Source: a bacterium (GTDB lineage: Bacteria; UBA10199; 2-02-FULL-44-16; JAAZCA01). From it: DNA of 64,000 bases. The notes beneath the pieces are model-generated. The model was not told where the DNA came from, did not search any database, and was given only the letters and a program-made list of their open reading frames with translations. The translations under genes were made by a program, and so were the position numbers. The stretch is from NCBI GenBank assembly GCA_963674695.2, contig CAXXGI010000003.1, positions 320,001 to 384,000 on the forward strand. The letters are read 5' to 3'. Below, one piece after another: positions 1 to 64,000 of the stretch (position 1 is the stretch's first letter; each line of letters starts with the position of its first letter).

Positions 1-44
1 GATGTAACCGGGTGGTGTATCCCTGACGGCAGTCGGCATGATCG

Positions 45-557
45 ATGCAGAGCGGGAGGTTCAGCATGGAGAAGGCCCCGGCAAGCAAGGGCGCCATGCC
101 CGCAATTCCGAAAAAACTCTACTTTCGCATCGGCGAGGTCAGCGACCTGGTCGGCGTGAAGCCATATGTTTTGCGCTACTGGGAGTCGGAATTTCCGGAC
201 ATCAAGCCGTCCAAGTCCAAGTCCGGTCAGCGGCTCTATAAACGGCGCGATGTGGAACTGTTGCTGCGCATTCGCCAGCTGCTCTATGAAGAGCGCTTCA
301 CGATCAACGGGGCGCGCAAGCGGCTCAAGGAGATGGGCCGGGGCGAGGCTCCCGTTGTTTCCGCAGTTGCTCCCGCACCAATCGAGGAGGCTCCCCGGCA
401 GCTCGAGGCCTTTCCGCCAGAGGAGGCCGAGGAGATGGACGAGGAGATAGCGTTGAGGTCGTCAGCATCGGTAGCGCCGCAGGTGGCGAAGACGTTGGCG
501 AAGGTCAAACGCGATCTTCAGGAGCTGCTCGGAGTGCTGACGCTCGAGAATAGCTGA
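45..557 (+). CDS. MerR-family HTH transcriptional regulator
   Basis: [30 protein letters not shown]...GQRLY is the MerR HTH typically found between ihfA and tRNA-Pro; the start may be 66 or 96. Confidence 0.88.
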
Positions 558-613
558 AGCGGTCATATGCGAAGGATTGACAAACACGGTTTGTGTCCCT
601 CCCTCATACAATT

Positions 614-689
614 CGGGGCGTAGCTCAGCCTGGACTAGAGTGCTTCCTTGGGGTGGAAGAGGTCGCTGGTTCGAATCCAGTCGCCCCGA
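614..689 (+). tRNA. tRNA-Pro (GGG)
   Basis: Cloverleaf: acceptor CGGGGCG/CGCCCCG, anticodon stem CTTCC/GGAAG with loop TTGGGGT, T-loop TTCGAAT; CCA not encoded. Confidence 0.96.
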
Positions 690-751
690 CATGGTGGTTT
701 GGGGGAGGGGCACAAGCCGTGTTTTTCTTTTTTGCGCCGGGAAGGTCGAAC

Positions 752-1423
752 GTGATTCATCTTCTTCGAACGATTCGTGATGATTTTCGCATGGTCTTTG
801 ACCGCGATCCCGCCGCGCGTTCCAAGCTCGAGATCGTGCTCTGTTATCCCGGCCTGCATGCGCTCATCCTCTATCGCATCGCGCATGTCCTCTGGACCCA
901 TCACCTCAAGCTCTTCGGACGCCTGCTCTCCCACTTCACCCGCTGGATCACCGGCATCGAGATTCATCCGGGGGCGACGATCGGCAATCGCTTCTTTATC
1001 GATCATGGCATGGGGGTGGTCATTGGCGAGACGACCGAGATCGGCGATGACGTCACCCTCTATCAGGGCGTGACCCTCGGCGGCACGAGCTGGCAGAAGG
1101 GCAAACGTCATCCCACGCTCGAAGACCGCGTCGTCGTTGGCGCCGGAGCGATCGTGCTGGGCCCGATCTGCATTGGGCACGACAGTCGCATCGGTTCTTC
1201 ATCGGTGGTCATCCACGATGTCCCCTCGCTCTCAACCGTGGTCGGCATTCCGGGAAAGGTCGTCCATCGTCGCGAACCCATCGTTCATAAGGAGGGCGCG
1301 CACCACTACGATCTCGATCACGGAACCCTTCCCGATCCCTTTGGCGATACGGTCAGGGGTCTGCGCCGCTCGATCGACGAACTGCAGGAGCGCCTACAAG
1401 TGCTCGAACGCAAGGGTGAGTGA
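752..1423 (+). CDS. cysE: Serine O-acetyltransferase
   Basis: [42 protein letters not shown]; GTG start at 752 because the longer ORF overlaps the tRNA. Confidence 0.95.
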
Positions 1424-1432
1424 TCCTTTTGT

Positions 1433-1484
1433 TGTCATCCCCGCCTGCCCGCCTCTGGCGGGAGTGCTGGAGTCGGGGATCCAG
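1433..1484. repeat. REP-like palindromic element (TGTCATCCCCG...CGGGGATCCAG)
   Basis: Same ends as the elements at 24925, 54195, 57309 and 60048; internal hairpin. Confidence 0.65.
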
Positions 1485-1522
1485 TCGGCTTACCCCGAAT
1501 TGATTTTTCAGAAGCGGTTTCT

Positions 1523-2590
1523 ATGACGCATCAATCACAGAAAGTCCTCGTCGCCATGAGCGGCGGGGTGGATTCCTCCGTCGCCGCGGCTCTCCTGTGT
1601 GAGGCGGGTTATGATGTCGTCGGTATCTCGATGAATCTGCTCACCTGTCATCGGCCGAAGGAGGATTCCTGTTGTTCGGCCCAGGATCGTCGCGATGCCG
1701 CGGCGGTGGCGAAATCCCTGGGCATTCCCCATGTCGTCGTCGATTATCGTGCGGATTTTCGAAAGCAGGTGATCGATCCCTTCGTTGAGGAATACCTCGC
1801 GGGCCGAACGCCTTCGCCGTGCATCCGTTGCAACGAATACCTCAAGTTTGGCGCGCTCTTTGCCGAGGCCGATCGCCTCGGGTGCGAGTTCCTCTCCACC
1901 GGGCACTATGCGCGCGTCGAACATATCGACGATCGGTTTCGCCTGCGCTGCGGCATCGATCCCTCCAAGGACCAATCCTATTTTCTCTTTATCCTGAAAC
2001 AACCGCAGCTCAAGCGCCTCCTCCTGCCGTTGGGCGGGATGACCAAGTTCCAGGTGCGCGATCTTGCCCAGCGGCTTTCTCTCCCTGTCCACGAAAAACC
2101 CGAGAGCCAGGAGATCTGCTTCGTCCCCGATGACGACTATGTTGCCTTTGTCGAGGAACGCGCGGGCGCGCGCATGTCCGGCCCGGGCGATTTTGTCGAT
2201 ACCGAGGGGAACGTCCTCGGCCGCCATCGCGGTATCCACGCCTATACGATCGGCCAGCGCCGGGGGTTGGGCGTGAGCGCAGGCAAACGTCGGTACGTCG
2301 TGCGTATCGATAGCAAACGCAATCAGGTCGTCCTCGGCGACGATGCGGATCTTATGTGCACGTCGATGATCGTGCGCGACATCTCCTGGACGCAACCATC
2401 GAATGCCGATATCAAACGCGCGCGTGTGCGCGTCCGTTCCACAGACGCGGGCGAGATGGCGACCCTCGTGCCCCAGCCCGACGGCGCCATCGAGGTTCGT
2501 TTCGATGCGCCCGTCCGCGCCATCGCCCCCGGGCAGGCGGCGGTCTTCTCTCATGACGATGAAGTCATCGGCGGAGGGTGGATGTGGTGA
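1523..2590 (+). CDS. mnmA: tRNA-specific 2-thiouridylase MnmA
   Basis: VAMSGGVDSS, TPSPCIRCN, TGHYAR, KDQSYFL, ESQEICF, YTIGQRRGLG, PGQAAV. Confidence 0.97.
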   Translation: MTHQSQKVLVAMSGGVDSSVAAALLCEAGYDVVGISMNLLTCHRPKEDSCCSAQDRRDAAAVAKSLGIPHVVVDYRADFRKQVIDPFVEEYLAGRTPSPCIRCNEYLKFGALFAEADRLGCEFLSTGHYARVEHIDDRFRLRCGIDPSKDQSYFLFILKQPQLKRLLLPLGGMTKFQVRDLAQRLSLPVHEKPESQEICFVPDDDYVAFVEERAGARMSGPGDFVDTEGNVLGRHRGIHAYTIGQRRGLGVSAGKRRYVVRIDSKRNQVVLGDDADLMCTSMIVRDISWTQPSNADIKRARVRVRSTDAGEMATLVPQPDGAIEVRFDAPVRAIAPGQAAVFSHDDEVIGGGWMW

Positions 2591-2646
2591 GCTCGTTTGC
2601 ATCCCACGGCAGACCTATATGGTTTTTTGATTTCATTTGAAAACAC

Positions 2647-2673
2647 ACAACATATTCTCGGTATAGCCGATAC
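2647..2673 (+). promoter_or_regulatory. Putative sigma28-like promoter ACAA-N15-GCCGATAC
   Basis: Matches the motif shared by the orphan genes; nearly the same as the promoter of the paralog at 25012. Confidence 0.65.
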
Positions 2674-2718
2674 GAAGGAAGATAGAGGGAGGACTATGCT
2701 CTTTGGGTGCAGGAGGAC

Positions 2719-3744
2719 ATGATGGTGTTCACAATGAATGGGGGAGGGGGAAGTCTCATTTCGCCTGCGAAGTTTGCCGAAGCCGTTGGGATGTATGCCT
2801 TTCCCATCGACACCCTGCCGAGCGTTCCGAATTATAACGAGTTCGATGATCCCGAACCGGCTCCGTTCGATGCGGTGCACGCGAGTGATGTCGGCGCATT
2901 CGTCAATGTCATGATCGGCGCTGCTCGCGTAATGGGTCCGGGCGATGGCTATGTTCTTGCCGAGGATCTGGGGACATCACTGCTGACGCTTTCCGGATCG
3001 CAGCCGGGTCAGAAGGTCGTCTTTGCCCAATATCCGGAATTGAGCACCAGCATCGAATGGCATCTGGATGCACCGGAGTATGGTATGAGGATGATGTATG
3101 ACGTGACGATTCCAATGGATATGGATCCGTCGCGCAGCGCTCTTGTAGAGCTCTCCGAAACGTCGATGGCGCGTTTTCTTTGTCAGGCAGCGAGCACATT
3201 GGTCACGGAGTATGAGCGCGGAAGGGTTATCGCCTCAGATCGCATCACGAGGGCGCAATACAATCAAAGCTTGTTGAAATGTCTTTTCAGTCCGGAGCTG
3301 GGCTGGGCCACGGTTGATTTGGGGGGTGCATGGATGATTCCGAATCCCCCGATCGCCCTTGAGACCGCGCTCGATCTTCTGCTCCCTATCCAGTCTCATG
3401 ATCACTTCAAAAGGCGCGTTGCCTTGACTCGAGAAGTGCTGTTGGGAACTCCAGTTGGATTCTTCAATGGATCGGAAGGATGGAGTTCCGATGCGGTCAT
3501 AGAAAAACAGCTCTTTACGGCTCCCGAATCTCCAAACGGTCTTCAGACTTATGCGCGATCTCTCTGGACCGATCGCATGCCCTATCTCGCCGTCGCTGCC
3601 GCCAGTGATGAGCGGTATTGCGTTGAATTCGCCGATCGGTTTCTGAGGGGCGACGGTGCTGCGAATGTTCCCACGATGTCGGCTCCCTTCAACGCCTTCT
3701 GGGCATCTGCGGCGCGGACAGCGCTCGGCATCGGCAATCGATAA
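2719..3744 (+). CDS. Hypothetical protein, paralog of 25087..25977
   Basis: AGGAGG SD before ATG 2719; shares MYxFPIDTLP, MGPGDGY and TMSAPFNAFWASAAR with 25087. Confidence 0.8.
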   Translation: MMVFTMNGGGGSLISPAKFAEAVGMYAFPIDTLPSVPNYNEFDDPEPAPFDAVHASDVGAFVNVMIGAARVMGPGDGYVLAEDLGTSLLTLSGSQPGQKVVFAQYPELSTSIEWHLDAPEYGMRMMYDVTIPMDMDPSRSALVELSETSMARFLCQAASTLVTEYERGRVIASDRITRAQYNQSLLKCLFSPELGWATVDLGGAWMIPNPPIALETALDLLLPIQSHDHFKRRVALTREVLLGTPVGFFNGSEGWSSDAVIEKQLFTAPESPNGLQTYARSLWTDRMPYLAVAAASDERYCVEFADRFLRGDGAANVPTMSAPFNAFWASAARTALGIGNR

Positions 3745-3795
3745 TTTCGAATAAACCTTGAAATGCTGAGGGATGGTGTGACAGGTTCTTCTCCT

Positions 3796-5067
3796 ATGCA
3801 TGCCCGTATCGCCATTGTGACCCTCGGCTGTAAGGCCAACTGGGTTGATTCCGAATCGATGGCCCAGGCGCTTGCCCGCGCGGGGTTTGAAATCGTCCCC
3901 GTGGAGGCCGAGGCAGAGGCCTATATCATCAACACGTGCACGGTGACGGCGGTGGCCGATCAGCAGTCGCGTCAGATGATTCGCCGGGTGCGGCGCGCAC
4001 ATCCGCAGGCACTGGTCGTGGCCACCGGTTGTTTGGGTGAGGTGGATATCGAACAGGTCGAGGCGATATCGGGCATCGATATCGTCTTTGGAACCTCCAA
4101 TCGAGAGGCGATGTTGACGTATTTGGTCGAGGCGTTTGTGTTGGATGGTCATCATCTGCCGCAGCTAAAATCCCCCACCGAACCCCAGTCGCGCGCACGC
4201 GCGTTCCTCAAGATTCAAGATGGGTGTAATCGCGCTTGTGCCTACTGCATCATTCCACGGGCGCGGGGGAAGAGTCGTTCGTTTCCCATGAGCGAGATCG
4301 TCGCCGACTGTCGGGAAATCTCCCGGCATCACCATGAGATCGTCCTGACGGGAATCGATATCGGGCAGTATGGCGAGCGAATCGGGCCGGGGCTCGTCGA
4401 TTTGCTCACAGCACTTGTGAATGAGCCAGGGTGCGCGCGCATTCGACTCAGTTCGCTTGGGCCCAAGCGCATCGATGAGGAACTCGTTGAGCTGATGGCC
4501 GCTTCTCAGGGTCGCATCTGTCGTCATGTGCATCTTTCGATTCAGAGTGGGTCGGATGCAGTTTTAACCGCGATGGCTCGTGGATATGCGACAGACGACA
4601 TCGTGCGTGCGGTCGAGCGCCTGATGAAGGCGATTCCCCACATCGCCATCACGGGAGATGCGATCGCGGGCTTCCCCGGTGAAACGGAAGCGCATCATCA
4701 CGAGACGATGGCCCTTATCGATCGTCTTCCCCTGTCCGGTCTGCACGTCTTTCCCTACTCGGAGCGTCCCGGTACGCGGGCGGCTCAGATGGAGGGTTTT
4801 GTTCCGGTGACGATGCGAAGAGCGCGTGCCAAGGACTTGCGCGGGCTGGCGCAGGCGAAACGCGAGGCTTTTCTCGCCACACTCGTTGGGGTTTCGCTCA
4901 AGGCGATTGTCGTCTCGCGTTCGGCCGATGAATCTGGTATGGTCGAAGCCATTACGGATAATGGCGTTTCGTTGCGCGTGCCCGAGGGGCGGGTTGCCTA
5001 TGCCGACATCGGGCGCGTGACGGTGACGCACACGGAAGGGGAAATGGTATTCGGACAATGGGTATGA
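3796..5067 (+). CDS. mtaB: tRNA methylthiotransferase MtaB (MiaB-like radical SAM)
   Basis: TLGCKAN, INTCTVT, KIQDGCNRACAYCIIPRARG (CxxxCxxC), HVFPYSERPGT. Confidence 0.92.
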   Translation: MHARIAIVTLGCKANWVDSESMAQALARAGFEIVPVEAEAEAYIINTCTVTAVADQQSRQMIRRVRRAHPQALVVATGCLGEVDIEQVEAISGIDIVFGTSNREAMLTYLVEAFVLDGHHLPQLKSPTEPQSRARAFLKIQDGCNRACAYCIIPRARGKSRSFPMSEIVADCREISRHHHEIVLTGIDIGQYGERIGPGLVDLLTALVNEPGCARIRLSSLGPKRIDEELVELMAASQGRICRHVHLSIQSGSDAVLTAMARGYATDDIVRAVERLMKAIPHIAITGDAIAGFPGETEAHHHETMALIDRLPLSGLHVFPYSERPGTRAAQMEGFVPVTMRRARAKDLRGLAQAKREAFLATLVGVSLKAIVVSRSADESGMVEAITDNGVSLRVPEGRVAYADIGRVTVTHTEGEMVFGQWV

Positions 5068-5789
5068 CCAAAGACGACAAACAGCGCATCAAAGAATTCG
5101 AACGGAATCTCGGCTATCGCTTCAAACGGCGCGAATACCTCAAACGAGCGTTGACGCACCGATCCTTCGCCAATGAGCAGCGGCTTGCCGCCACCGACAA
5201 CAACGAACGCTACGAATATCTGGGCGACGCGGTTCTCGAGCTGTCCGTGAGTCATCTGCTCATGGAACGTTTTCCGGAGCATCCGGAGGGCGAACTCTCC
5301 AAGTTGCGCGCGGCGATCGTCAATGAAGGGCAGTTGGCCGATATCGCGCGCAGCATCGATCTGGGGCAGTATCTCTATCTCGGCAAAGGAGAGGATCAGA
5401 CTGGCGGGCGAGACAAACCGTCGCTTCTCTCCGATGCGTTTGAAGCGGTTTTGGGCGCGGTCTATCTCGATCGGGGTTTTTCAAAGGCCTTCGCGGTGAT
5501 CGAGCAGCTCTACGACAAGATCCTTGAACGCGCGGGCGGCGTTGGATTCGTGCGCGACTACAAGACGCGTTTACAAGAGGTGAGTCAGTCGCGCTTCCGT
5601 GCCGTGCCGCGCTATCGCCTTGCGCGTACGACCGGTCCCGACCACTCCAAGATCTTCGAGATCAAGCTCTTCATCAACGATGAACTCTGGGGCGAAGGGG
5701 AAGGCACCAGCAAAAAGGCCGCGGAGCAGGAGGCCGCAAAGATCGCCCTCGAAAAACTCACCTCCGTCGTCGAAGACGATCCCTCCTAG
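5064..5789 (+). CDS. rnc: Ribonuclease III
   Basis: ALTHRS, NERYEYLGDAVLEL, DAFEAVLGAVYLD, C-terminal dsRBD (DYKTRLQE...SKKAAEQEAA). Confidence 0.97.
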   Translation: MTKDDKQRIKEFERNLGYRFKRREYLKRALTHRSFANEQRLAATDNNERYEYLGDAVLELSVSHLLMERFPEHPEGELSKLRAAIVNEGQLADIARSIDLGQYLYLGKGEDQTGGRDKPSLLSDAFEAVLGAVYLDRGFSKAFAVIEQLYDKILERAGGVGFVRDYKTRLQEVSQSRFRAVPRYRLARTTGPDHSKIFEIKLFINDELWGEGEGTSKKAAEQEAAKIALEKLTSVVEDDPS

Positions 5790-6271
5790 TCGGCTTCTGT
5801 TATCTGTTCCATTTCCGCTTTCGGGTTGTCGCGCACCATCGTTTCCGCAGAGATCTTTGACGCCGTGATGGCGAATTCGTCATCCTTTTCCGAAATGGTG
5901 ATGACGGCGGAAAATTGAACGCGATCGCAGCACCAGTCTGCCTCGGGGGCTTCCGGGGCGTCTTCTGGAGGTGTGCAGATTTCGGCATCCTGCGGGATGT
6001 GCATGTAGTGCAGGTGGTCGCGAAATGCGTGCAGCGATGGTCGCGTCAGTCCTGCCTGTGTGGTCAGGATGCCACGGCTATGTAGGTACTCCTGCGCCGT
6101 CATGAGTTCTTCGTTGCTGAATCCATCCTTTCCATCCGCTGCGGCAATGTCGTTCAACCGCTCATTGATCTGCTCGACATCCTCTTGATGCAGTTCGACC
6201 GTGTGTTGCTTCGGAAGGGATGCCTTGAGCTGTCGCAGTGAAAGATCATTACCCATATAATCGGATGCCAT
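5786..6271 (-). CDS. Hypothetical protein (orphan, acidic)
   Basis: GGAGG SD before ATG 6271; GCCGATAA box upstream; no recognisable domain. Confidence 0.7.
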   Translation of the reverse strand: MASDYMGNDLSLRQLKASLPKQHTVELHQEDVEQINERLNDIAAADGKDGFSNEELMTAQEYLHSRGILTTQAGLTRPSLHAFRDHLHYMHIPQDAEICTPPEDAPEAPEADWCCDRVQFSAVITISEKDDEFAITASKISAETMVRDNPKAEMEQITEAD

Positions 6272-6300
6272 TTTTCCTCCTCTTTGGTGGTGACAATCCA

Positions 6301-6329
6301 TTATCGGCCGGTGACGTGCTCGGGGTTGT
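6301..6329 (-). promoter_or_regulatory. Putative sigma28-like promoter ACAA-N17-GCCGATAA
   Basis: Perfect GCCGATAA about 30 nt upstream of the orphan start. Confidence 0.55.
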
Positions 6330-6421
6330 CTGAAGGGAATGAATTTCGGTAGCTGCTGTTACCGCGACAAAATAATGCCGGAAATGGGCCTGTTGGGCCA
6401 CGAGAGAGGGGGGCGCAGGGT

Positions 6422-6450
6422 TTGCAATCTCAGGCGAGCCTCACTATAGT
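6422..6450 (+). promoter_or_regulatory. Putative sigma70 promoter for azoR (TTGCAA-17-TATAGT)
   Basis: Near-consensus boxes with 17-nt spacing. Confidence 0.5.
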
Positions 6451-6560
6451 GCCGCAACAAGGTGCAGGAAGGTGCGCGTGTTGTTTGAAATGAATGCATG
6501 GACGAAAGAGGGTGCTACATCGCCACTCATATAACTGAAGTCTCTCAACGGGAGGTTCAC

Positions 6561-7193
6561 ATGAGCAAGGTGCTGTATATCAAGGCAAGCCCGCGCAACG
6601 GTCGTTCCCATTCGATGGCAGTCGCCGATGCCTTTCTCACGGCCTATCGCAAGACACATCCGGACGATCAGGTGCAGACGATCGATCTCTTCGCACGCAA
6701 GATGCCGGCGTTCGATGGGCTGACGGTGCAGGCGAAGTATACGATCCTGCATGGTCAGCAGCACTCGCCGGAGGAACTCTCCGTCTGGCGCGACGTGGAA
6801 CAGCTTATCACCGAGTTTAAAGCCGCCGACAAATACGTCCTGGCCGTTCCCATGTGGAACTTCGGTATTCCCTATCGCCTCAAACAGTATTTCGATAATC
6901 TGGTTCAACCGGGCTATACGTTTTCGTATACCCCTGAAACAGGATATACGGGGCTCGTCACGAAAAAGCCGGTCTTCGTCGCCATGGCCAGCGGTGGGGA
7001 TTACCGGAAAGGGACGGGTGCCGAAGCGCTGGACTTCACCACACCCTATCTCAAGACTGTTTTGGGTTTTATCGGTTTTACGGATATCCATATGGCGACG
7101 GCATCGCCCATGCTCGCAGCCGGCCCGGAGGGGGCGGCCCATGCGCAGGAAAAGGCGATCGGCGAGGCCGTTCGCATCGCACAGACGTTCTGA
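6561..7193 (+). CDS. azoR: FMN-dependent NADH-azoreductase
   Basis: MSKVLYIKASPR...SHS, AVPMWNFGIPYRLKQYFD, PGYTFSY, GFIGFTD; GGAGG SD. Confidence 0.93.
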   Translation: MSKVLYIKASPRNGRSHSMAVADAFLTAYRKTHPDDQVQTIDLFARKMPAFDGLTVQAKYTILHGQQHSPEELSVWRDVEQLITEFKAADKYVLAVPMWNFGIPYRLKQYFDNLVQPGYTFSYTPETGYTGLVTKKPVFVAMASGGDYRKGTGAEALDFTTPYLKTVLGFIGFTDIHMATASPMLAAGPEGAAHAQEKAIGEAVRIAQTF

Positions 7194-7199
7194 GGGGAT

Positions 7200-8522
7200 G
7201 TGGTGATGGGGGTGACGCCGGAACGATTGATTCTCTTCGCCAGCTATCCCACACCGGGAGCGGTGAAGACGCGTCTCATTCCTGCGCTGGGGGCAGAGGG
7301 GGCAGCCCAGCTTCACCGGCAACTCACCTCATCCTGTCTCGAAACCGTTCACACCGTCACCGATGAACACGATATCGATGTTGAAGTGTGCGCGGCAGGC
7401 GCGGATGCTCAGCAGATGGAGGATTGGCTCGGTCCCGATCACCGATACGGTGCGCAGGGGGAGGGTGATCTCGGGGCACGCATGGCGCGTGCGTTTACGA
7501 AAGGGTTTGAGGCGGGAGCTGAGCGCATCGTCATCATCGGATCTGATTGTCCGTTTCTTTCACCATCGCTCATCGCATTGGCATTCGAGGCCCTCACAGC
7601 GCGAGACCTTGTGATCGGACCGACGGTCGATGGCGGTTCCTATCTCATCGGTCTGAGTCGTTTCGTGCCACAGCTCTTTCTCGATATCCCCTGGGGAACG
7701 GAGAAGGTTCTCTCCCGTATGCTCGCCATCGCCCGCAAACGTGGGCTCGAGACCTACCAGCTCGAAGCACTCCCCACCGTCGATCGTTCCGAGGACCTTG
7801 CATTGCTGGCGCGAGCAGGGATGTCACTTCCTCGCTCTGCCGGCGGTCGTCGCCTCTCGATCATCGTGTCGACGTACAACGAGGCGTCGACCATCGGGGG
7901 AACGCTCGCGCGCCTGAGCGAGGCAACGGATGCTGAGATCATCGTCGTCGATGGCGGCAGTCGGGATGGGACGCCCGATATCGTGCAATCGGCGGGCGTG
8001 CGACTGATGCTCAGTGCGCCGGAGCCAACCGAGCAGTTGCGTGCAGGGGCGACCGTCGCCCAGGGAGATATTCTGCTCTTCATGCCCGCCGATACGATGA
8101 TGCCCCGCGGATTCGATGCGATGGTGCGTCAGGCGTTGGGAAAAATGGATGTGGCTGGTGGAGCCTTTGCCTTTCGAACCGATCGAGACGGCATTGGCGT
8201 GCGCGTGATCGAGGCATTGGCCAACATGCGTTCGCGCATCCTGGGTATGCCCGACGGCGGTCAGGCGCTCTTCATTCGGCGCGAGGCCTATGAGGCGGCG
8301 GGCGGAATTCCCGATCTTCCGATCATGGAAGTGTATGAATTGGTGCGACGCCTGAAAAAGCAGGGGAGGGTCGTGACGCTTCCGGAACCGGCGATCACCT
8401 CTGGGCAGCGATGGGAAGGACAAGGATTCTTGCGCACAGCCGTACTCACGCCATTGATGATCCTCGGATATCATCTAGGGGTTTCGCCGGAGCGTTTGGC
8501 GCGTTTGGTTCAGTCGAAATAG
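7200..8522 (+). CDS. Fused CofC-like (TIGR04282/DUF2064) and GT2 (TIGR04283-like) glycosyltransferase
   Basis: N-half: PGAVKTRL, QGEGDLGARM, IIGSDCP, GPTVDGG; C-half: SIIVSTYNEA, IIVVDGGSRDGT, TSGQRW. Confidence 0.85.
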   Translation: MVMGVTPERLILFASYPTPGAVKTRLIPALGAEGAAQLHRQLTSSCLETVHTVTDEHDIDVEVCAAGADAQQMEDWLGPDHRYGAQGEGDLGARMARAFTKGFEAGAERIVIIGSDCPFLSPSLIALAFEALTARDLVIGPTVDGGSYLIGLSRFVPQLFLDIPWGTEKVLSRMLAIARKRGLETYQLEALPTVDRSEDLALLARAGMSLPRSAGGRRLSIIVSTYNEASTIGGTLARLSEATDAEIIVVDGGSRDGTPDIVQSAGVRLMLSAPEPTEQLRAGATVAQGDILLFMPADTMMPRGFDAMVRQALGKMDVAGGAFAFRTDRDGIGVRVIEALANMRSRILGMPDGGQALFIRREAYEAAGGIPDLPIMEVYELVRRLKKQGRVVTLPEPAITSGQRWEGQGFLRTAVLTPLMILGYHLGVSPERLARLVQSK

Positions 8523-9190
8523 ACGGGGTAGGTCTGGGCATTGCTCTCTGCATCGGCTTCCGATTCCTCGTCGGTCAGATCCTCTTCATCCTCATCCTCA
8601 TCCTCATCCGCGTCCGCCGGTTCGACATCGACCGTCTCGGTCTCTTCGCATTCCATCGCATAGGTTGCGACGAGTTCATCGACGGTGTCGATGAGATCCA
8701 AAACGGCATCGGAGAGCCCGCAATCGTTTGAGGTGCGGATGTTGTTTGCCACGTCGGTGGTGGCATAGGAGATGTCATACCAGCCAGCGTATTCCATCGT
8801 GCAGATCATGCTTTCATCGAGGGTGAAGTCGATGAGGTCGGAGGTGACGATCCCCTCGAGGACGGCGTCGAAATCTTCCGGTGCGAGCGGTAGCGTCGTG
8901 GTGCAGATCTCCTCGCGCGTCTCCTGATCGTCATCGCGATTGATTACCTGCTGGTGGATCGTGATATTCTGCTCGGCATCGATGGTCACGGTGGTGATGC
9001 CTTCGGCCGCGAGGTCGAAGGTGGGAACGCCGGTCGAGGCGTAGGCGCCGCCCATCTCGATGGTGAGTTCCTGAAAAACGTCTTTTTCCTGGGAGACGGC
9101 CAGACTCAGGTCGGTGCCGGAGTTATTATCACTGCACGCGCCGAGTATGAGACCGCAGAGCACGACGATCATGATGGACTTCACCTTCAT
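8510..9190 (-). CDS. Lipoprotein with acidic C-terminal tail (paralog of 9321..9923)
   Basis: Lipobox LGAC; VSQEKDVFQELTI aligns with VSSEEGVFQTLEI; DEDEDEDEED tail. Confidence 0.8.
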   Translation of the reverse strand: MKVKSIMIVVLCGLILGACSDNNSGTDLSLAVSQEKDVFQELTIEMGGAYASTGVPTFDLAAEGITTVTIDAEQNITIHQQVINRDDDQETREEICTTTLPLAPEDFDAVLEGIVTSDLIDFTLDESMICTMEYAGWYDISYATTDVANNIRTSNDCGLSDAVLDLIDTVDELVATYAMECEETETVDVEPADADEDEDEDEEDLTDEESEADAESNAQTYPVYFD

Positions 9191-9217
9191 ACATCCTCCT
9201 CAGAGTGGTTACCTTCT

Positions 9218-9244
9218 GTATCGCGGAATCGGCGGGAAAGTTGC
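9218..9244 (-). promoter_or_regulatory. Putative sigma28-like promoter GCAA-N15-CGCGATAC
   Basis: Shared orphan-gene motif with exact 15-nt spacing. Confidence 0.55.
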
Positions 9245-9271
9245 GTGGTTTTTTTTGGCCAGGGGGCCATA

Positions 9272-9299
9272 TAAAAATGGCGCCCAAAGGGGCGCCATT
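9272..9299 (-). terminator. Intrinsic terminator
   Basis: 10-bp stem AATGGCGCCC/GGGCGCCATT followed by a T-run on the minus strand, downstream of 9321..9923. Confidence 0.7.
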
Positions 9300-9320
9300 C
9301 AGAGTGTTCGGAAGGTATCC

Positions 9321-9923
9321 TCAATCATCATCATCATCATCATCATCGCCATCCGGTGGATTCATCAGCGACGGATGGAGGAGTCGCGGCCGGATGATCG
9401 GAATAAGGGTGAGCTGCGGCGTGGCATCATCCGCGGAACAATCCGGAATCAGGTCATCGGCCATCGCGCCCAGCGCTTGGATGATGTCCTCCACGGGGGC
9501 CGCGAGTTCACAGCTGGTCGTAAACTCGTTGAACATGCCGTCCTGGCGACGATAGCTGATGCTCACTTCATCCGCATCCTCGCCTTCCTCGCAATCGGCA
9601 TCCGGGCTGTAGCTAAAGAGTTCGGCGGCGTCGAGCAGGGCCACGATATCGGCGATATCCTCCTCGGTCAGATCAGCGCTGTCGGAGCAGACCGTCGTCA
9701 GACTCCCGTTTTTCTTCTGCTTGATCACGCGCTTGAGCCCACGGTTGACGTCCGCCGTGATCTCCTCGGTCACCGAGCCCGGAAGCTGCTGTGTGATCTC
9801 GAGGGTCTGGAAGACGCCTTCCTCGCTGCTCACCGAAAAATCAGGAAAGGTGATCTCGCCGTCGGCGCAGCCCGCGAAGAGCATGCAAAGAATAATGATG
9901 GGTAGTGTTCGTTTCATAGTCAT
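9321..9923 (-). CDS. Lipoprotein with poly-Asp tail (paralog of 8510..9190)
   Basis: Lipobox FAGC; conserved Cys pattern; ends GDDDDDDDD encoded by (GAT)n. Confidence 0.8.
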   Translation of the reverse strand: MTMKRTLPIIILCMLFAGCADGEITFPDFSVSSEEGVFQTLEITQQLPGSVTEEITADVNRGLKRVIKQKKNGSLTTVCSDSADLTEEDIADIVALLDAAELFSYSPDADCEEGEDADEVSISYRRQDGMFNEFTTSCELAAPVEDIIQALGAMADDLIPDCSADDATPQLTLIPIIRPRLLHPSLMNPPDGDDDDDDDD

Positions 9924-9939
9924 TTCTCCCTCACTCCTA

Positions 9940-9966
9940 TTTTCGGCAGATTTCGGTAGATGTTGC
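9940..9966 (-). promoter_or_regulatory. Putative sigma28-like promoter GCAA-N15-GCCGAAAA
   Basis: Shared orphan-gene motif. Confidence 0.6.
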
Positions 9967-10040
9967 GTACCTTTTTCAACTAAATTGAATTGTCCCTTTT
10001 CGGGTGTACGGGGAGCTCTTCGTCCGATTCATAATAAGGA

Positions 10041-10067
10041 GCAACTCTTTTCGTGTTCTGCCGATAA
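10041..10067 (+). promoter_or_regulatory. Putative sigma28-like promoter GCAA-N15-GCCGATAA
   Basis: Perfect sigma28 -10 box with 15-nt spacer, 24 nt before ATG 10092. Confidence 0.7.
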
Positions 10068-10091
10068 CAAGGAATAGAGAAAGGGGTTTCT

Positions 10092-11270
10092 ATGATTCCG
10101 ATTATCGTTCTGGGGCTGGCCTTCCTTGCTGGATGCGGATCTGCTGTGGTTGAATCCGAGAAAAAAAAGGACCAGAAACCGGAGGATAAGGGTGGCGAGC
10201 CTTCGGGCGAGCCTTCGATCGAAGCGCTCGCTCCGTTCGAGGCCCAGCGTGTCTGTCCTGAAGAGAGTGACGATTCCTCTGTCGTTGAGAACGGTGAGAG
10301 TTTCTCGGCGTTGAGCGACGACTCCGGCTATGCGTGCGTCGTCCATCGGTGGGATCGGGATGCCGATCAAACATCGGTTCGGGCACAGGTGCATCGTTTT
10401 GGTGAACGGGCGCCGATCTGGACGCAGGAACCGTTCGATCTCAATGTTTTGTTTCCAAAGGTCAATATTCACGGGGAAGAGGGAAGGATGATGCTGACCT
10501 ATCACGATGGGACGAATCAGGTGATCCATCACATCGCGCCGGAGGAGGAACGCATCGTGATGGACGAGGTGTCCGGATGTGTGGTCAGTGCGGACGGAAC
10601 GCTCGGGGTGATGGTTCGAGATGATAAACGGCAGGCCTTCGACCCGGCCGAACCGGATGTGGATAGCGTCTGTCGATTCGATGCCGAGGAGGTTGGACTC
10701 ATCAAGGGCCTCGCCAATGACGGCACGTTGCTCTTGGGCGGGATCCGGCTGGTGACGGATGTGCCCAACGCGACGCTCGATGAGTTTTTGGACTCCTATT
10801 ATGTCGTCGAGGATTCCTATCTCTCGAATTCCTGTTCGGGCGAGAACCGGATGATCGCCGATTCGCGTCGTTGGCCCTGTATGGAGATGCAGCGCATCTC
10901 CGACGACGGGAGCACGATCGCCATCACCAACGCCTGTGATCCGCACCTGCTCGTTGTCGATGGGGAGGCGTCAGTCCTGGCCGTTCCGCCGGAGGGAGCC
11001 GAGTATCTGCATCCCCTCGGGATGAGCGCAAACGGCCGGACGATCTGTTTTGCGACGGCGGGGGACTACCTGCTCTACGATGCGGTCGATGCGCGCTGGA
11101 CGAACGTCCGCGGGCGTTTCCCGCTGGCGCTCGATTCCGACAGCATCCTCACGGTGGCGTGCGAGGTGGCCAGCCTCGATGGCGTCGAGGGGGCGCTCTA
11201 TTTCGCGGACTCCGAAGCGGGGATGCATTTCATCTATCGCGCGGATCTTCGGGATGTTTGGGAGCGCTAG
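10092..11270 (+). CDS. Hypothetical lipoprotein, possibly beta-propeller
   Basis: Lipobox LAGC; repeated VSADG/LANDG/ISDDG/MSANG blade-like motifs. Confidence 0.75.
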   Translation: MIPIIVLGLAFLAGCGSAVVESEKKKDQKPEDKGGEPSGEPSIEALAPFEAQRVCPEESDDSSVVENGESFSALSDDSGYACVVHRWDRDADQTSVRAQVHRFGERAPIWTQEPFDLNVLFPKVNIHGEEGRMMLTYHDGTNQVIHHIAPEEERIVMDEVSGCVVSADGTLGVMVRDDKRQAFDPAEPDVDSVCRFDAEEVGLIKGLANDGTLLLGGIRLVTDVPNATLDEFLDSYYVVEDSYLSNSCSGENRMIADSRRWPCMEMQRISDDGSTIAITNACDPHLLVVDGEASVLAVPPEGAEYLHPLGMSANGRTICFATAGDYLLYDAVDARWTNVRGRFPLALDSDSILTVACEVASLDGVEGALYFADSEAGMHFIYRADLRDVWER

Positions 11271-11288
11271 CGGTCCGTTCGGGGATTC

Positions 11289-12713
11289 CTACACTTCCAT
11301 CACCTTCATCATATTGGCCGCACCCGGGGCGGTGTCCGAACCGCAGACGATGACGGCTTTCTGACCCCGCCGGATGCGCTTCGCGCACAGTGCCGCATCG
11401 ACTCCCTTGGCGATCATCGTGTCGATCGACTTCCATGTGCGCAGGTGGAGTGGGGTGGTGCCCCAGAGCAGACAGGTGCGCCGGGCGGCGTCGGCGTCGT
11501 GCGTGAGCGCGATGATCTCGACCGACGGGCGTTGTTTGGCGAGCAATACCGCCGATCGGCCGGTGATCGTGAAGACGAGCAAGGCCTGGGCATTGGCGTC
11601 TTCGGCGGCAAAACAGGCCGCGCGCGCGGTGGCAATCGCGGGGCATTCGTAGGAGACATCCGGCTCGAAGGTGCCCAGGTGCAGGTAGGGGCTCTCTTCC
11701 GCGGCGGCGACGATTCGCGCGAGCGTGGCCACGGCCAGAACGGGATCGCGTCCGACCGAGGTCTCCGCGGAGAGCATCACGCAATCGGCGCCGTCGAAGA
11801 CGGCATTGGCGGCATCCGATGCCTCCGCGCGCGTCGGGCGCGCCTCGTGTACCATGCTCTCGAGCATCTGGGTGGCGACGATCGAGGGTTTGCGCAGCCC
11901 TTCGGCCTCGGTCAGGATCTGTTTCTGGATGATCGGTACGCGTTCGAGCGGAATCTCCACGCCCAGGTCGCCGCGCGCGACCATCACCGCATCGGCTTCC
12001 CTCATGATCGCCTCGAAGTGGTCGATGGCGGTCTGGCGTTCGATCTTGGCGATGATCGGGACGATGCGCTTCTCGCGACGCATGATGCGGCGAACCTTTT
12101 GGATGTCCTCGGGACGCTGCGCAAAAGAGACGCCGACGAAATCGACGCCGTGGCGCAGCGCGAAGCGCAGGTCTTGCTCATCCTTCTTCGTGATGGCGGA
12201 TGTTGCCAACGCCACACCGGGGAGATTGATTCCCTTGTGTTCGCGCAGAGGGCCGCCGTCGACGACGGTCGCCGCGATGCGTTTTTCGGAGATCTTCGTT
12301 ACCCGCACGGAGAGCAGGCCATCGTCGATGAGCATCGTGTCGCCCGCCGTGAGATCGCCGGCGAGGTTCGGAAAGGTGACGGGAATTTCACCGGCCTTCG
12401 CGGTGGTTTCAGGCGCGAAGATGACCGTCGATTTTGGTTTGAGATCGATCGGTAGTCCCTGCGGCAATTTCCCGACGCGGATCTTGGGACCACCCAGATC
12501 GACGTGAATCGCCACCGGGCGAGAGGTGGTTTTTTCGGCCTGACGGATGCGGCGGATATTCTCCGCATGCTGCTCATGATCGCCGTGCGACATGTTGAGC
12601 CGGGCGATGTCCATGCCGGCTCGAATCATGCGCTGCAGCGTCTTGGGAGCGCGGCTCGCGGGGCCCACGGTGGCCATGATCTTGGTCTTGTTTCGATGGG
12701 TTGCTGTTTTCAT
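11289..12713 (-). CDS. pyk: Pyruvate kinase
   Basis: TKIMATVGPAS, ARLNMSHG, DLGGPKIR, IIAKIE, MVARGDLGVE, ATQMLESM, DGADCVMLSAET. Confidence 0.97.
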   Translation of the reverse strand: MKTATHRNKTKIMATVGPASRAPKTLQRMIRAGMDIARLNMSHGDHEQHAENIRRIRQAEKTTSRPVAIHVDLGGPKIRVGKLPQGLPIDLKPKSTVIFAPETTAKAGEIPVTFPNLAGDLTAGDTMLIDDGLLSVRVTKISEKRIAATVVDGGPLREHKGINLPGVALATSAITKKDEQDLRFALRHGVDFVGVSFAQRPEDIQKVRRIMRREKRIVPIIAKIERQTAIDHFEAIMREADAVMVARGDLGVEIPLERVPIIQKQILTEAEGLRKPSIVATQMLESMVHEARPTRAEASDAANAVFDGADCVMLSAETSVGRDPVLAVATLARIVAAAEESPYLHLGTFEPDVSYECPAIATARAACFAAEDANAQALLVFTITGRSAVLLAKQRPSVEIIALTHDADAARRTCLLWGTTPLHLRTWKSIDTMIAKGVDAALCAKRIRRGQKAVIVCGSDTAPGAANMMKVMEV

Positions 12714-12816
12714 GATTCGATTTCTATCAGATACGGTCGGTCGGTGCATCCCCCTTTTTCCGTGGTTGTTCAGCGGAGTCAAATACGGTATGCAGGCATA
12801 CAGAAAGGGAGGAACT

Positions 12817-13326
12817 ATGGACGTCTTGGAAGCCATTCGCACGCGTCACAGCATTCGGGCCTATACCGATCAAGAGGTTCCCGAGACAACGATTCAGGAA
12901 CTCCTCGAAGCGGCCATGTGTGCGCCATCGGCGGGAAACGCCCGGCCGTGGCACTTCGTGGTCATGCGCGATCGAGCGGTCCTCGATGCCGTTCCGAGTT
13001 TTCATCCGTATGCGAAGATGATGCTCCAGAGCAACGCGGCCATCCTCGTCTGTGGAGATGCCGGCAACGAGCGCTTCGGTCCCTATTGGGTGCAGGATTG
13101 CGCAGCGGCGATAGAGAACATGCTGCTCGCGGCGCATGGGCGCGGCTTGGGCGCGGTCTGGCTGGGGCTGCATCCACGCAAGGAGCGCAAAGCGAAGATG
13201 CGCGAGCTGGTGGGAATGCCCGAGGAGATGCATTCGCTGGGGATTGTCTGTCTGGGGTATCCGAAAGAAACAAAGGATGCGGGCGATCGCTACGATTCGA
13301 CGCGCGTGCATCTCAATCGGTGGTGA
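12817..13326 (+). CDS. Nitroreductase family protein
   Basis: IRTRHSIRAY, APSAGNARPWHF, QDCAAAIENMLLAA, GLGAVWLG; GGAGG SD. Confidence 0.93.
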   Translation: MDVLEAIRTRHSIRAYTDQEVPETTIQELLEAAMCAPSAGNARPWHFVVMRDRAVLDAVPSFHPYAKMMLQSNAAILVCGDAGNERFGPYWVQDCAAAIENMLLAAHGRGLGAVWLGLHPRKERKAKMRELVGMPEEMHSLGIVCLGYPKETKDAGDRYDSTRVHLNRW

Positions 13327-13346
13327 TGAGGGAGAAGGAGAGAACC

Positions 13347-13598
13347 ATGGCAGATCTCGTTGAACTCAAGACGTTCAACTCGCGGGCGGAAGCGGAGATG
13401 GCAAAGGCCTACCTCGAGGCTGAGGGGATTGAAACGATGGTGCAGGCCGACGATTGCGGTGGCATGCGTCCCTTCATGCTCACCGGCGCCGGGGGTGTGC
13501 GCCTGATGGTGCATGAGGAGGATGCCGGTCGTGCGCTGCTCATCCTCGAGGCCGTGGCCGCCGATCCCGGCGATGCATGGAAAGAGGGGGCAGAGTGA
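13347..13598 (+). CDS. DUF2007-like small protein
   Basis: LKTFNSRAEAEMAKAYLEAEGI...GVRLMVHEEDA; AGGAG SD. Confidence 0.85.
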   Translation: MADLVELKTFNSRAEAEMAKAYLEAEGIETMVQADDCGGMRPFMLTGAGGVRLMVHEEDAGRALLILEAVAADPGDAWKEGAE

Positions 13599-14626
13599 CG
13601 CGCGCCAAGGGGACAAAGCGATCGCGCATGGGCCTGCGCCAGACCGAAGAGGCCATCAAGTTCATCAAGGATCGCTTCGAACACAAACTCGCTCGCACAC
13701 TCCATCTCACGCGCGTCTCCGCGCCGCTGGCGGTTCTTGCGAACTCCGGCATCAACGATCACTTAAACGGCGTGGAGAAACCGGCATCCTTTCGCATCAA
13801 GGCGATGGGGGAGACCGCCGAGATCGTCCAGTCGTTGGCCAAGTGGAAGCGCCAGGCGCTGGGTGTATACGGATTTCGCGCGGGCGAAGGGCTCTATACG
13901 GATATGAATGCTGTTCGGCCCGATGAGGAGCTCGACGCCCTGCACTCGTTCTATGTCGACCAGTGGGATTGGGAAGTCGTCATCGGGAAACGCGAGCGTC
14001 ATCTCAAGACGCTCACGGCAGCGGCCACCTCGATCTATCGCATCGTGCGCACGATGGAGCGCGAGACCTGTCGGCGCTATCCGAAGCTCGGTGTTCCCGC
14101 TCTCCCGTCGCGCATGCGTTTCATCCAGAGTGAGGAACTCCTGAAGCGCTATCCGCATCTCGATCCTCGGGCGCGGGAAGATGCCATCTGCCGCGAGTGG
14201 GGGGCGGTCTTCATCATCGGCATCGGGGCGAAGCTCTCCGATGGCCGCATGCACGATGGGCGTGCCGCGGATTACGACGACTGGTCGACGGAAACCGAAG
14301 CGGGTTATCGAGGGCTCAACGGCGATATCCTCGTTTGGAACCCGGTTCTCAAGCGCGCCTTCGAGCTCTCCTCCATGGGCATCCGTGTGGATGCGGCCGC
14401 GCTCAAAGAACAGCTGCGCATTCGGCGCGAGCAGAAAAACGCCGCGTTGCCATTTCACCGCGCGCTGCTGTCAGGAAAACTTCCGCTCACCATGGGCGGG
14501 GGCATCGGGCAGTCGCGCTTGTGTATGTTTTTCCTGCGCTGTCGCCATATCGGCGAGGTCCAGGCCGGCATCTGGCCGGCCGCGATGCGGCGCCGCTGTC
14601 ACGCGCAAGGGATCGCGCTCCTGTGA
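13595..14626 (+). CDS. asnA: Aspartate--ammonia ligase
   Basis: GINDHLNGVEKP, EIVQSLAKWKR, GLYTDMNAVRPDE, YVDQWDWE, HDGRAADYDDW, ELSSMGIRV, GGGIGQSR. Confidence 0.96.
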   Translation: MTRAKGTKRSRMGLRQTEEAIKFIKDRFEHKLARTLHLTRVSAPLAVLANSGINDHLNGVEKPASFRIKAMGETAEIVQSLAKWKRQALGVYGFRAGEGLYTDMNAVRPDEELDALHSFYVDQWDWEVVIGKRERHLKTLTAAATSIYRIVRTMERETCRRYPKLGVPALPSRMRFIQSEELLKRYPHLDPRAREDAICREWGAVFIIGIGAKLSDGRMHDGRAADYDDWSTETEAGYRGLNGDILVWNPVLKRAFELSSMGIRVDAAALKEQLRIRREQKNAALPFHRALLSGKLPLTMGGGIGQSRLCMFFLRCRHIGEVQAGIWPAAMRRRCHAQGIALL

Positions 14627-14642
14627 TAAAGGATAGTTACTC

Positions 14643-15539
14643 ATGACCTTTCATTCCGGATATGCGGCGCTCGTGGGGCGCCCCAACGTCGGCAAGTCGA
14701 CGCTCATCAACGCGATTCTCGGCGAGGCTCTGGCCATCGTCACGCCGAAGGCACAGACCACGCGTCATCGCATCGTGGGGATTCTCAACGTGCCCGAAGC
14801 GCAGGTCGTCTTCCTCGACACGCCCGGGTATCATCGCTCGGGAAAGCTCCTCAATCGTTCGATGAACGATATCGTCGATGCGGTCATCGACGACGCCGAC
14901 GTGATCTGTCTGATGGTGGATGCGACCGACGACGATCCGAGCATGGAGCGCACGCTCTTCGATCGCATCGGCGCCGAGCGCTGTGTGATTGTCGTCAACA
15001 AGGCCGATCTGGTCAAACGCGAGCGCTTCGATGCTCTCGCGGCGCGTTTTCGCGACGAATGGAAGGCGAAAGAGATGATCATCCTCTCCGCGCTCAAGAA
15101 CGAGGGCGTGATGACGCTCATCGACGCGATCGTCAAGCGCCTGCCGGAGGGAGAACCCTTCTATCCGACGGACATCTACGCCGACCACCCGGTGCGCTTT
15201 CTCGCGGCGGAACTCATTCGGGAACAGGTCTTTTTGCAGATGCAGCAGGAGATCCCCTACGCCGCCGCCGTCGAGATCGAGTCGTTCACGGATGCGACCG
15301 ACGATGATCCCATCACGCGCATCCATGCGGCGATCATCGTCGAGCGCGATACGCAGAAGGGGATGGTCGTGGGCAAGGGCGGAACTCGCATCAAGGCGAT
15401 TGGGCAGCGCTCGCGCCTCAAGATCGAAGCGCTCGTCGGCGGAAAGGTCTTTCTCGACCTTCGTGTGCGTGTGGAAAAGGATTGGACCAAGGATTCCGAG
15501 GCGATTCGAAAGTTCGGGTATGCGCGTCAGCTGGACTAA
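14643..15539 (+). CDS. era: GTPase Era
   Basis: GRPNVGKSTL, KAQTTRHRI, DTPG, NKAD, QEIPY, KH domain GKGG. Confidence 0.97.
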   Translation: MTFHSGYAALVGRPNVGKSTLINAILGEALAIVTPKAQTTRHRIVGILNVPEAQVVFLDTPGYHRSGKLLNRSMNDIVDAVIDDADVICLMVDATDDDPSMERTLFDRIGAERCVIVVNKADLVKRERFDALAARFRDEWKAKEMIILSALKNEGVMTLIDAIVKRLPEGEPFYPTDIYADHPVRFLAAELIREQVFLQMQQEIPYAAAVEIESFTDATDDDPITRIHAAIIVERDTQKGMVVGKGGTRIKAIGQRSRLKIEALVGGKVFLDLRVRVEKDWTKDSEAIRKFGYARQLD

Positions 15540-16558
15540 CGTTCCTCTTCTGTTTTCTTCTCTCGATCCAATATCTCGAGTATCGCGACGCCGGCACGGT
15601 AGGGCGCTTGTGAAGAGAGGTAATCGGAAAGTTTCTCCTCATAGATCGTATCGCGTTTACTGCGAATCGTGCCGTGACGAATGACGGGTTCAAGGCAGGC
15701 CTTTTCCTGATCCCCATTCGGCGCGAGCAATAGCGCGACGTGTGAGATGATCACTCCTGCAGCATGGGCGCGCGATTCGGGAAGGGCGAATGCCAGGATC
15801 GATGCCTCGGGAAGGCGGGCGACCATTTCTTCATTCAGGATGCGGTGCTGGCCATCGACGAACCAGGCGGACATGGGGATGATCTCCACGGCGGTTGCTT
15901 CCGGTTCCATCAACTCGAGACGATCGAACTGCTTGAAGATTTCGGTTTTCTGATCGATGGTCAAGTCGGTGCGTTGGCCGATCCATTTCGCGCGATCGAT
16001 CGTGCTACGGATCGTTTCGGTCTTGTCTTCACCGACCCAGCTGGTGACGTCCTGCACGAACCCGCGCATCTCGTTCGTTGCCATCCAGTCGGCGGAAAAA
16101 AAGTGGAGTCGCCCGCCATAGATGCCTCGTCCATCCTCATGATAGCGGATGGTGGTCAGCGCCTCCTGGAAATCGGAGAAAGTGGTGCTCAATGAAAGCG
16201 CCATGACGTGTTCGATAAAGGTGACGCAGTCATGCCCGTCGAAGCGAAACATCGGATCGGTATCGATGGAAGCGCCTTCGCCTTCACCCGTGGCATCGAG
16301 CAGAAAGGGGAGGTCGAGAAAACGGCGGCTGATGCAGTCGATGCGCGGTGTGGGCGCAAACGCATGGATGCGAGAGAGCGTTTCCTCGAAGGTATTCTGA
16401 TCGTTCGGATCGAAGGCGCAGCCGGTCTGCTCGGGACGGCAGAGATCGACCGATGTCGCCATCGACATCATCGGAGACGCGTCGATGCATTCCGGGTGCG
16501 ACATCACTCGGCATTCCCATCGATCGGGGGATGGGCTGATCGGGATATCCTTTGCCAT
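15536..16558 (-). CDS. DUF1460 / NlpC-P60-like N-acetylmuramoyl-L-alanine amidase
   Basis: GEGEG..DTDPMFRFDGHDCVTFIEHVMAL (catalytic Cys), RLHFFSADW, SHVALL (His); no Sec signal peptide. Confidence 0.85.
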   Translation of the reverse strand: MAKDIPISPSPDRWECRVMSHPECIDASPMMSMATSVDLCRPEQTGCAFDPNDQNTFEETLSRIHAFAPTPRIDCISRRFLDLPFLLDATGEGEGASIDTDPMFRFDGHDCVTFIEHVMALSLSTTFSDFQEALTTIRYHEDGRGIYGGRLHFFSADWMATNEMRGFVQDVTSWVGEDKTETIRSTIDRAKWIGQRTDLTIDQKTEIFKQFDRLELMEPEATAVEIIPMSAWFVDGQHRILNEEMVARLPEASILAFALPESRAHAAGVIISHVALLLAPNGDQEKACLEPVIRHGTIRSKRDTIYEEKLSDYLSSQAPYRAGVAILEILDREKKTEEER

Positions 16559-16567
16559 GATACCCTC

Positions 16568-16594
16568 TTATCGGATTTTCTCCGAAAAAGGTGC
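16568..16594 (-). promoter_or_regulatory. Putative sigma28-like promoter GCAC-N15-TCCGATAA
   Basis: Shared orphan-gene motif, only 9 nt upstream of the ATG. Confidence 0.55.
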
Positions 16595-16662
16595 GTAAAA
16601 AATGGGGGTGCTGTTTGTCGATTGCATCGACATCAATCCGTGTGATATCGGTGGGTTGGAGG

Positions 16663-17886
16663 ATGATGAAACGCTATCTCAAAAAAAGTCTCCTATCGGG
16701 TTGTGCCATAGCCCTCATCATGAGCGGGGTTTCATCGGCCCGGGGTGCATCTGCCGAGAAGACGCCCGCTGCGCCTAAAGCGACAGGAGTTGCGATTGCA
16801 GCGCCTGCGCGCATCGCGGAAACCACCTATCAACGTGCGGGAAAACGATTCGACGTCGCCTTCTGGTCGATGGCCTCGGGCGATCTCGACGGCGATGGGG
16901 GCCGGGAGACGATCCTGCTCGAACGCGAGCGCGTGCGCATCGGTCGGCTCGCCGGTGTTGAGTTCACCGAAACGTCTCGCTGTGCGTGGAAGGGGCAGGC
17001 GCAAGGGGCGCGTGTCGATTGCTTCGATATCGATGGCGATGGCGACGACGAGATCCTCGTGACCGCCGTCGAAGAGGGGATGCCCGCATCGGCGGTGCTC
17101 GACTATCGCGACGGGAGCTGCACGCAGATGCTCGCCTATGTGCGGTACTCGATGCGCGTCGTGGCCGTTCCGGATGCAGCGCCTTCTTCCGCTGGAGAGA
17201 GCCCTCCATCGCCGGTGACGTGGAAGCGGGTCTTGTCGGGGCAGGGGTGGTCGGGCCAGCAGTTCTTCAGCGGTGCCGTCACCCGCCTTGAATATGATGG
17301 AAAGAAGCTCCGTCGTCGGGAAACATTATCGTTGCCGCGCTACACCGATATCTATCAGTTTGCCTACCTCCCCGCTGATGCGGGAGAGCCGAGTGTCCTG
17401 CGTCTGGCCGGACATGAGCGCCTCGAACTGCATGAGCGGCGTGGACGGAAATTCAAACGCGTCTGGCGTAGCGTGAAGCGCTATGGGGGAACCCTCAATC
17501 TCTTGCCGGCCCAGCAGCGTTCGGTTCTGGGCGAGGTGCAGCATCAGTTTGCCCTCTTCGGAATTCCTCCGGCGATCGTCGCCCAGCGGTCTCCGACGAC
17601 GGCGTTCGTCGCGCAGCAGGATATGCCGGTGCAGGGGATGGTGGGACGCCTGCCCTTTGTTCGTGGCGGACGCATGGTGGGGCTCGTTTCCGACCCGGTC
17701 CTGGGGTTCTTGCCGCAGATGCAGACGGTTTTGCTTTCGGCGGGGATCGTCGATTTCGCTGCGGTCGTCGATCCGGAGGGGGGCGCGCTCCAACTCATCG
17801 TGCTTGCTCGAATGAACCCGACCTATTTCTCCCAGGATCCGCAGAGCCAGCTCCTGCTCTTTGCGTGGCCCCAGACAGGCTCCTAG
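16663..17886 (+). CDS. Secreted FG-GAP/VCBS repeat protein
   Basis: Signal peptide; GDLDGDGGRE and DIDGDGDDEI repeats. Confidence 0.8.
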   Translation: MMKRYLKKSLLSGCAIALIMSGVSSARGASAEKTPAAPKATGVAIAAPARIAETTYQRAGKRFDVAFWSMASGDLDGDGGRETILLERERVRIGRLAGVEFTETSRCAWKGQAQGARVDCFDIDGDGDDEILVTAVEEGMPASAVLDYRDGSCTQMLAYVRYSMRVVAVPDAAPSSAGESPPSPVTWKRVLSGQGWSGQQFFSGAVTRLEYDGKKLRRRETLSLPRYTDIYQFAYLPADAGEPSVLRLAGHERLELHERRGRKFKRVWRSVKRYGGTLNLLPAQQRSVLGEVQHQFALFGIPPAIVAQRSPTTAFVAQQDMPVQGMVGRLPFVRGGRMVGLVSDPVLGFLPQMQTVLLSAGIVDFAAVVDPEGGALQLIVLARMNPTYFSQDPQSQLLLFAWPQTGS

Positions 17887-18119
17887 TGTGGGGTGCAGCC
17901 CTGATAGCAGCCTTTGAGGGCATCCGTGCATTCGCAGGGTTTGGTGATGTCCGTCTCACACTTGAGCAGGCAGGTATCGTAGGCCAGGTCACAGTCCTGA
18001 ACGCAGTTGGTGTCGGCGTCGTAGGGGGGCTCAGGCTCCGATGAGGTGGGCGCGATCGGGTTGGGATCGCAGGCGCTCAACAGTATCATGACGCTCAATA
18101 CAAACACGATTCTCTTCAT
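17883..18119 (-). CDS. Small Cys-rich lipoprotein
   Basis: Lipobox LSAC, Pro linker, then 8 Cys (CxxxC...CxxxC...CxC...CxxxC). Confidence 0.7.
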   Translation of the reverse strand: MKRIVFVLSVMILLSACDPNPIAPTSSEPEPPYDADTNCVQDCDLAYDTCLLKCETDITKPCECTDALKGCYQGCTPH

Positions 18120-18271
18120 CTCGCATCCTTTATGAGGGCAAACGGGCTCCCGCTAAAAAATGAAATTACGGGAAATCCTATAAAAGGGCAACGGTTCTGT
18201 TCATTCTCAAAGGACTTGCACTCAAATACGGTTTGTGCAAAATCCGCTCGCTCCATGAACGAGGACGTTGT

Positions 18272-18348
18272 GGCGGGGTAGCTCAGCTGGTGAGAGCGGT
18301 GGATTCATAACCCACAGGTCGGCGGTTCAAGTCCGCCCCCCGCTACCA
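18272..18348 (+). tRNA. tRNA-Met (CAT), elongator type
   Basis: Acceptor GGCGGGG/CCCCGCT, anticodon loop TTCATAA, T-loop TTCAAGT, encoded CCA; lacks the initiator C1:A72 mismatch and triple G-C anticodon stem. Confidence 0.92.
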
Positions 18349-18586
18349 ACACACAGCCCAGAGGGTCTTGAAAGACCATCTGGGCTGATGTGTTGGTAAG
18401 CCCGCCGAGCTCAGTGGAGGGCTACCAAAACACGGCTTTGCGGGCGATAGTGTCGCCTGCAAAGCCGTTGTTTTATGGTAACCGCAGTTCCTTCCCCGTC
18501 GTCGTCTGTCTTCTATCCCCTTGAAATAACAACTGAAAATGTAGATCCGACCTGTCTATCCCGCACGGCTGTGTCAAAATAACTTC

Positions 18587-18613
18587 GCAACTTTTCGTGG
18601 CGGCAGCCGAAAA
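18587..18613 (+). promoter_or_regulatory. Putative sigma28-like promoter GCAA-N15-GCCGAAAA
   Basis: Shared orphan-gene motif. Confidence 0.6.
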
Positions 18614-18653
18614 TACCGGTGGAAGTTCATTTTCGGGGGCAGGAGGCATTTCC

Positions 18654-20441
18654 ATGGGAAGCACATCCGATGTGGCAGCGAAAAGGTGTAATGGTGTGAA
18701 AAACCAAAACCAGTGCGAGCAGTATGTGGGCGACTGTGTGCGGCAAAAGCGGCTCCAGAAGGGGAAATCGAAGAAGGAGAAGGTCTTCGTCCTCGATCCG
18801 CCGGGGCCGGACGCGCGCGCCTATCGAACCTATTCCGAGTGCGTCAATGATGCCGACAATGTTGCGGCGAGCTTTCCTCCCGATCCGGATTGGTGCGCCG
18901 ATGCGGGCGATGCGGATTCCTGCGACGAACTGGTAGGATCCTGTGTCGAGCAGCGTAAAGCGGGGAAGAAGAAGTTCTTCCTCGATGCGGGCGAAGGGCT
19001 CACGATCAGCGCCCAATCCTTCGGTTCCTGTGTCAAGTGGGCCGGACGTCTTACGCGTCGCGCCCCGCAGGTGAAGAAGAAGGCGAAACAGGTCGTCGAG
19101 AAGAAGGACGAGACGGGGGTTCAAGAGAAGGGACAAAAAAAGGTCGAGGAGAAGCAAGTCGAGATTGGAACCCTCCCGAAGCCCGTCGCGAACTGGTCCA
19201 AGGTTCATTCCTCTCGGTATGATAGCGTTCCGGATCAGGAAGACGTCGATTACATCATGTCGTCGAGCTACAACGAAAAGAAAAAGAGCGGCGAGATCGT
19301 CGTCGTCATCGGCGGGAAGCCCAAGACATTCACGTCCAATCAAGCGGCCCAGAAGCTGGTGAAGCACTATGCGCGCAGAGAGCGCCTGGTGAAAAAGAAT
19401 TTTTCTAGCCGGATCGATTCGCTCCTGCAGGAGCTGATGCGGATTGGTACGAAGGTGAAGAAAAAACCCACATCGATGGAGAAGGATTCCGTCTATTATG
19501 AACGCACGCGCACTTCCGACAATGAGACGATCGAGGAGGTGCGCATTCTGGCCACCGGCCCGCGCGCCGTTCTGATCATGAAGGAAATGGCTGAACTCAA
19601 GGCGAAGCGGAATGCCTTGATCGGTCGTTTGCGTCAGGAATGTCTGAAGAAGATCATGGCACTGAAACTCAAGAAGGCGACGGTTGGGCAGAAGAGCGAC
19701 ACGGCCTTCGATGAAATGGAGGAGGAGGAGAAGAAGGCGCCGTCGCAGGAGCTTGCGCCCCAGGGTAAGGAGAAGAAAGCCCAAAAGGGTGAGGGCGTAC
19801 AGGCAGAGCCGAAGGCGGAACAGGAACCGGTGGTTCAGGTCATCAATAGGAGTATGCAGCATATTCCCCAGACGACGACGCTCCTCATCGCCAACGCGTT
19901 GGTGGAGGCAGGGTTCGAAGGCAAGGCGGAGCTGGTCGAGCATGTTCAGGATCAGGACAAGAAAAACGTTGATCGCTATTTCTCAATCGTCCTCACCGCA
20001 AAGGATGGGAGCCAGGGCGTATTGCTCCTTCCGGTCATCACGCATAAGCGTGGTTCAATATTCAGCGCGACCGATCTGGAGGGAGCGGTGGGCCAAGTGA
20101 TCGGTACGTGGAAGGCGACGATGGGCCCGGCCTCCTGCGCCAAGGGAAAGGTGCAGAATGCAACCTATATGCATATCGCGTCCGATGTGATGGTGGCGGC
20201 GAAGATTCAATGCCACCGCATGGGCTATGCCGGTGCCGTCACCATTGAAACCCTGATTCGCATAGAAGATGAGAAGCGATTTTCCACGATTCGCATCGTC
20301 GTCGAAGTGGAGAAGGGACAGCAGAAGGTTTTCTCCCTCAAACAGCGAGAGGGTTCGATCGATGCCAAGGGCTGGCGCGAAATCATCGAGGAGATCGGTG
20401 CACTCAAGAAGAGCGATGCCAAAACGCTGAAGAAAAAATAA
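18654..20441 (+). CDS. Lys/Glu-rich hypothetical protein with two N-terminal Cys-rich repeats
   Basis: AGGAGG SD before ATG 18654; long ORF; CEQYVGDCVRQ / CDELVGSCVEQ repeats. Confidence 0.8.
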   Translation: MGSTSDVAAKRCNGVKNQNQCEQYVGDCVRQKRLQKGKSKKEKVFVLDPPGPDARAYRTYSECVNDADNVAASFPPDPDWCADAGDADSCDELVGSCVEQRKAGKKKFFLDAGEGLTISAQSFGSCVKWAGRLTRRAPQVKKKAKQVVEKKDETGVQEKGQKKVEEKQVEIGTLPKPVANWSKVHSSRYDSVPDQEDVDYIMSSSYNEKKKSGEIVVVIGGKPKTFTSNQAAQKLVKHYARRERLVKKNFSSRIDSLLQELMRIGTKVKKKPTSMEKDSVYYERTRTSDNETIEEVRILATGPRAVLIMKEMAELKAKRNALIGRLRQECLKKIMALKLKKATVGQKSDTAFDEMEEEEKKAPSQELAPQGKEKKAQKGEGVQAEPKAEQEPVVQVINRSMQHIPQTTTLLIANALVEAGFEGKAELVEHVQDQDKKNVDRYFSIVLTAKDGSQGVLLLPVITHKRGSIFSATDLEGAVGQVIGTWKATMGPASCAKGKVQNATYMHIASDVMVAAKIQCHRMGYAGAVTIETLIRIEDEKRFSTIRIVVEVEKGQQKVFSLKQREGSIDAKGWREIIEEIGALKKSDAKTLKKK

Positions 20442-20480
20442 ATATTGATGGGCACCTCTAAAAACTGCCATTTCTCGCAT

Positions 20481-20549
20481 TGTCATCCTGAGCATAGCGA
20501 AGGATCTCCATGCAATTTCAGGGGATCCTTCGCTACGCTCAGGATGACA
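20481..20549. repeat. REP-like inverted repeat (TGTCATCCTGAGC...GCTCAGGATGACA)
   Basis: Two inverted arms of about 27 nt forming a long hairpin in an intergenic position. Confidence 0.75.
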
Positions 20550-20574
20550 ACAACAGGTTTGCCATCACTCTCAC

Positions 20575-20603
20575 GCGGGGTCCAGTCGGGCCCCGCTTTT
20601 TTT
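20575..20603 (+). terminator. Intrinsic terminator
   Basis: GCGGGGTCC-AGTC-GGGCCCCGC followed by T7. Confidence 0.75.
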
Positions 20604-20654
20604 GCCTTGCGCTCGAGTGGCGATCCTCGTTATCGACATGCGCAGGAGGCATCC

Positions 20655-21077
20655 ATGCATTCCATGACCAATCGAATCGAACGAACGATCCTCGCACGCG
20701 CTGAGCGCGGCGAGGATCTCTTTTTCTGCCTCACGCGGCTGGTCGAAGAAAACGATGTTCGCTGCGGTGCTCTGCAGGTCATCGGCGCGGTTGCGAAGGC
20801 CAAGCTCGGCATCTTTGAAGACGGACGCTACGAGTGGGTCGAACACGACGGTGCGCTCGAGATCGCTTCCTGCACGGGCAACGTCGCGCTCAAAGAGGGT
20901 GTGCCCTTCGTGCATGCGCATGCGGTGCTCACCGATCATCGGGGGACCGTGCTGGGCGGGCATGTGGGCGAGGGCTGCATCATCGATCCGACCGCCGAGA
21001 TCCACCTGCAGATCTGGGCCGATGAGGTCTCGCGCCGCCTGGATGAGGCGACGGGTTTGTGGCTGCTCGATATCTAA
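20655..21077 (+). CDS. PPC domain (DUF296) protein
   Basis: LEIASCTGNV, PFVHAHAVL, GGHV, TAEI; AGGAGG SD. Confidence 0.9.
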   Translation: MHSMTNRIERTILARAERGEDLFFCLTRLVEENDVRCGALQVIGAVAKAKLGIFEDGRYEWVEHDGALEIASCTGNVALKEGVPFVHAHAVLTDHRGTVLGGHVGEGCIIDPTAEIHLQIWADEVSRRLDEATGLWLLDI

Positions 21078-22750
21078 TCAATAAACTGTAGCACCTTCGC
21101 CGAGAGGATGCGGCCGTTGGGGTTTCCGGCCTCGACGGCGATGGCGGTTTCATCCGTCTTGAAATACCAGGCGAGCATCGGCTTGGTGATGGCGCGGTCC
21201 TTCCTCCCTGCGTTGAGCATCTTGGGCGAGAGGACGACGAGTTTTGCGCCCTTCGCCCCCAATTTCATGAGCGATTTTTTACACGTGGCGACGAGGCTGT
21301 GAATGGTGTTCGCCTCCACCGGTGCATCCTCGCGCCGCTTGAGATCCTCTTCGATGTTCGAGGTGACGGCATGCATCGCCTTGGCGAACGCCTTCTCCTT
21401 CGTGAGCCGCACCGTCTCGTCGAACGACCCCTGGGCGATCGGCAGCACGCCTTCGGTGTGCACGACGCCCTTCCGGTCGATCAGCTTTCCGTGCCCGAGG
21501 ACGGGCAGGGTGTAGGGCTTTCTCGTCTTTCGCGATTTCGTCTTCGTGACATAGAGCTGTTCTGCGACGCGCACCCGTCCCTCTCCCTTTACGACGCGCG
21601 GGTCCGCGCCGAGGATGACCGGCTTTGTAAACTGCATGCCGGCCAGCGTTGTGGGCTGCGCCTTGGGCGCGCCCATAAACTGTTCCATCCAGTCGAATTC
21701 GCGCACTTTCGCTTCAGCCTCGATCTCGCGCACAATGTCGTTCTGTCCGATGCCGAGTTGCGCGAGTTCGTCGAGCTCTCCAGCGGCGAAGAGCCCTTGG
21801 GTTCCCTTGACGACGGCGGGTTTGAAATCCGCAAAGGAAGGGGTGGGGACGATGTAGCTGTCGGCATGGGCGACGACCATCTTCAGGACCGCGATGCGCG
21901 CCATGACCCGGTTCTCGGGTGAACAGCGCCCCGTGCGTTTTTCGATGAGTCCTTCGATGCGCCCCATGAGCTTCCACCAGAAGCCGCTGTAGACCGTGCC
22001 GATGTGATGTGAATCGATATTCGGTTTCTTGACCGAAAAGATATCGCGGAACGTCGTCGTGTTGTTGCAGGTGCGCAGGCCCCTCGCTGTGCCGCGGTTG
22101 CGTCCCTTGAAGTAGCCGATATCCTCGGCGATCTGAGCGTCGCCGTGGATGAGCGCGGCGATGGCGTCGGCGCACCCCTCGTGGATGGCCAGCCCCGCCC
22201 CCAGAAAGGTGTCGGCCAGCTTCTTGTTGATCATGTCGATCACCCAATGGCCGGTCTCGTGCAAAACGATGTCGCCGTCGGAGGCAAAGGCGTTGCCGAA
22301 CGAGAGATCCTCGTCGGAGGGCATATAGAAGGCGTTGTTGAAGTTCGGAATGTTGATCGCCGCCGGAAGGGGCCCGCTATGGCGATCGCGCATATACCGG
22401 AGGAAGTGCATGTCGAGCCCGACGCGATCGCTCATGAAGCGGATGAAGGTGTCGAGTTCGTGATAGACCTGGCGATGACTGAAACAGGGGTTGCGCGTGA
22501 CGCCGTCGGCTTGGAAAGGAGGGCAGGTGAAGAGATTCGCCCAGGGCTGCACGTCGTTGACGCAGACGTTGTCGCCGCACATCGCCGTTGCCCCCTTGGG
22601 CAGCGTGATCTCGACCTCGCGCGTGATGCCGAGCGAGCGCCCCTCGCGCTTGGCGCGATCAACAGCCTGCTTGCTCGAATAGTAGTTTTCCTTCTGCCAG
22701 ACGGTGACTCTGTGGTGGCAGACATTTCCTTCGCAGCGCATGGAACCCAT
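21074..22750 (-). CDS. M4/M36-like zinc metalloprotease with apparent C-terminal FTP/PepSY-like region
   Basis: NNAFY, DIVLHETGH (HExxH), AIHEGCAD (third Zn ligand), DSHHIG; AAGGAGG SD before ATG 22750. Confidence 0.85.
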   Translation of the reverse strand: MGSMRCEGNVCHHRVTVWQKENYYSSKQAVDRAKREGRSLGITREVEITLPKGATAMCGDNVCVNDVQPWANLFTCPPFQADGVTRNPCFSHRQVYHELDTFIRFMSDRVGLDMHFLRYMRDRHSGPLPAAINIPNFNNAFYMPSDEDLSFGNAFASDGDIVLHETGHWVIDMINKKLADTFLGAGLAIHEGCADAIAALIHGDAQIAEDIGYFKGRNRGTARGLRTCNNTTTFRDIFSVKKPNIDSHHIGTVYSGFWWKLMGRIEGLIEKRTGRCSPENRVMARIAVLKMVVAHADSYIVPTPSFADFKPAVVKGTQGLFAAGELDELAQLGIGQNDIVREIEAEAKVREFDWMEQFMGAPKAQPTTLAGMQFTKPVILGADPRVVKGEGRVRVAEQLYVTKTKSRKTRKPYTLPVLGHGKLIDRKGVVHTEGVLPIAQGSFDETVRLTKEKAFAKAMHAVTSNIEEDLKRREDAPVEANTIHSLVATCKKSLMKLGAKGAKLVVLSPKMLNAGRKDRAITKPMLAWYFKTDETAIAVEAGNPNGRILSAKVLQFID

Positions 22751-22773
22751 GAGGTGTTCCCTCCTTTGCCCCC

Positions 22774-22800
22774 TTATCGCTTCTTCTCGCAAAATGTTGC
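22774..22800 (-). promoter_or_regulatory. Putative sigma28-like promoter GCAA-N15-AGCGATAA
   Basis: Shared orphan-gene motif; supports the start at 22750. Confidence 0.6.
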
Positions 22801-22892
22801 GTGAAGAGTCAACCCTGGCCATTTTTTGTGGCGCCAGGGGAGGCGCCGGAAAAGCTTGATTTATCAGGTGGTTCTGCTAGGACGCTGCAGCG

Positions 22893-23507
22893 ATGAATCA
22901 TATTGCCCCCAATCCTGTGACCTCGTTTCGGCCCGAATCGATCTCGCCCTGCATCGATCCGAGCGCATTCGTCCATTCGCTGGCCGCCGTGATCGGCGAT
23001 GTGACCGTTGGCGCCGAGGTCTTTGTCGCCCCCGGGGCATCCCTGCGCGCCGATGAAGGCTCGCCGTTTTTCTTCGGCGCGCGCTGCAACGTGCAGGACG
23101 GCGTCATCGCGCATGCGCTCGAGACGCATGGCGAACATTTCGAACAGAATACGTTTGAGGTGGAGGGGAAGCGCTACGCCATCTTCGTGGGCAAACAGGT
23201 TTCTCTTGCTCATCAGTGTCAGCTGCATGGGCCGGTCGTGGTCGAAGACGACGCCTTCATCGGCATGCAGGCTTTTCTCTTTCGTTCTCGCGTGGGCCGC
23301 GGTTGTGTGGTGGAGCCGGGTGCTCGGCTTATCGGTGTCACGGTCGCGCCGGGACGGTATGTATCGGCTGGAATGGTTGTCGCCACGCAGGAAGCGGCCG
23401 ATGCCCTTGGCGTGATCGATGAGACCTATCCGCTGCGCGCGCTCAATGCGGGGGTGGTCGAAGTGAACACGGAACTGGCAAGAGCGTATAAGAACCGTGA
23501 CTCGTAA
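22893..23507 (+). CDS. Gamma-class carbonic anhydrase (Cam/CcmM N-terminal-like)
   Basis: Hexapeptide repeats, LRADEG, NVQDGVIAHAL, SLAHQCQLHGP (Zn-binding His). Confidence 0.9.
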   Translation: MNHIAPNPVTSFRPESISPCIDPSAFVHSLAAVIGDVTVGAEVFVAPGASLRADEGSPFFFGARCNVQDGVIAHALETHGEHFEQNTFEVEGKRYAIFVGKQVSLAHQCQLHGPVVVEDDAFIGMQAFLFRSRVGRGCVVEPGARLIGVTVAPGRYVSAGMVVATQEAADALGVIDETYPLRALNAGVVEVNTELARAYKNRDS

Positions 23508-23577
23508 CTCGTCATGCTATGCGAGTCACGAGTCACGAGTCACGAGTTACGAGTCACGAGTTACGAGTCACGAGTCA
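23496..23577. repeat. 7-mer tandem array (CGAGTYA)x8 with short inverted arm
   Basis: 8 units at 23522-23577, the last A being the A of the der ATG; inverted copies at 23496-23512. Confidence 0.9.
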
Positions 23578-24881
23578 TGCATCCTATCGTCGCCATCGTC
23601 GGTCGCCCAAATGTGGGCAAATCCAGGCTCTTCAATCGCCTGATCGGGCAGTCGCGCGCGATTGTCGCCGATGTGGCGGGGGTCACCCGCGATCGGCACT
23701 ATGCGCCCGCGGAGTGGGCCGGCCGCGAGTTCATCGTCGTCGACACGGGGGGGCTGGAGTTCGATCCCTCCTTTGATCTCGAGCACGCCGTCTCCCGACA
23801 GAGCCTGCGCGCGGTCGAAGAGGCCGATATCATCGTCTGTCTCTTCGACGGGCAGCAGGATGAACCGGCGGTGGCCGATCGTGAGGTGGTGCAGGAGCTG
23901 CGGCGCTGCGGCAAACCCGTGGTCTTTGTCGTCAACAAGATCGACGAGGTCGTGCACGAGGATCGGTTGCAGTCCTATTCGACGTTTGGTCTCGATTCGC
24001 TCATCGGTGTCTCGGCGGAACATGGCCGCAATATCGGCGATCTGCTCGATGCGATTACGGCGTTCTTTCCCGAACCATCTGGCGTGGTCGATGAAGAGGA
24101 TGACGATCTGCGCGTGGCCGTGGTGGGGCGCCCGAACGTGGGCAAGTCGACCATCATCAATCGTTTGGCCGGCGATGAACGCGTGGTCGCTCACGAGATG
24201 TCCGGAACGACGCGCGACGCGATCGATGTCGAAATCGATTTCGAGGGAACGCAATACGTCTTCATCGACACGGCGGGCGTCAAACGTCGCCTGAAAAACG
24301 CGGAGAAGCTTGAGCGCTTCACGGCGATGCGCAGCCTTCGAGCGGTCGATCGGGCGAATGTGATTTGCCAGCTCATCGATGTGGGCGAAGGGCTCACAAA
24401 ACAGGATTTGCATCTGGCGGGGTTCGTGCGCGAAGAGGGCAAGGGGCTCATCCTCCTCGCGAACAAGTGGGATCTCGTGGGGGGCGACTGGAAGGAATAT
24501 GAGGCGGATCTGCGCTATCGCCTGGGCGAATTCAAGGACGTGCCGATCCTGCCCGTCTCGGCCAAGACCGGTTTTGGATGCCTCAAAATTTTCACCGCGA
24601 TCGATCGCGTGGCCAAGGCGCTGGCTGCGACGATTTCAACCTCCGAGCTCAATCGCATCGTCGAGCATGCGCTCCAAGAACATCATCTGCCGGTCTTTCG
24701 GGGGAAACAGGTCAACATCAAGTACGCCACCCAGGTGGGCACCCATCCGCCGACCATCGCGCTCTTTGCGAACTATCCTGCAGCTGTCCCCTATACCTAC
24801 CGACGCTACCTCATCAAACGCCTGCAGGAAGCCATGAACGCGCAGGAAGTCCCCGTCCGCGTGGTGTGTAAGCGGAAGTGA
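23577..24881 (+). CDS. der: Ribosome biogenesis GTPase Der (EngA)
   Basis: Two GRPNVGKS G-domains, GVTRDR, GTTRDAID, DTAG, C-terminal KH-like domain. Confidence 0.97.
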   Translation: MHPIVAIVGRPNVGKSRLFNRLIGQSRAIVADVAGVTRDRHYAPAEWAGREFIVVDTGGLEFDPSFDLEHAVSRQSLRAVEEADIIVCLFDGQQDEPAVADREVVQELRRCGKPVVFVVNKIDEVVHEDRLQSYSTFGLDSLIGVSAEHGRNIGDLLDAITAFFPEPSGVVDEEDDDLRVAVVGRPNVGKSTIINRLAGDERVVAHEMSGTTRDAIDVEIDFEGTQYVFIDTAGVKRRLKNAEKLERFTAMRSLRAVDRANVICQLIDVGEGLTKQDLHLAGFVREEGKGLILLANKWDLVGGDWKEYEADLRYRLGEFKDVPILPVSAKTGFGCLKIFTAIDRVAKALAATISTSELNRIVEHALQEHHLPVFRGKQVNIKYATQVGTHPPTIALFANYPAAVPYTYRRYLIKRLQEAMNAQEVPVRVVCKRK

Positions 24882-24924
24882 CTTTGAGTGTCTAAATAGA
24901 GCCCATCAGAAAAAGGGTTGTTGC

Positions 24925-24951
24925 TGTCATTCCCGCGAAGGCGGGAATCTC
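24925..24951. repeat. REP-like palindrome TGTCATTCCCGCGAAGGCGGGAATCTC
   Basis: ATTCCC-N8-GGGAAT core; repeated elsewhere in the window. Confidence 0.75.
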
Positions 24952-25011
24952 GATGTACTTGAACACCGATACGCCATTCCTACATTGTTTCTGAATTCGA
25001 TTGACAACCGC

Positions 25012-25038
25012 GCAACATATTTTCTATAGCGTCGATAC
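25012..25038 (+). promoter_or_regulatory. Putative sigma28-like promoter GCAA-N15-GTCGATAC
   Basis: Shared orphan-gene motif; spacer begins CATATT as at 2647. Confidence 0.6.
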
Positions 25039-25086
25039 AGAGAGCACACATCAGAGCGGCGAGGAAGATCTGCCAAGGAGGGGAAA

Positions 25087-25977
25087 ATGGTCGGGACGCT
25101 TTCAGCAGCGAATTTTTTTCAGGCGGCGGCGATGTATGAATTCCCCATCGACACCCTGCCGCAAGTCCCGGCTTGTTCTGGAGACGAATTGCAACAGGTC
25201 CTCTTCGATCCGAGCGATGTGAGCGTTGTTGCGGATCTTGCGGATGGTATGGTTGGTGTCGCTCGCGAGATGGGGCCGGGGGATGGCTATTCCGTTGTGG
25301 AGGAGGGGGGCTCGCATGCATTGACAATCATGGGATCAACGCCGGGACAGCGCGTCGTCCTCTCGCAGGTTGATGGTCGTGGCACGGCGATCGATTGGCA
25401 CCTTGAGGCGCCGAGCATCGGGGCGGCGCTGCTCTATCAGATCGTCATGCCGTATGGAATACTGTCCTATCGCCATGCACGCGTGCAGCTGCCGGAGTTG
25501 GCGATGCCGCGCTTTCTGCGCGGTGCGGTTGAGGCGATCCTTGCCGATCCGGCGCGTTATCCTCAGGAGCGCATCGCTCTGTTTCAGAATGAGGAGCCCT
25601 GGCTGCCGCTGATCTTCGGGCAGGAGGAGGGGCATATCTCCATCGATTGGAATTCCTCGCGTGTTATTCCGGACCGCGTGCGCGATCAGAATGTTTCATT
25701 CGAGCTCCTGCGACCGATGACCGTGCCGACGATCAGCCGGGAGAATGCGGTGGGGGTGATGACGAAAGCCCCGGCGACGATGCCGTCGCTGACGATCTTT
25801 GCCGGACGGGATGGCCGTTATACCGTCGAGATCGCTGATGCGTTTGAAGGGGGCGACGGTCCGGCAGATGCCCTCACGATGTCGGCCCCCTTCAACGCCT
25901 TCTGGGCAAGCGCCGCCCGCGCGGCCAACTTCGCCAACGCGCCCAAGGGGGGCGGTGGGCATACGCATATCGGTTGA
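25087..25977 (+). CDS. Hypothetical protein, paralog of 2719..3744
   Basis: AAGGAGG SD; shared motifs with 2719 along its length. Confidence 0.8.
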   Translation: MVGTLSAANFFQAAAMYEFPIDTLPQVPACSGDELQQVLFDPSDVSVVADLADGMVGVAREMGPGDGYSVVEEGGSHALTIMGSTPGQRVVLSQVDGRGTAIDWHLEAPSIGAALLYQIVMPYGILSYRHARVQLPELAMPRFLRGAVEAILADPARYPQERIALFQNEEPWLPLIFGQEEGHISIDWNSSRVIPDRVRDQNVSFELLRPMTVPTISRENAVGVMTKAPATMPSLTIFAGRDGRYTVEIADAFEGGDGPADALTMSAPFNAFWASAARAANFANAPKGGGGHTHIG

Positions 25978-26081
25978 TTCGACCTGCGTACCTGCGTATC
26001 GCCTGACCTTTCAACCCATTGAAATTATTTCATATTTATGCCCTGCTGCTGCCAGTAGGACGGTTATTGTAATTCAATAAC

Positions 26082-26111
26082 TGGACATATTCTGTCCACG
26101 TGCCGTATTAT
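26082..26111 (+). promoter_or_regulatory. Promoter with palindromic operator TGGACA-tattc-TGTCCA upstream of abiEi
   Basis: TGGACA-18-TATTAT with an inverted repeat over the -35 box; AbiEi proteins autorepress via promoter inverted repeats. Confidence 0.55.
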
Positions 26112-26118
26112 TAGAACC

Positions 26119-26928
26119 ATGGCAGAGATACGGAACATCCAGTCGGTGACCGATTTTATCGAAGCCCTCCAGCGCAGAGGAAGCTATTCATTTACGCGGG
26201 CGCAGGTTCGGGATGCACTCTCGATGAGCGATGCGACGCTGACCAAAGCCCTCCAGCGTCTCCGTCGGGATCGGCGTGTCATGACCATCCGTCGGGGTGG
26301 ATTCTATGTGATCGTTCCGCTGGAATATCAGGACAGCGGTTCCGTTCCGGTCGATTGGTATATCGACGCCTTCATGCGATCCATCGACATGCCCTATTAT
26401 GTGGGCCTGCTTACCGCCGCGCAATATCACGGTGCGGCGCATCAGCGTCCACAGGCGTTTCAGGTGATCGTTCCCGCCCATGTGCGAGATGTGCAAACGC
26501 CGGGGGTGCGCATCCGTTTCTTTCAGAAAAAGCGGATGGATCTCGTTTGCACGCAGCCGATGCGAACGCATACCGGAGACATTCCGATTTCGACGCCTGC
26601 CTGGACGGCGATCGACCTCGTTCGTTTTTCGCGCAGGATCGGCGGCCTCGATGCCGTTGCGACGATCGTGCGCGAGCTCGCCGAACGAATCGAGCCTCAT
26701 GCCCTGGTGGAAGCGGCGGGCATCGAGCCCGAACGGGCCCATCTTCAGCGGCTTGGTTGGATTCTGGATGCAGTCGGTTTTCATTCGACGGCTGATTCCC
26801 TCGCTGGCTGGCTTGCATCACACGAACCAGGCAAGGTGTTGCTCGACCGATATGCTCCCTGTCGCGGCGCACATCGGGATCATCGCTGGCAGGTGATGGT
26901 CAATACGGAACTGGAGGTCGACCGGTGA
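26119..26928 (+). CDS. abiEi: Type IV toxin-antitoxin antitoxin, AbiEi family
   Basis: N-terminal wHTH, GFYVIVPLEY, YYVGLLTAAQYHGAAHQRPQ, STPAWTAIDL, LQRLGW, RWQV. Confidence 0.9.
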   Translation: MAEIRNIQSVTDFIEALQRRGSYSFTRAQVRDALSMSDATLTKALQRLRRDRRVMTIRRGGFYVIVPLEYQDSGSVPVDWYIDAFMRSIDMPYYVGLLTAAQYHGAAHQRPQAFQVIVPAHVRDVQTPGVRIRFFQKKRMDLVCTQPMRTHTGDIPISTPAWTAIDLVRFSRRIGGLDAVATIVRELAERIEPHALVEAAGIEPERAHLQRLGWILDAVGFHSTADSLAGWLASHEPGKVLLDRYAPCRGAHRDHRWQVMVNTELEVDR

Positions 26929-27716
26929 TTCCAAGGGCTGACATCCTGGAGTGGCGTGCGCGCCATCCCTGGAGCAGTGACGATCAGGTGGAGCAGGATC
27001 TCGTTATCAGTCGGGCGATCGTGGAGATATTTCGCGATTCATTTCTGTGCGAGCATCTCGCTTTTCGCGGCGGAACGGCGATGCACAAACTCTTCATTTC
27101 GGAACCGCTGCGCTATTCGGAGGATATCGATCTCGTTCAGGTGTCCACCGGGCAGATCGGCCCCATCTTCGATGCGGTGCGTATGCGCCTCGATCCTCTC
27201 CTCGGTGAACCGAAACGAGAGCTGGGGAAGGGGATTGTCAATCTGATCTATCGGTTTTCCGCCGAGGGGCCGGCGCATGTGCCGCTTCGACTCAAGATAG
27301 AGATCAACTCGCGCGAGCACTTTACGGTGCTGGGGCATGAGGATCGGCGCTTTGATGTCGATTCCCGCTGGTTCCGCGGAGGATGCGAGGTGCGCACTTA
27401 TCGCCTCGAAGAACTCCTGGGGACGAAGCTGCGCGCCCTTCATCAGCGCAAGAAGGGGCGCGATCTCTTCGATCTCTGGCTCTATTTGACGACGACAACC
27501 GTGGATGAGAGCGATATCGTTCGGTGTTTTCAGGAGTATCTCTCACGCCAACAGCTCCGTGTCAGCGCGAAGGCATTTCGGGAGAGCATGGCCGTCAAAC
27601 TGAGCCGTCCCGACTTTCGAAACGACACGCGCGATCTGTTGCGAACCGGCGTCTCCTACGATCTTGACGAGGCATGGCGCCTCGTGGACGAACGGCTCGT
27701 CGCCCACATCGATTGA
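26925..27716 (+). CDS. abiEii: Type IV toxin-antitoxin toxin, AbiEii nucleotidyltransferase
   Basis: QVEQDL, AFRGGTAMHK, RYSEDIDL, LKIEINSREH, TKLRALHQRKKGRDLFDL; GTGA overlap with abiEi. Confidence 0.92.
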   Translation: MIPRADILEWRARHPWSSDDQVEQDLVISRAIVEIFRDSFLCEHLAFRGGTAMHKLFISEPLRYSEDIDLVQVSTGQIGPIFDAVRMRLDPLLGEPKRELGKGIVNLIYRFSAEGPAHVPLRLKIEINSREHFTVLGHEDRRFDVDSRWFRGGCEVRTYRLEELLGTKLRALHQRKKGRDLFDLWLYLTTTTVDESDIVRCFQEYLSRQQLRVSAKAFRESMAVKLSRPDFRNDTRDLLRTGVSYDLDEAWRLVDERLVAHID

Positions 27717-27799
27717 ATATTTGACCAGGGGGCTTCCGATGCCGTCACCCAAAGATTCAGCTTGAATTTTAAGTAATTACGCCTATCTTAGGTCTGCGT

Positions 27800-27901
27800 C
27801 CATCGAACCGTCGAACCGTCGAACCGTCGAACCGTCGAACCGTCGAACCGTCGAACCGTCGAACCGTCGAACCGTCGAACCATCGAACCATCGAACCATC
27901 G
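27800..27901. repeat. 8-mer tandem array (CCRTCGAA) x ~12.7
   Basis: Nine perfect CCGTCGAA units flanked by CCATCGAA units, ending 7 nt before the next ATG. Confidence 0.92.
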
Positions 27902-27908
27902 GGCGGGC

Positions 27909-28739
27909 ATGAATTTCATTCTCTCCATCATCAAGTCCTTCTTCAAGGACGATTGTGTCAACCTCGCGGCGAATATCTCCTTTTGCGCGTTGCTCTCCAT
28001 CATTCCGGTGGCCATGATCATGGTCTCGATCGCCGGCTATTTTCTCGGCGGGTCGGCCGATGCCTACGACCAGATCGTCTCGGTGGCGACCGACTTCCTG
28101 CCGGTGGGGCGCGAGGTCTTCATTAAGAACCTGCAGTCGATCCTCGATCAGCGTTCCTCGCTCGGAATCGTCGGGATGGGGTTTCTGATCTTCATCGCCA
28201 CGATTCTGCTCGCCTCCGTCGAGCGCGCGCTCGACCGGATCTTCAAATCGAGTGCGAGCCGAAACTTCTTCCACTCGCGTCTTTTGGGGATCGCGCTCAT
28301 CTTCTGGGTGACGCTGCTCTTCGCGCTCCCCACGATGGCTTCCATCCTTGAGGGTTTGCTCCATCGCTATGGCTTCGGTTTTCCGCTCTCCTCGCTCATG
28401 TCGGGGAGGGCCTACATCTTTCTGGTCTCCTTCCTCGCCTTCATCATGACCGTGGTCATCATTCCGAATCTCAAGATCTACATTCGCTATGCCGCCGTGG
28501 GTGGCCTCTTTTTCGCCGTCGGCATCGGCGTGGTCAAATATATCTTCCGGTGGTATATGCTGTTGTCGCTGGAGCGGTACAACGTCATCTACGGGACGCT
28601 GGCGACGGTGGTTACCTTTCTCGCGTGGATCTTTTACCTGGCGGTGGTCTTGCTCCTCGCCGCTGAATTTACTTCTGAATTGCAAAAGCGTATGTGGTTT
28701 CATCCGAAGCAGATGCGGAGAGAATCGAAGACGCCTTAA
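27909..28739 (+). CDS. YihY/BrkB family inner membrane protein
   Basis: FFKDDCVNLAANISFCALLSIIP, YNVIYGTLATVV.FLAWIFY..LLLAAE. Confidence 0.9.
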   Translation: MNFILSIIKSFFKDDCVNLAANISFCALLSIIPVAMIMVSIAGYFLGGSADAYDQIVSVATDFLPVGREVFIKNLQSILDQRSSLGIVGMGFLIFIATILLASVERALDRIFKSSASRNFFHSRLLGIALIFWVTLLFALPTMASILEGLLHRYGFGFPLSSLMSGRAYIFLVSFLAFIMTVVIIPNLKIYIRYAAVGGLFFAVGIGVVKYIFRWYMLLSLERYNVIYGTLATVVTFLAWIFYLAVVLLLAAEFTSELQKRMWFHPKQMRRESKTP

Positions 28740-28760
28740 GGGCATCCAAAGGGGGACACC

Positions 28761-29282
28761 ATGATCGTGCGATTTGAACGGACTTCACCCGGCTATATGA
28801 TGTTTGCGGCGGCGATCGCCATCGTCTTGGGGCTCATCATGCTCTGGTATCCCGGGGGGACGATGGAGCTGATGTCGGCCGCCTTCTGGGTGGTGCAGGT
28901 GATTTTGTCGATCTTCGTCCTGACCTATACGATTTCGGAATGCATCTATCAATACCGCGCGGGGCACAAGGGGGGCGGTCTGCTCTACCTGGCCATCGGC
29001 CTGCTCGTGACGGTGCTCATCTGGCTCTTCAGCGTGGGTTTTGTCTACATGCTCATCGCGATCTTCCTTATCATCATCGGTCTTGCCGAGATCATCGGTG
29101 GCTTCCAAATGAACGTGGGCAAATACTTCCTGATCTTCCTGGGGCTCGTCAACGTGATGATCGGCGCCATCATCCTGCGCTACCCGGTGGCCTTGCCGCT
29201 CCTGATCGCCTGGTATGTCCTCTTCTGGGGAGTCTCGCGTCTCTTCTTCGCCTTTGAGCTCAAGCGCATGATGAAAGGGTGA
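28761..29282 (+). CDS. HdeD/DUF308-like membrane protein
   Basis: Six hydrophobic segments; LGLIMLWYPG; AWYVLFWGV. Confidence 0.7.
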   Translation: MIVRFERTSPGYMMFAAAIAIVLGLIMLWYPGGTMELMSAAFWVVQVILSIFVLTYTISECIYQYRAGHKGGGLLYLAIGLLVTVLIWLFSVGFVYMLIAIFLIIIGLAEIIGGFQMNVGKYFLIFLGLVNVMIGAIILRYPVALPLLIAWYVLFWGVSRLFFAFELKRMMKG

Positions 29283-29300
29283 TTCCCTCGATGACGCTCG

Positions 29301-30068
29301 TTATTTTCTGAGGGAAGCTTTTCGCTCGAATCCAATCTGCAATTCACGCCGGATGATGGCGTAGATGTCGGCGTCCATGACGTATTCGACATGGCCGTAG
29401 TCGCCGACGTCGATGTTGACGATGTGGTCGGCGCCGTTTGGCACGGGAAGCGATGCGCTCTCGGGTGGACAGTAGCGATCCCCTCGGGCGGTGAGCGCGG
29501 CGGCATACACATCGCTCGGAATCGGGTGCGCGTCGAGTTCGCTCATGAGTGCAGATCCGGGTTCGAGCTGATCGAGCGCGTGAGAGATCCAACGCAGCGG
29601 CGTGTGGCGTGCCGCCGTCGCCAGCGGGCTGCCATGGTGGGGGCTGCCCAGCGTGACGAGCGTGTGGACATAGCGGTGGCCATCGAGCAGCGAGACCATG
29701 TAGCGACCGATGAGGCCGCCCATCGAATGGCCGACGATCGCCACGCGGGGCAGCGAAAAGGTCATCGCCAGCGATTCCAGGTGCGTCTCCACGAGCGCGG
29801 CCAGTTCATCGACGCACCGGGTGTTGAAGCGGCCCATCCACCCGCCGAGCGGAAAGATGTAGGGGGCAAACCCATCCACCAGCAGGCGTTTCTCGAGCTG
29901 TGCCAGGGTCCCTCGCGTCCCCCCCCAACCGTGCAGCAGGATCACCGGTTTTCGGCCGCGAGCGAGGATCGCAGCGTCGTCATGGTGATGACTGGCCCAG
30001 AGGCGATAGAAGTGGGCGGTATTGCGCATCCATCGCCGAAATCCATGGGGATTCTTCGGATCGTCCAT
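29301..30068 (-). CDS. Alpha/beta hydrolase (lipase/esterase)
   Basis: PVILLHGW, VGHSMGG nucleophile elbow, VTLGSPHHGS, Asp (GD) and His (GH); start 30068 or 30119. Confidence 0.88.
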   Translation of the reverse strand: MDDPKNPHGFRRWMRNTAHFYRLWASHHHDDAAILARGRKPVILLHGWGGTRGTLAQLEKRLLVDGFAPYIFPLGGWMGRFNTRCVDELAALVETHLESLAMTFSLPRVAIVGHSMGGLIGRYMVSLLDGHRYVHTLVTLGSPHHGSPLATAARHTPLRWISHALDQLEPGSALMSELDAHPIPSDVYAAALTARGDRYCPPESASLPVPNGADHIVNIDVGDYGHVEYVMDADIYAIIRRELQIGFERKASLRK

Positions 30069-30149
30069 GCCCCCAGTTTCCTTGAAATCAACTGTAAAGT
30101 CAAAGCGTTGCATTGACATCCCCCAGGGGCTCTGTTACGCACCCCCGGC

Positions 30150-30295
30150 GAGATGGCTGAATGGTGAGATGGCTGAATGGTGAGATGGCTGAATGGTGAG
30201 ATGGCCAAATAGTGAGATGGCTCAATCGCTAGATGGCTGAATGACGATCTTGTGATTGTGCCATCACGCGATTCAGCGATCTCGCTATCTCACCA
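30150..30295. repeat. 16-mer (2x8) tandem array GAGATGGCTGAATGGT x6 plus inverted degenerate arm
   Basis: Three perfect and three degenerate units at 30150-30245; reverse-complement units at 30260-30295. Confidence 0.85.
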
Positions 30296-30311
30296 GTTAA
30301 GGAGGTGTCCC

Positions 30312-31013
30312 ATCGCTACCTATAAACGACTTCCGCGAGGCAAGAACCGACCGCATGGCGACGAATTCGTCGATTGGACGATGCAGGTCATCACCTGGGT
30401 GCGCGAGAACTGGAAGACCAGCATCGAGATCGTGGCGGTGGCCATCGTGGCCGTTGCGGTGATCCTGGGTGCACGCGCCTATTGGACGAGTCGCTCCACC
30501 AATGGGGCCGACGCGCTCTATGCGGCCGAGCAGCTCGAAGCGGGTTCCGAGGCGCAGTTGAAAGCGCTTGCCGAGGTGGCCGATGACTATGGCCGGACGG
30601 CGGCGGGCAAGCAGGCGTTCATGCGCCTGGGCGATCTGTATCTGAGCAATCAGGCCTACGACAAGGCCCAAGGCGCCTTTCGCGATTTAGCCGGTCATAG
30701 CCGCAATACACCGATGCTTAACATCGCGGCCCTGCATCGTCTGGCCGATGCGCAATTGGCCTCGGGCGATAGCGAAGCGGCCGTGGGGACCTTTCTGAAA
30801 GCTGCGGCCGATCCCCATAATCTTCTGAAGAATACCAGTCGCCTGCGGGCGGGAGAATGTCTGGAGCGCGAGGGCAAGTATGATGAAGCGGCTTCCCTCT
30901 ATCGGCAGGTGATCGACGAATCCGGCGAGGATGATCTCGCCATTGCCCAGCGAAGCGAGGAACGACTCTTATGGCTGATCGCCAACAAACATATCGCCGT
31001 GTCAAACGGGTAG
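30312..31013 (+). CDS. YfgM-like TPR membrane protein
   Basis: DEFV..T...W...N + TM helix + TPR (YGRTAAG..A.MRLGDLY); lies upstream of the PQQ-propeller gene; candidate ATC start after a strong SD. Confidence 0.8.
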   Translation: MATYKRLPRGKNRPHGDEFVDWTMQVITWVRENWKTSIEIVAVAIVAVAVILGARAYWTSRSTNGADALYAAEQLEAGSEAQLKALAEVADDYGRTAAGKQAFMRLGDLYLSNQAYDKAQGAFRDLAGHSRNTPMLNIAALHRLADAQLASGDSEAAVGTFLKAAADPHNLLKNTSRLRAGECLEREGKYDEAASLYRQVIDESGEDDLAIAQRSEERLLWLIANKHIAVSNG

Positions 31014-32239
31014 CGAGTGCCGGCGTTGCGCTCATCTCCCTGGTGCTCGTGCTCGCTTCGTCGGCAGGGGCGACGCAGTGGCAGCCGAAACGGCATTTTC
31101 TGAGCTGGGAATCGCTCAATCGCCCCGAGGAGTATCGTCGGTTGAAGCAGTATACGCAGCCGACGCGCCGCTTCGATCTCACGCGTGGGCGGGTGGTGAA
31201 GCTCAAGCCCAGCACGGTTTGGAACCGTCGTCCCTTTCAGTTTTCGACGCCGTTGGTGGATGGGCGAAACCTGTATGTGGGCGTCGACGCCGGTTTCTTC
31301 TATTGCATCGATACGCAGGTGGGCGCGAAGCGCTGGACAGCCAAGACCGAGGGAGGCGTGCAGGCAAAAGCGGCGCTCGCAGATGGCAGTATCTATGTCG
31401 GCGATGTGAAGGCGATCGTCTATGCCCTTGATGCGAGCACGGGGCAGGAGCGTTGGCGCACGCGCGTCGATACCGAGATGCTGGCGACGCCGCTCGTGCA
31501 TGGGGATCGACTCTACATCTATACCATGTCCGGGCGCCTCTACGCCCTCGATCGAGCGAGCGGCATCGAGATCTGGCATACGCAGTCGCACGAGCGTAAC
31601 ATCGGGTTTTCGGTGCGCCATGCGGCGACCCCCTTTCTCTTGAACGGTTCGATCTATGTCGGCACGTCGTCGGGTATGCTCATCGCCTTCGACGAGGCCG
31701 ATGGTTCCATTCGGTGGGTGCGACAGTTGGGCGGGCGACAGAGCGTGGTGGCCGATGTCGACAGCACCCCGATTCTGGTCAATGGACTCGTCACCGTGAC
31801 CACGGTCGATGGCGAGCTCTTCAGCGTCGAACCTCAGAGCGGTGCGATCGTCTGGTCGATCGGGGTCGGCGGGCCGAACAATCTTCTCTCTCATGAGGGC
31901 CGTCTCTACGTGAGCAGCTCCGGCGTCGTCTCAGCCCTCGATCCGGTGACGGGCGGACTGCTCTGGCAGCAGGATCTCGAGGTGCCGGGCACATCAGCGG
32001 CCGCTGGTGGCGATCGCTTCATCGCCTTGGTCGATACCGAGAAAAAGCTCTATCTCATCGATTCGGACAATGGCGATATCCTTTTCGAGCGGTTCGTGCG
32101 CAAGGGGAGTTTCGGCGATCCGGTCGTCGTGGGGGATCAGCTCTATATCCTGTCGAACTCAGGGCGCCTGTTCAGCTTTACGGTGAAGGAGAAGCCGATG
32201 AAGCGCCGAAGTGCGAAGGCAAAGGAGATCGACGGATAG
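30971..32239 (+). CDS. PQQ-like beta-propeller protein (BamB-like)
   Basis: Repeated YALDASTGQERW / YALDRASGIEIW / ALDPVTGGLLW blades; signal peptide. Confidence 0.85.
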   Translation: MADRQQTYRRVKRVASAGVALISLVLVLASSAGATQWQPKRHFLSWESLNRPEEYRRLKQYTQPTRRFDLTRGRVVKLKPSTVWNRRPFQFSTPLVDGRNLYVGVDAGFFYCIDTQVGAKRWTAKTEGGVQAKAALADGSIYVGDVKAIVYALDASTGQERWRTRVDTEMLATPLVHGDRLYIYTMSGRLYALDRASGIEIWHTQSHERNIGFSVRHAATPFLLNGSIYVGTSSGMLIAFDEADGSIRWVRQLGGRQSVVADVDSTPILVNGLVTVTTVDGELFSVEPQSGAIVWSIGVGGPNNLLSHEGRLYVSSSGVVSALDPVTGGLLWQQDLEVPGTSAAAGGDRFIALVDTEKKLYLIDSDNGDILFERFVRKGSFGDPVVVGDQLYILSNSGRLFSFTVKEKPMKRRSAKAKEIDG

Positions 32240-32340
32240 TGTTGTCATCGGCCTATCTCTGAGAAAAGCGTTGCCAGCACAGGGGGCCTCTGATAAATTC
32301 CCGATATATTTCCATATGTTCGCTTGGGGGGGGGATGCAC

Positions 32341-34629
32341 ATGAAGCGATGGGGGAGATGGGTTTTCGTCGTGGTGTGTATCATCTCGTTGTTCGGTGTT
32401 GTCCCCGAGGGGCGCGCGGACAGCCAGACCTTCAACGCCTTGTTCTTTCAGCCCGCTATCGGGCGCAACCCCTACCTCATGTTGCAGGGGACCGAGACGC
32501 TCAAACAGCTTCAGTTCGACGCCGGTGAAATCTTCTCCTACGGCTATCGTCCTCTCGAAATGCGCCAGGCCGGCACGCGCATCCAGGGCGTGATCGACCA
32601 GACGGTCGTGGCCGACTTCGTCGCGGCCTTCGGTGCCATGGATTGGCTGCAGCTCGGCATCGATTTTCCGCTGATTCTCATCAACAAGTTTCGCAATCCC
32701 TTGGTCACGCCCGCACCGGCGATGGCCAATCATTTCGATATCGGTGACATTCGCTTTGAGGTCAAGGCGCGCTTTCTCGATGCCTGTGAGAAATATGTCG
32801 GCGTGGCCATCGTTCCGTTCGTTACCATTCCCACGGGAAAGTCTTCGCACTATGTGGGCGACCCCGGTATCACCGGCGGCGCGCGCGTGGTGGTGGATGG
32901 TCGGCCGCATCCGCGCATCGGGCTGACGCTCAACGTCGGGTATAAGGGTGGCAAGAAGGTGAACGTCCGCAACATCGAATATCAGCACCTGCTCCTGCTG
33001 GGCCTTGGCGTCAACGGCCAGCTCGGCCACGGCGTTGACATCTTCGTCGAGGCCAATGCCGAAGCGGCGTTTAACAAACTCTTCGCCGACAAGGATATGA
33101 ACCCCGCCGAGGTCATGGTGGGCGCGCGTTGGGATATCAAACAGACGGGAGTTTCGATTCATGGCGGCGGTGGCACGTGCTTGGTTTGCGGGGTGAAGGG
33201 CGCGCGCGTGCGCGCGGTGCTGGGCGCGAAGTATCGCTTTATGAACGAGAATCTGCGCATGCAGGAGATGGAATCGGCAAAGCTCTGCAAAGCGCGCTTC
33301 GCGGCATTCAATCAGTTCGAGATGGAGGAGCTGCGCCGAAAATGCCCGCCGGATCCATCGCTCTATCAGGCGGGCGTGAGTGATCCGGGGTGTCCGAAGT
33401 ATTATGAGATGCGTGAGTTGGCTGACTTGGTCATTCGCTGTCCGTCGGATCCCGCGCAGTTCAACCCGCAGTTTCATGATGCCGGCTGTCCGAAGATCTT
33501 CAACCTGGCCGAGACCTACACGCGCGACGAGATCTGGAGCATCTACTCCATGTCCGCTGCGGAGATGGGCATTCGGTGCCCGGCGGATCCGGCGCAGTTC
33601 AATGCGTCGCTGCACGATTTTGGATGTCCCAAATACTATGACCTGAAAGAGGTCGTGACGTTGGCCGAGCGTTGTCCGGAGAATCCCGGGGCCTATCGTG
33701 CCGGCGTCGATGATGCGGCGTGTCCCAAGTACTATACGCTGCGCGATGAATATAATCCGGATCAGTGGGCGCTCATCGCCAAGCTTTCCAAAATCGATAG
33801 CGATAACGATGGGATCAACGACTATCTCGACCGATGCCCGAAGGAGCCGGAAGACTTCAACGGATTTGCCGATCATGATGGCTGTCCCGAGGGTGGCCAG
33901 GCCACGGTCGCTGGCGGTGAGATCGCCACGCTTCGGCCCGTCTACTTCCAGTTCGGCAGTGCCGTGCTCTCGAGTGAGGCCAAGGCGATTGTCGATCAGG
34001 TCATTCAGGTCATCAATGCCACGCCATGGGTACGGCGCGTGCGCGTGAGCGGGAACACCGATGACATTGGGAACTGGGAAAACAACGAGCGGCTTTCGCG
34101 AAAGCGTTCGGGCGTCGTGATCGACTATATGCGCCAGCAAGGCACGCGCTCCGACGTCGAACTCGTTCCGATCGCGTACGGATCGGCGCGTCCGGCAGCT
34201 TCGAATAAGACGGAGCAGGGGCGTGCGCTCAATCGGCGCGTGATCTTCAACGTGGCCAGCGTGCGCTATCCCACGTTTACGCCGCCGACGCCGACGTTGC
34301 CGGCAACGGCACCGGCGGCGGCGCCGCCCGATATGGCACCTCTTTCTGGGACGCCGGTCGGATATTCAGGGGGCAGTTCCACGCGGGATCTCCCCGTCGA
34401 TTGGAGCAAGGCACCGCCCGAGTCGCGCACGCAGGGCGTGGCCCCTCCAGCGCCGGCATACACGCCGCCACCAGCTCCCGCACCGATGCCGCAAGTGGCA
34501 CCACCTCCGCCGATCATGACGCCACCGCCGCCCATGGTTCCGGTCACCCCGGAGCAGGCGCCTCGTCTTCCGGGTGAAGAACCTGCGCCAAAGGAGACGC
34601 CGCAATCGCAGCAGGATCGCTGGTTGTAG
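32341..34629 (+). CDS. OmpA-family outer membrane protein (beta-barrel, Cys/TSP3-like repeats, OmpA-C, Pro-rich tail); TraB-like architecture
   Basis: Signal peptide; amphipathic barrel strands; DSDNDGINDYLDRCPKEPEDFNGFADHDGCP; VYFQFGS...GNTDD...NERLSRKR...NRRV. Confidence 0.85.
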   Translation: MKRWGRWVFVVVCIISLFGVVPEGRADSQTFNALFFQPAIGRNPYLMLQGTETLKQLQFDAGEIFSYGYRPLEMRQAGTRIQGVIDQTVVADFVAAFGAMDWLQLGIDFPLILINKFRNPLVTPAPAMANHFDIGDIRFEVKARFLDACEKYVGVAIVPFVTIPTGKSSHYVGDPGITGGARVVVDGRPHPRIGLTLNVGYKGGKKVNVRNIEYQHLLLLGLGVNGQLGHGVDIFVEANAEAAFNKLFADKDMNPAEVMVGARWDIKQTGVSIHGGGGTCLVCGVKGARVRAVLGAKYRFMNENLRMQEMESAKLCKARFAAFNQFEMEELRRKCPPDPSLYQAGVSDPGCPKYYEMRELADLVIRCPSDPAQFNPQFHDAGCPKIFNLAETYTRDEIWSIYSMSAAEMGIRCPADPAQFNASLHDFGCPKYYDLKEVVTLAERCPENPGAYRAGVDDAACPKYYTLRDEYNPDQWALIAKLSKIDSDNDGINDYLDRCPKEPEDFNGFADHDGCPEGGQATVAGGEIATLRPVYFQFGSAVLSSEAKAIVDQVIQVINATPWVRRVRVSGNTDDIGNWENNERLSRKRSGVVIDYMRQQGTRSDVELVPIAYGSARPAASNKTEQGRALNRRVIFNVASVRYPTFTPPTPTLPATAPAAAPPDMAPLSGTPVGYSGGSSTRDLPVDWSKAPPESRTQGVAPPAPAYTPPPAPAPMPQVAPPPPIMTPPPPMVPVTPEQAPRLPGEEPAPKETPQSQQDRWL

Positions 34630-34700
34630 TCCGTATGATGGAACCGCTCTCTGTTCATGGTGGCGCTCTGCGTGGTCGCTTCGGCGATGGCATGCGATGA

Positions 34701-36224
<1,524 letters not shown>

Positions 36225-36227
<3 letters not shown>

Positions 36228-36316
36228 TTTCGTGTTCTCGTGAATCGTGATCTCGTGGTTTCGTTCAGGATCAATGACGCGATCTCACGAGTTCACGATC
36301 TCCGAGACCACGAAAG
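36225..36316. repeat. Degenerate 7-8-mer inverted array (TCGTG units, then CACGA units)
   Basis: tttcgtg-ttctcgtg-aatcgtg-atctcgtg facing cacgagtt-cacgatct-ccgagac-cacgaaa between guaB and guaA. Confidence 0.65.
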
Positions 36317-36323
36317 TGTATTC

Positions 36324-37865
36324 ATGGATACCAACCGCATCCTCATCCTCGATTTTGGCTCACAATACACCCAGCTCATTGCGCGGCGTGTGCGCGAAGC
36401 GAAGGTCTACTGTGAGATTCAGCCCTGCACCTGGTCGGTGGACAAGGTGCGCGCTTTTCACCCCAAGGGGATCATCCTCTCGGGTTCGCCCGCATCGGTG
36501 ACCGACGCCGAGAGTCCCAAACTCGATCCAGAGATCTTGAGCCTCGACGTTCCGGTGCTCGGCATCTGTTATGGCATGCAGTCGATCACCGTCGTGCGTG
36601 GCGGGCATGTTGAGCGTTCGGGCAAGCGCGAATACGGGCGTGCGCACCTGCAGGCGCAGGAGGGCCATCCGCTCTTCGCCGGCGTGCACGAATGGCCCAT
36701 GCCGATCTGGATGAGCCACGGCGATCGCGTCGAGGCGCTGCCCGAGAACTTTCGTTCCATCGCCTTTACGCCCAATTCGCCGTATGCGGCCATGGCGTCG
36801 AAAGACGACCGCATCATCGGCGTGCAGTTTCATCCGGAGGTGACGCATACGCCGGAGGGGACCACCATTCTGCAAAACTTTGTCCTTCGCATCTGCGGAT
36901 GTGAACCCACCTGGACGATGGAGTCGTTCATCGAAGAGCAGACACGGGCGATTCGCGAACGCGTTGGGGATGCGCGCGTGATTCTGGGACTCTCCGGCGG
37001 CGTCGATTCCTCTGTCGCGGCCGTTCTCATTCATCGCGCGATCGGGGAGAAGCTCACCTGTATCTTCGTCGATAACGGCGTGTTGCGCAAAGACGAGGTC
37101 GAAAAGGTGGAACGCGTCTTTCGCGAGCACTACCAGATCGATCTCGATGTCGTCGATGCCGCCGATCGTTTCCTGACGAAACTTGCTAGTGTCGAGGAAC
37201 CCGAACGCAAACGCAAGATCATCGGAAATGAATTCATCGCCGTCTTCGAAGAGGAGTCAAAGCGCTTCGAGAACGTCCGTTTTCTCGCGCAGGGCACGCT
37301 CTACCCGGATGTGATCGAATCCGTTTCGTTCAAGGGTCCGAGTGCCGTCATCAAGAGCCATCACAACGTGGGGGGCCTGCCCGAGCGTATGGGTCTCGAA
37401 CTGATCGAGCCCTTTCGCGAGCTCTTCAAGGATGAGGTGCGCGAGGTGGGGCGAAAGCTCGACATGCCCGACGAGATCATCAAGCGTCAGCCCTTTCCCG
37501 GCCCGGGGCTTGCGGTGCGCATCCTGGGCGAGGTAACGCGTGAGCGCTGTGATCTGCTGCGACTCGCCGACGAGATCGTCATGCAGGAGCTCAAAGATGC
37601 CGGCTGGTACGACAAGACCTGGCAGACCTTCTGCGTGCTCTTGCCCGTCAAATCCGTCGGCGTCATGGGCGATGAACGCACCTATGAAAATGCCGTTGCG
37701 ATCCGCTCGGTCAATTCCACCGACGGCATGACCGCCGACTGGGCACAGCTCCCCTATGATCTGCTCGGCCGCATGTCGAACCGCGTGATCAACGAAGTCC
37801 CCGGCATCAACCGCGTGGTCTACGATATTTCGTCGAAGCCACCGGCCACAATCGAGTGGGAGTGA
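36324..37865 (+). CDS. guaA: GMP synthase (glutamine-hydrolysing)
   Basis: [65 protein letters not shown]. Confidence 0.98.
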
Positions 37866-37889
37866 TGGGACACATCGGGTGGGGAACTT

Positions 37890-38409
37890 CATGAGAAATT
37901 GGTATATCGAAATTTTCCGAGCATTGGTCGAAGAAGACATTCGCTTTGTCGTGGCAGGAGGAATTGCGGTCAACCTCCTGGGCGTGCCGCGTTTTACCGC
38001 GGATCTCGATCTCATCGTTGCATTGGATGAGCGAAATGTGAACAAATTCGTGAGATGCATGGCGGACATGGGGTATAAGCCTAAGGTGCCTGTCCCCGCG
38101 GAGGCATTCGCGGATCAGGGGAATCGGGAAAAGTGGGTGCGGGAAAAAAACATGCGGGTTTTCTCCTTCATCCAGCCGAATCGGCCTTACGAGCTGATCG
38201 ATGTCTTTGTGAAGGAACCGATTCCTTTTTCGGAAATGTGGAGAGAGAAAGAAAATATCCGCATCGAGAATATTGAAGTTCCCGTGGTGTCAATCGAGCA
38301 TCTGCTGCAGTTGAAGCAAGCTGCGGGAAGGGAACAGGATCTCTCCGACATCGATGCGTTGCAGAGGCTTCAAGAGGATTTCAAGAATGAAGCGAACAAT
38401 GAGGAATAA
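37890..38409 (+). CDS. Nucleotidyltransferase-fold protein (DUF6036/AbiEii-like, putative toxin-antitoxin component)
   Basis: VVAGGIAVNLLGVPRFTADLDL (GG..A...R.T.DLD); LLQLKQAAGREQDLSDI. Confidence 0.8.
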
Positions 38410-38581
38410 ACAGCGCGGTGGTGTTCGACATCACATCACCCTTGAGCAGATTCGTGCGTACCGGAAGCTCCCGCCAGAGATGCGCCTTGCCTGGCTCCAG
38501 GATGCGGTCATTCTCTCTTCAGAGGGATTGACTCCAAGGCGCCGCCGGGTCTGGGAGAAGTTTCGGAAGGGTGAAATATAA
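38399..38581 (+). CDS. Small partner protein of the nucleotidyltransferase
   Basis: TLEQIRAYRKLPPEMRLAWL...WEKFRKGEI; overlaps the upstream stop. Confidence 0.65.
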   Translation: MRNKQRGGVRHHITLEQIRAYRKLPPEMRLAWLQDAVILSSEGLTPRRRRVWEKFRKGEI

Positions 38582-38687
38582 GCGATGCGTGATTGATCGC
38601 GTCGTCCGCTTTTTTGCATTGTCTCTTCCATCTCATCTCCAATTGTGTCAGGTAGTGGCCTTCGTCGCATAAGACAAGGAGGCCTCG

Positions 38688-39542
38688 ATGAGTTCGGTGT
38701 ATCTGAACGGCGTGGGCGGCGCCATTTTTCCCTCCGGCATGAATGTGGTTACGGACGACGGCCTGATGCCGTTGGAGCTGGATTTTGACGTGGCCGAAGG
38801 GGGCGGGATCGCGTTCGATGACGGTTCGGCATTCGCACAGGAGGACCACACATCGCCGCCAACGGTTGCCGACGAGCGCACGAGGGAGGCAATCGCCGGG
38901 TGGAAGCCCTCGAAGAGCTGGAAGGAGATGGATAAAGGCGAGAGGGACCTTGTGATCGAGATCTTTTCTCAGAGCGGCAAATCCGCCTGGGCATCCGCCG
39001 TTGCCAGGGCGACGCGTGCCCTGACTTTTGGGAGGGTTTATGTATACGCGCATCGCCTCAGGTCTGATCCCTCTTGGTGGGTAAGGCATGACAGCGACGA
39101 TGAACGCTTGGCGATCGTCGACCTGGCCCTGCGCGTACATGAAGACGATGAGGATGCGGCCGGGGCCGATATGAAACTGACGGTGAAGACGATGCGCGCA
39201 TATGCCGAGCGCGTCTTTGCCCGGCGCAATGGTGTCGGTGCCGGAATCGATCCGGAAGATCCGACCCGTTCGAGGCCGATGCTTTATTCGGACCACCTGA
39301 TGATGTTGGAGGCGCAGTCGGTTATCGAGTCGAGCCTGCCGCGGTTGCCCCATAAGATGCAGCAAGTCCTTCGATATCGCTATTATGGTTATGGAAATAG
39401 GCCGAGTCCCTTTGATAGCGTGGGCGAGCAGATGGGCGGCATGCCGCCCGAGAATATACGCCAGATCGAGATGGGCGCTTTTCGGCTGTTGCAAAGGAGG
39501 ATGAGGTTTCTCGCTCGATACGAAGGGGAGATCGAACGATAA
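38688..39542 (+). CDS. Hypothetical protein with C-terminal sigma70 region-4 HTH
   Basis: AAGGAGG SD; LPHKMQQVLRYRYYG...FDSVGEQMG.MPPENIRQIEMGAFRLLQ resembles sigma70 region 4. Confidence 0.75.
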   Translation: MSSVYLNGVGGAIFPSGMNVVTDDGLMPLELDFDVAEGGGIAFDDGSAFAQEDHTSPPTVADERTREAIAGWKPSKSWKEMDKGERDLVIEIFSQSGKSAWASAVARATRALTFGRVYVYAHRLRSDPSWWVRHDSDDERLAIVDLALRVHEDDEDAAGADMKLTVKTMRAYAERVFARRNGVGAGIDPEDPTRSRPMLYSDHLMMLEAQSVIESSLPRLPHKMQQVLRYRYYGYGNRPSPFDSVGEQMGGMPPENIRQIEMGAFRLLQRRMRFLARYEGEIER

Positions 39543-39656
39543 GTCCGCTCGGCGATCGGAGACGATGCTTGTCGGAACATCCGCAGGAACAGCAACAAGC
39601 CGGATAAGGCCTTTTCACTGGTCTTTTGCCGTCTGCCGCGCTAGTGTCCAGCCCCC

Positions 39657-42600
39657 ATGCCGCACGCTGATTTTGTCCATCTCCACGTTCATTCCTACTA
39701 CAGCCTCCTGGATGGGGCGCTGCCCATCGGGGTCATGGCCGAGCGTGCCCGCCAGTATCAGATGCCCGCGCTGGCGCTCACGGATCACGGAAGTCTCTTC
39801 GGCGCCGTCGAATTCTATCAGACCGTCCAAAAGGCCGGAATCAAGCCGCTCATCGGGTGCGAGATGTACCTGCCGATTCGGGGCGATCGCCACACGCGCG
39901 ATGCCAGTGGCTCGGGTCGGAACTTTCACCTGACGCTCCTGGTCAAAAATCGGGAGGGTTGGCGCAACCTCTGTCGGCTTGTGAGTTCAAGTTATCTCGA
40001 AGGGTTCTATTATAAGCCACGAATAGATAAGGGAATATTGCGCGAGAACAACAAGGGCCTCATCTGTCTCTCCGGTTGTCTCAAAGGCGAGATCTCGCAG
40101 GCACTCGTCCAGGAGAATATAGATGAGGCGCGGCGTTTGGCCGAGGAGATGGCCTCCATCTTCACGGAGAATCGCTTCTTTCTCGAGATCCAGGACCACG
40201 GGATTCCGGAGCAGCAGCAGGTGCTCTCGGGCATGAAGGAGCTCTCAAAAGAGCTCGGCCTGGGGCTGGTGGCGACCAATGACGTGCACTACCTGGAGCG
40301 GGCCGATGCCCCCGTGCACGACGCGCTCCTGTGTATCCAGACCGCCAAGATGATCAGCGACGAGCGGCGGATGCGGCTCTCCACGGAGGAGTTCTATTTC
40401 AAGAGCCCCGATGAGATGCGCGAGCTCTTTGCCGATTTTCCGGGTGCCATCGAGAACACCGTGGCGATTGCCGAGCGCTTGAACCTCGAGTTCGATTTCA
40501 ACACCTATCACTTTCCGAAATATAAGCCGCCCGATGGGCGCGATCTGGCCAGCTACCTCGCGTCGCATACGCAGGAGGGGTTTGCCCGTCGGTGGAAGAA
40601 GGTCGTCGTGCATCATGGCGACGATGCGACGCTCCGTAAGGTTTACGAGGCGCGCCTCGAAGAGGAGTTGGGCATCATTCAGAATATGGGTTTTGCCGGC
40701 TATTTTCTGATCGTCGCCGATTTTATCGAGTACGCGCGCGCGCAAAATATCCCGGTCGGTCCCGGACGCGGATCGGCAGCCGGGTCGCTCGTGGCCTATT
40801 GTCTTGGCATCACCAACATCGATCCGATCGAGCACGACCTCCTCTTCGAGCGGTTTCTCAACCCCGAGCGCGTGAGCATGCCCGACGTCGACATCGATTT
40901 CTGCATGCGTCGGCGTGACGAGGTGATCGCCTATGTGAACGAGAAGTATGGCAACGTCAGCCAGATCATCACCTTCGGGAAGATGAAGGCGCGCGCGGTC
41001 GTGCGCGATGTGGGGCGTGTGATGGGGCTGGCCTATGGCGATGTCGATCGCATTGCCAAACTCATTCCCGCCACGCTGGGGATGACGCTCGATCAGGCGC
41101 TCAAGATCGAGCCGAAGCTCAGCGAGACGGCCAAGCGCGATCCGCAGGTGGCGCGTCTGCTCGAGGTTGCGCGTAAGCTCGAGGGGTTTCCGCGCCACGC
41201 CTCCACGCACGCCGCGGGCGTGGTGATCGCCGATCAGCCGCTCTCCGATCTCGTGCCGCTCTACAAGGGGAAGGACGACGAGGTCGTCACCCAGTTCGAC
41301 ATGAAGTCAGCTGAAAAGGTGGGGCTGATCAAGTTCGACTTCCTGGGCCTGCGCACGCTCACGGTTATCGACGACTGTCTCAAGATCATCGAGGCCACCG
41401 AAGGCAAGACGATCGATATCGACGACATTCCGCTCGATGATGAACTGGTCTACCAGAAGCTCTCCGAGGGGGATACCGCCGGTATCTTCCAGCTGGAAAG
41501 CTCGGGCATGACCGATCTCGTCATGAAGCTCAAACCAAACGCCTTCCCGGATATCGTGGCGTTGGTGGCGCTGTTTCGCCCGGGTCCACTCGGTTCCGGC
41601 ATGGTCGATGATTTCATCAACCGCAAGCACGGGCGCATCCCCATTCGCTATGAGTTGCCCCAGCTCGAGGAGATGCTGCGCGAGACCTACGGCGTCATCG
41701 TCTATCAGGAACAGGTGATGCGGATCGCCAACGTTTTGGCGAACTACAGTTTGGGCGAAGCCGATCTGTTGCGGCGCGCCATGGGCAAGAAGAAGGCCGA
41801 AGAGATGGCCAAGCAGCGCGAGCGCTTCATCGAGGGTGCGGTCACAAACAAGGTGCCGATGCCGAAGGCGACGCGCATCTTCGAGCTGATGGAGAAGTTC
41901 GCTGAATACGGGTTCAACAAATCCCATTCGGCGGCCTACGCCATGGTCGCCTACCAGACGGCCTACCTCAAGTTTCACCATCGCACGGCGTTCATGGCCT
42001 CCATGCTCACCTCGGAGAAGGACAATACCGATAAGATCCTGACCTACATCAACGATTGCCGTACGCGTGAGATCAAGATCCTCCCGCCGGATGTGAACGA
42101 GAGCCGTCGCGATTTTTCGGTGGTGGGTGACGAAATCATTCGCTTTGGCCTGGCCGCGGTCAAGAACGTCGGCGAGGGGGCCATCGAGAGCATCATCGAG
42201 GCTCGCACGGAGGGGGGGCGGTTTCGCTCGCTCTTCGATTTCTGCGAACGCATCGATGCGCGGCGCGTAAACAAACGCGTGCTCGAGAGTCTCATCAAGT
42301 GCGGCGCCTTCGATTTCACCAACGCGCGACGCGCGCAGCTCATGCAGGTGCTCGATGTCGCCATGGAGATTGCCGCCTCCCGTCAGCGCGATCGGCTGAG
42401 CGGCCAGTCGCGTCTCTTTGATCTCTTGGGCGAGGCGGGTGCGGCGCTGCCCGATCCGCAGCTCCCAGATGTTCCCGAGTGGGAGGAGCGCGTGCGCTTG
42501 GCGTTCGAGAAGGAGTCGCTCGGCTTTTACATCACCGGGCATCCGCTGGCGCAATACGAGGCGTTGCTCAAGCAGTATGCCAGCGTCGATACAGACACGC

Positions 42601-43121
42601 TCGTTGATGTGAATGACAAACAGGAAGTAAAGATCGCGGGTGTGGTCTCCAAGATGCGTGAGATCACCACCAAGCGCGGCGATCGCATGGGGTTTGCCAC
42701 CCTCGAGGACCTGCGCGGGTCGGTGGAGGTGGTCGTCTTCTCCGATGTCTATACGGAGACGCATTTTCTGCTGAAAGGGGAAAAGCCGATCTTCGTCATC
42801 GGCAATGCGGACACCGACGGCGAGACGATCAAGATCATCGCCACGCGCATCATGCCGATCGACGAGGTCAGCCGCCATCTCACCAAGAGCGTGCATTTCT
42901 TTCTGCATCAGCCCGAGATCAATGAGAACCACCTCAAACAGCTCAAGAATGTTCTGTCGCGCTATCCCGGCGAGTGCCCGGGCTACGTTCATCTGGTGAT
43001 TCCCGACAAGACCGAGACGGTGCTCTCGCTGCCCGACGGCATGAGGCTTGCGCCCACGGCGCAACTGGTCATGGCGGTCGACAAGCTCTTCGGCCACAGC
43101 GTGACGCGCTTCATGTCGTGA
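39657..43121 (+). CDS. dnaE: DNA polymerase III alpha subunit
   Basis: FVHLHVHSYYSLLDG, PGRGSAAGS, FERFLNPERVSMPDVDIDF, KFDFLGL, YGFNKSH, OB fold. Confidence 0.98.
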   Translation: MPHADFVHLHVHSYYSLLDGALPIGVMAERARQYQMPALALTDHGSLFGAVEFYQTVQKAGIKPLIGCEMYLPIRGDRHTRDASGSGRNFHLTLLVKNREGWRNLCRLVSSSYLEGFYYKPRIDKGILRENNKGLICLSGCLKGEISQALVQENIDEARRLAEEMASIFTENRFFLEIQDHGIPEQQQVLSGMKELSKELGLGLVATNDVHYLERADAPVHDALLCIQTAKMISDERRMRLSTEEFYFKSPDEMRELFADFPGAIENTVAIAERLNLEFDFNTYHFPKYKPPDGRDLASYLASHTQEGFARRWKKVVVHHGDDATLRKVYEARLEEELGIIQNMGFAGYFLIVADFIEYARAQNIPVGPGRGSAAGSLVAYCLGITNIDPIEHDLLFERFLNPERVSMPDVDIDFCMRRRDEVIAYVNEKYGNVSQIITFGKMKARAVVRDVGRVMGLAYGDVDRIAKLIPATLGMTLDQALKIEPKLSETAKRDPQVARLLEVARKLEGFPRHASTHAAGVVIADQPLSDLVPLYKGKDDEVVTQFDMKSAEKVGLIKFDFLGLRTLTVIDDCLKIIEATEGKTIDIDDIPLDDELVYQKLSEGDTAGIFQLESSGMTDLVMKLKPNAFPDIVALVALFRPGPLGSGMVDDFINRKHGRIPIRYELPQLEEMLRETYGVIVYQEQVMRIANVLANYSLGEADLLRRAMGKKKAEEMAKQRERFIEGAVTNKVPMPKATRIFELMEKFAEYGFNKSHSAAYAMVAYQTAYLKFHHRTAFMASMLTSEKDNTDKILTYINDCRTREIKILPPDVNESRRDFSVVGDEIIRFGLAAVKNVGEGAIESIIEARTEGGRFRSLFDFCERIDARRVNKRVLESLIKCGAFDFTNARRAQLMQVLDVAMEIAASRQRDRLSGQSRLFDLLGEAGAALPDPQLPDVPEWEERVRLAFEKESLGFYITGHPLAQYEALLKQYASVDTDTLVDVNDKQEVKIAGVVSKMREITTKRGDRMGFATLEDLRGSVEVVVFSDVYTETHFLLKGEKPIFVIGNADTDGETIKIIATRIMPIDEVSRHLTKSVHFFLHQPEINENHLKQLKNVLSRYPGECPGYVHLVIPDKTETVLSLPDGMRLAPTAQLVMAVDKLFGHSVTRFMS

Positions 43122-43157
43122 GTGCGATGAACGATGTTCGGAAGAATGAGAGATTCG

Positions 43158-44429
43158 ATGGTAATCGAGCGAGCCGGATTTCAGGATTCAACACAACCGC
43201 AACGGGTCGTCATCGTCGGCATTCGGCTCGGCCGGATGACGCGCTCTCAGATGGAGGCATCGCTTGCGGAACTCGCTCGCCTCATCGATACGGCGGGGGG
43301 GCAGGTGGTCGCCCGGGCTTCGCAGGAAATTCACCGGGTGGATGCCGCGACGTTCATCGGCAAGGGCAAGGTGGAGGAGATCGGGGCGCTGGCCGCTGAG
43401 CATGAAGCCGAGATTATCGTCGTCGATGGCGAACTCTCTCCGGTTCAGAATCGAAACCTCGAAACAAGCACGGGCCTGCTCGTCCTGGATCGCACCGCGG
43501 TTATCCTCGATATCTTTGCGCGACGCGCGCGCACGAGCGAGGGGAAGCTGCAGGTCGAGTTGGCGCAGTATGAGTATTTGTCGACGCGGCTGGTCGGTCG
43601 GGGCAAGACGTTTTCGCAGCAGGCGGGGCATATCGGTACGCGCGGTCCTGGTGAAACGGCCCTGGAATACGATCGACGGCGCATTCGTGAGCGGATCACG
43701 AAGCTCAAACGGAGCTTGAGTCACGTGCAGGCGCATCGCGAGATTCAACGCGCGAAGCGCGAAGCGGTGCCCCTACCGTTTGTCTCGCTCGTGGGCTATA
43801 CGAACGCGGGTAAATCGACGTTGATGAATGCGCTGACCCGTGCCGGTGTCTTTGTCGAGGACAAGCTCTTCGCGACGCTCGATCCCACGGTGCGACGCCT
43901 GCGCCTGCCCTCCGGGCGCGAGGTTTTGCTCGCCGATACGGTGGGGTTCATCCGGCGCTTGCCCCACCAGCTCATCGAGTCGTTCAAGTCGACTTTCGAG
44001 GAGGCGGCACATGCGCATCTGCTCGTGCACCTCATCGACGGCGCCGACGAGGACGCCGCCCAGCATGTCGAGGTGGTGGAGAAGGTCCTGGCTGAGCTCG
44101 GGCTGCACCAGAAGCCACGCCTCGATGTGATCAATAAGGCCGATCTCCCCGGGGCGATCTATCGCGGAGAGGCCGGGGCGATCGCGGTTTCGGCCAAAGG
44201 GGGATCGGGATTGAACGAGCTGCTCGGGCGCGTGGACGAGATCCTCCGCCTCGATTTTCACCGCACGGTCCTCAAACTGCCGCACAGTCGTGGAGAAGTG
44301 CTCTCACAGCTCTATCGCGTGGGATTCGTCATCAATGTTGTCTATGAAGAGACGGGAACACTTGTCGACTGTGAGCTGCACCGGAAGTTCTGGAAGAAGT
44401 ATCGGGAGTACGAGGTTTCTGCGGAGTAG
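43158..44429 (+). CDS. hflX: GTPase HflX
   Basis: ATFIGKGKVEE, QVELAQ, RGPGET, GYTNAGKSTL, LFATLDPT, DTVGFI, NKAD. Confidence 0.96.
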   Translation: MVIERAGFQDSTQPQRVVIVGIRLGRMTRSQMEASLAELARLIDTAGGQVVARASQEIHRVDAATFIGKGKVEEIGALAAEHEAEIIVVDGELSPVQNRNLETSTGLLVLDRTAVILDIFARRARTSEGKLQVELAQYEYLSTRLVGRGKTFSQQAGHIGTRGPGETALEYDRRRIRERITKLKRSLSHVQAHREIQRAKREAVPLPFVSLVGYTNAGKSTLMNALTRAGVFVEDKLFATLDPTVRRLRLPSGREVLLADTVGFIRRLPHQLIESFKSTFEEAAHAHLLVHLIDGADEDAAQHVEVVEKVLAELGLHQKPRLDVINKADLPGAIYRGEAGAIAVSAKGGSGLNELLGRVDEILRLDFHRTVLKLPHSRGEVLSQLYRVGFVINVVYEETGTLVDCELHRKFWKKYREYEVSAE

Positions 44430-44438
44430 GGTCCTGCC

Positions 44439-45200
44439 TTATGCATCCTTCGAACGGCGCCGACGGAGGATCGGCAGGAGTGTCAGGCCGAAGAGGATGA
44501 GCGCGATCGGGTTGGCCGTCGCTGTCGAGGAGAGGCTGCAACCGCCGCCGTCGGCCTGGGGTGTGGGGAGATCGTCATCATCGTCTCCAGCCGATGACAC
44601 GATGGGGATCGCTCCGTCGTCATCATCATCATCGTCGCCTACGATCACATCGTCATCATCATCGTCGCCTACGATAACGTCATCGTCGTCATCATCATCG
44701 CCGGTAGTTGAGCTTAAGTCGGGATTGAAGAGATGCGGGTTGGTGTTCCCGCCGAATACGACGATTTCGTCGGAGCTGCACGTTTCGTCGACATCGGCCT
44801 GCCCGAGCGGAAGCCAGGGGGATTCAAATGTTTCATCGCTGGGTACGTATTTTACGAACAGCATGACGAAATCATGTTCGACGTCGATCTTGTCGCGCTT
44901 ATCGGTCGATATGTTGCATGAGTAGTCGCGGCCTCCGGCCTTGGAACAGGAGATGCCGTCTTTGATCAGGAAGTGTCTCCCCGATTGTGTCAGAATATCG
45001 GCGTGCAGGCTGAAGTCCTCGGCGCCGAGGTCGGCTCCACAGTTATTGCCCTCGCACGAAAACTCGATTGCTATTTCGAGCGTGTCGCTAGCCGGACAGG
45101 TGATGCCGAGCTTGTAGTCCGCCGGATCCTCAGGAAGGCAGCCGGCGATCAGTGTCAGGGCGGCGACGATGCAGAAGATGTGCGCGAAACGATTGTTCAT
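44439..45200 (-). CDS. Lipoprotein with Asp-rich repeats and MYXO-CTERM-like C-terminal sorting signal
   Basis: Lipobox IAGC; (GDDDDDD.VIV) repeats; GGGCSL...TM...RRRR tail. Confidence 0.82.
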   Translation of the reverse strand: MNNRFAHIFCIVAALTLIAGCLPEDPADYKLGITCPASDTLEIAIEFSCEGNNCGADLGAEDFSLHADILTQSGRHFLIKDGISCSKAGGRDYSCNISTDKRDKIDVEHDFVMLFVKYVPSDETFESPWLPLGQADVDETCSSDEIVVFGGNTNPHLFNPDLSSTTGDDDDDDDVIVGDDDDDDVIVGDDDDDDDGAIPIVSSAGDDDDDLPTPQADGGGCSLSSTATANPIALILFGLTLLPILRRRRSKDA

Positions 45201-45221
45201 GGTATTCCTCCTCTATCCCTA

Positions 45222-45250
45222 TTATCGGCAGACGAGACCTGCGGAGTTGA
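45222..45250 (-). promoter_or_regulatory. Putative sigma28-like promoter TCAA-N17-GCCGATAA
   Basis: Perfect GCCGATAA 21 nt upstream of the start. Confidence 0.55.
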
Positions 45251-45311
45251 TTCGATCGGGAAATAACTGTAGACTCCTGTCTTCAGCAAACAAACGATAT
45301 GAGGAGGGGTT

Positions 45312-45713
45312 ATGCGCAAAATCGGGTGGTTTGTGGGAGCGGTTCTGATCGTCAGCGTTTGCGGTGCGGCCGGGCTCTGTGCGGGTGAGAAGGGGGAGGT
45401 ACCGGCTCCGAAAGCGGCGGCTGTACAGGCGGTTCCGTTCGAACCCGCCTGGGCCTGGAAGAAGCTGGGGGCGAACGCGCAGCAGGCGTGGCTGGCGGCG
45501 AAGCAGGCGGGCAATATGGAGCAGCAGATGAACTGCTTCGTGCGGGTCGAAGAGCCCTATGACGATGGCGATCGCTCCTTCCTGATCAGCAAGGAATTTG
45601 TCGTCCGTGCCAACGCGGGTTCGATCGTGCGCGGATATATGAAGGCCTCTGCGGCACCGGCGGTGGCACAGCTCCCCTTCGTGCAGTCGATCAAGCTCTC
45701 CACAAAGGAGTGA
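45312..45713 (+). CDS. Secreted hypothetical protein, C-terminus resembling a subtilisin propeptide (I9-like)
   Basis: Signal peptide; GSIVRG......PAVAQLPFVQSIKLS; GAGGAGG SD. Confidence 0.65.
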   Translation: MRKIGWFVGAVLIVSVCGAAGLCAGEKGEVPAPKAAAVQAVPFEPAWAWKKLGANAQQAWLAAKQAGNMEQQMNCFVRVEEPYDDGDRSFLISKEFVVRANAGSIVRGYMKASAAPAVAQLPFVQSIKLSTKE

Positions 45714-45818
45714 GAAGGCGCGGACGCCATTCTCGATAAGACTGTCTGTTGACGGAAGGGGTTACATCTGACAGGTCTGACCGCCGCAGCGATGTTCCTG
45801 CGCAGGGAGGGAGCACCT

Positions 45819-46199
45819 ATGGCGGTCGACAAAATGGATGGATTGATGGGGCTCAAGGAGAGCCGTCCCACGTCATTCGAGGCGATTCAGGCACAGGATC
45901 GTTGTGGCCGGTACGATGAAGGCCAGCAGGTCTGCCGGATCGAAGATCACTTCACGGCTGAGGCGATCTGCAGCGAGGCGCTCGGCCGGATCATCTGCGG
46001 CGTCCGGGGCTCTTCGAGCGTCGTTCAAAAAAACGAAAACGAATCGTCGCTCTTGGAAAAGATCGGAATGGGGCTGATAACCATCGGCTTGTTTATTGTG
46101 ATCGGGCGATTCTTCATGACGGCCTGCACAGAGGCAGGAACGAACGGCATCTTCCCCGGATATCTCGATCCCCTCGGCCGAATTCCGAAACGAACATAG
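45819..46199 (+). CDS. Hypothetical protein with one TM segment
   Basis: GGAGG SD; Cys-containing N-region; hydrophobic IGMGLITIGLFIVIG. Confidence 0.6.
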   Translation: MAVDKMDGLMGLKESRPTSFEAIQAQDRCGRYDEGQQVCRIEDHFTAEAICSEALGRIICGVRGSSSVVQKNENESSLLEKIGMGLITIGLFIVIGRFFMTACTEAGTNGIFPGYLDPLGRIPKRT

Positions 46200-46206
46200 A
46201 AAATGT

Positions 46207-47040
46207 TTATGGAATCTTTGCGGCCAGAACGACGCGCCATGTGGTTCCCTGCACATCGATGGTGTTCCATCGCGCGCGGTGTTCCGTGGAGAAGCCGTGT
46301 GTGGCTGCGGTGCCCAGAGTCTGGTAGGTCCCGGTTCCGGAGTGATTCTTGACGATCCGCTTGCTCAGGGCGAGAAGATCGGTCATTTTCTGAAAGTAGG
46401 GGTCGGTCAGGAGGTTGCGACCGATGAGTTTCTTGTCACGGCCGTAGATGAGTTTTCCATCTTCCTGAATAATCCAACAAATGTAGAGCGTTCCCGATAG
46501 CTGTGGTCTGACGATCTGCTTGATATAACGCTCGGGTTTGAGCAAGAGGCTGACAGCGCCGATCCAGTTCTGTTTTGCATCGAAGATGGGCCACTGGTAG
46601 GCGATGGCGGGCATGCCCTCCTTGGCGAAGAAGACATGGCTCATCACCGGTTTTTTTGTCGCTTGAAGCCGTTGGAAGTGTTTCTGTCCGCCGATGTTGT
46701 GTCCCACCTCGCGTTTCCAGCTGATCGGTTCGACCGAGACCATGATTCCGTCGGCATCGATGAAGGCGCAATCGATGGCGAACTCCTTGTGGTTCGAACA
46801 GAGCTGGCTCAGTAGCCCTTTGGCTTCTTTTCCGGTGAGTCCCGTCTCTGAGGCGGCCAAAGCCGTGCGCTCGAGGTCCTCGCCCGTGGCATCGAATCCT
46901 CCCTGGAGGGCGGCGATGAGGACGGCGAGTTTCGCGGTATCGCGTTCTGTTTGAGTCGGCTTTCTCTTCGCCTGTGCAAGCGAAGGCAGCATCAACAGCA
47001 GTGCCAATGTGACGATGAGGGAGATGGCGGTTCGATGCAT
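46207..47040 (-). CDS. Stand-alone periplasmic Cache (dCache-like) domain protein
   Basis: Signal peptide; IDADG...KPVMSHVF..EG..AI..PIFD..IGAVS...WRVVL; no TM2 or output domain. Confidence 0.8.
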   Translation of the reverse strand: MHRTAISLIVTLALLLMLPSLAQAKRKPTQTERDTAKLAVLIAALQGGFDATGEDLERTALAASETGLTGKEAKGLLSQLCSNHKEFAIDCAFIDADGIMVSVEPISWKREVGHNIGGQKHFQRLQATKKPVMSHVFFAKEGMPAIAYQWPIFDAKQNWIGAVSLLLKPERYIKQIVRPQLSGTLYICWIIQEDGKLIYGRDKKLIGRNLLTDPYFQKMTDLLALSKRIVKNHSGTGTYQTLGTAATHGFSTEHRARWNTIDVQGTTWRVVLAAKIP

Positions 47041-47053
47041 ATAAGACGTTCCT

Positions 47054-47890
47054 TTAGGAGCCCTTCGGGTTGTCATAGATCAACACGATACGCCAGTCGG
47101 TTCCGTGCAGGGTCGCTGTTGCCCAGAAACAGCGTTTGTTGACGACCTTTCCCGTGGTGGTGGAGGTAAAGGTGTAGGTTCCGTCACCAGCAGCATCTTT
47201 CGAAATCTGTTTTCCGATTGTCTGCAGATCCTTGAAGGGCTGATAGAGGGGATCGGTGAAAAGGTTGCGGCCGATCTCCTCGTCGTTGGGGTCGAAGAGG
47301 ATGAGCCCGCCGGTCTCCATGACCCACGCGTCGAGGGTGGAGGGATCGGTGTCGCCATAGATGAACTTCTTGATCAGCGGTGCCGGCTGGAAAAGCGCCC
47401 CGACCGAACCGATGAAGACGCCCTTCTGATCGTAGACCGGCCAGGCCAGATCGACGATAGGATTGCCTTCCTCCGTGCGCAGGATGTCGTTGAGAAACGG
47501 CTTATGATCGCGCAGCATCTGCAACATCATCGGTTGGGCCGAGAGATCCGCGCCTTCCCGATCGGCATACTGTTCCGGCACGATCGTGACCAACGTACCA
47601 TTCGCATCGATCGCTCCACAGGCGACGGCGACATCGGCATTCTTGCAGAGATCGGCAAGGATGGCGCGTGCCTCCGGACCGGAGAGTCCGGTGGTGGAGA
47701 GTTTTTCCGAAACCCCGGCGACAATTTGGTCGGCGGTGTTGAGCATGTTCTGTACCGATGCTCGCACGGCTTCGAGTTTTTGTTCAGCGGCTTTGACGTC
47801 GATGCCGGCGGGGACCTTCCGGGTGCAACCGAAGATTCCGGCGGCGAGGATGACGGCGGCAAACAGGGCCAGTGGGCGTGCGCTTCTCAT
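47054..47890 (-). CDS. Stand-alone Cache domain lipoprotein (paralog of 46207..47040)
   Basis: Lipobox IFGC; the same motifs, IGRNLFTDPLY, GTDWRIVL. Confidence 0.8.
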   Translation of the reverse strand: MRSARPLALFAAVILAAGIFGCTRKVPAGIDVKAAEQKLEAVRASVQNMLNTADQIVAGVSEKLSTTGLSGPEARAILADLCKNADVAVACGAIDANGTLVTIVPEQYADREGADLSAQPMMLQMLRDHKPFLNDILRTEEGNPIVDLAWPVYDQKGVFIGSVGALFQPAPLIKKFIYGDTDPSTLDAWVMETGGLILFDPNDEEIGRNLFTDPLYQPFKDLQTIGKQISKDAAGDGTYTFTSTTTGKVVNKRCFWATATLHGTDWRIVLIYDNPKGS

Positions 47891-48004
47891 GACAGCTCCT
47901 TTCCGAATTGAAGTGGGGAGAGAATAGACGATTTTCTGGAAAAGACAACCGTTCAGAGTGAGTTCATTGAAGTTGACGCACGAGATGGGGGAGACGGGCT
48001 GACA

Positions 48005-48679
48005 TTATCCGTCGTCATGCGATGTGAGGCGCGGGATGCCGTATTCGATCTGAATGAGTTCGATGAGCGGCGGATGAAAGACCTGTGCCGCATCGAGCTG
48101 GGCGGCTTGGCACTTGCCATCGCGAAGCTCATAGGGGTCATAGATCATGGAGCTGGCGACCTGCAGCTCGAGGGCGTTTGATTCGCTCATGCGCACGGGT
48201 CCACGAAAGTGATTCGTCGTGCTGCTCTCCTGGCCGGCCTTGAGGACCAGGAATGAAGGGAGTTTCACGTCCATTTCATCCCCGCGGTATTGGATGAGGA
48301 CCGCAACGGCCTTGGCCTCATACTCGTTCAGGCGTTCCGCATAGTGCGGATTGTGCGAGCGGTTGGCCCGGATACGCGTGACGACCGCGTTCTTGGGCAG
48401 ATCGATGCGGCAGCGATGCCAGGCCTTGTAATCGCAGTCGAGCCCGCCCTCGATCGCCTCGAAGGTGGACGGACAGGTGCCGACCGGAATCGAGAGGGTG
48501 TGCATCTCCGGTGCATCCACTGGAAAGAGGTCACTCTTGGAGGCGGCCTTCATGCCCGATGTTTTAAGCTGGACGCTCGGGCCCTCAGAGAGGCGGACGG
48601 TGGCGTCTGAACGACCACGCGCAAACGCCGATGGCATGGCCAGGATGAGGATGGTGGCGATCATGAGCAGCTCTTTCAT
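48005..48679 (-). CDS. Secreted hypothetical protein
   Basis: Signal peptide MKELLMIATILILAMPSAFA; GAGGGGG SD. Confidence 0.65.
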   Translation of the reverse strand: MKELLMIATILILAMPSAFARGRSDATVRLSEGPSVQLKTSGMKAASKSDLFPVDAPEMHTLSIPVGTCPSTFEAIEGGLDCDYKAWHRCRIDLPKNAVVTRIRANRSHNPHYAERLNEYEAKAVAVLIQYRGDEMDVKLPSFLVLKAGQESSTTNHFRGPVRMSESNALELQVASSMIYDPYELRDGKCQAAQLDAAQVFHPPLIELIQIEYGIPRLTSHDDG

Positions 48680-48797
48680 GGTATCCCCCTCGTTCGGTAA
48701 GGGTACGACACCATATTCTGTGCATAAGATATGCCAGGGGAGGGTGGGTTATCCGACGCGAGGAGGAGGTGTACAAGGGGGTGGAGAATGGATTACA

Positions 48798-49250
48798 ATG
48801 CTTCTTATGACACCGATGCGTATGCTGTTTTTGGCCTGTTTCACCCTCTCCACGCTGATGGCCTGTTCCTCGCCCCCACCGCCCGTAGCGAGAGCGATCA
48901 CGAAGAAGGGTGCGATCGAGCAGGTGATCGCCCTTCCCGAAGTGACCAATCTCGTGGCGCTGATGGAGCACCAAGCCAAGACATTTCCGGTTGAGCCCAC
49001 CATCGGCGCACGGATGGTCGAAGAGGGTCCGATGCAAGGGACGTTCATGGTGAGCGTCGGGGAAAAACGCATCGGGCGGATCCTGATCCTGTATCGTTTC
49101 TTTGTGCGTCAATCTGACGGAGCGCTCTTCGTCGAGGATACGCGCGATGGTGGGACGTTGTCGCTGGCCGCGTGGCGGATGAAATACGAGCAACAGCTCA
49201 AAGAAGTAGAGGCCTCAGCACAGGCCCTGCAGCAGAAGAAATCGGAATAG
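48798..49250 (+). CDS. Hypothetical lipoprotein
   Basis: Lipobox LMAC followed by a Pro-rich linker; start uncertain (48798-48822). Confidence 0.6.
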   Translation: MLLMTPMRMLFLACFTLSTLMACSSPPPPVARAITKKGAIEQVIALPEVTNLVALMEHQAKTFPVEPTIGARMVEEGPMQGTFMVSVGEKRIGRILILYRFFVRQSDGALFVEDTRDGGTLSLAAWRMKYEQQLKEVEASAQALQQKKSE

Positions 49251-49275
49251 AACCGTTCGTCGTTCGCTGTATTTC

Positions 49276-50232
49276 TTACTTCGTGGGTCTGACGATATCG
49301 CCGCGGGCAAAACCCTGACCGTCGAGGATGGAGGCTTTGCTGTATTTCGGATGCGCTTTCACGATGCGGATTTTACCCGCCGGGGTCTCCTCAACGCCCA
49401 GGAGCGCGCCGGTCACCGGATCGGTGAGTTCTTCCCCGAGCGTAAAGACGTCGAATTCCTCGCCGTCGTAGACGCCGGCGTCCGAGCCTGCGTTGATATA
49501 GATGAAGTCGTTCGCGGTCTTTATGATGCGTCCCTCCCAGGAGACCTTATCCATATTGCGCACGATCCAACGCACACAGCGATCCATGGCGCGCGAGACC
49601 GTTTTGTCGAGCGTCTGACGAAGCGTTCCACCGGTTCCGCCGATGATTGGCCCGTACATGCCGCCCCCCACGAAGCCGAAGCTGGAGCGGCTCTTCATGC
49701 ACTGGTGCGAACCCTTGATGGCGAGCGTGGTCGTGTCGTACCAGCGCACGATCATGCTGACCTTGTCGGAGCTGACGCCGACACCGCCGGCACCAACGCC
49801 GCCGCCGATCGGTGCGCCCGCGCCTATGCCGATCGTGGAGCCCTTGCCCACGCCGGTGAGCACGCCGACGAAGAGCGCCTGGGCCGCGAGCGATTTTCCC
49901 GTTTCCGCTCCTTGGCCTGATGAACGCCCGGTCTGCTTGGCCGCCTGTTCGCGTTCCGCTGCGCGATCGAGCGTGAGGTCTTCGACCTTCCGGTCGCGCT
50001 CCACCACGATGAATTTTCCCGTGTTCACGAGTTTGTCGACGAGCAGATCGCCCATATTCATGGCGACATCCGGGCCTACCGTGACATCCTCGGTCTTAAA
50101 CCCCGTGACGGCGACGACCTTCTTCAGGTGTGTGGGCGTGAGCTTGGCATGTTTGCCCGCACATCCATATCCAGCAGACGCGATGGCGATGACGAGGATG
50201 ATGAGGGCAAGGGGGCGTATCGTTGAGGGCAT
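49276..50232 (-). CDS. CsgG/HfaB family lipoprotein with FlgT-like C-terminal domain
   Basis: LKKVVAVTGF, LVNTGKFIVVERD, IYINAGSDAGV..GEEF.V...GEEL.DPVTG..LG. Confidence 0.85.
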   Translation of the reverse strand: MPSTIRPLALIILVIAIASAGYGCAGKHAKLTPTHLKKVVAVTGFKTEDVTVGPDVAMNMGDLLVDKLVNTGKFIVVERDRKVEDLTLDRAAEREQAAKQTGRSSGQGAETGKSLAAQALFVGVLTGVGKGSTIGIGAGAPIGGGVGAGGVGVSSDKVSMIVRWYDTTTLAIKGSHQCMKSRSSFGFVGGGMYGPIIGGTGGTLRQTLDKTVSRAMDRCVRWIVRNMDKVSWEGRIIKTANDFIYINAGSDAGVYDGEEFDVFTLGEELTDPVTGALLGVEETPAGKIRIVKAHPKYSKASILDGQGFARGDIVRPTK

Positions 50233-50380
50233 AGATCCTCCGAAGCGTGTTCGCCAGCCCTATCATAGCCCAGGCGGGGTGACAAGCGCGTGATGATCCA
50301 ACCTCTGATTTTCGCTGGATGTTTCTCAAGGGATGCGCTAACGCATCCCCTCGACGTATCGGGCTGGGGGGAGAAGGCGG

Positions 50381-50869
50381 ATGAGACGATGCAAATGGAT
50401 GGCTCTCGTGGCGATGATGGCGTTGATCTCGGTCGCCTGTGCGAAGGGTGCTTCGAAGTGGACGCGACGAACGCATTGGCAGGATGAGGACCATCATTAT
50501 GTCGTCGGAAGCGCGCAGGGGGCAGCGACGGAAGCGGAGGGCTTGAGCGCCTCCTATGCGGATGCCATTGCCCGGAGTCGCTCGTTGCTCTTCGGGGTTC
50601 CGGTCCGCGATGTTGCTACAGTGGCAACGGGTTCCGAACGGTGTATCGAGATTGCCGATGGCCTCTTTGTCCCGATCGAAGAGATTCAGCTGCGCGCACT
50701 TCCTCAGGAGTCTTTCGTCGAGCGCGTTTCCCCGAAGGATGGGGGTGGATTCAACGTCTATCGCAGCGTTGTCGTACGCAAAATCGATGTGGCGCGTGAG
50801 ATCGAGCGCTTGCAAGAGTTGATGCACGTGCGCAAGGGGCGGATCTGTCGAGACCACGGACCGGAGTGA
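50381..50869 (+). CDS. Hypothetical lipoprotein (LPP20-like)
   Basis: Lipobox SVAC; W....HYVVGSA....EAEGL..A.ADA pattern. Confidence 0.6.
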   Translation: MRRCKWMALVAMMALISVACAKGASKWTRRTHWQDEDHHYVVGSAQGAATEAEGLSASYADAIARSRSLLFGVPVRDVATVATGSERCIEIADGLFVPIEEIQLRALPQESFVERVSPKDGGGFNVYRSVVVRKIDVAREIERLQELMHVRKGRICRDHGPE

Positions 50870-50884
50870 GGAAGGGAGCTGGGC

Positions 50885-51784
50885 ATGAAACGAATGTGTC
50901 TCATCGCGGTGCTGCTCTGTTGCTGTTGGGCCATGTCCGCTGCTGCCTCCGAGGTGATGGTCAGCGCTTCGAGCACCACCAGGACGGCGGCCGTCGAGGG
51001 TCTGTGTCGCCGTGCGGTGGAGCAGGCGGTGGAAAGCGTCATCGGCGACATGGCGACCCAGAAGAATCGAGACCGGCTCGATGCGTCGATGTATGGTTCC
51101 TGCAGCGAGTACATTACGGCCATGAAGATCTCCCAGGAGGAGAAGGACGAAGCCGGGACCTTCCAGTTGGCAGCGCGCGCGACCATCGATGATGTGCTCT
51201 TGCGCGACAAGCTCATCGCGCTGGGGTTGCTCGCGCCGGAGCGGGTGGCCACGGTAGCGGTTTTCGCCACGGAACGTTTTTTGGGCAACTGGGTCTACTC
51301 CTATTTCAACTCTATTTCTGATTCCGGCGGCGAGCCGAATGAATGTGAAGTGGCCCTGGGTTCGCAGCTGCGCGAGAGCGGTTTTTCTGAAGTCGATCTG
51401 GATTTTAGTGCCGACGAACGTCGCGCGGCTCGTTCCTTTCGGACGGTCTTCGGACGATATAAAGATCTGAGCGCATTGCCGAACGATACCGCCGTGCGCG
51501 CGGCGAAAATCGTCGATTCCGATGCCGTTGTGGTCGTGAGCTGCCGTGTGTTGGCCGATGTGGGCGATGGAAAGGACAGCGCCTTCATGTATAGCGCATG
51601 CGCAGAGGTTTCCTGCAAAGCGGTCGATACGGCGAGCAAGCGTCGTGTGAGCACCGCGTCCGCATCGAAGTGTGTTCCGCATGCCAACCGTACCACCGGC
51701 GGCATGGCGGCCATTCGAGCGGCCTGCAGTGAGATCGGAAAAAAGATGGGCAAGAAGCTGTCGGGGCGGTACATAAAACCATAA
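50885..51784 (+). CDS. Secreted hypothetical protein (FlgT N-terminal-like, Cys-rich)
   Basis: Signal peptide; A.....RRAVEQAV; operonic with its neighbours. Confidence 0.6.
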   Translation: MKRMCLIAVLLCCCWAMSAAASEVMVSASSTTRTAAVEGLCRRAVEQAVESVIGDMATQKNRDRLDASMYGSCSEYITAMKISQEEKDEAGTFQLAARATIDDVLLRDKLIALGLLAPERVATVAVFATERFLGNWVYSYFNSISDSGGEPNECEVALGSQLRESGFSEVDLDFSADERRAARSFRTVFGRYKDLSALPNDTAVRAAKIVDSDAVVVVSCRVLADVGDGKDSAFMYSACAEVSCKAVDTASKRRVSTASASKCVPHANRTTGGMAAIRAACSEIGKKMGKKLSGRYIKP

Positions 51785-51815
51785 AACGTGTTGCGTTGGC
51801 CGTGGTTTCTCCTTT

Positions 51816-51850
51816 CGGGTCACGGGTTACGGGTCACGGGTCACGGATTG
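51816..51850. repeat. 7-mer tandem array (CGGGTYA)x4 plus one degenerate unit
   Basis: cgggtca-cgggtta-cgggtca-cgggtca-cggattg ending 3 nt before ATG 51854. Confidence 0.8.
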
Positions 51851-51853
51851 CGA

Positions 51854-52435
51854 ATGGAACTGACACCCGCAAATCTATTAACGATGAGTCGATTGGTCCT
51901 CACACCGGTCTTTGCCATCCTGTTCCTGATGGGCATGAAGGGCTGGGCGCTGGGTACCTTCGCCGTGGCGGGGTTCACCGATCTCATCGACGGCACGGTG
52001 GCGCGGCTCACGGGGAAGCCCTCCAAGGGCGGTGCGTTGCTCGACCCGATCGCCGACAAACTGCTCGTCGAGACGAGCTTTGCGCTGCTCGTTTGGGCGG
52101 GGTTGTTGCCGCTCTGGTTTTTCCTCCTGGCGCTCGCGCGCGATCTGATGATCGTCGGCGGTATCATCTATCTTACCCGTGTGAAGGCGCCGCTTCCTTA
52201 CGGCGCTTCGCTCGTCTCGAAGTGTGCCACGCTTATGCAGCTTGCGGTCACGATTCTGGGCCTCATTCTCTGGAAACGCGTTGAACTCTATGAGGTGGGC
52301 GACGCGCTTCAAACCTGGTTCGAGGTGGCGGTGGTCGTGGCGGCATTGCTCATTCTCATCAGCGGCGTCCATTACACGCTGATGGGCCTGCGCATTCTGC
52401 GAACGAATAAGCAGCGGAAGGACGAGCGGGCATGA
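51854..52435 (+). CDS. CDP-alcohol phosphatidyltransferase (PgsA-like)
   Basis: TPANLLTMSR, TDLIDGTVAR....S.GGALLDPIADK. Confidence 0.92.
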   Translation: MELTPANLLTMSRLVLTPVFAILFLMGMKGWALGTFAVAGFTDLIDGTVARLTGKPSKGGALLDPIADKLLVETSFALLVWAGLLPLWFFLLALARDLMIVGGIIYLTRVKAPLPYGASLVSKCATLMQLAVTILGLILWKRVELYEVGDALQTWFEVAVVVAALLILISGVHYTLMGLRILRTNKQRKDERA

Positions 52436-53514
52436 CGCGTGAACGGATACGGCTCGTCATCAGCGATTTTCACATGGGCGCCGGCGCAACGCTTCCCGAT
52501 GGGCGTCCGAACTATCTCGAAGATTTCCAGCACGATTCCAAACTCGTCGAGTTCCTCGAATATTACCACCAGAAGCAGTATGCCAAGGCCCAGATCGAGC
52601 TCATCATCAACGGCGATTTTTTCAATCAGCTCCAGGTTTATCCGGACGAGCCCCATCCGACGCTCATGTCCGAGCAGGTAGCCCTGCGGCGCACGAAGGC
52701 GATCATAGATGGTCATCCGGAAGTCTTCTCCGCGATGCAGGCCTTCGCGGCGGCGCCGAACCATTCGATCACCTTTCTGATCGGCAATCACGACATCGGG
52801 CTCTTATGGCCGGCCGTGCAGCAACTCCTCCCCGAGCGTCTGGGTGAGAGCGTGCGCGTGCATCCCGACCCCGTCTATCACGACGATGGAATCTGGATCG
52901 AACACGGCAATCAGCGCGTGGCGGAAAACCGCATCGATTTTGAACACCCCTTTTTGGAAAACGGCGACGGCGACCCCATTATTAACATGCCGTGGGGAAA
53001 TCTTTTCGTCGTGAGCTTTCTCAATAAGGTTAAACGCCAGCGTCCCTATATCGACAAGGTCTTTCCCTTTCGTATGTATCTGCGGTGGGCCTTCATCCAT
53101 GACACCTGGTTTGCGCTGAAGGCATGCGCGGTAGGGCTGACGTATTTTTTGGGGGTGCTCCTCGGCATCGGCGAGAACCGACGTTTTTCTCGTCAGGAAT
53201 TTTTCAAGATCGCCAAAGAATTCTCCTTTCCCGTCAAGATGGACCGTGCGGCCAAACGCCTCTTCGCCCTCCATCCGGAGCTCAGCGTTATCGTCTTCGG
53301 CCATGGGCACCGGGCGGTCTCCAAGCAGGTGCAGGAGGGCAAGGCCTATTTCAATACCGGCATCTGGAACGAGATGACCAGCCTCGATATCAGCACCATG
53401 GGACTCCAACTCTTTCTCACCTTCGTTGAGATTCACACCGACCGCAAAACAGGAGCGCCGAATGCGAAGTTGCGCATCTGGAAGGGGACCTACCGCGAAG
53501 TCGAGGATGCCTGA
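52432..53514 (+). CDS. Calcineurin-like metallophosphoesterase
   Basis: ISDFHMG, INGDF, GNHD, EHGN, FGHGH, NTG motifs. Confidence 0.88.
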   Translation: MTRERIRLVISDFHMGAGATLPDGRPNYLEDFQHDSKLVEFLEYYHQKQYAKAQIELIINGDFFNQLQVYPDEPHPTLMSEQVALRRTKAIIDGHPEVFSAMQAFAAAPNHSITFLIGNHDIGLLWPAVQQLLPERLGESVRVHPDPVYHDDGIWIEHGNQRVAENRIDFEHPFLENGDGDPIINMPWGNLFVVSFLNKVKRQRPYIDKVFPFRMYLRWAFIHDTWFALKACAVGLTYFLGVLLGIGENRRFSRQEFFKIAKEFSFPVKMDRAAKRLFALHPELSVIVFGHGHRAVSKQVQEGKAYFNTGIWNEMTSLDISTMGLQLFLTFVEIHTDRKTGAPNAKLRIWKGTYREVEDA

Positions 53515-54172
53515 AACCGTGTCACCCATCCACTATCAAGATCTTGGTGTTGTTCCTTATCGCGAGGCGCTGGCGTTGCAGGAAAAGCTGCGTGAAGAGC
53601 GCATCGCCGAGGCGATTGGCGATCGGCTCCTGCTGCTCGAACACCCGAAGGTCTTTACCGAGGGGCGCCGTGACAGCAGTGGGGATTTTCTCTCCTCCGA
53701 AGCGGTCATTCGCGCCGAGGGGATCGATATCGTGAAGGTCAACCGGGGCGGGCGCATCACCTACCATGGTCCGGGACAGCTCGTGGCCTACTTCATCATG
53801 GGGCTCGATTCCGTCGGTCTGGGCGTGAAGGAGTTCGTTCGCGCCATCGAGGAGATCTGCTTGGGCGTCTTGGCCGACTGTGGTGTGGAGGGTCAGCGCG
53901 ATGAAGCGCATCCTGGCATCTGGGTGGGGCGCGACAAGATCACGGCCATCGGTCTCAATATCGCGCATGGGGTGACGCAGCATGGTCTGGCGATGAACGT
54001 CGATCTGGATCTCGCACCCTATCAGCACATCCTCGCCTGCGGCATTCGCGATCGCGGCGTGACATCGATAGCGCGCGTTGCATCGGAGGTGGCGTCGATG
54101 GATCGGGCCAAAGGCCTGCTCATCGCGCACGTCGGCCGTATTCTTGGGCGGGAGATGGTGGAGGAAATCTAA
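53507..54172 (+). CDS. lipB: Octanoyltransferase LipB
   Basis: LLLEHPKVFTEGR, RGGRITYHGPGQLVAY, KITAIG, HGLAMNV, ILACGI. Confidence 0.95.
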   Translation: MPETVSPIHYQDLGVVPYREALALQEKLREERIAEAIGDRLLLLEHPKVFTEGRRDSSGDFLSSEAVIRAEGIDIVKVNRGGRITYHGPGQLVAYFIMGLDSVGLGVKEFVRAIEEICLGVLADCGVEGQRDEAHPGIWVGRDKITAIGLNIAHGVTQHGLAMNVDLDLAPYQHILACGIRDRGVTSIARVASEVASMDRAKGLLIAHVGRILGREMVEEI

Positions 54173-54194
54173 GGCGTGTCCTCATTTCAGGGGG

Positions 54195-54292
54195 TGTCAT
54201 TCCCGCGAAAGCGGGAATCTCGCTTATAATGGCAGATCGAGATCCCCGGTGGAGCCTGCCCTCGAGTGATTGAATCGGGGGCGGGAATGACA
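54195..54292. repeat. REP-like doublet (TGTCATTCCCGCGAAAGCGGGAATC...GGGAATGACA)
   Basis: Two inverted palindromic units between convergent genes. Confidence 0.75.
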
Positions 54293-54304
54293 ACTGACAG
54301 CGCG

Positions 54305-54523
54305 TTACGAAGAGAAGGTCAGCTCATCGATATGTGGTGTGGGCTCTTCTACGGGCGGTTCCTCATAGACCTCGACGTAGACGATCTTGCTCGCTTCATC
54401 CGGAAGATCCTTGAGATAGCTCTCGCGTTCCTTGCTGCTGAGGGCTCCCTCCGTCCGGGCGCGTTCGATGATGCGTTGGTCAAACTTCATTGCTTCGGGG
54501 AAGCTCAAGTCTTTCTTCGTCAT
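54305..54523 (-). CDS. Small hypothetical protein
   Basis: AAGGAG SD; FDQRIIER...G.LS.KE.ESYLKDLPD; lies directly downstream of the DAC gene. Confidence 0.75.
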   Translation of the reverse strand: MTKKDLSFPEAMKFDQRIIERARTEGALSSKERESYLKDLPDEASKIVYVEVYEEPPVEEPTPHIDELTFSS

Positions 54524-54550
54524 ACGGTGTTTCGCTCCTTCCTGCTGGTG

Positions 54551-55444
54551 CTATTTTTTGGCGGGGGCCTTTTCAATGTGCATGATAATTTTGCCGTCTT
54601 TGAAGATGCGTACATCGCCCGAGGATTCCGAGATAACAAAGGCGATGGCGCGGGTCAAGCTGGTGATCCCGGCGGCGGCGATGTGTCGGCTGCCCAACCC
54701 GCGGGGGAGGGTCGACTCGTCGAAGGCCGCGCCAAGATAACGACCGGCGGTGAGTACGGTGCCGTCCTCTGAAATGATGAAGGCGCCGTCCATCGCGGAG
54801 AACTCGCGCATCGTCTCCTTCAGGGCGTGTGAGAGGATGTTGCGCTCCTCTTCGTCGTATCCCTTGAAGGGGTTCATGATCATCTGCTTGGACAGCTGCA
54901 ATACTTTTTCGTGATCGCCCACCACGAAGATGGTGCCGATCGGTTTTCCCTCACGCCCTTTGTCGGCCAGCTCGATGGCGAGGTTTAAGACTTCTTGGAA
55001 GAGCTCCGGCTGCACCGTTTCAGAGAGCTTGGTGATGCCGCGGCCGGCGATAATTTCAGATTCGCGCCCGGTGTCGACGGTCTGGATGAGATCGATGGGC
55101 GAGGAATCAGCACCCCCGACGGCGAAGACAATCTTGGATCCCGGTTCGATGATCTCCTGCGAGAGCGCCAGGGTTGTGGCCACCTTGATGAGCGTGACGC
55201 GCGTGAGCGCGATGCGGGGCAACGTGATGACGGCTTTTGCAATGGCTCCGAGCGATTTCCTTTCGCCCTTGTCGACATCGAACCGACGTTTGCGTGTGAG
55301 CAGGACCAGCTTGAACTTCTTGGCGACGCGCTCTTCAAAGATGAGATCGTCGAGCGGGTCGGCATGGACGAGCACCGCCTTGGCGCCAACCTTGTTGGCG
55401 ATGCCGAAGGCCGCTTTCAACATGTGGGCGTTTTCTGCGTGCAT
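54551..55444 (-). CDS. Diadenylate cyclase (DAC/DisA_N) with N-terminal PK-C-like domain (DacZ/CdaZ type)
   Basis: EGKPIGTIFVVGD, DGAFII, GLGSRHIAAAGIT, VISESSG; start MHAEN at 55444. Confidence 0.88.
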   Translation of the reverse strand: MHAENAHMLKAAFGIANKVGAKAVLVHADPLDDLIFEERVAKKFKLVLLTRKRRFDVDKGERKSLGAIAKAVITLPRIALTRVTLIKVATTLALSQEIIEPGSKIVFAVGGADSSPIDLIQTVDTGRESEIIAGRGITKLSETVQPELFQEVLNLAIELADKGREGKPIGTIFVVGDHEKVLQLSKQMIMNPFKGYDEEERNILSHALKETMREFSAMDGAFIISEDGTVLTAGRYLGAAFDESTLPRGLGSRHIAAAGITSLTRAIAFVISESSGDVRIFKDGKIIMHIEKAPAKK

Positions 55445-55598
55445 ACGGCTTGCAACATAACGGATTGAACGCACGACATCAAGGGGAAAGCAGCGAAATG
55501 CAGGCATTAGCGGAGGGTCGATCGGAATATTTTGCAGAATCCGTGCCGGTTCGCCTCGTCGATTGACCTGCCATGGGGCATCATGTACTTTCGGCATT

Positions 55599-57233
55599 AT
55601 GAAACGGTTCAGTTCCTTGATCGCATGCCTGCTTCTCTTCATTGGATCGGTTTCCGCGTTTGCCGCGTTGACGCCATCATCCCCGTTTCGGGTCGAGTGG
55701 AATGGGGGCGAGCAGGAGATTCAAGCGGGGAAGCCTTTTACGCTCTCCCTCACCATTCGCGTTCCGGAGGGACACCATCTCTACGCGGATGAAACGGATG
55801 TCGATTTCGCCAGCCTTGAGGGCCTGCGCATCGACGACATTCGGTATCCGAAGGCCATCTCCTATCAGGATCCATTCCTCGGCCACACGGTCTCGATCTT
55901 TCGGGGGGATGTCTCGATTCACATCGAGGGGGCGGTGCCGGCGGGGCTCGATCCGGGCGAGCATGAGTTGATCGCGCAGCTGCGCTTCCGCGGCTGTTCG
56001 GAGACGCTCTGCTATCGCCCCGAGGAGCACGATGTTCCGTTTCTGCTCGAGGTGATGCCGCCAGCCGGGGCGCTCGAGGGCAATCCCAGGCCGCGGGCCC
56101 AGGCACCGATGGCGGATGGATCGGAGGAGATGGGCCTGCGTGGTCTTCTCCACCTGCGCGATTTTCGCGCCTTGCTCGATCGCGGGGTGATCTGGACGGT
56201 GCTCATCGTCTTCCTCGCCGGGTTTTTGACGTCGCTGACCCCCTGCGTCTGGCCGATCCTGCCGGCCGTGCTTCTCTTCGTGGGGGTGCATCCCCATAAA
56301 CGGTTCTGGGAGAACGCGCTGCTCGCGCTTTCGCTCACCTCGGGGCTCATCCTGGTCTATACGCTCCTGGGGATGGCGGCGGTCATCTTCGGCAAGAATC
56401 TGGGGTTTCTCTTTCAAAACCGCGTCTTCCTCGCCCTGGTGGTCGTCTTCTTCATCTGCATGAGTCTGGCCATGTTCGGGGCCTTCGATCTGCGTATGCC
56501 GCGCCGGTGGCAGGAGCGGATGCATCGCCTCGGCGGCGAGGGATATCGCGGCGCCTTCCTGGCGGGACTCGGGATTGGGCTGGTCGCCTCGCCCTGTGCC
56601 GGGCCGGTGCTGGCGGCCCTGTTGGGATATGTCGCCATCGGGCGCAGCTACAGCATGGGCGTGGCGTTGCTCATCGTCTATGGCATGGGGATGGGCGTGA
56701 CCTTCGTCATTCTCGGTGCGGGATATGGGGAGCTGGCGGGCAAACTCAAGGGTGGTCCCTGGATGGTCTGGATTCGCCGAGGCTTGGGCGTGCTCTTACT
56801 CTTTCCCGCGGCGTTCTACCTGGGCAGCTTCTTCGGCTGGGGGGGCGGCGATCTGCCGACGCGCGCGGGTGGCTCCCACATCGAATGGTTCCTCCAGGAG
56901 GAGGACGCGCTCGAGCAGGCGCGCAAGAGCGGCAAGCCGATCATGATCGACTTTCGCGCCGATTGGTGCCCGCCCTGTCGGGCGCTGGAACGCGATTTCT
57001 TCCGTCGTCCTGAGATCGTCGAACTGTCGAAGCAGCTCGTGCCGCTCAAGATCGATGGCACCGTTGAGACCGATGAGGTGAGCGAGATCCTCGATCGCTA
57101 TAGGGTCATGGGGTGGCCGACCTTCATCTTTCTCGATCCCAAGGGCCGGCCGATGGAAGGGCTGTGCACGACCGACTACGATCCGGCCACGCTCACCGAG
57201 TGCATGCGCGGGGCGATCGAACGAACGAAATAG
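55599..57233 (+). CDS. dsbD: Thiol:disulfide interchange protein DsbD
   Basis: N-domain GCSETLCY, TM domain SLTPCVWP and ASPCAGP, thioredoxin ADWCPPC. Confidence 0.93.
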   Translation: MKRFSSLIACLLLFIGSVSAFAALTPSSPFRVEWNGGEQEIQAGKPFTLSLTIRVPEGHHLYADETDVDFASLEGLRIDDIRYPKAISYQDPFLGHTVSIFRGDVSIHIEGAVPAGLDPGEHELIAQLRFRGCSETLCYRPEEHDVPFLLEVMPPAGALEGNPRPRAQAPMADGSEEMGLRGLLHLRDFRALLDRGVIWTVLIVFLAGFLTSLTPCVWPILPAVLLFVGVHPHKRFWENALLALSLTSGLILVYTLLGMAAVIFGKNLGFLFQNRVFLALVVVFFICMSLAMFGAFDLRMPRRWQERMHRLGGEGYRGAFLAGLGIGLVASPCAGPVLAALLGYVAIGRSYSMGVALLIVYGMGMGVTFVILGAGYGELAGKLKGGPWMVWIRRGLGVLLLFPAAFYLGSFFGWGGGDLPTRAGGSHIEWFLQEEDALEQARKSGKPIMIDFRADWCPPCRALERDFFRRPEIVELSKQLVPLKIDGTVETDEVSEILDRYRVMGWPTFIFLDPKGRPMEGLCTTDYDPATLTECMRGAIERTK

Positions 57234-57308
57234 CGACGAAGGGCGACGGATGAAGGACGAAACAGCGTTTTCGTCTGAGATCGCACAGGGATCACCGATT
57301 TTAGTTTG

Positions 57309-57340
57309 TGTCATTCCCGCGAGGGGTAAGCGGGAATCTC
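57309..57340. repeat. REP-like palindrome TGTCATTCCCGC...GCGGGAATCTC
   Basis: Same family as 24925 and 54195. Confidence 0.7.
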
Positions 57341-57365
57341 GATTGATGTGATGTTACGGGGGAAC

Positions 57366-59288
57366 ATGCGGAAAAATCTCAGCACCTATGAGCGTCATAT
57401 CCTTCGGGCCTTCGCCGAAGTGCTCATTCCGCTCGACGCTGCGGCGCCCGAGATGGATCCGCTCATCGTTCGCGTCGAGGATCAGCTGCGGTATTTTGCG
57501 CCGGAGACACGGATCGCCTGGCGCATCTGCCTCATCGCGTTCGACCTGCTCGCCTTTACCTACTACGGAAAATGCAAGCGACTGACGAAGATGGATCGGG
57601 AATTGCGCACCCGCTATGTAGCGGCGTGGCACCACACCTGGTGGTCGGTCAAGAGGCTGCTCAAGCGCTTCCTCGAGACGATCATCTTCATGAACTACTA
57701 TGCGCTGCCCGAGGTGGAAAAACGCATCGGCTATACGCCGACGTTTCAGCCCGCAGGCAGCACGCGGGATTTTCCCTCCCGCAATCTCGTGCGCGAGAGC
57801 CCGGATAAGGATGTCGTCGATGAGGTCGACGTCTGTGTCATCGGCTCCGGCGCGGGCGGGAGTTTTGCCGCAATGGCTCTGGCCCAGCAGGGGCACTCCG
57901 TCGCCATCGTGGAGGAGGGTGACTTCTTCGACGATACTGCATTCGGCGAGGACGTCATATCGATGACGAAGAAGCTCTATCGCGATGGGGGGTTGGTCAA
58001 TTCCTACGGATGGCCGGCCATTCTCCTCCCCGTGGGCAAATGCGTCGGGGGCACGACCGTCATCAATTCCGGCACCTGCTTTCGCACGCCGCCGACGGTC
58101 TTCGCTTGGTGGGTCAATCGTTTTGGGCTCTCTCCCTGGCAGGCCGACCGGATGGCCCCCTATTTCGATCGCGTGGAGGAGCTGTTGCAGGTCGCGCCGG
58201 CAGAATCGCGAGCCGAAGCGCCCTCCGGACGCATCTTCGCGGGCGGAGCGGACAAGCTCGGCATCGAGGTCAAGCCCCTCATGCGCAACGCCCCGGGCTG
58301 TTGTGGCAGCGGGGTCTGTTGTTGGGGCTGCCCGACGGGCGCGAAGAAATCGGTCCAGACAAACGCCATTCCGCTCGCACTGCAGGCCGGCGCTCGGCTC
58401 TATGCTCAATGTCGCGTGCGGCGCATCCTCTTTACGCGACGGCATGCGACCGAGGTGGTCGGCTACTTCGCCGACCCGGTCACCGGAAAGCGCGGGGCGC
58501 GCATTCGGATCAAAGCGCGCACGGTGATCGTCGCCGCGGGCACGCTCTTCACGCCGGGGTTGTTGGCCCGTTCGCGCATCCCCGATCCGAGCGGCCAGCG
58601 TGGGCGCAACCTCACGCTGCATCCGGCCACGAAATGCTTTGCCCTGATGGAGGATGAGGTCCGTGGCTGGAAGGGGATTCCGCAGGGACACTATGCCGAC
58701 GCGTTGGCCGAAGAGGGGATCAAGCTCGAAGGGATCTTCCTCCCGCCGGCGTTTGCCGCCTCGACCATACTCGCCACGGGTACCGAGCATCGCGAGATCA
58801 TGGACGCCTATAATCACCTCGCGATCTTCGGCATGATGGTCTCCGACACGAGCCGTGGGCGCGTGGTCTCCGGCCTCGGCGGGCGGCCGCTCATCTTCTA
58901 CAACATCAACGGGGAGGACCTGCCGAAATATCAGCGGGGCCTGACCATCCTGGCCGAGGCCTTCTTCGAGGCCGGGGCAAAGAAGGTCTTTCCGAGCATC
59001 CACACGCTCCCGGTCGTGACGCGCGAGCAGGGGGCCGGCGCCATCGCCAAGCTCCATCTGCGCAACAAGGACCTCGATCTCCAGGCCTTCCATCCCCTGG
59101 GGACCTGCCGAATGGGGGCCGATCCGAGGGAAGCGGTGCTCGATCCGTACGCACGCGTCTATGGCATGGACAACCTCTTCGTCGCCGACGGCTCGATCTT
59201 CCCGACTTCCTTGGGCGTCAATCCGCAGGTCACCATCATGGCCGCGGCCCTTCGGATCGCTGATCATATCCATCGAGAATATCTGTAG
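57366..59288 (+). CDS. GMC family oxidoreductase
   Basis: VIGSGAGG, VGGTTVINSG, CCGSGVCCWGCP, FHPLGTCRMG, DGSIFPTSLGVNPQVTI. Confidence 0.92.
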   Translation: MRKNLSTYERHILRAFAEVLIPLDAAAPEMDPLIVRVEDQLRYFAPETRIAWRICLIAFDLLAFTYYGKCKRLTKMDRELRTRYVAAWHHTWWSVKRLLKRFLETIIFMNYYALPEVEKRIGYTPTFQPAGSTRDFPSRNLVRESPDKDVVDEVDVCVIGSGAGGSFAAMALAQQGHSVAIVEEGDFFDDTAFGEDVISMTKKLYRDGGLVNSYGWPAILLPVGKCVGGTTVINSGTCFRTPPTVFAWWVNRFGLSPWQADRMAPYFDRVEELLQVAPAESRAEAPSGRIFAGGADKLGIEVKPLMRNAPGCCGSGVCCWGCPTGAKKSVQTNAIPLALQAGARLYAQCRVRRILFTRRHATEVVGYFADPVTGKRGARIRIKARTVIVAAGTLFTPGLLARSRIPDPSGQRGRNLTLHPATKCFALMEDEVRGWKGIPQGHYADALAEEGIKLEGIFLPPAFAASTILATGTEHREIMDAYNHLAIFGMMVSDTSRGRVVSGLGGRPLIFYNINGEDLPKYQRGLTILAEAFFEAGAKKVFPSIHTLPVVTREQGAGAIAKLHLRNKDLDLQAFHPLGTCRMGADPREAVLDPYARVYGMDNLFVADGSIFPTSLGVNPQVTIMAAALRIADHIHREYL

Positions 59289-59360
59289 TTACGAGCTTAC
59301 CTGAGAGAAATCGATTTAAGTTAAGCATGATGACAACATGCGGTCCTGCGGCCCATCGGT

Positions 59361-59444
59361 TCCCTCCCCTTTGTAAGGGGAGGGTTAGGGTGGGGTAGAG
59401 GCCGTGATCTACCTCCCCCGCCCCCTCCTTACAAAGGAGGGGAG
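59361..59444. repeat. Palindromic intergenic element (CCCTCCCCT...AGGGGAGGG type)
   Basis: Two inverted GC-rich hairpin units. Confidence 0.65.
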
Positions 59445-59496
59445 CTTTCTGCCTGCACAATTGACACCGCGGTGTGGGCATGCCTAAACCCTCCGC

Positions 59497-60036
59497 ATGG
59501 AAACGCTTATCCGTCAGGTCATCGAGAAGTTGGGTGAGGATCCGAACCGCGAGGGACTCCTGCGCACGCCCGAGCGCGTCCGCGAGTCCTGGGGGTTCTT
59601 GACCGAGGGCTATGCCCAGGATCCCAAGGCGCTCATCGAAAACTCCGTCTATTCCGATAGCTGTGAGGAGATGGTGCTCGTCCGCGATATCCCGCTCTAT
59701 AGCCTCTGCGAGCATCACCTGTTGCCCTTTTTCGGCTCCGCGCATGTGGGCTATATTCCGAACGGAAAGATCGTCGGGATCTCCAAGATCGCCCGGATGG
59801 TCGACCTCTTCGCGCGCCGGTTTCAGGTGCAGGAGCGGTTGACCCAGCAGATTGCCGAGACGCTCATGGAGGTCCTCAAACCCAAGGGGGTGGGGGTGGT
59901 GCTGCAGGCCCGTCATCTCTGCATGGAGATGCGCGGCGCGCAGAAGCGTGGCACCTCGATCATCACCTCCTCCATGCTCGGCGCCTTCCGCAAACGCCCG
60001 GAGACGCGCGCGGAGTTCATGCAGCTGATCGCGTGA
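59497..60036 (+). CDS. folE: GTP cyclohydrolase I
   Basis: [50 protein letters not shown]. Confidence 0.97.
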
Positions 60037-60047
60037 TGCACCCGCCT

Positions 60048-60139
60048 TGTCATCCCCGAATGGGGTCATCGGGGATCCAGTCTGGAAAATACGAAAATTG
60101 CTTTGTCTGGATTCCCGCTAGAATCACGCGGGAATGACA
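60048..60139. repeat. REP-like doublet (TGTCATCCCCG...GCGGGAATGACA)
   Basis: Inverted pair between convergent folE and arsC. Confidence 0.72.
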
Positions 60140-60150
60140 TGCGGCATGTG

Positions 60151-60567
60151 TCAGTTCTGCAGCTGCATGACCAGCGTATGGACGTTCTGCTCGATCAGGT
60201 CGCAGATCTCCTGAAAGACCGCCAGGATATCCTCTTCGCTCCCCTGGGCATGCGCGGGGTCGGGCAGATGCCAGTGCAGCGTGAGCGTTGACGCGGGAAA
60301 GGCGGGGCATATTTCGCTGGCTTCATCGCAGAGGGTGACCACGACGTCCGGGATGATCTCGCCCAACTCGCCGATCGTCTTGGAGTGGTGCTGCGTGATG
60401 TCGATGCCATGGGCGGCCATGACCTCGATGGCGGTCTCGTTCAGGCCGTGCGCTTCGACGCCGGCGCTCATCACGCGCCACTCGGGCGGCAACGTCGCGC
60501 GCGCAAACCCCTCGGCCATCTGGGATCGACAGGCATTTCCGGTGCAGAGAAAGAGGATGGTTTTCAT
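60151..60567 (-). CDS. arsC: Arsenate reductase ArsC (LMW-PTP fold, thioredoxin type)
   Basis: LFLCTGNACRSQMAEG, SAG, VTLCDEASEICP, HWHLPDP. Confidence 0.88.
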   Translation of the reverse strand: MKTILFLCTGNACRSQMAEGFARATLPPEWRVMSAGVEAHGLNETAIEVMAAHGIDITQHHSKTIGELGEIIPDVVVTLCDEASEICPAFPASTLTLHWHLPDPAHAQGSEEDILAVFQEICDLIEQNVHTLVMQLQN

Positions 60568-60602
60568 AGGAGCCCGTTCGGTGATGTGACCGGCGGCAGG
60601 AA

Positions 60603-63600
60603 TCATTGCATCCGGCTGCTGATCAGATGACTTCCGCCGCGCAGTATAGCATCGTCTGCGGGAACTTCAACCGAATCTTCCTGCGGGATCGGGGCTTTTT
60701 GAGCCGGATCGTGGTAGTAGATGCCCAGGTCCAGGACCGGGACCTGGATGAATCCGTCCCGGCGCTCGTCATGTTGAAGCGGGGCGTAGAAATCGACGTT
60801 GAAGCTGCGATCGGAAAGACGCGTGATGACGATGCCGTCCAGGCGCAGCCCCGCTGCCGCCTCCAGGTCGCCGCCGCTGGGACCGGAGAAATAGGTGTTG
60901 TCGATCTTTTCCTCGGTGATGAGCTTCTCCTTCGGGACGCCGTGCATCATCTGGTCGATGCGGATTTGCTTCGCGATGTCGCTCATCTCCTTGCCCTTGG
61001 CCAAGGAGTGAAAGTGGAACCCGGCAAGGCCGTTGCGATAGTGCTTCGTCTCGTTGAGGATGTAGGCCCCGTCGCCCTTGCTCTCCTTCGGCGCGATCTC
61101 TTCAAATTGCATGCGCAGGACCCCGCCGTGTTCGGAGCGGGGGTCGCGCACGTCGGCCTCCAGCATGCGCCCGATCTGATGCCTCACCTGCGGACGGCGC
61201 ATCATCGTGAGCGCCATGAAGATCTTCGCCAGATCGACCGATGAGAACTTTTCCAGGGCCGCCATCTGATTCGTCTCGTAGTGGTTCTTTCCGAGCAATC
61301 GTCCCTGCGGGGTTTGAGCGGTGATGAGCGAGCGCACCTTCTCCTCGAGTTCGTCCCGGCCGCCTTCGATCAATCGCCCGAGTTCCGGGTAGAGTTTGTG
61401 GGAGGCCAGTTTCCACTCGTGCCGGAGAAACCAGTGGTCGGAGAGTTCGTAGGTATAGCGCAGATCCTTGTCGTCGATCCATGGATTTCCCCGGTCGCGA
61501 CGTTGTCCCCATACGACGACCTCCATGTCATCCGTCTCCACATCGGTGTTTCCCTTCCCCCAGATGAAATCCTCGTAGTGGTCCAGGAAAAGAAAAGGGT
61601 GCACGTGGGGCAGGCGCGAATCGGCTTTATAACGCTGAAACGTTCGGACGAGCGATTCCACCTCGCGCGGTTTGTCCGCGAGACGGCGGATCTGCGCGAA
61701 TCGCTCGGCGTTCGGCTCCGAGATCGTCTTTCCGAGGAGGTTGTTGATGATGATGCCACTCCCGCGATAGCGTTTCAGAAAGGCGCGCTCTCGCTCGAAG
61801 GGCATCACGGTGCGAAGCGCGGTGAAAAGCGAGGAGTAGGACCATGGCCTCATGTATTCGGGGACGATCCCCTCCTCAAACGTCATGTCGTGGAAGGCCA
61901 GGCGCTCTTCGGCGGGGAGCTTCGTCCAAAGGGGGAGCAGGGTGTCGGCGATGCGGCCCGTCGTGCGTCCGCCGGACTGCCCGATATCGATGGGGAGCAG
62001 ATCCCCGATGCGTTCCTGGATCTCCTTTGTGCCGAGAGCCACATTGTTCCAGAGGAAAAAACCCGCCATCTTCCAGAACTGTTTGCGTTCGTCGCCATCC
62101 GCGAGCTGCCGATAGAGCGGGGCGAAGCGTTCGTAATCGATGAGGATGGGTGTGGCGCCGAGCACCGCGCGTCCCTCGCGACAGATGGTTTCGAAGGCCG
62201 CCTTTTTCTCCGGCGTGGCGAATAGGGACAGGATCGAGGTGAACTCGTCGATGTTGATTTCGCGCCAGTCGATGCCGTTTGCGCTCAGTTCACGGCGAAT
62301 GTCGTCCAGGCGTTCCTTCGAAATGGTGCGGAGCATCTTCTCATAGGCGGCCAGCCGCAGGGCGAGCGGGTGGGTCCGTTCGTCGTCAAGCTCGGCCAGT
62401 TTTTGTAGCATCCAGACCGGATCGTGCCGGAGTTCGGGATAGGCATGGAGCAGCTTGCCGAAGGTGGAGCCGGCGAGGACCCGGCGTCGCCGATCCGGCG
62501 GGATGGCGAGAAACCGGTGTTTTGAGTTCAGAGGGGAGGACAAGTGGTTGTTCCAATTCAATCCGCTCGTCTCTTCAAACCGGGCGATGTCTCCTCGCGT
62601 ATGGCCTTCGTCCCAGGTGGCGAGGAGCCCGTCATCGACGAGCAGGCGGGCGAGGTGCCCGATGTCGTTGGGACCGCAGAGCGCGAGCTGTTTGACCTGT
62701 CGCTCCGGCGGGATGGATGCGTCGGCGGCATCGTCCATTCCTTCCTCCGTGAGGAGAAGAAGGACCGAGGCGATCGTCTTGGCGATGGCCCCCATATGCT
62801 CCAGGTCGAGCGCGTCTGTCGGTTTGCCCTCCTTCAGCCGTTCCTGAATGCGATCCTTCATCGCCTTGATCAGGCGGATGTTATATTTGGTGGGCACATG
62901 GCGTTCAAAGTCGGCGACCGTCTTCTCCAGGAGGAAGAAGGCCTTCGGGCTCGCCTCGTAGAGCTGCATCATGAATCGACGCGTGTCGCGGTCGGTGTAG
63001 AGCAGCGGTGGGATTCCCCGGGCCCTGGAGGGCTCGCTCATTCTGATCGTATGTTTGACGTGGAGCGCCGGTTCGGGGAAGGCGATCCCCACTCGCTCGC
63101 GGCTCTCCGTCTTCGGATTGTGCCACTGTTCATGGACGCTGTAATTGCACTGCGAGGATTTTGGGATGAGATAGTCCGGGTCGGAATCGAAGCGTCGAAC
63201 CCACACGGCGAACGCCTCGAGCGGTTCGCCGTCTTTCTCCATCTTGCGCAGGAGGGCGACCGTCTCCAGGACGCTCGGCTTTTCGCTCAGACCAAAGAGC
63301 GGGATGATGCGCTCGGCCGATCGGAGGAAGTCGTTCATCTCATCCTGCAGGGGGATGAGCTTCGAGAGGGTGAGCGCCTCTCCGACGACATCCTCATACA
63401 CATTCATCTGACGTTCATGGACTTCATGCTCCTCAAAACATAAGTTCTCAGCGACGCGCACGGAGAAGGATTTGCCCCAGCCACGCCCCTCCATCCATTG
63501 CAGGAGGCGATCGAAGGCGATGCGGCGCTTGTCCGGGCCGCGGGCGAGTTCGAGGATGTTCTCTATGCGGTAGTGCGGAAGACCCCATTTTTTATCGAGG

Positions 63601-64000
63601 TTCTCGACGAGCCCCTTGAAGCGTGCGCGTGTCTCCTCGGGTGCTCGTGCGATTTGAAAGAATGTTCCGAGATGATAATCGTTTTTGAGCCAGAGGTTGA
63701 GGTTATCGCTCCAGTGAAAGCCGTCGAGCCATGCGACGACATCGACGAAGGCGTCGATCTGCTCATCGGATTCCTTCGCAAAGGTGAGATAGGCGTTGCG
63801 CGTGTTGAGTGTGACTTCAAAATCGGGGACGATCTTACGCAGCGAACGGACCATTCGCGCGTACTTGCGAAACATCCCTGGGTTTTCCTCATTGAGATGA
63901 TACGCGGCGATGTAGGCGCTGACGTTGTCGAGCTGGAATTCCTGCTCCATCCAACCGAGGTAGTCCGAGAGGAACGCGACCGCATCCTGGCCCAGGTCGT
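60603..64000 (-). CDS. Large hypothetical helical-repeat protein with C-terminal JAB/MPN-like motif (5' end outside the window)
   Basis: The frame stays open to the window edge (DLGQDAVAFLSDYLGW before Met 63950); C-terminal SEHGG...FHFH...GPSGGD. Confidence 0.75.
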   Translation of the reverse strand, partial: DLGQDAVAFLSDYLGWMEQEFQLDNVSAYIAAYHLNEENPGMFRKYARMVRSLRKIVPDFEVTLNTRNAYLTFAKESDEQIDAFVDVVAWLDGFHWSDNLNLWLKNDYHLGTFFQIARAPEETRARFKGLVENLDKKWGLPHYRIENILELARGPDKRRIAFDRLLQWMEGRGWGKSFSVRVAENLCFEEHEVHERQMNVYEDVVGEALTLSKLIPLQDEMNDFLRSAERIIPLFGLSEKPSVLETVALLRKMEKDGEPLEAFAVWVRRFDSDPDYLIPKSSQCNYSVHEQWHNPKTESRERVGIAFPEPALHVKHTIRMSEPSRARGIPPLLYTDRDTRRFMMQLYEASPKAFFLLEKTVADFERHVPTKYNIRLIKAMKDRIQERLKEGKPTDALDLEHMGAIAKTIASVLLLLTEEGMDDAADASIPPERQVKQLALCGPNDIGHLARLLVDDGLLATWDEGHTRGDIARFEETSGLNWNNHLSSPLNSKHRFLAIPPDRRRRVLAGSTFGKLLHAYPELRHDPVWMLQKLAELDDERTHPLALRLAAYEKMLRTISKERLDDIRRELSANGIDWREINIDEFTSILSLFATPEKKAAFETICREGRAVLGATPILIDYERFAPLYRQLADGDERKQFWKMAGFFLWNNVALGTKEIQERIGDLLPIDIGQSGGRTTGRIADTLLPLWTKLPAEERLAFHDMTFEEGIVPEYMRPWSYSSLFTALRTVMPFERERAFLKRYRGSGIIINNLLGKTISEPNAERFAQIRRLADKPREVESLVRTFQRYKADSRLPHVHPFLFLDHYEDFIWGKGNTDVETDDMEVVVWGQRRDRGNPWIDDKDLRYTYELSDHWFLRHEWKLASHKLYPELGRLIEGGRDELEEKVRSLITAQTPQGRLLGKNHYETNQMAALEKFSSVDLAKIFMALTMMRRPQVRHQIGRMLEADVRDPRSEHGGVLRMQFEEIAPKESKGDGAYILNETKHYRNGLAGFHFHSLAKGKEMSDIAKQIRIDQMMHGVPKEKLITEEKIDNTYFSGPSGGDLEAAAGLRLDGIVITRLSDRSFNVDFYAPLQHDERRDGFIQVPVLDLGIYYHDPAQKAPIPQEDSVEVPADDAILRGGSHLISSRMQ

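What the first reader, a model, noticed from the sequence alone, without database searches (positions are those of the whole stretch)
2647..45250. Dispersed sigma28-like regulon of orphan, envelope-attacking and secreted genes
Seen: ten non-housekeeping genes share one upstream motif. Eight have exact 15-nt spacing: 2647 ACAA/GCCGATAC (+), 9218 GCAA/CGCGATAC (-), 9940 GCAA/GCCGAAAA (-), 10041 GCAA/GCCGATAA (+), 16568 GCAC/TCCGATAA (-), 18587 GCAA/GCCGAAAA (+), 22774 GCAA/AGCGATAA (-) and 25012 GCAA/GTCGATAC (+). Two have 17-nt spacing: 6301 and 45222, both GCCGATAA. The base after the -35 tetramer is C at all ten sites. I did not see the motif before the housekeeping genes, some of which show TTGACA-type boxes. 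Established: TAAA-N15-GCCGATAA is the FliA/SigD consensus, and a FliA-type motif has been reported upstream of attack-phase genes in Bdellovibrio bacteriovorus. Inference: a lineage-specific sigma28 variant (-35 GCAAC) drives a non-flagellar programme of single genes scattered between core operons. The members are a peptidoglycan amidase, a protease, lipoproteins and several orphans without a signal peptide, which fits a predation or host-interaction arsenal.
Basis: partly seen in the sequence, partly recalled or inferred. Interest (0 to 1): 0.82.

Follow-up and report, generated by a model that had tools for sequence, protein, structure and literature searches.

The report
Rewired sigma-28 promoters beside type III secretion
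An uncultured bacterial phylum uses a modified copy of the flagellar sigma factor, encoded inside a needle-type secretion gene cluster, to switch on well over a hundred scattered genes, most of which resemble nothing known.

Summary
The motif is real. The eight 15-nt-spaced sites in the window score 22.9-30.8 bits. The two 17-nt sites match only in the -10 box.

Genome-wide consensus: AAnnaCGCAACTTTT-N10-GCCGATAA. At 20 bits or more there are 154 sites against about 1 expected; 143 are intergenic and 131 face a gene start. The core pattern is enriched in all 93 genomes of this single-class phylum of uncultured MAGs.

Spacing and -10 box equal the sigma-28 (FliA) promoter; only the -35 differs (GCAAC for TAAAG).

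The likely reader is a 289-aa FliA/WhiG-like sigma, found in 91 of 93 genomes inside a conserved non-flagellar type III secretion cluster. It keeps the -10 contact residues of P. aeruginosa sigma-28 but has an invariant altered -35 helix. ECF and 910-aa sigmas are patchy and are rejected.

This genome has no flagellin or rod genes. Flagellated relatives carry a second, canonical FliA and canonical-type flagellin promoters.

45 of the top 60 downstream products have no Pfam family, and most lack a signal peptide by a crude test. That they are secretion substrates is inference. No RNA data were found.

A scan note (e1-1110264, unchecked) reports a similar regulon in Margulisbacteria.

The parts
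2647..2673 (+). Promoter-like site, ACAAC-N15-CCGATAC
   Evidence: 29.7 bits; sequence
2707..3744 (+). Downstream gene, 345 aa, no Pfam family
9218..9244 (-). Promoter-like site, GCAAC-N15-GCGATAC
   Evidence: 27.9 bits
8510..9190 (-). Downstream gene, 226 aa, no Pfam family; signal peptide and lipobox by a crude regex
9940..9966 (-). Promoter-like site, GCAAC-N15-CCGAAAA
   Evidence: 22.9 bits
9321..9923 (-). Downstream gene, 200 aa, no Pfam family; lipobox by a crude regex
10041..10067 (+). Promoter-like site, GCAAC-N15-CCGATAA; divergent from the 9940-9966 site
   Evidence: 26.5 bits
10092..11270 (+). Downstream gene, 392 aa, no Pfam family; lipobox by a crude regex
16568..16594 (-). Promoter-like site, GCACC-N15-CCGATAA
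   Evidence: 29.9 bits
15536..16558 (-). Downstream gene, 340 aa, AmiA-like N-acetylmuramoyl-L-alanine amidase (PF07313, 93.7 bits)
18587..18613 (+). Promoter-like site, GCAAC-N15-CCGAAAA
   Evidence: 30.8 bits
18654..20441 (+). Downstream gene, 595 aa orphan. A homologue was found in 1 of the 92 other phylum genomes (27% identity), and that homologue has a weak motif about 40 nt upstream of its start
22774..22800 (-). Promoter-like site, GCAAC-N15-GCGATAA
   Evidence: 30.1 bits
21074..22750 (-). Downstream gene, 558 aa, no Pfam family; starts MGSMRC
25012..25038 (+). Promoter-like site, GCAAC-N15-TCGATAC
   Evidence: 28.3 bits
25087..25977 (+). Downstream gene, 296 aa, no Pfam family
45222..45250 (-). 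Weak 17-nt-spaced candidate, TCAAC-N17-CCGATAA: perfect -10, poor -35
   Evidence: 9.5 bits
44439..45200 (-). Gene behind the weak site, 253 aa, no Pfam family
6301..6329 (-). Weak 17-nt-spaced candidate, ACAAC-N17-CCGATAA: perfect -10, -35 without a T-tract
   Evidence: under 8 bits; sequence
5786..6271 (-). Gene behind the weak site, 161 aa, no Pfam family
60603..64000 (-). 3' part of a 1327-aa gene (C3:380603-384586). Its 28.5-bit site lies about 40 nt upstream of its start, beyond the window's right end

Best explanation
The motif is the promoter of a re-specified sigma-28 paralogue.

The sigma is a 289-aa FliA/WhiG-like protein at contig C3:8530-9399, outside the window. It lies inside a non-flagellar type III secretion (T3SS) cluster.

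Proposed mechanism, all inferred:
- The holoenzyme binds GCCGATAA at -10 through sigma-2/sigma-3 residues that it shares with canonical sigma-28.
- It binds (C)GCAAC(TTT) at -35 through an altered sigma-4.2 helix, LSKSWTSRLH where canonical FliA has SESRVSQLH.
- The geometry is that of sigma-28: 14 nt lie between the -35 pentamer and the G of GCCGATAA.
- Transcription would start a few bases downstream of the -10 box and give short leaders.

The output is about 170-190 promoters, roughly one gene in thirteen, scattered singly between core operons. They stand before fast-evolving proteins that are mostly without a known family and mostly without a Sec signal, plus some envelope enzymes (amidase, lytic transglycosylases, S8 and S41 peptidases) and lipoproteins.

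By analogy with flagellar class 3 genes and with HrpL hrp-box regulons, I read this as the late programme of the secretion system. Many products would then be its substrates or effectors.

A second promoter class, with 17-nt spacing, is conserved in front of the sigma's own operon and of the first gene of the cluster. This suggests positive autoregulation.
For: Shown:
1. The -10 box and the spacing equal the sigma-28 promoter. P. aeruginosa fliC has (-36)TCTAAAG(-30) and (-15)GCCGATAA(-8) (PMC12784957, section 18 passage). Here GCAAC occupies -34 to -30 in the same register.
2. The 289-aa sigma is closest to FliA_WhiG in NCBIfam (132 bits) and to WhiG and FliA among solved structures.
3. The residues that contact the -10 region in P. 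aeruginosa sigma-28 are kept or conservatively replaced: Y76 is F111, R80 is R115, D87 is D122, R97 is R132. Of the two base-specific -35 contacts, S224 is kept (S254) and Q228 is replaced by R258. Its neighbours also differ: E223 is K253 and R225 is W255 (alignment; residues from sections 19 and 21 of the paper).
4. The helix residues L251, S252, K253, S254, W255, R258 and H260 are invariant in 18 of 18 orthologues.
5. Phyletic pattern. The motif pattern is present in 93 of 93 phylum genomes, 4-79 hits each against 0-7 for the reversed control. The sigma is in 91 of 93 genomes and in 63 of 63 high-quality ones. The rival ECF sigma is in 18 of 93, and the N-terminal part of the 910-aa sigma is in 6 of 93.
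6. Linkage to the T3SS. The order p180 - TPR protein - p141 - sigma - p165 - FliG-like - SctL is conserved in relatives' loci; SctJ and the SctN ATPase flank this stretch in this genome. SctL is in 91 of 93 genomes, on the sigma's contig in most of the listed matches. The cluster also holds YscO-like/FliJ, FliN/SctQ, FliO, FliP, FliQ and FliR homologues.
7. 17-nt-spaced sites lie 25-50 nt upstream of the p141-sigma operon in 12 of the 14 relatives' loci that contain that region.
8. This genome has no Flagellin_N and no Flg_bb_rod domain. Canonical TAAAG-N15-CCGATA occurs once, and not in intergenic DNA.
9. Flagellated relatives carry a second FliA, 27-29% identical to this sigma, with the canonical helix ESRI(S/C)Q. 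Flagellin-family gene upstreams carry the variant motif in 0 of 14 cases and a T(T/C)A(A/G)(G/A)-N14-17-CCG(T/A) arrangement in 9 of 14.
10. Regulon content. No Pfam family in 45 of the top 60 products and in 7 of the 8 strong-site genes in the window, against 9 of the 50 other window genes. A crude signal-peptide test is positive in 19.5%. The N-termini are enriched in C, P, M, S and T and depleted in K, R, I and L.
Against: - There is no transcript data. No RNA run holds this DNA, so no start site is mapped and no sigma-promoter contact is shown.
- The sigma scores below the FliA_WhiG cut-off (132.4 against 189.6 bits). No FlgM-type anti-sigma was found.
- RpoD, RpoH and RpoN may also be universal in the phylum (I did not search it for them). 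The phyletic argument therefore excludes only the ECF and the 910-aa sigmas.
- In one genome outside the 93 (G093), a sigma 40% identical and with the same LSKSWTSR helix exists. There the exact pattern occurs only twice, and a loose pattern 15 times against 6 for the control. The helix alone therefore does not predict an abundant motif.
- The strongest-class site at C1:32826 precedes an SLT-ECF sigma operon, which looks like ECF autoregulation.
- About a fifth of the products have signal peptides or lipoboxes, so they cannot all be T3SS substrates.
- No shared linear N-terminal signal was found.
- Gene starts and signal-peptide calls come from my own crude heuristics.
Confidence: 0.75

Rival explanations
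1. An ECF (group 4) sigma factor reads the motif. On this view GCAAC(TTTT)-N16-CGAT is an ECF-type AAC...CG promoter, and the regulon is an envelope-stress set controlled by the ECF sigma at C1:31327-31905.
For: The -35 with AAC followed by a T-tract resembles ECF -35 elements (recalled, not from a call). One of the best sites (32.1 bits) lies upstream of the operon SLT - ECF sigma - 128-aa protein - LTXXQ/Metal_resist protein, which looks like ECF autoregulation. Regulon members include an amidase, lytic transglycosylases and proteases.
Against: The motif is in 93 of 93 phylum genomes. This ECF gives a hit at E <= 1e-10 in only 18 of 93, and hits of 40% identity or more in only three (G008, G006, G058). 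Eight genomes (G017, G030, G025, G056, G060, G080, G081, G023) gave no first-look candidate at all, yet hold 9-63 pattern matches. The -10 is an exact sigma-28 octamer.
Confidence: 0.03
2. Another sigma reads the motif: RpoD, RpoH, or the 910-aa RpoD-like fusion at C3:147960-150692. A further form of this rival is that the 15-nt and 17-nt classes are read by different factors.
For: RpoD and RpoH may be universal in the phylum (not searched), so phyletics would not exclude them. The 910-aa sigma gene itself carries a 33.2-bit site. The 17-nt class has its own features, a G/C-rich spacer and GCCGATAAT, and its spacing is kept at orthologous positions.
Against: Sigma-70-type TTGACA-N16-18-TAnnnT sites exist separately: 42 in all, 38 intergenic, against 23 and 8 for a reversed control. 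The RpoH consensus is unrelated (recalled). The N-terminal part of the 910-aa sigma is in only 6 of 93 genomes. GCCGATAA is the sigma-28 box, and the contact residues R80, D87 and R97 are kept in the 289-aa sigma.
Confidence: 0.1
3. The motif is a bipartite operator for a DNA-binding regulator, or part of a dispersed repeat element. It would then not be a promoter.
For: There is no direct evidence of transcription from these sites. Earlier scan notes say short repeats fill this genome's spacers.
Against: Information is confined to two blocks with -35/-10 geometry, and the spacer and flanks carry almost none. Of the sites at 20 bits or more, 131 of 154 are oriented towards a gene start. The median distance from the -10 end to the start codon is 40 nt, interquartile range 24-54. 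The spacing is strict: N15 43, N14 0.
Confidence: 0.03
4. The sigma assignment is right but the output is not secretion cargo. The regulon would be a developmental or stationary-type programme, like Bdellovibrio attack-phase genes or WhiG in Streptomyces, whose products act inside the cell or travel by Sec and other routes.
For: The best structural relative is WhiG. In Bdellovibrio, FliA-type promoters precede 92 of 140 attack-phase promoters, including many non-flagellar genes (PMC3627812, passages). Members here include PilZ, a histidine-kinase-type ATPase, SMC, a second sigma, lipoproteins and Sec-signal proteins. No shared N-terminal export motif was found.
Against: The sigma is embedded in the T3SS cluster throughout the phylum. 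By the crude test about 80% of products lack a Sec signal. The N-terminal composition bias (S, T, P up; K, R, L, I down) is in the direction reported for T3SS signals (the bias is; the comparison is recalled).
Confidence: 0.3

Closest known systems
Sigma-28 (FliA/SigD) class 3 flagellar promoters, e.g. P. aeruginosa fliC (PMC12784957; abstract, passages and section 21 read)
   Same: Identical -10 octamer GCCGATAA. Identical register between the -35 pentamer and the -10. T-tract after the -35. The sigma lacks region 1.2 by Pfam and keeps the -10 contact residues R80, D87, R97 and the aromatic residue at position 76. The gene sits in a type III export cluster.
   Different: The -35 is (C)GCAAC, not (TC)TAAAG. 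The base-contacting Q228 is R, and the neighbouring helix residues differ. The protein is below the FliA_WhiG cut-off. No flagellin or rod genes and no FlgM were found. There are about 170-190 promoters rather than a handful. It coexists with a canonical FliA in flagellated relatives.
FliA as global attack-phase regulator in Bdellovibrio bacteriovorus (PMC3627812; abstract and passages read)
   Same: A sigma-28-type promoter (TTAAG-N16-CCGATA) precedes 92 of 140 mapped attack-phase promoters. These include many non-flagellar genes, proteases, surface proteins and uncharacterised proteins.
   Different: Bdellovibrio is flagellated, uses its one FliA for flagellar genes too, and keeps the canonical -35. 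Here the sigma is a separate paralogue with a changed -35, linked to a non-flagellar T3SS.
HrpL and the hrp box of plant-pathogen T3SS regulons (recalled, no paper read here)
   Same: It works alike. An alternative sigma encoded with the T3SS genes recognises a fixed bipartite box in front of dispersed effector genes, so the box can be used to list candidate effectors.
   Different: HrpL is an ECF (group 4) sigma with a different box. The sigma here is FliA-derived (group 3).
Chlamydia trachomatis sigma-28 (PMC12282069; abstract and passages read)
   Same: A FliA-type sigma in a non-flagellated bacterium with a T3SS, used for late genes.
   Different: ChIP-seq found only two bound promoters (hctB and tsp). 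The chlamydial sigma-28 gene is transcribed by sigma-66. Here there are well over a hundred sites and an apparent autoregulatory promoter.

Membership tests
FliA/WhiG (sigma-28) family, for the 289-aa sigma | Score above the curated cut-off of NCBIfam TIGR02479 | tested here: not met
   It is the best family hit, but at 132.4 bits against a cut-off of 189.6.
FliA/WhiG (sigma-28) family, for the 289-aa sigma | Group 3 architecture and nearest solved relatives | tested here: met
   Pfam regions 2 and 4, no region 1.2. Best PDB sequence matches are WhiG (6pfv, 6pfj) and FliA (9wsf, 9wsm, 6pmi, 1rp3).
FliA/WhiG (sigma-28) family, for the 289-aa sigma | Residues that read the -10 and extended -10 (P. 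aeruginosa Y76, R80, D87, R97) | tested here: met
   F111, R115, D122 and R132 in the alignment; R115, D122 and R132 invariant and F111 nearly so in 18 orthologues. Residue roles come from PMC12784957.
FliA/WhiG (sigma-28) family, for the 289-aa sigma | Residues that read the -35 (P. aeruginosa S224, Q228) | tested here: not met
   S224 is kept (S254). Q228 is R258. E223 is K253 and R225 is W255. These are invariant in 18 of 18 orthologues.
FliA/WhiG (sigma-28) family, for the 289-aa sigma | Control of flagellar late genes and an FlgM partner | tested here: not met
   No Flagellin_N or Flg_bb_rod domain in the genome. No FlgM hit better than E = 0.12. In flagellated relatives, flagellin upstreams lack the motif in 14 of 14 cases.
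Sigma-28-type promoter | -10 GCCGATAA | tested here: met
   Matrix consensus gCCGATAa.
Sigma-28-type promoter | -35 TAAA(G) | tested here: not met
   The consensus is CGCAAC. TAAAG-N15-CCGATA occurs once in the genome, not in intergenic DNA.
Sigma-28-type promoter | 15-nt spacing between the -35 pentamer and CCGATA | tested here: met
   N15 43 sites, N14 0. Minor N16 (18 sites) and N17 (23 sites) classes also exist.
Sigma-28-type promoter | Transcription start a few bases downstream of the -10 | not testable with these tools
   No RNA run holds this DNA.
ECF sigma regulon | Co-occurrence of the ECF gene with its promoter motif across genomes | tested here: not met
   Motif in 93 of 93 genomes, ECF in 18 of 93.
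Non-flagellar T3SS (injectisome-type), for the gene cluster | Core export genes present, flagellar rod, hook and filament absent | tested here: met
   SctV/FlhA; SctJ and SctN; SctL and a weak FliG-like protein; YscO-like, SctQ/FliN, FliO, SctR, SctS and SctT. No Flagellin_N and no Flg_bb_rod.
Non-flagellar T3SS (injectisome-type), for the gene cluster | Needle, translocators and a cluster-linked secretin | tested here: inconclusive
   Three secretin genes exist, but none lies in the cluster. The conserved 180-aa first gene gave no Pfam or PDB sequence match. Any needle likeness is only recalled.

The most novel reading that the evidence does not exclude
A duplicate of the flagellar sigma factor was captured by an injectisome-like T3SS at the root of an uncultured phylum. 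Its -35 specificity was rewritten (TAAAG to GCAAC, through the helix changes E to K, R to W and Q to R). This insulates it from the canonical FliA that flagellated members still use.

Its box now marks the whole late-gene and effector repertoire of each species: about 100-200 fast-turnover proteins, including giants of 2900-3760 aa with no known domain. The excess of N-terminal MG and paired Cys may point to lipidation in a eukaryotic host.

The conserved 17-nt class in front of the sigma operon would be the feedback step of a secretion-coupled hierarchy with an anti-sigma still to be found.
Probability: 0.35. Interest if true: 0.85.

Novelty: new variant of a known kind. Interest (0 to 1): 0.72.

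Why it matters
A single short DNA box could give a near-complete list of the genes that an uncultured, small-genome phylum (1.1-4.6 Mb) switches on together with its type III secretion system. That is a ready catalogue of candidate effectors in organisms nobody can yet grow.

It would also be a natural example of how a sigma paralogue gains an orthogonal promoter. The -10 reading is kept and the -35 reading is changed through a few helix residues. This is directly testable by swapping three residues and five bases.

Finally it shows a non-ECF sigma tied to a non-flagellar T3SS. In the paper searches I ran I found only the two-promoter chlamydial sigma-28 regulon as a partial precedent. Those searches cover open-access papers and preprints only.

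Tried and rejected
- Expression data. The look-up of sequencing runs (kind rna) on window:2500-12400 listed no RNA holder, only three DNA-type runs of one study.
- Anti-sigma test. There is no result.
- FlgM Pfam search in this genome: best E = 0.12.
- The 141-, 165- and 180-aa cluster proteins gave no Pfam hit even at E <= 10. A profile of the 180-aa protein gave no meaningful PDB match. The Atlas search for the 141-aa protein scored 0.85 or less, which is a lead only.
- Search for a shared linear N-terminal motif in regulon proteins, using gapped di- and tri-residue patterns: nothing beyond composition; best p about 2e-5 before correction for thousands of patterns.
- Paralogy. Regulon genes are no more paralogous than other genes, 60 of 172 against 773 of 2383, so this is not one expanded family.
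- Base composition. Regulon genes have the same G+C as the rest, 0.589 against 0.588, so there is no sign of recent foreign origin.
- Outgroup test in G093: no clear motif despite the same helix.
- Literature. The search 'UBA10199' was a recalled guess at the phylum's name. I could not verify the name and make no claim from it.
- Structure prediction was not run.

Full report
OBSERVATION

I called genes with a codon-usage heuristic of my own: 2383 genes, with 13.3% of the genome intergenic.

A loose regular expression for the motif hit 105 places, 76 of them intergenic. All 49 hits in upstream regions had exactly 15 nt between xCAAC and CCGA(T/A)A.

An iterated matrix gave the consensus AAnnaCGCAACTTTT-N10-gCCGATAa. 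Nearly all the information lies in two blocks, and the spacer and flanks carry almost none.

With the two blocks scored separately, counts for the canonical spacing against third-order Markov simulations were:
- at 13 bits or more: 188 sites against 23-27 simulated;
- at 20 bits or more: 154 sites against 1.0 simulated.

Of the 154 sites, 143 are intergenic and 131 point at a same-strand start within 200 nt. The median distance from the -10 end to the start codon is 40 nt.

Exact-pattern counts by spacing (total, intergenic) are: N13 2 (0), N14 0, N15 43 (38), N16 18 (16), N17 23 (20), N18 2 (1).

In the window the eight 15-nt sites score 22.9-30.8 bits. The two 17-nt sites score 9.5 and under 8, because only their -10 box matches. 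A further strong site belongs to the 1327-aa gene at the right end of the window, but it lies just outside the window.

The sites are dispersed. There are 172 high-confidence intergenic sites, 2.8 per 50 kb with variance 3.3.

WHERE THE GENOME BELONGS

The genome is 3.03 Mb in 3 contigs and 100% complete. Relatives of its sigma lie in MAGs titled Deltaproteobacteria, Myxococcota, Pseudomonadota or simply 'bacterium'.

In the genome library its phylum holds 93 species in one class and 24 families. The pattern GCAAC-N15-CCGATA occurs 4-79 times in every one of the 93, against 0-7 for the reversed control. The motif is therefore a property of the phylum, not of this genome.

WHICH SIGMA

The genome has seven Sigma70_r2 matches plus RpoN:
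- RpoD.
- An RpoH, 269 bits against a cut-off of 241.
- A 289-aa protein whose best family is FliA_WhiG, at 132 bits and below the cut-off of 189.6.
- A 910-aa RpoD-like fusion.
- Three ECFs.

The ECF at C1:31327-31905 follows a 32-bit site and an SLT gene, which looks like autoregulation. It has hits in only 18 of 93 genomes, and true orthologues in three. The N-terminal part of the 910-aa sigma is in 6 of 93. The 289-aa sigma is in 91 of 93 genomes at 50-76% identity; the two misses are genomes that are 78% and 73% complete.

The nearest solved relatives of the 289-aa sigma are WhiG and FliA.

The recent P. aeruginosa sigma-28 open-complex paper (PMC12784957; abstract, passages and section 21 read) gives the promoter elements and contacts:
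- The fliC promoter is (-36)TCTAAAG(-30) and (-15)GCCGATAA(-8).
- The -10 region is read by Y76, R80, D87 and R97.
- The -35 is read by S224 and Q228.

In the alignment these residues are F111, R115, D122, R132, S254 and R258 here. The neighbours E223 and R225 are K253 and W255. The helix LSKSW(T/V)SRLH is invariant in 18 of 18 orthologues.

So the -10 readers are kept and the -10 box is canonical, while a -35 reader is changed and the -35 box is changed. The register is identical: GCAAC occupies -34 to -30.

THE SECRETION CLUSTER

The sigma lies in a cluster at C3:4.4-21 kb. In order, the cluster holds:
- a 180-aa protein with a near-invariant C-terminus;
- a TPR protein;
- SctJ;
- a 141-aa protein;
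- the sigma;
- a 165-aa protein;
- a weak FliG-like protein;
- SctL;
- the SctN ATPase;
- a YscO-like protein;
- SctQ/FliN;
- FliO;
- SctR, SctS and SctT.

A sigma-54 activator with an FHA domain lies nearby. SctV/FlhA lies elsewhere, next to secA.

The order around the sigma is conserved in relatives' loci. SctL is in 91 of 93 genomes, on the sigma's contig in most of the listed matches.

This genome has no Flagellin_N and no Flg_bb_rod domain, so the system is not a flagellum.

Twelve of the 93 genomes do have a flagellin hit, 11 of them over the cut-off. In G002, G083 and G084 a second FliA, 27-29% identical to this sigma, lies on the flagellin contig and has the canonical helix ESRI(S/C)Q. 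Flagellin-family upstreams carry the variant motif in 0 of 14 cases. In 9 of 14 they carry T(T/C)A(A/G)(G/A)-N14-17-CCG(T/A); a tenth has CTAAAG. All eleven genomes with a flagellin hit over the cut-off still have the variant motif elsewhere. Two sigma-28-type systems with different boxes therefore coexist.

THE 17-NT CLASS

In this genome the only sites in the cluster are 17-nt-spaced. One is at C3:4406, before the 180-aa gene. The other is at C3:7702, before the 141-aa gene that precedes the sigma.

A 17-nt site lies 25-50 nt upstream of the 141-aa orthologue in 12 of the 14 relatives' loci that contain that region. One lies upstream of the 180-aa orthologue in 9 of 13. Every site at these two positions is 17-nt-spaced.

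This class typically has GCAACTT(T/C), a G/C-rich spacer and GCCGATAAT. I read it as the feedback promoter of the sigma operon. Why its spacing is held two bases longer is unexplained.

The export-apparatus genes themselves have no site. This fits a hierarchy in which another sigma makes the basal body.

WHAT THE REGULON ENCODES

Share of products with no Pfam family:
- Window, strong-site genes: 7 of 8. The exception is an AmiA-like amidase.
- Window, weak-site genes: 2 of 2.
- Window, all other genes: 9 of 50.
- Top 60 products outside the window: 45 of 60 at E <= 1e-5.
- 12 large or extra products: 8 of 12, including four proteins of 2900-3763 aa.
- 17-nt-class products: 13 of 18.

The named members are:
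- S41 and S8 peptidases;
- SLT transglycosylases;
- PilZ;
- FGE-sulfatase;
- HEAT, LRR, TSP3 and PKD repeat proteins;
- an RHS protein;
- an ABC1-kinase fusion;
- a Metallophos protein;
- the 910-aa sigma;
- and, as rare housekeeping cases, SMC and (from their N-terminal sequences) argininosuccinate synthase and FtsZ, the last at a site of only 13.8 bits.

By a crude regular expression 19.5% have a signal peptide, against 26% of other genes. The second residue is G in 16% against 4.6% (odds ratio 4.0, p = 1e-7). A Cys pair occurs within the first 40 residues in 19.5% against 7%. No shared linear motif emerged.

One window orphan of 595 aa has a homologue in only 1 of the 92 other genomes, at 27% identity. 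A weak motif lies about 40 nt upstream of that homologue's start. The box is conserved while the cargo turns over.

LIMITS

- No RNA run holds this DNA, so no start site is known.
- The phyletic argument cannot exclude RpoD, RpoH or RpoN.
- In G093, outside the 93 genomes, a sigma 40% identical with the same helix exists, yet the motif is not clearly enriched.
- The co-fold test for an anti-sigma gave no result.
- That the products are T3SS substrates is an inference from linkage, from the missing Sec signals and from analogy.

COMPARISON WITH WHAT IS KNOWN

- The promoter is a sigma-28 promoter in its -10 and its geometry but not in its -35.
- The sigma is FliA/WhiG-like but fails the family cut-off, one -35 contact and the flagellar linkage.
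- Bdellovibrio: FliA-type boxes stand at 92 of 140 attack-phase promoters (PMC3627812). Bdellovibrio, though, is flagellated and has the canonical -35.
- Chlamydia sigma-28 binds only two promoters (PMC12282069).
- HrpL and the hrp box work alike, but HrpL is an ECF sigma (recalled).
- The paper searches turned up nothing that describes this variant.
- The sigma's 1544 metagenomic relatives carry only automatic names.
- A scan note (e1-1110264, unchecked) reports a comparable regulon in Margulisbacteria.

VERDICT

This is a new variant of a known kind, with high practical value as a marker of a secretion-linked gene set in an uncultured phylum.

Noticed in passing
G000 C3:4406 and C3:7702 (outside the window); L008-L022: A 17-nt-spaced promoter class (GCAACTTT-GGG...-GCCGATAAT) is positionally conserved before the first cluster gene and before the operon that holds the sigma. 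Every site at these two positions in the relatives' loci is 17-nt-spaced. The reason for the fixed +2 spacing is unexplained.
   Followed up: partly
G000 C3:147960-150692 (outside the window): A 910-aa protein with a 650-aa N-terminal part of no known family fused to an RpoD-like sigma domain. It sits behind a 33-bit motif site. The N-terminal part is found in only 6 of 93 phylum genomes. This may be a second tier of a sigma cascade.
   Followed up: partly
window 38688-39539 (+): A 284-aa protein with only a weak Sigma70 region 4 match (23 bits) and faint MzaA/RpoD C-terminal likeness, just upstream of dnaE. It has no motif site.
   Followed up: no
window 26119-27716 (+) and 37891-38409 (+): An AbiEi/AbiEii toxin-antitoxin pair, and a second AbiEii/DUF2204-like nucleotidyltransferase gene after guaA.
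   Followed up: no
G000 C3:4428-4970 (outside the window); alignment A3: The 180-aa first gene of the secretion cluster has a variable Gly/Ser/Ala-rich middle and a near-invariant 50-residue C-terminus. A TPR protein follows it. It gave no Pfam or PDB sequence match. From memory it looks like a needle or filament-type substrate with its chaperone.
   Followed up: partly
L090-L101 (flagellin upstreams of G002, G033, G063-G065, G071, G077, G079, G083, G084, G087): Flagellin promoters of the flagellated members read T(T/C)AAG(TTT)-N-tCCGT(T/C)nA. The -10 box has CCGT where the usual sigma-28 box has CCGA.
   Followed up: partly
G000 C1:243882-280366 and C2:669790-678492 (outside the window): Four paralogous proteins of 2900-3763 aa without any Pfam family. 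Three of them sit behind motif sites.
   Followed up: partly
Regulon-wide: Regulon proteins start with Met-Gly four times more often than other proteins, and often carry a Cys pair in the first 40 residues. From memory this recalls lipidation motifs of effectors that act in eukaryotic cells.
   Followed up: partly
G000 C3:6717-7472 and C3:18475-19285 (outside the window): Four genes of the 23S rRNA-intervening-sequence protein family (PF05635), as two divergent pairs, are inserted within the secretion cluster.
   Followed up: no
window 46207-47890 (-), 49276-50232 (-), 54551-55444 (-): Two tandem dCache-type sensor-domain proteins without an output domain, a CsgG-like lipoprotein, and a DacZ-type diadenylate cyclase.
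   Followed up: no
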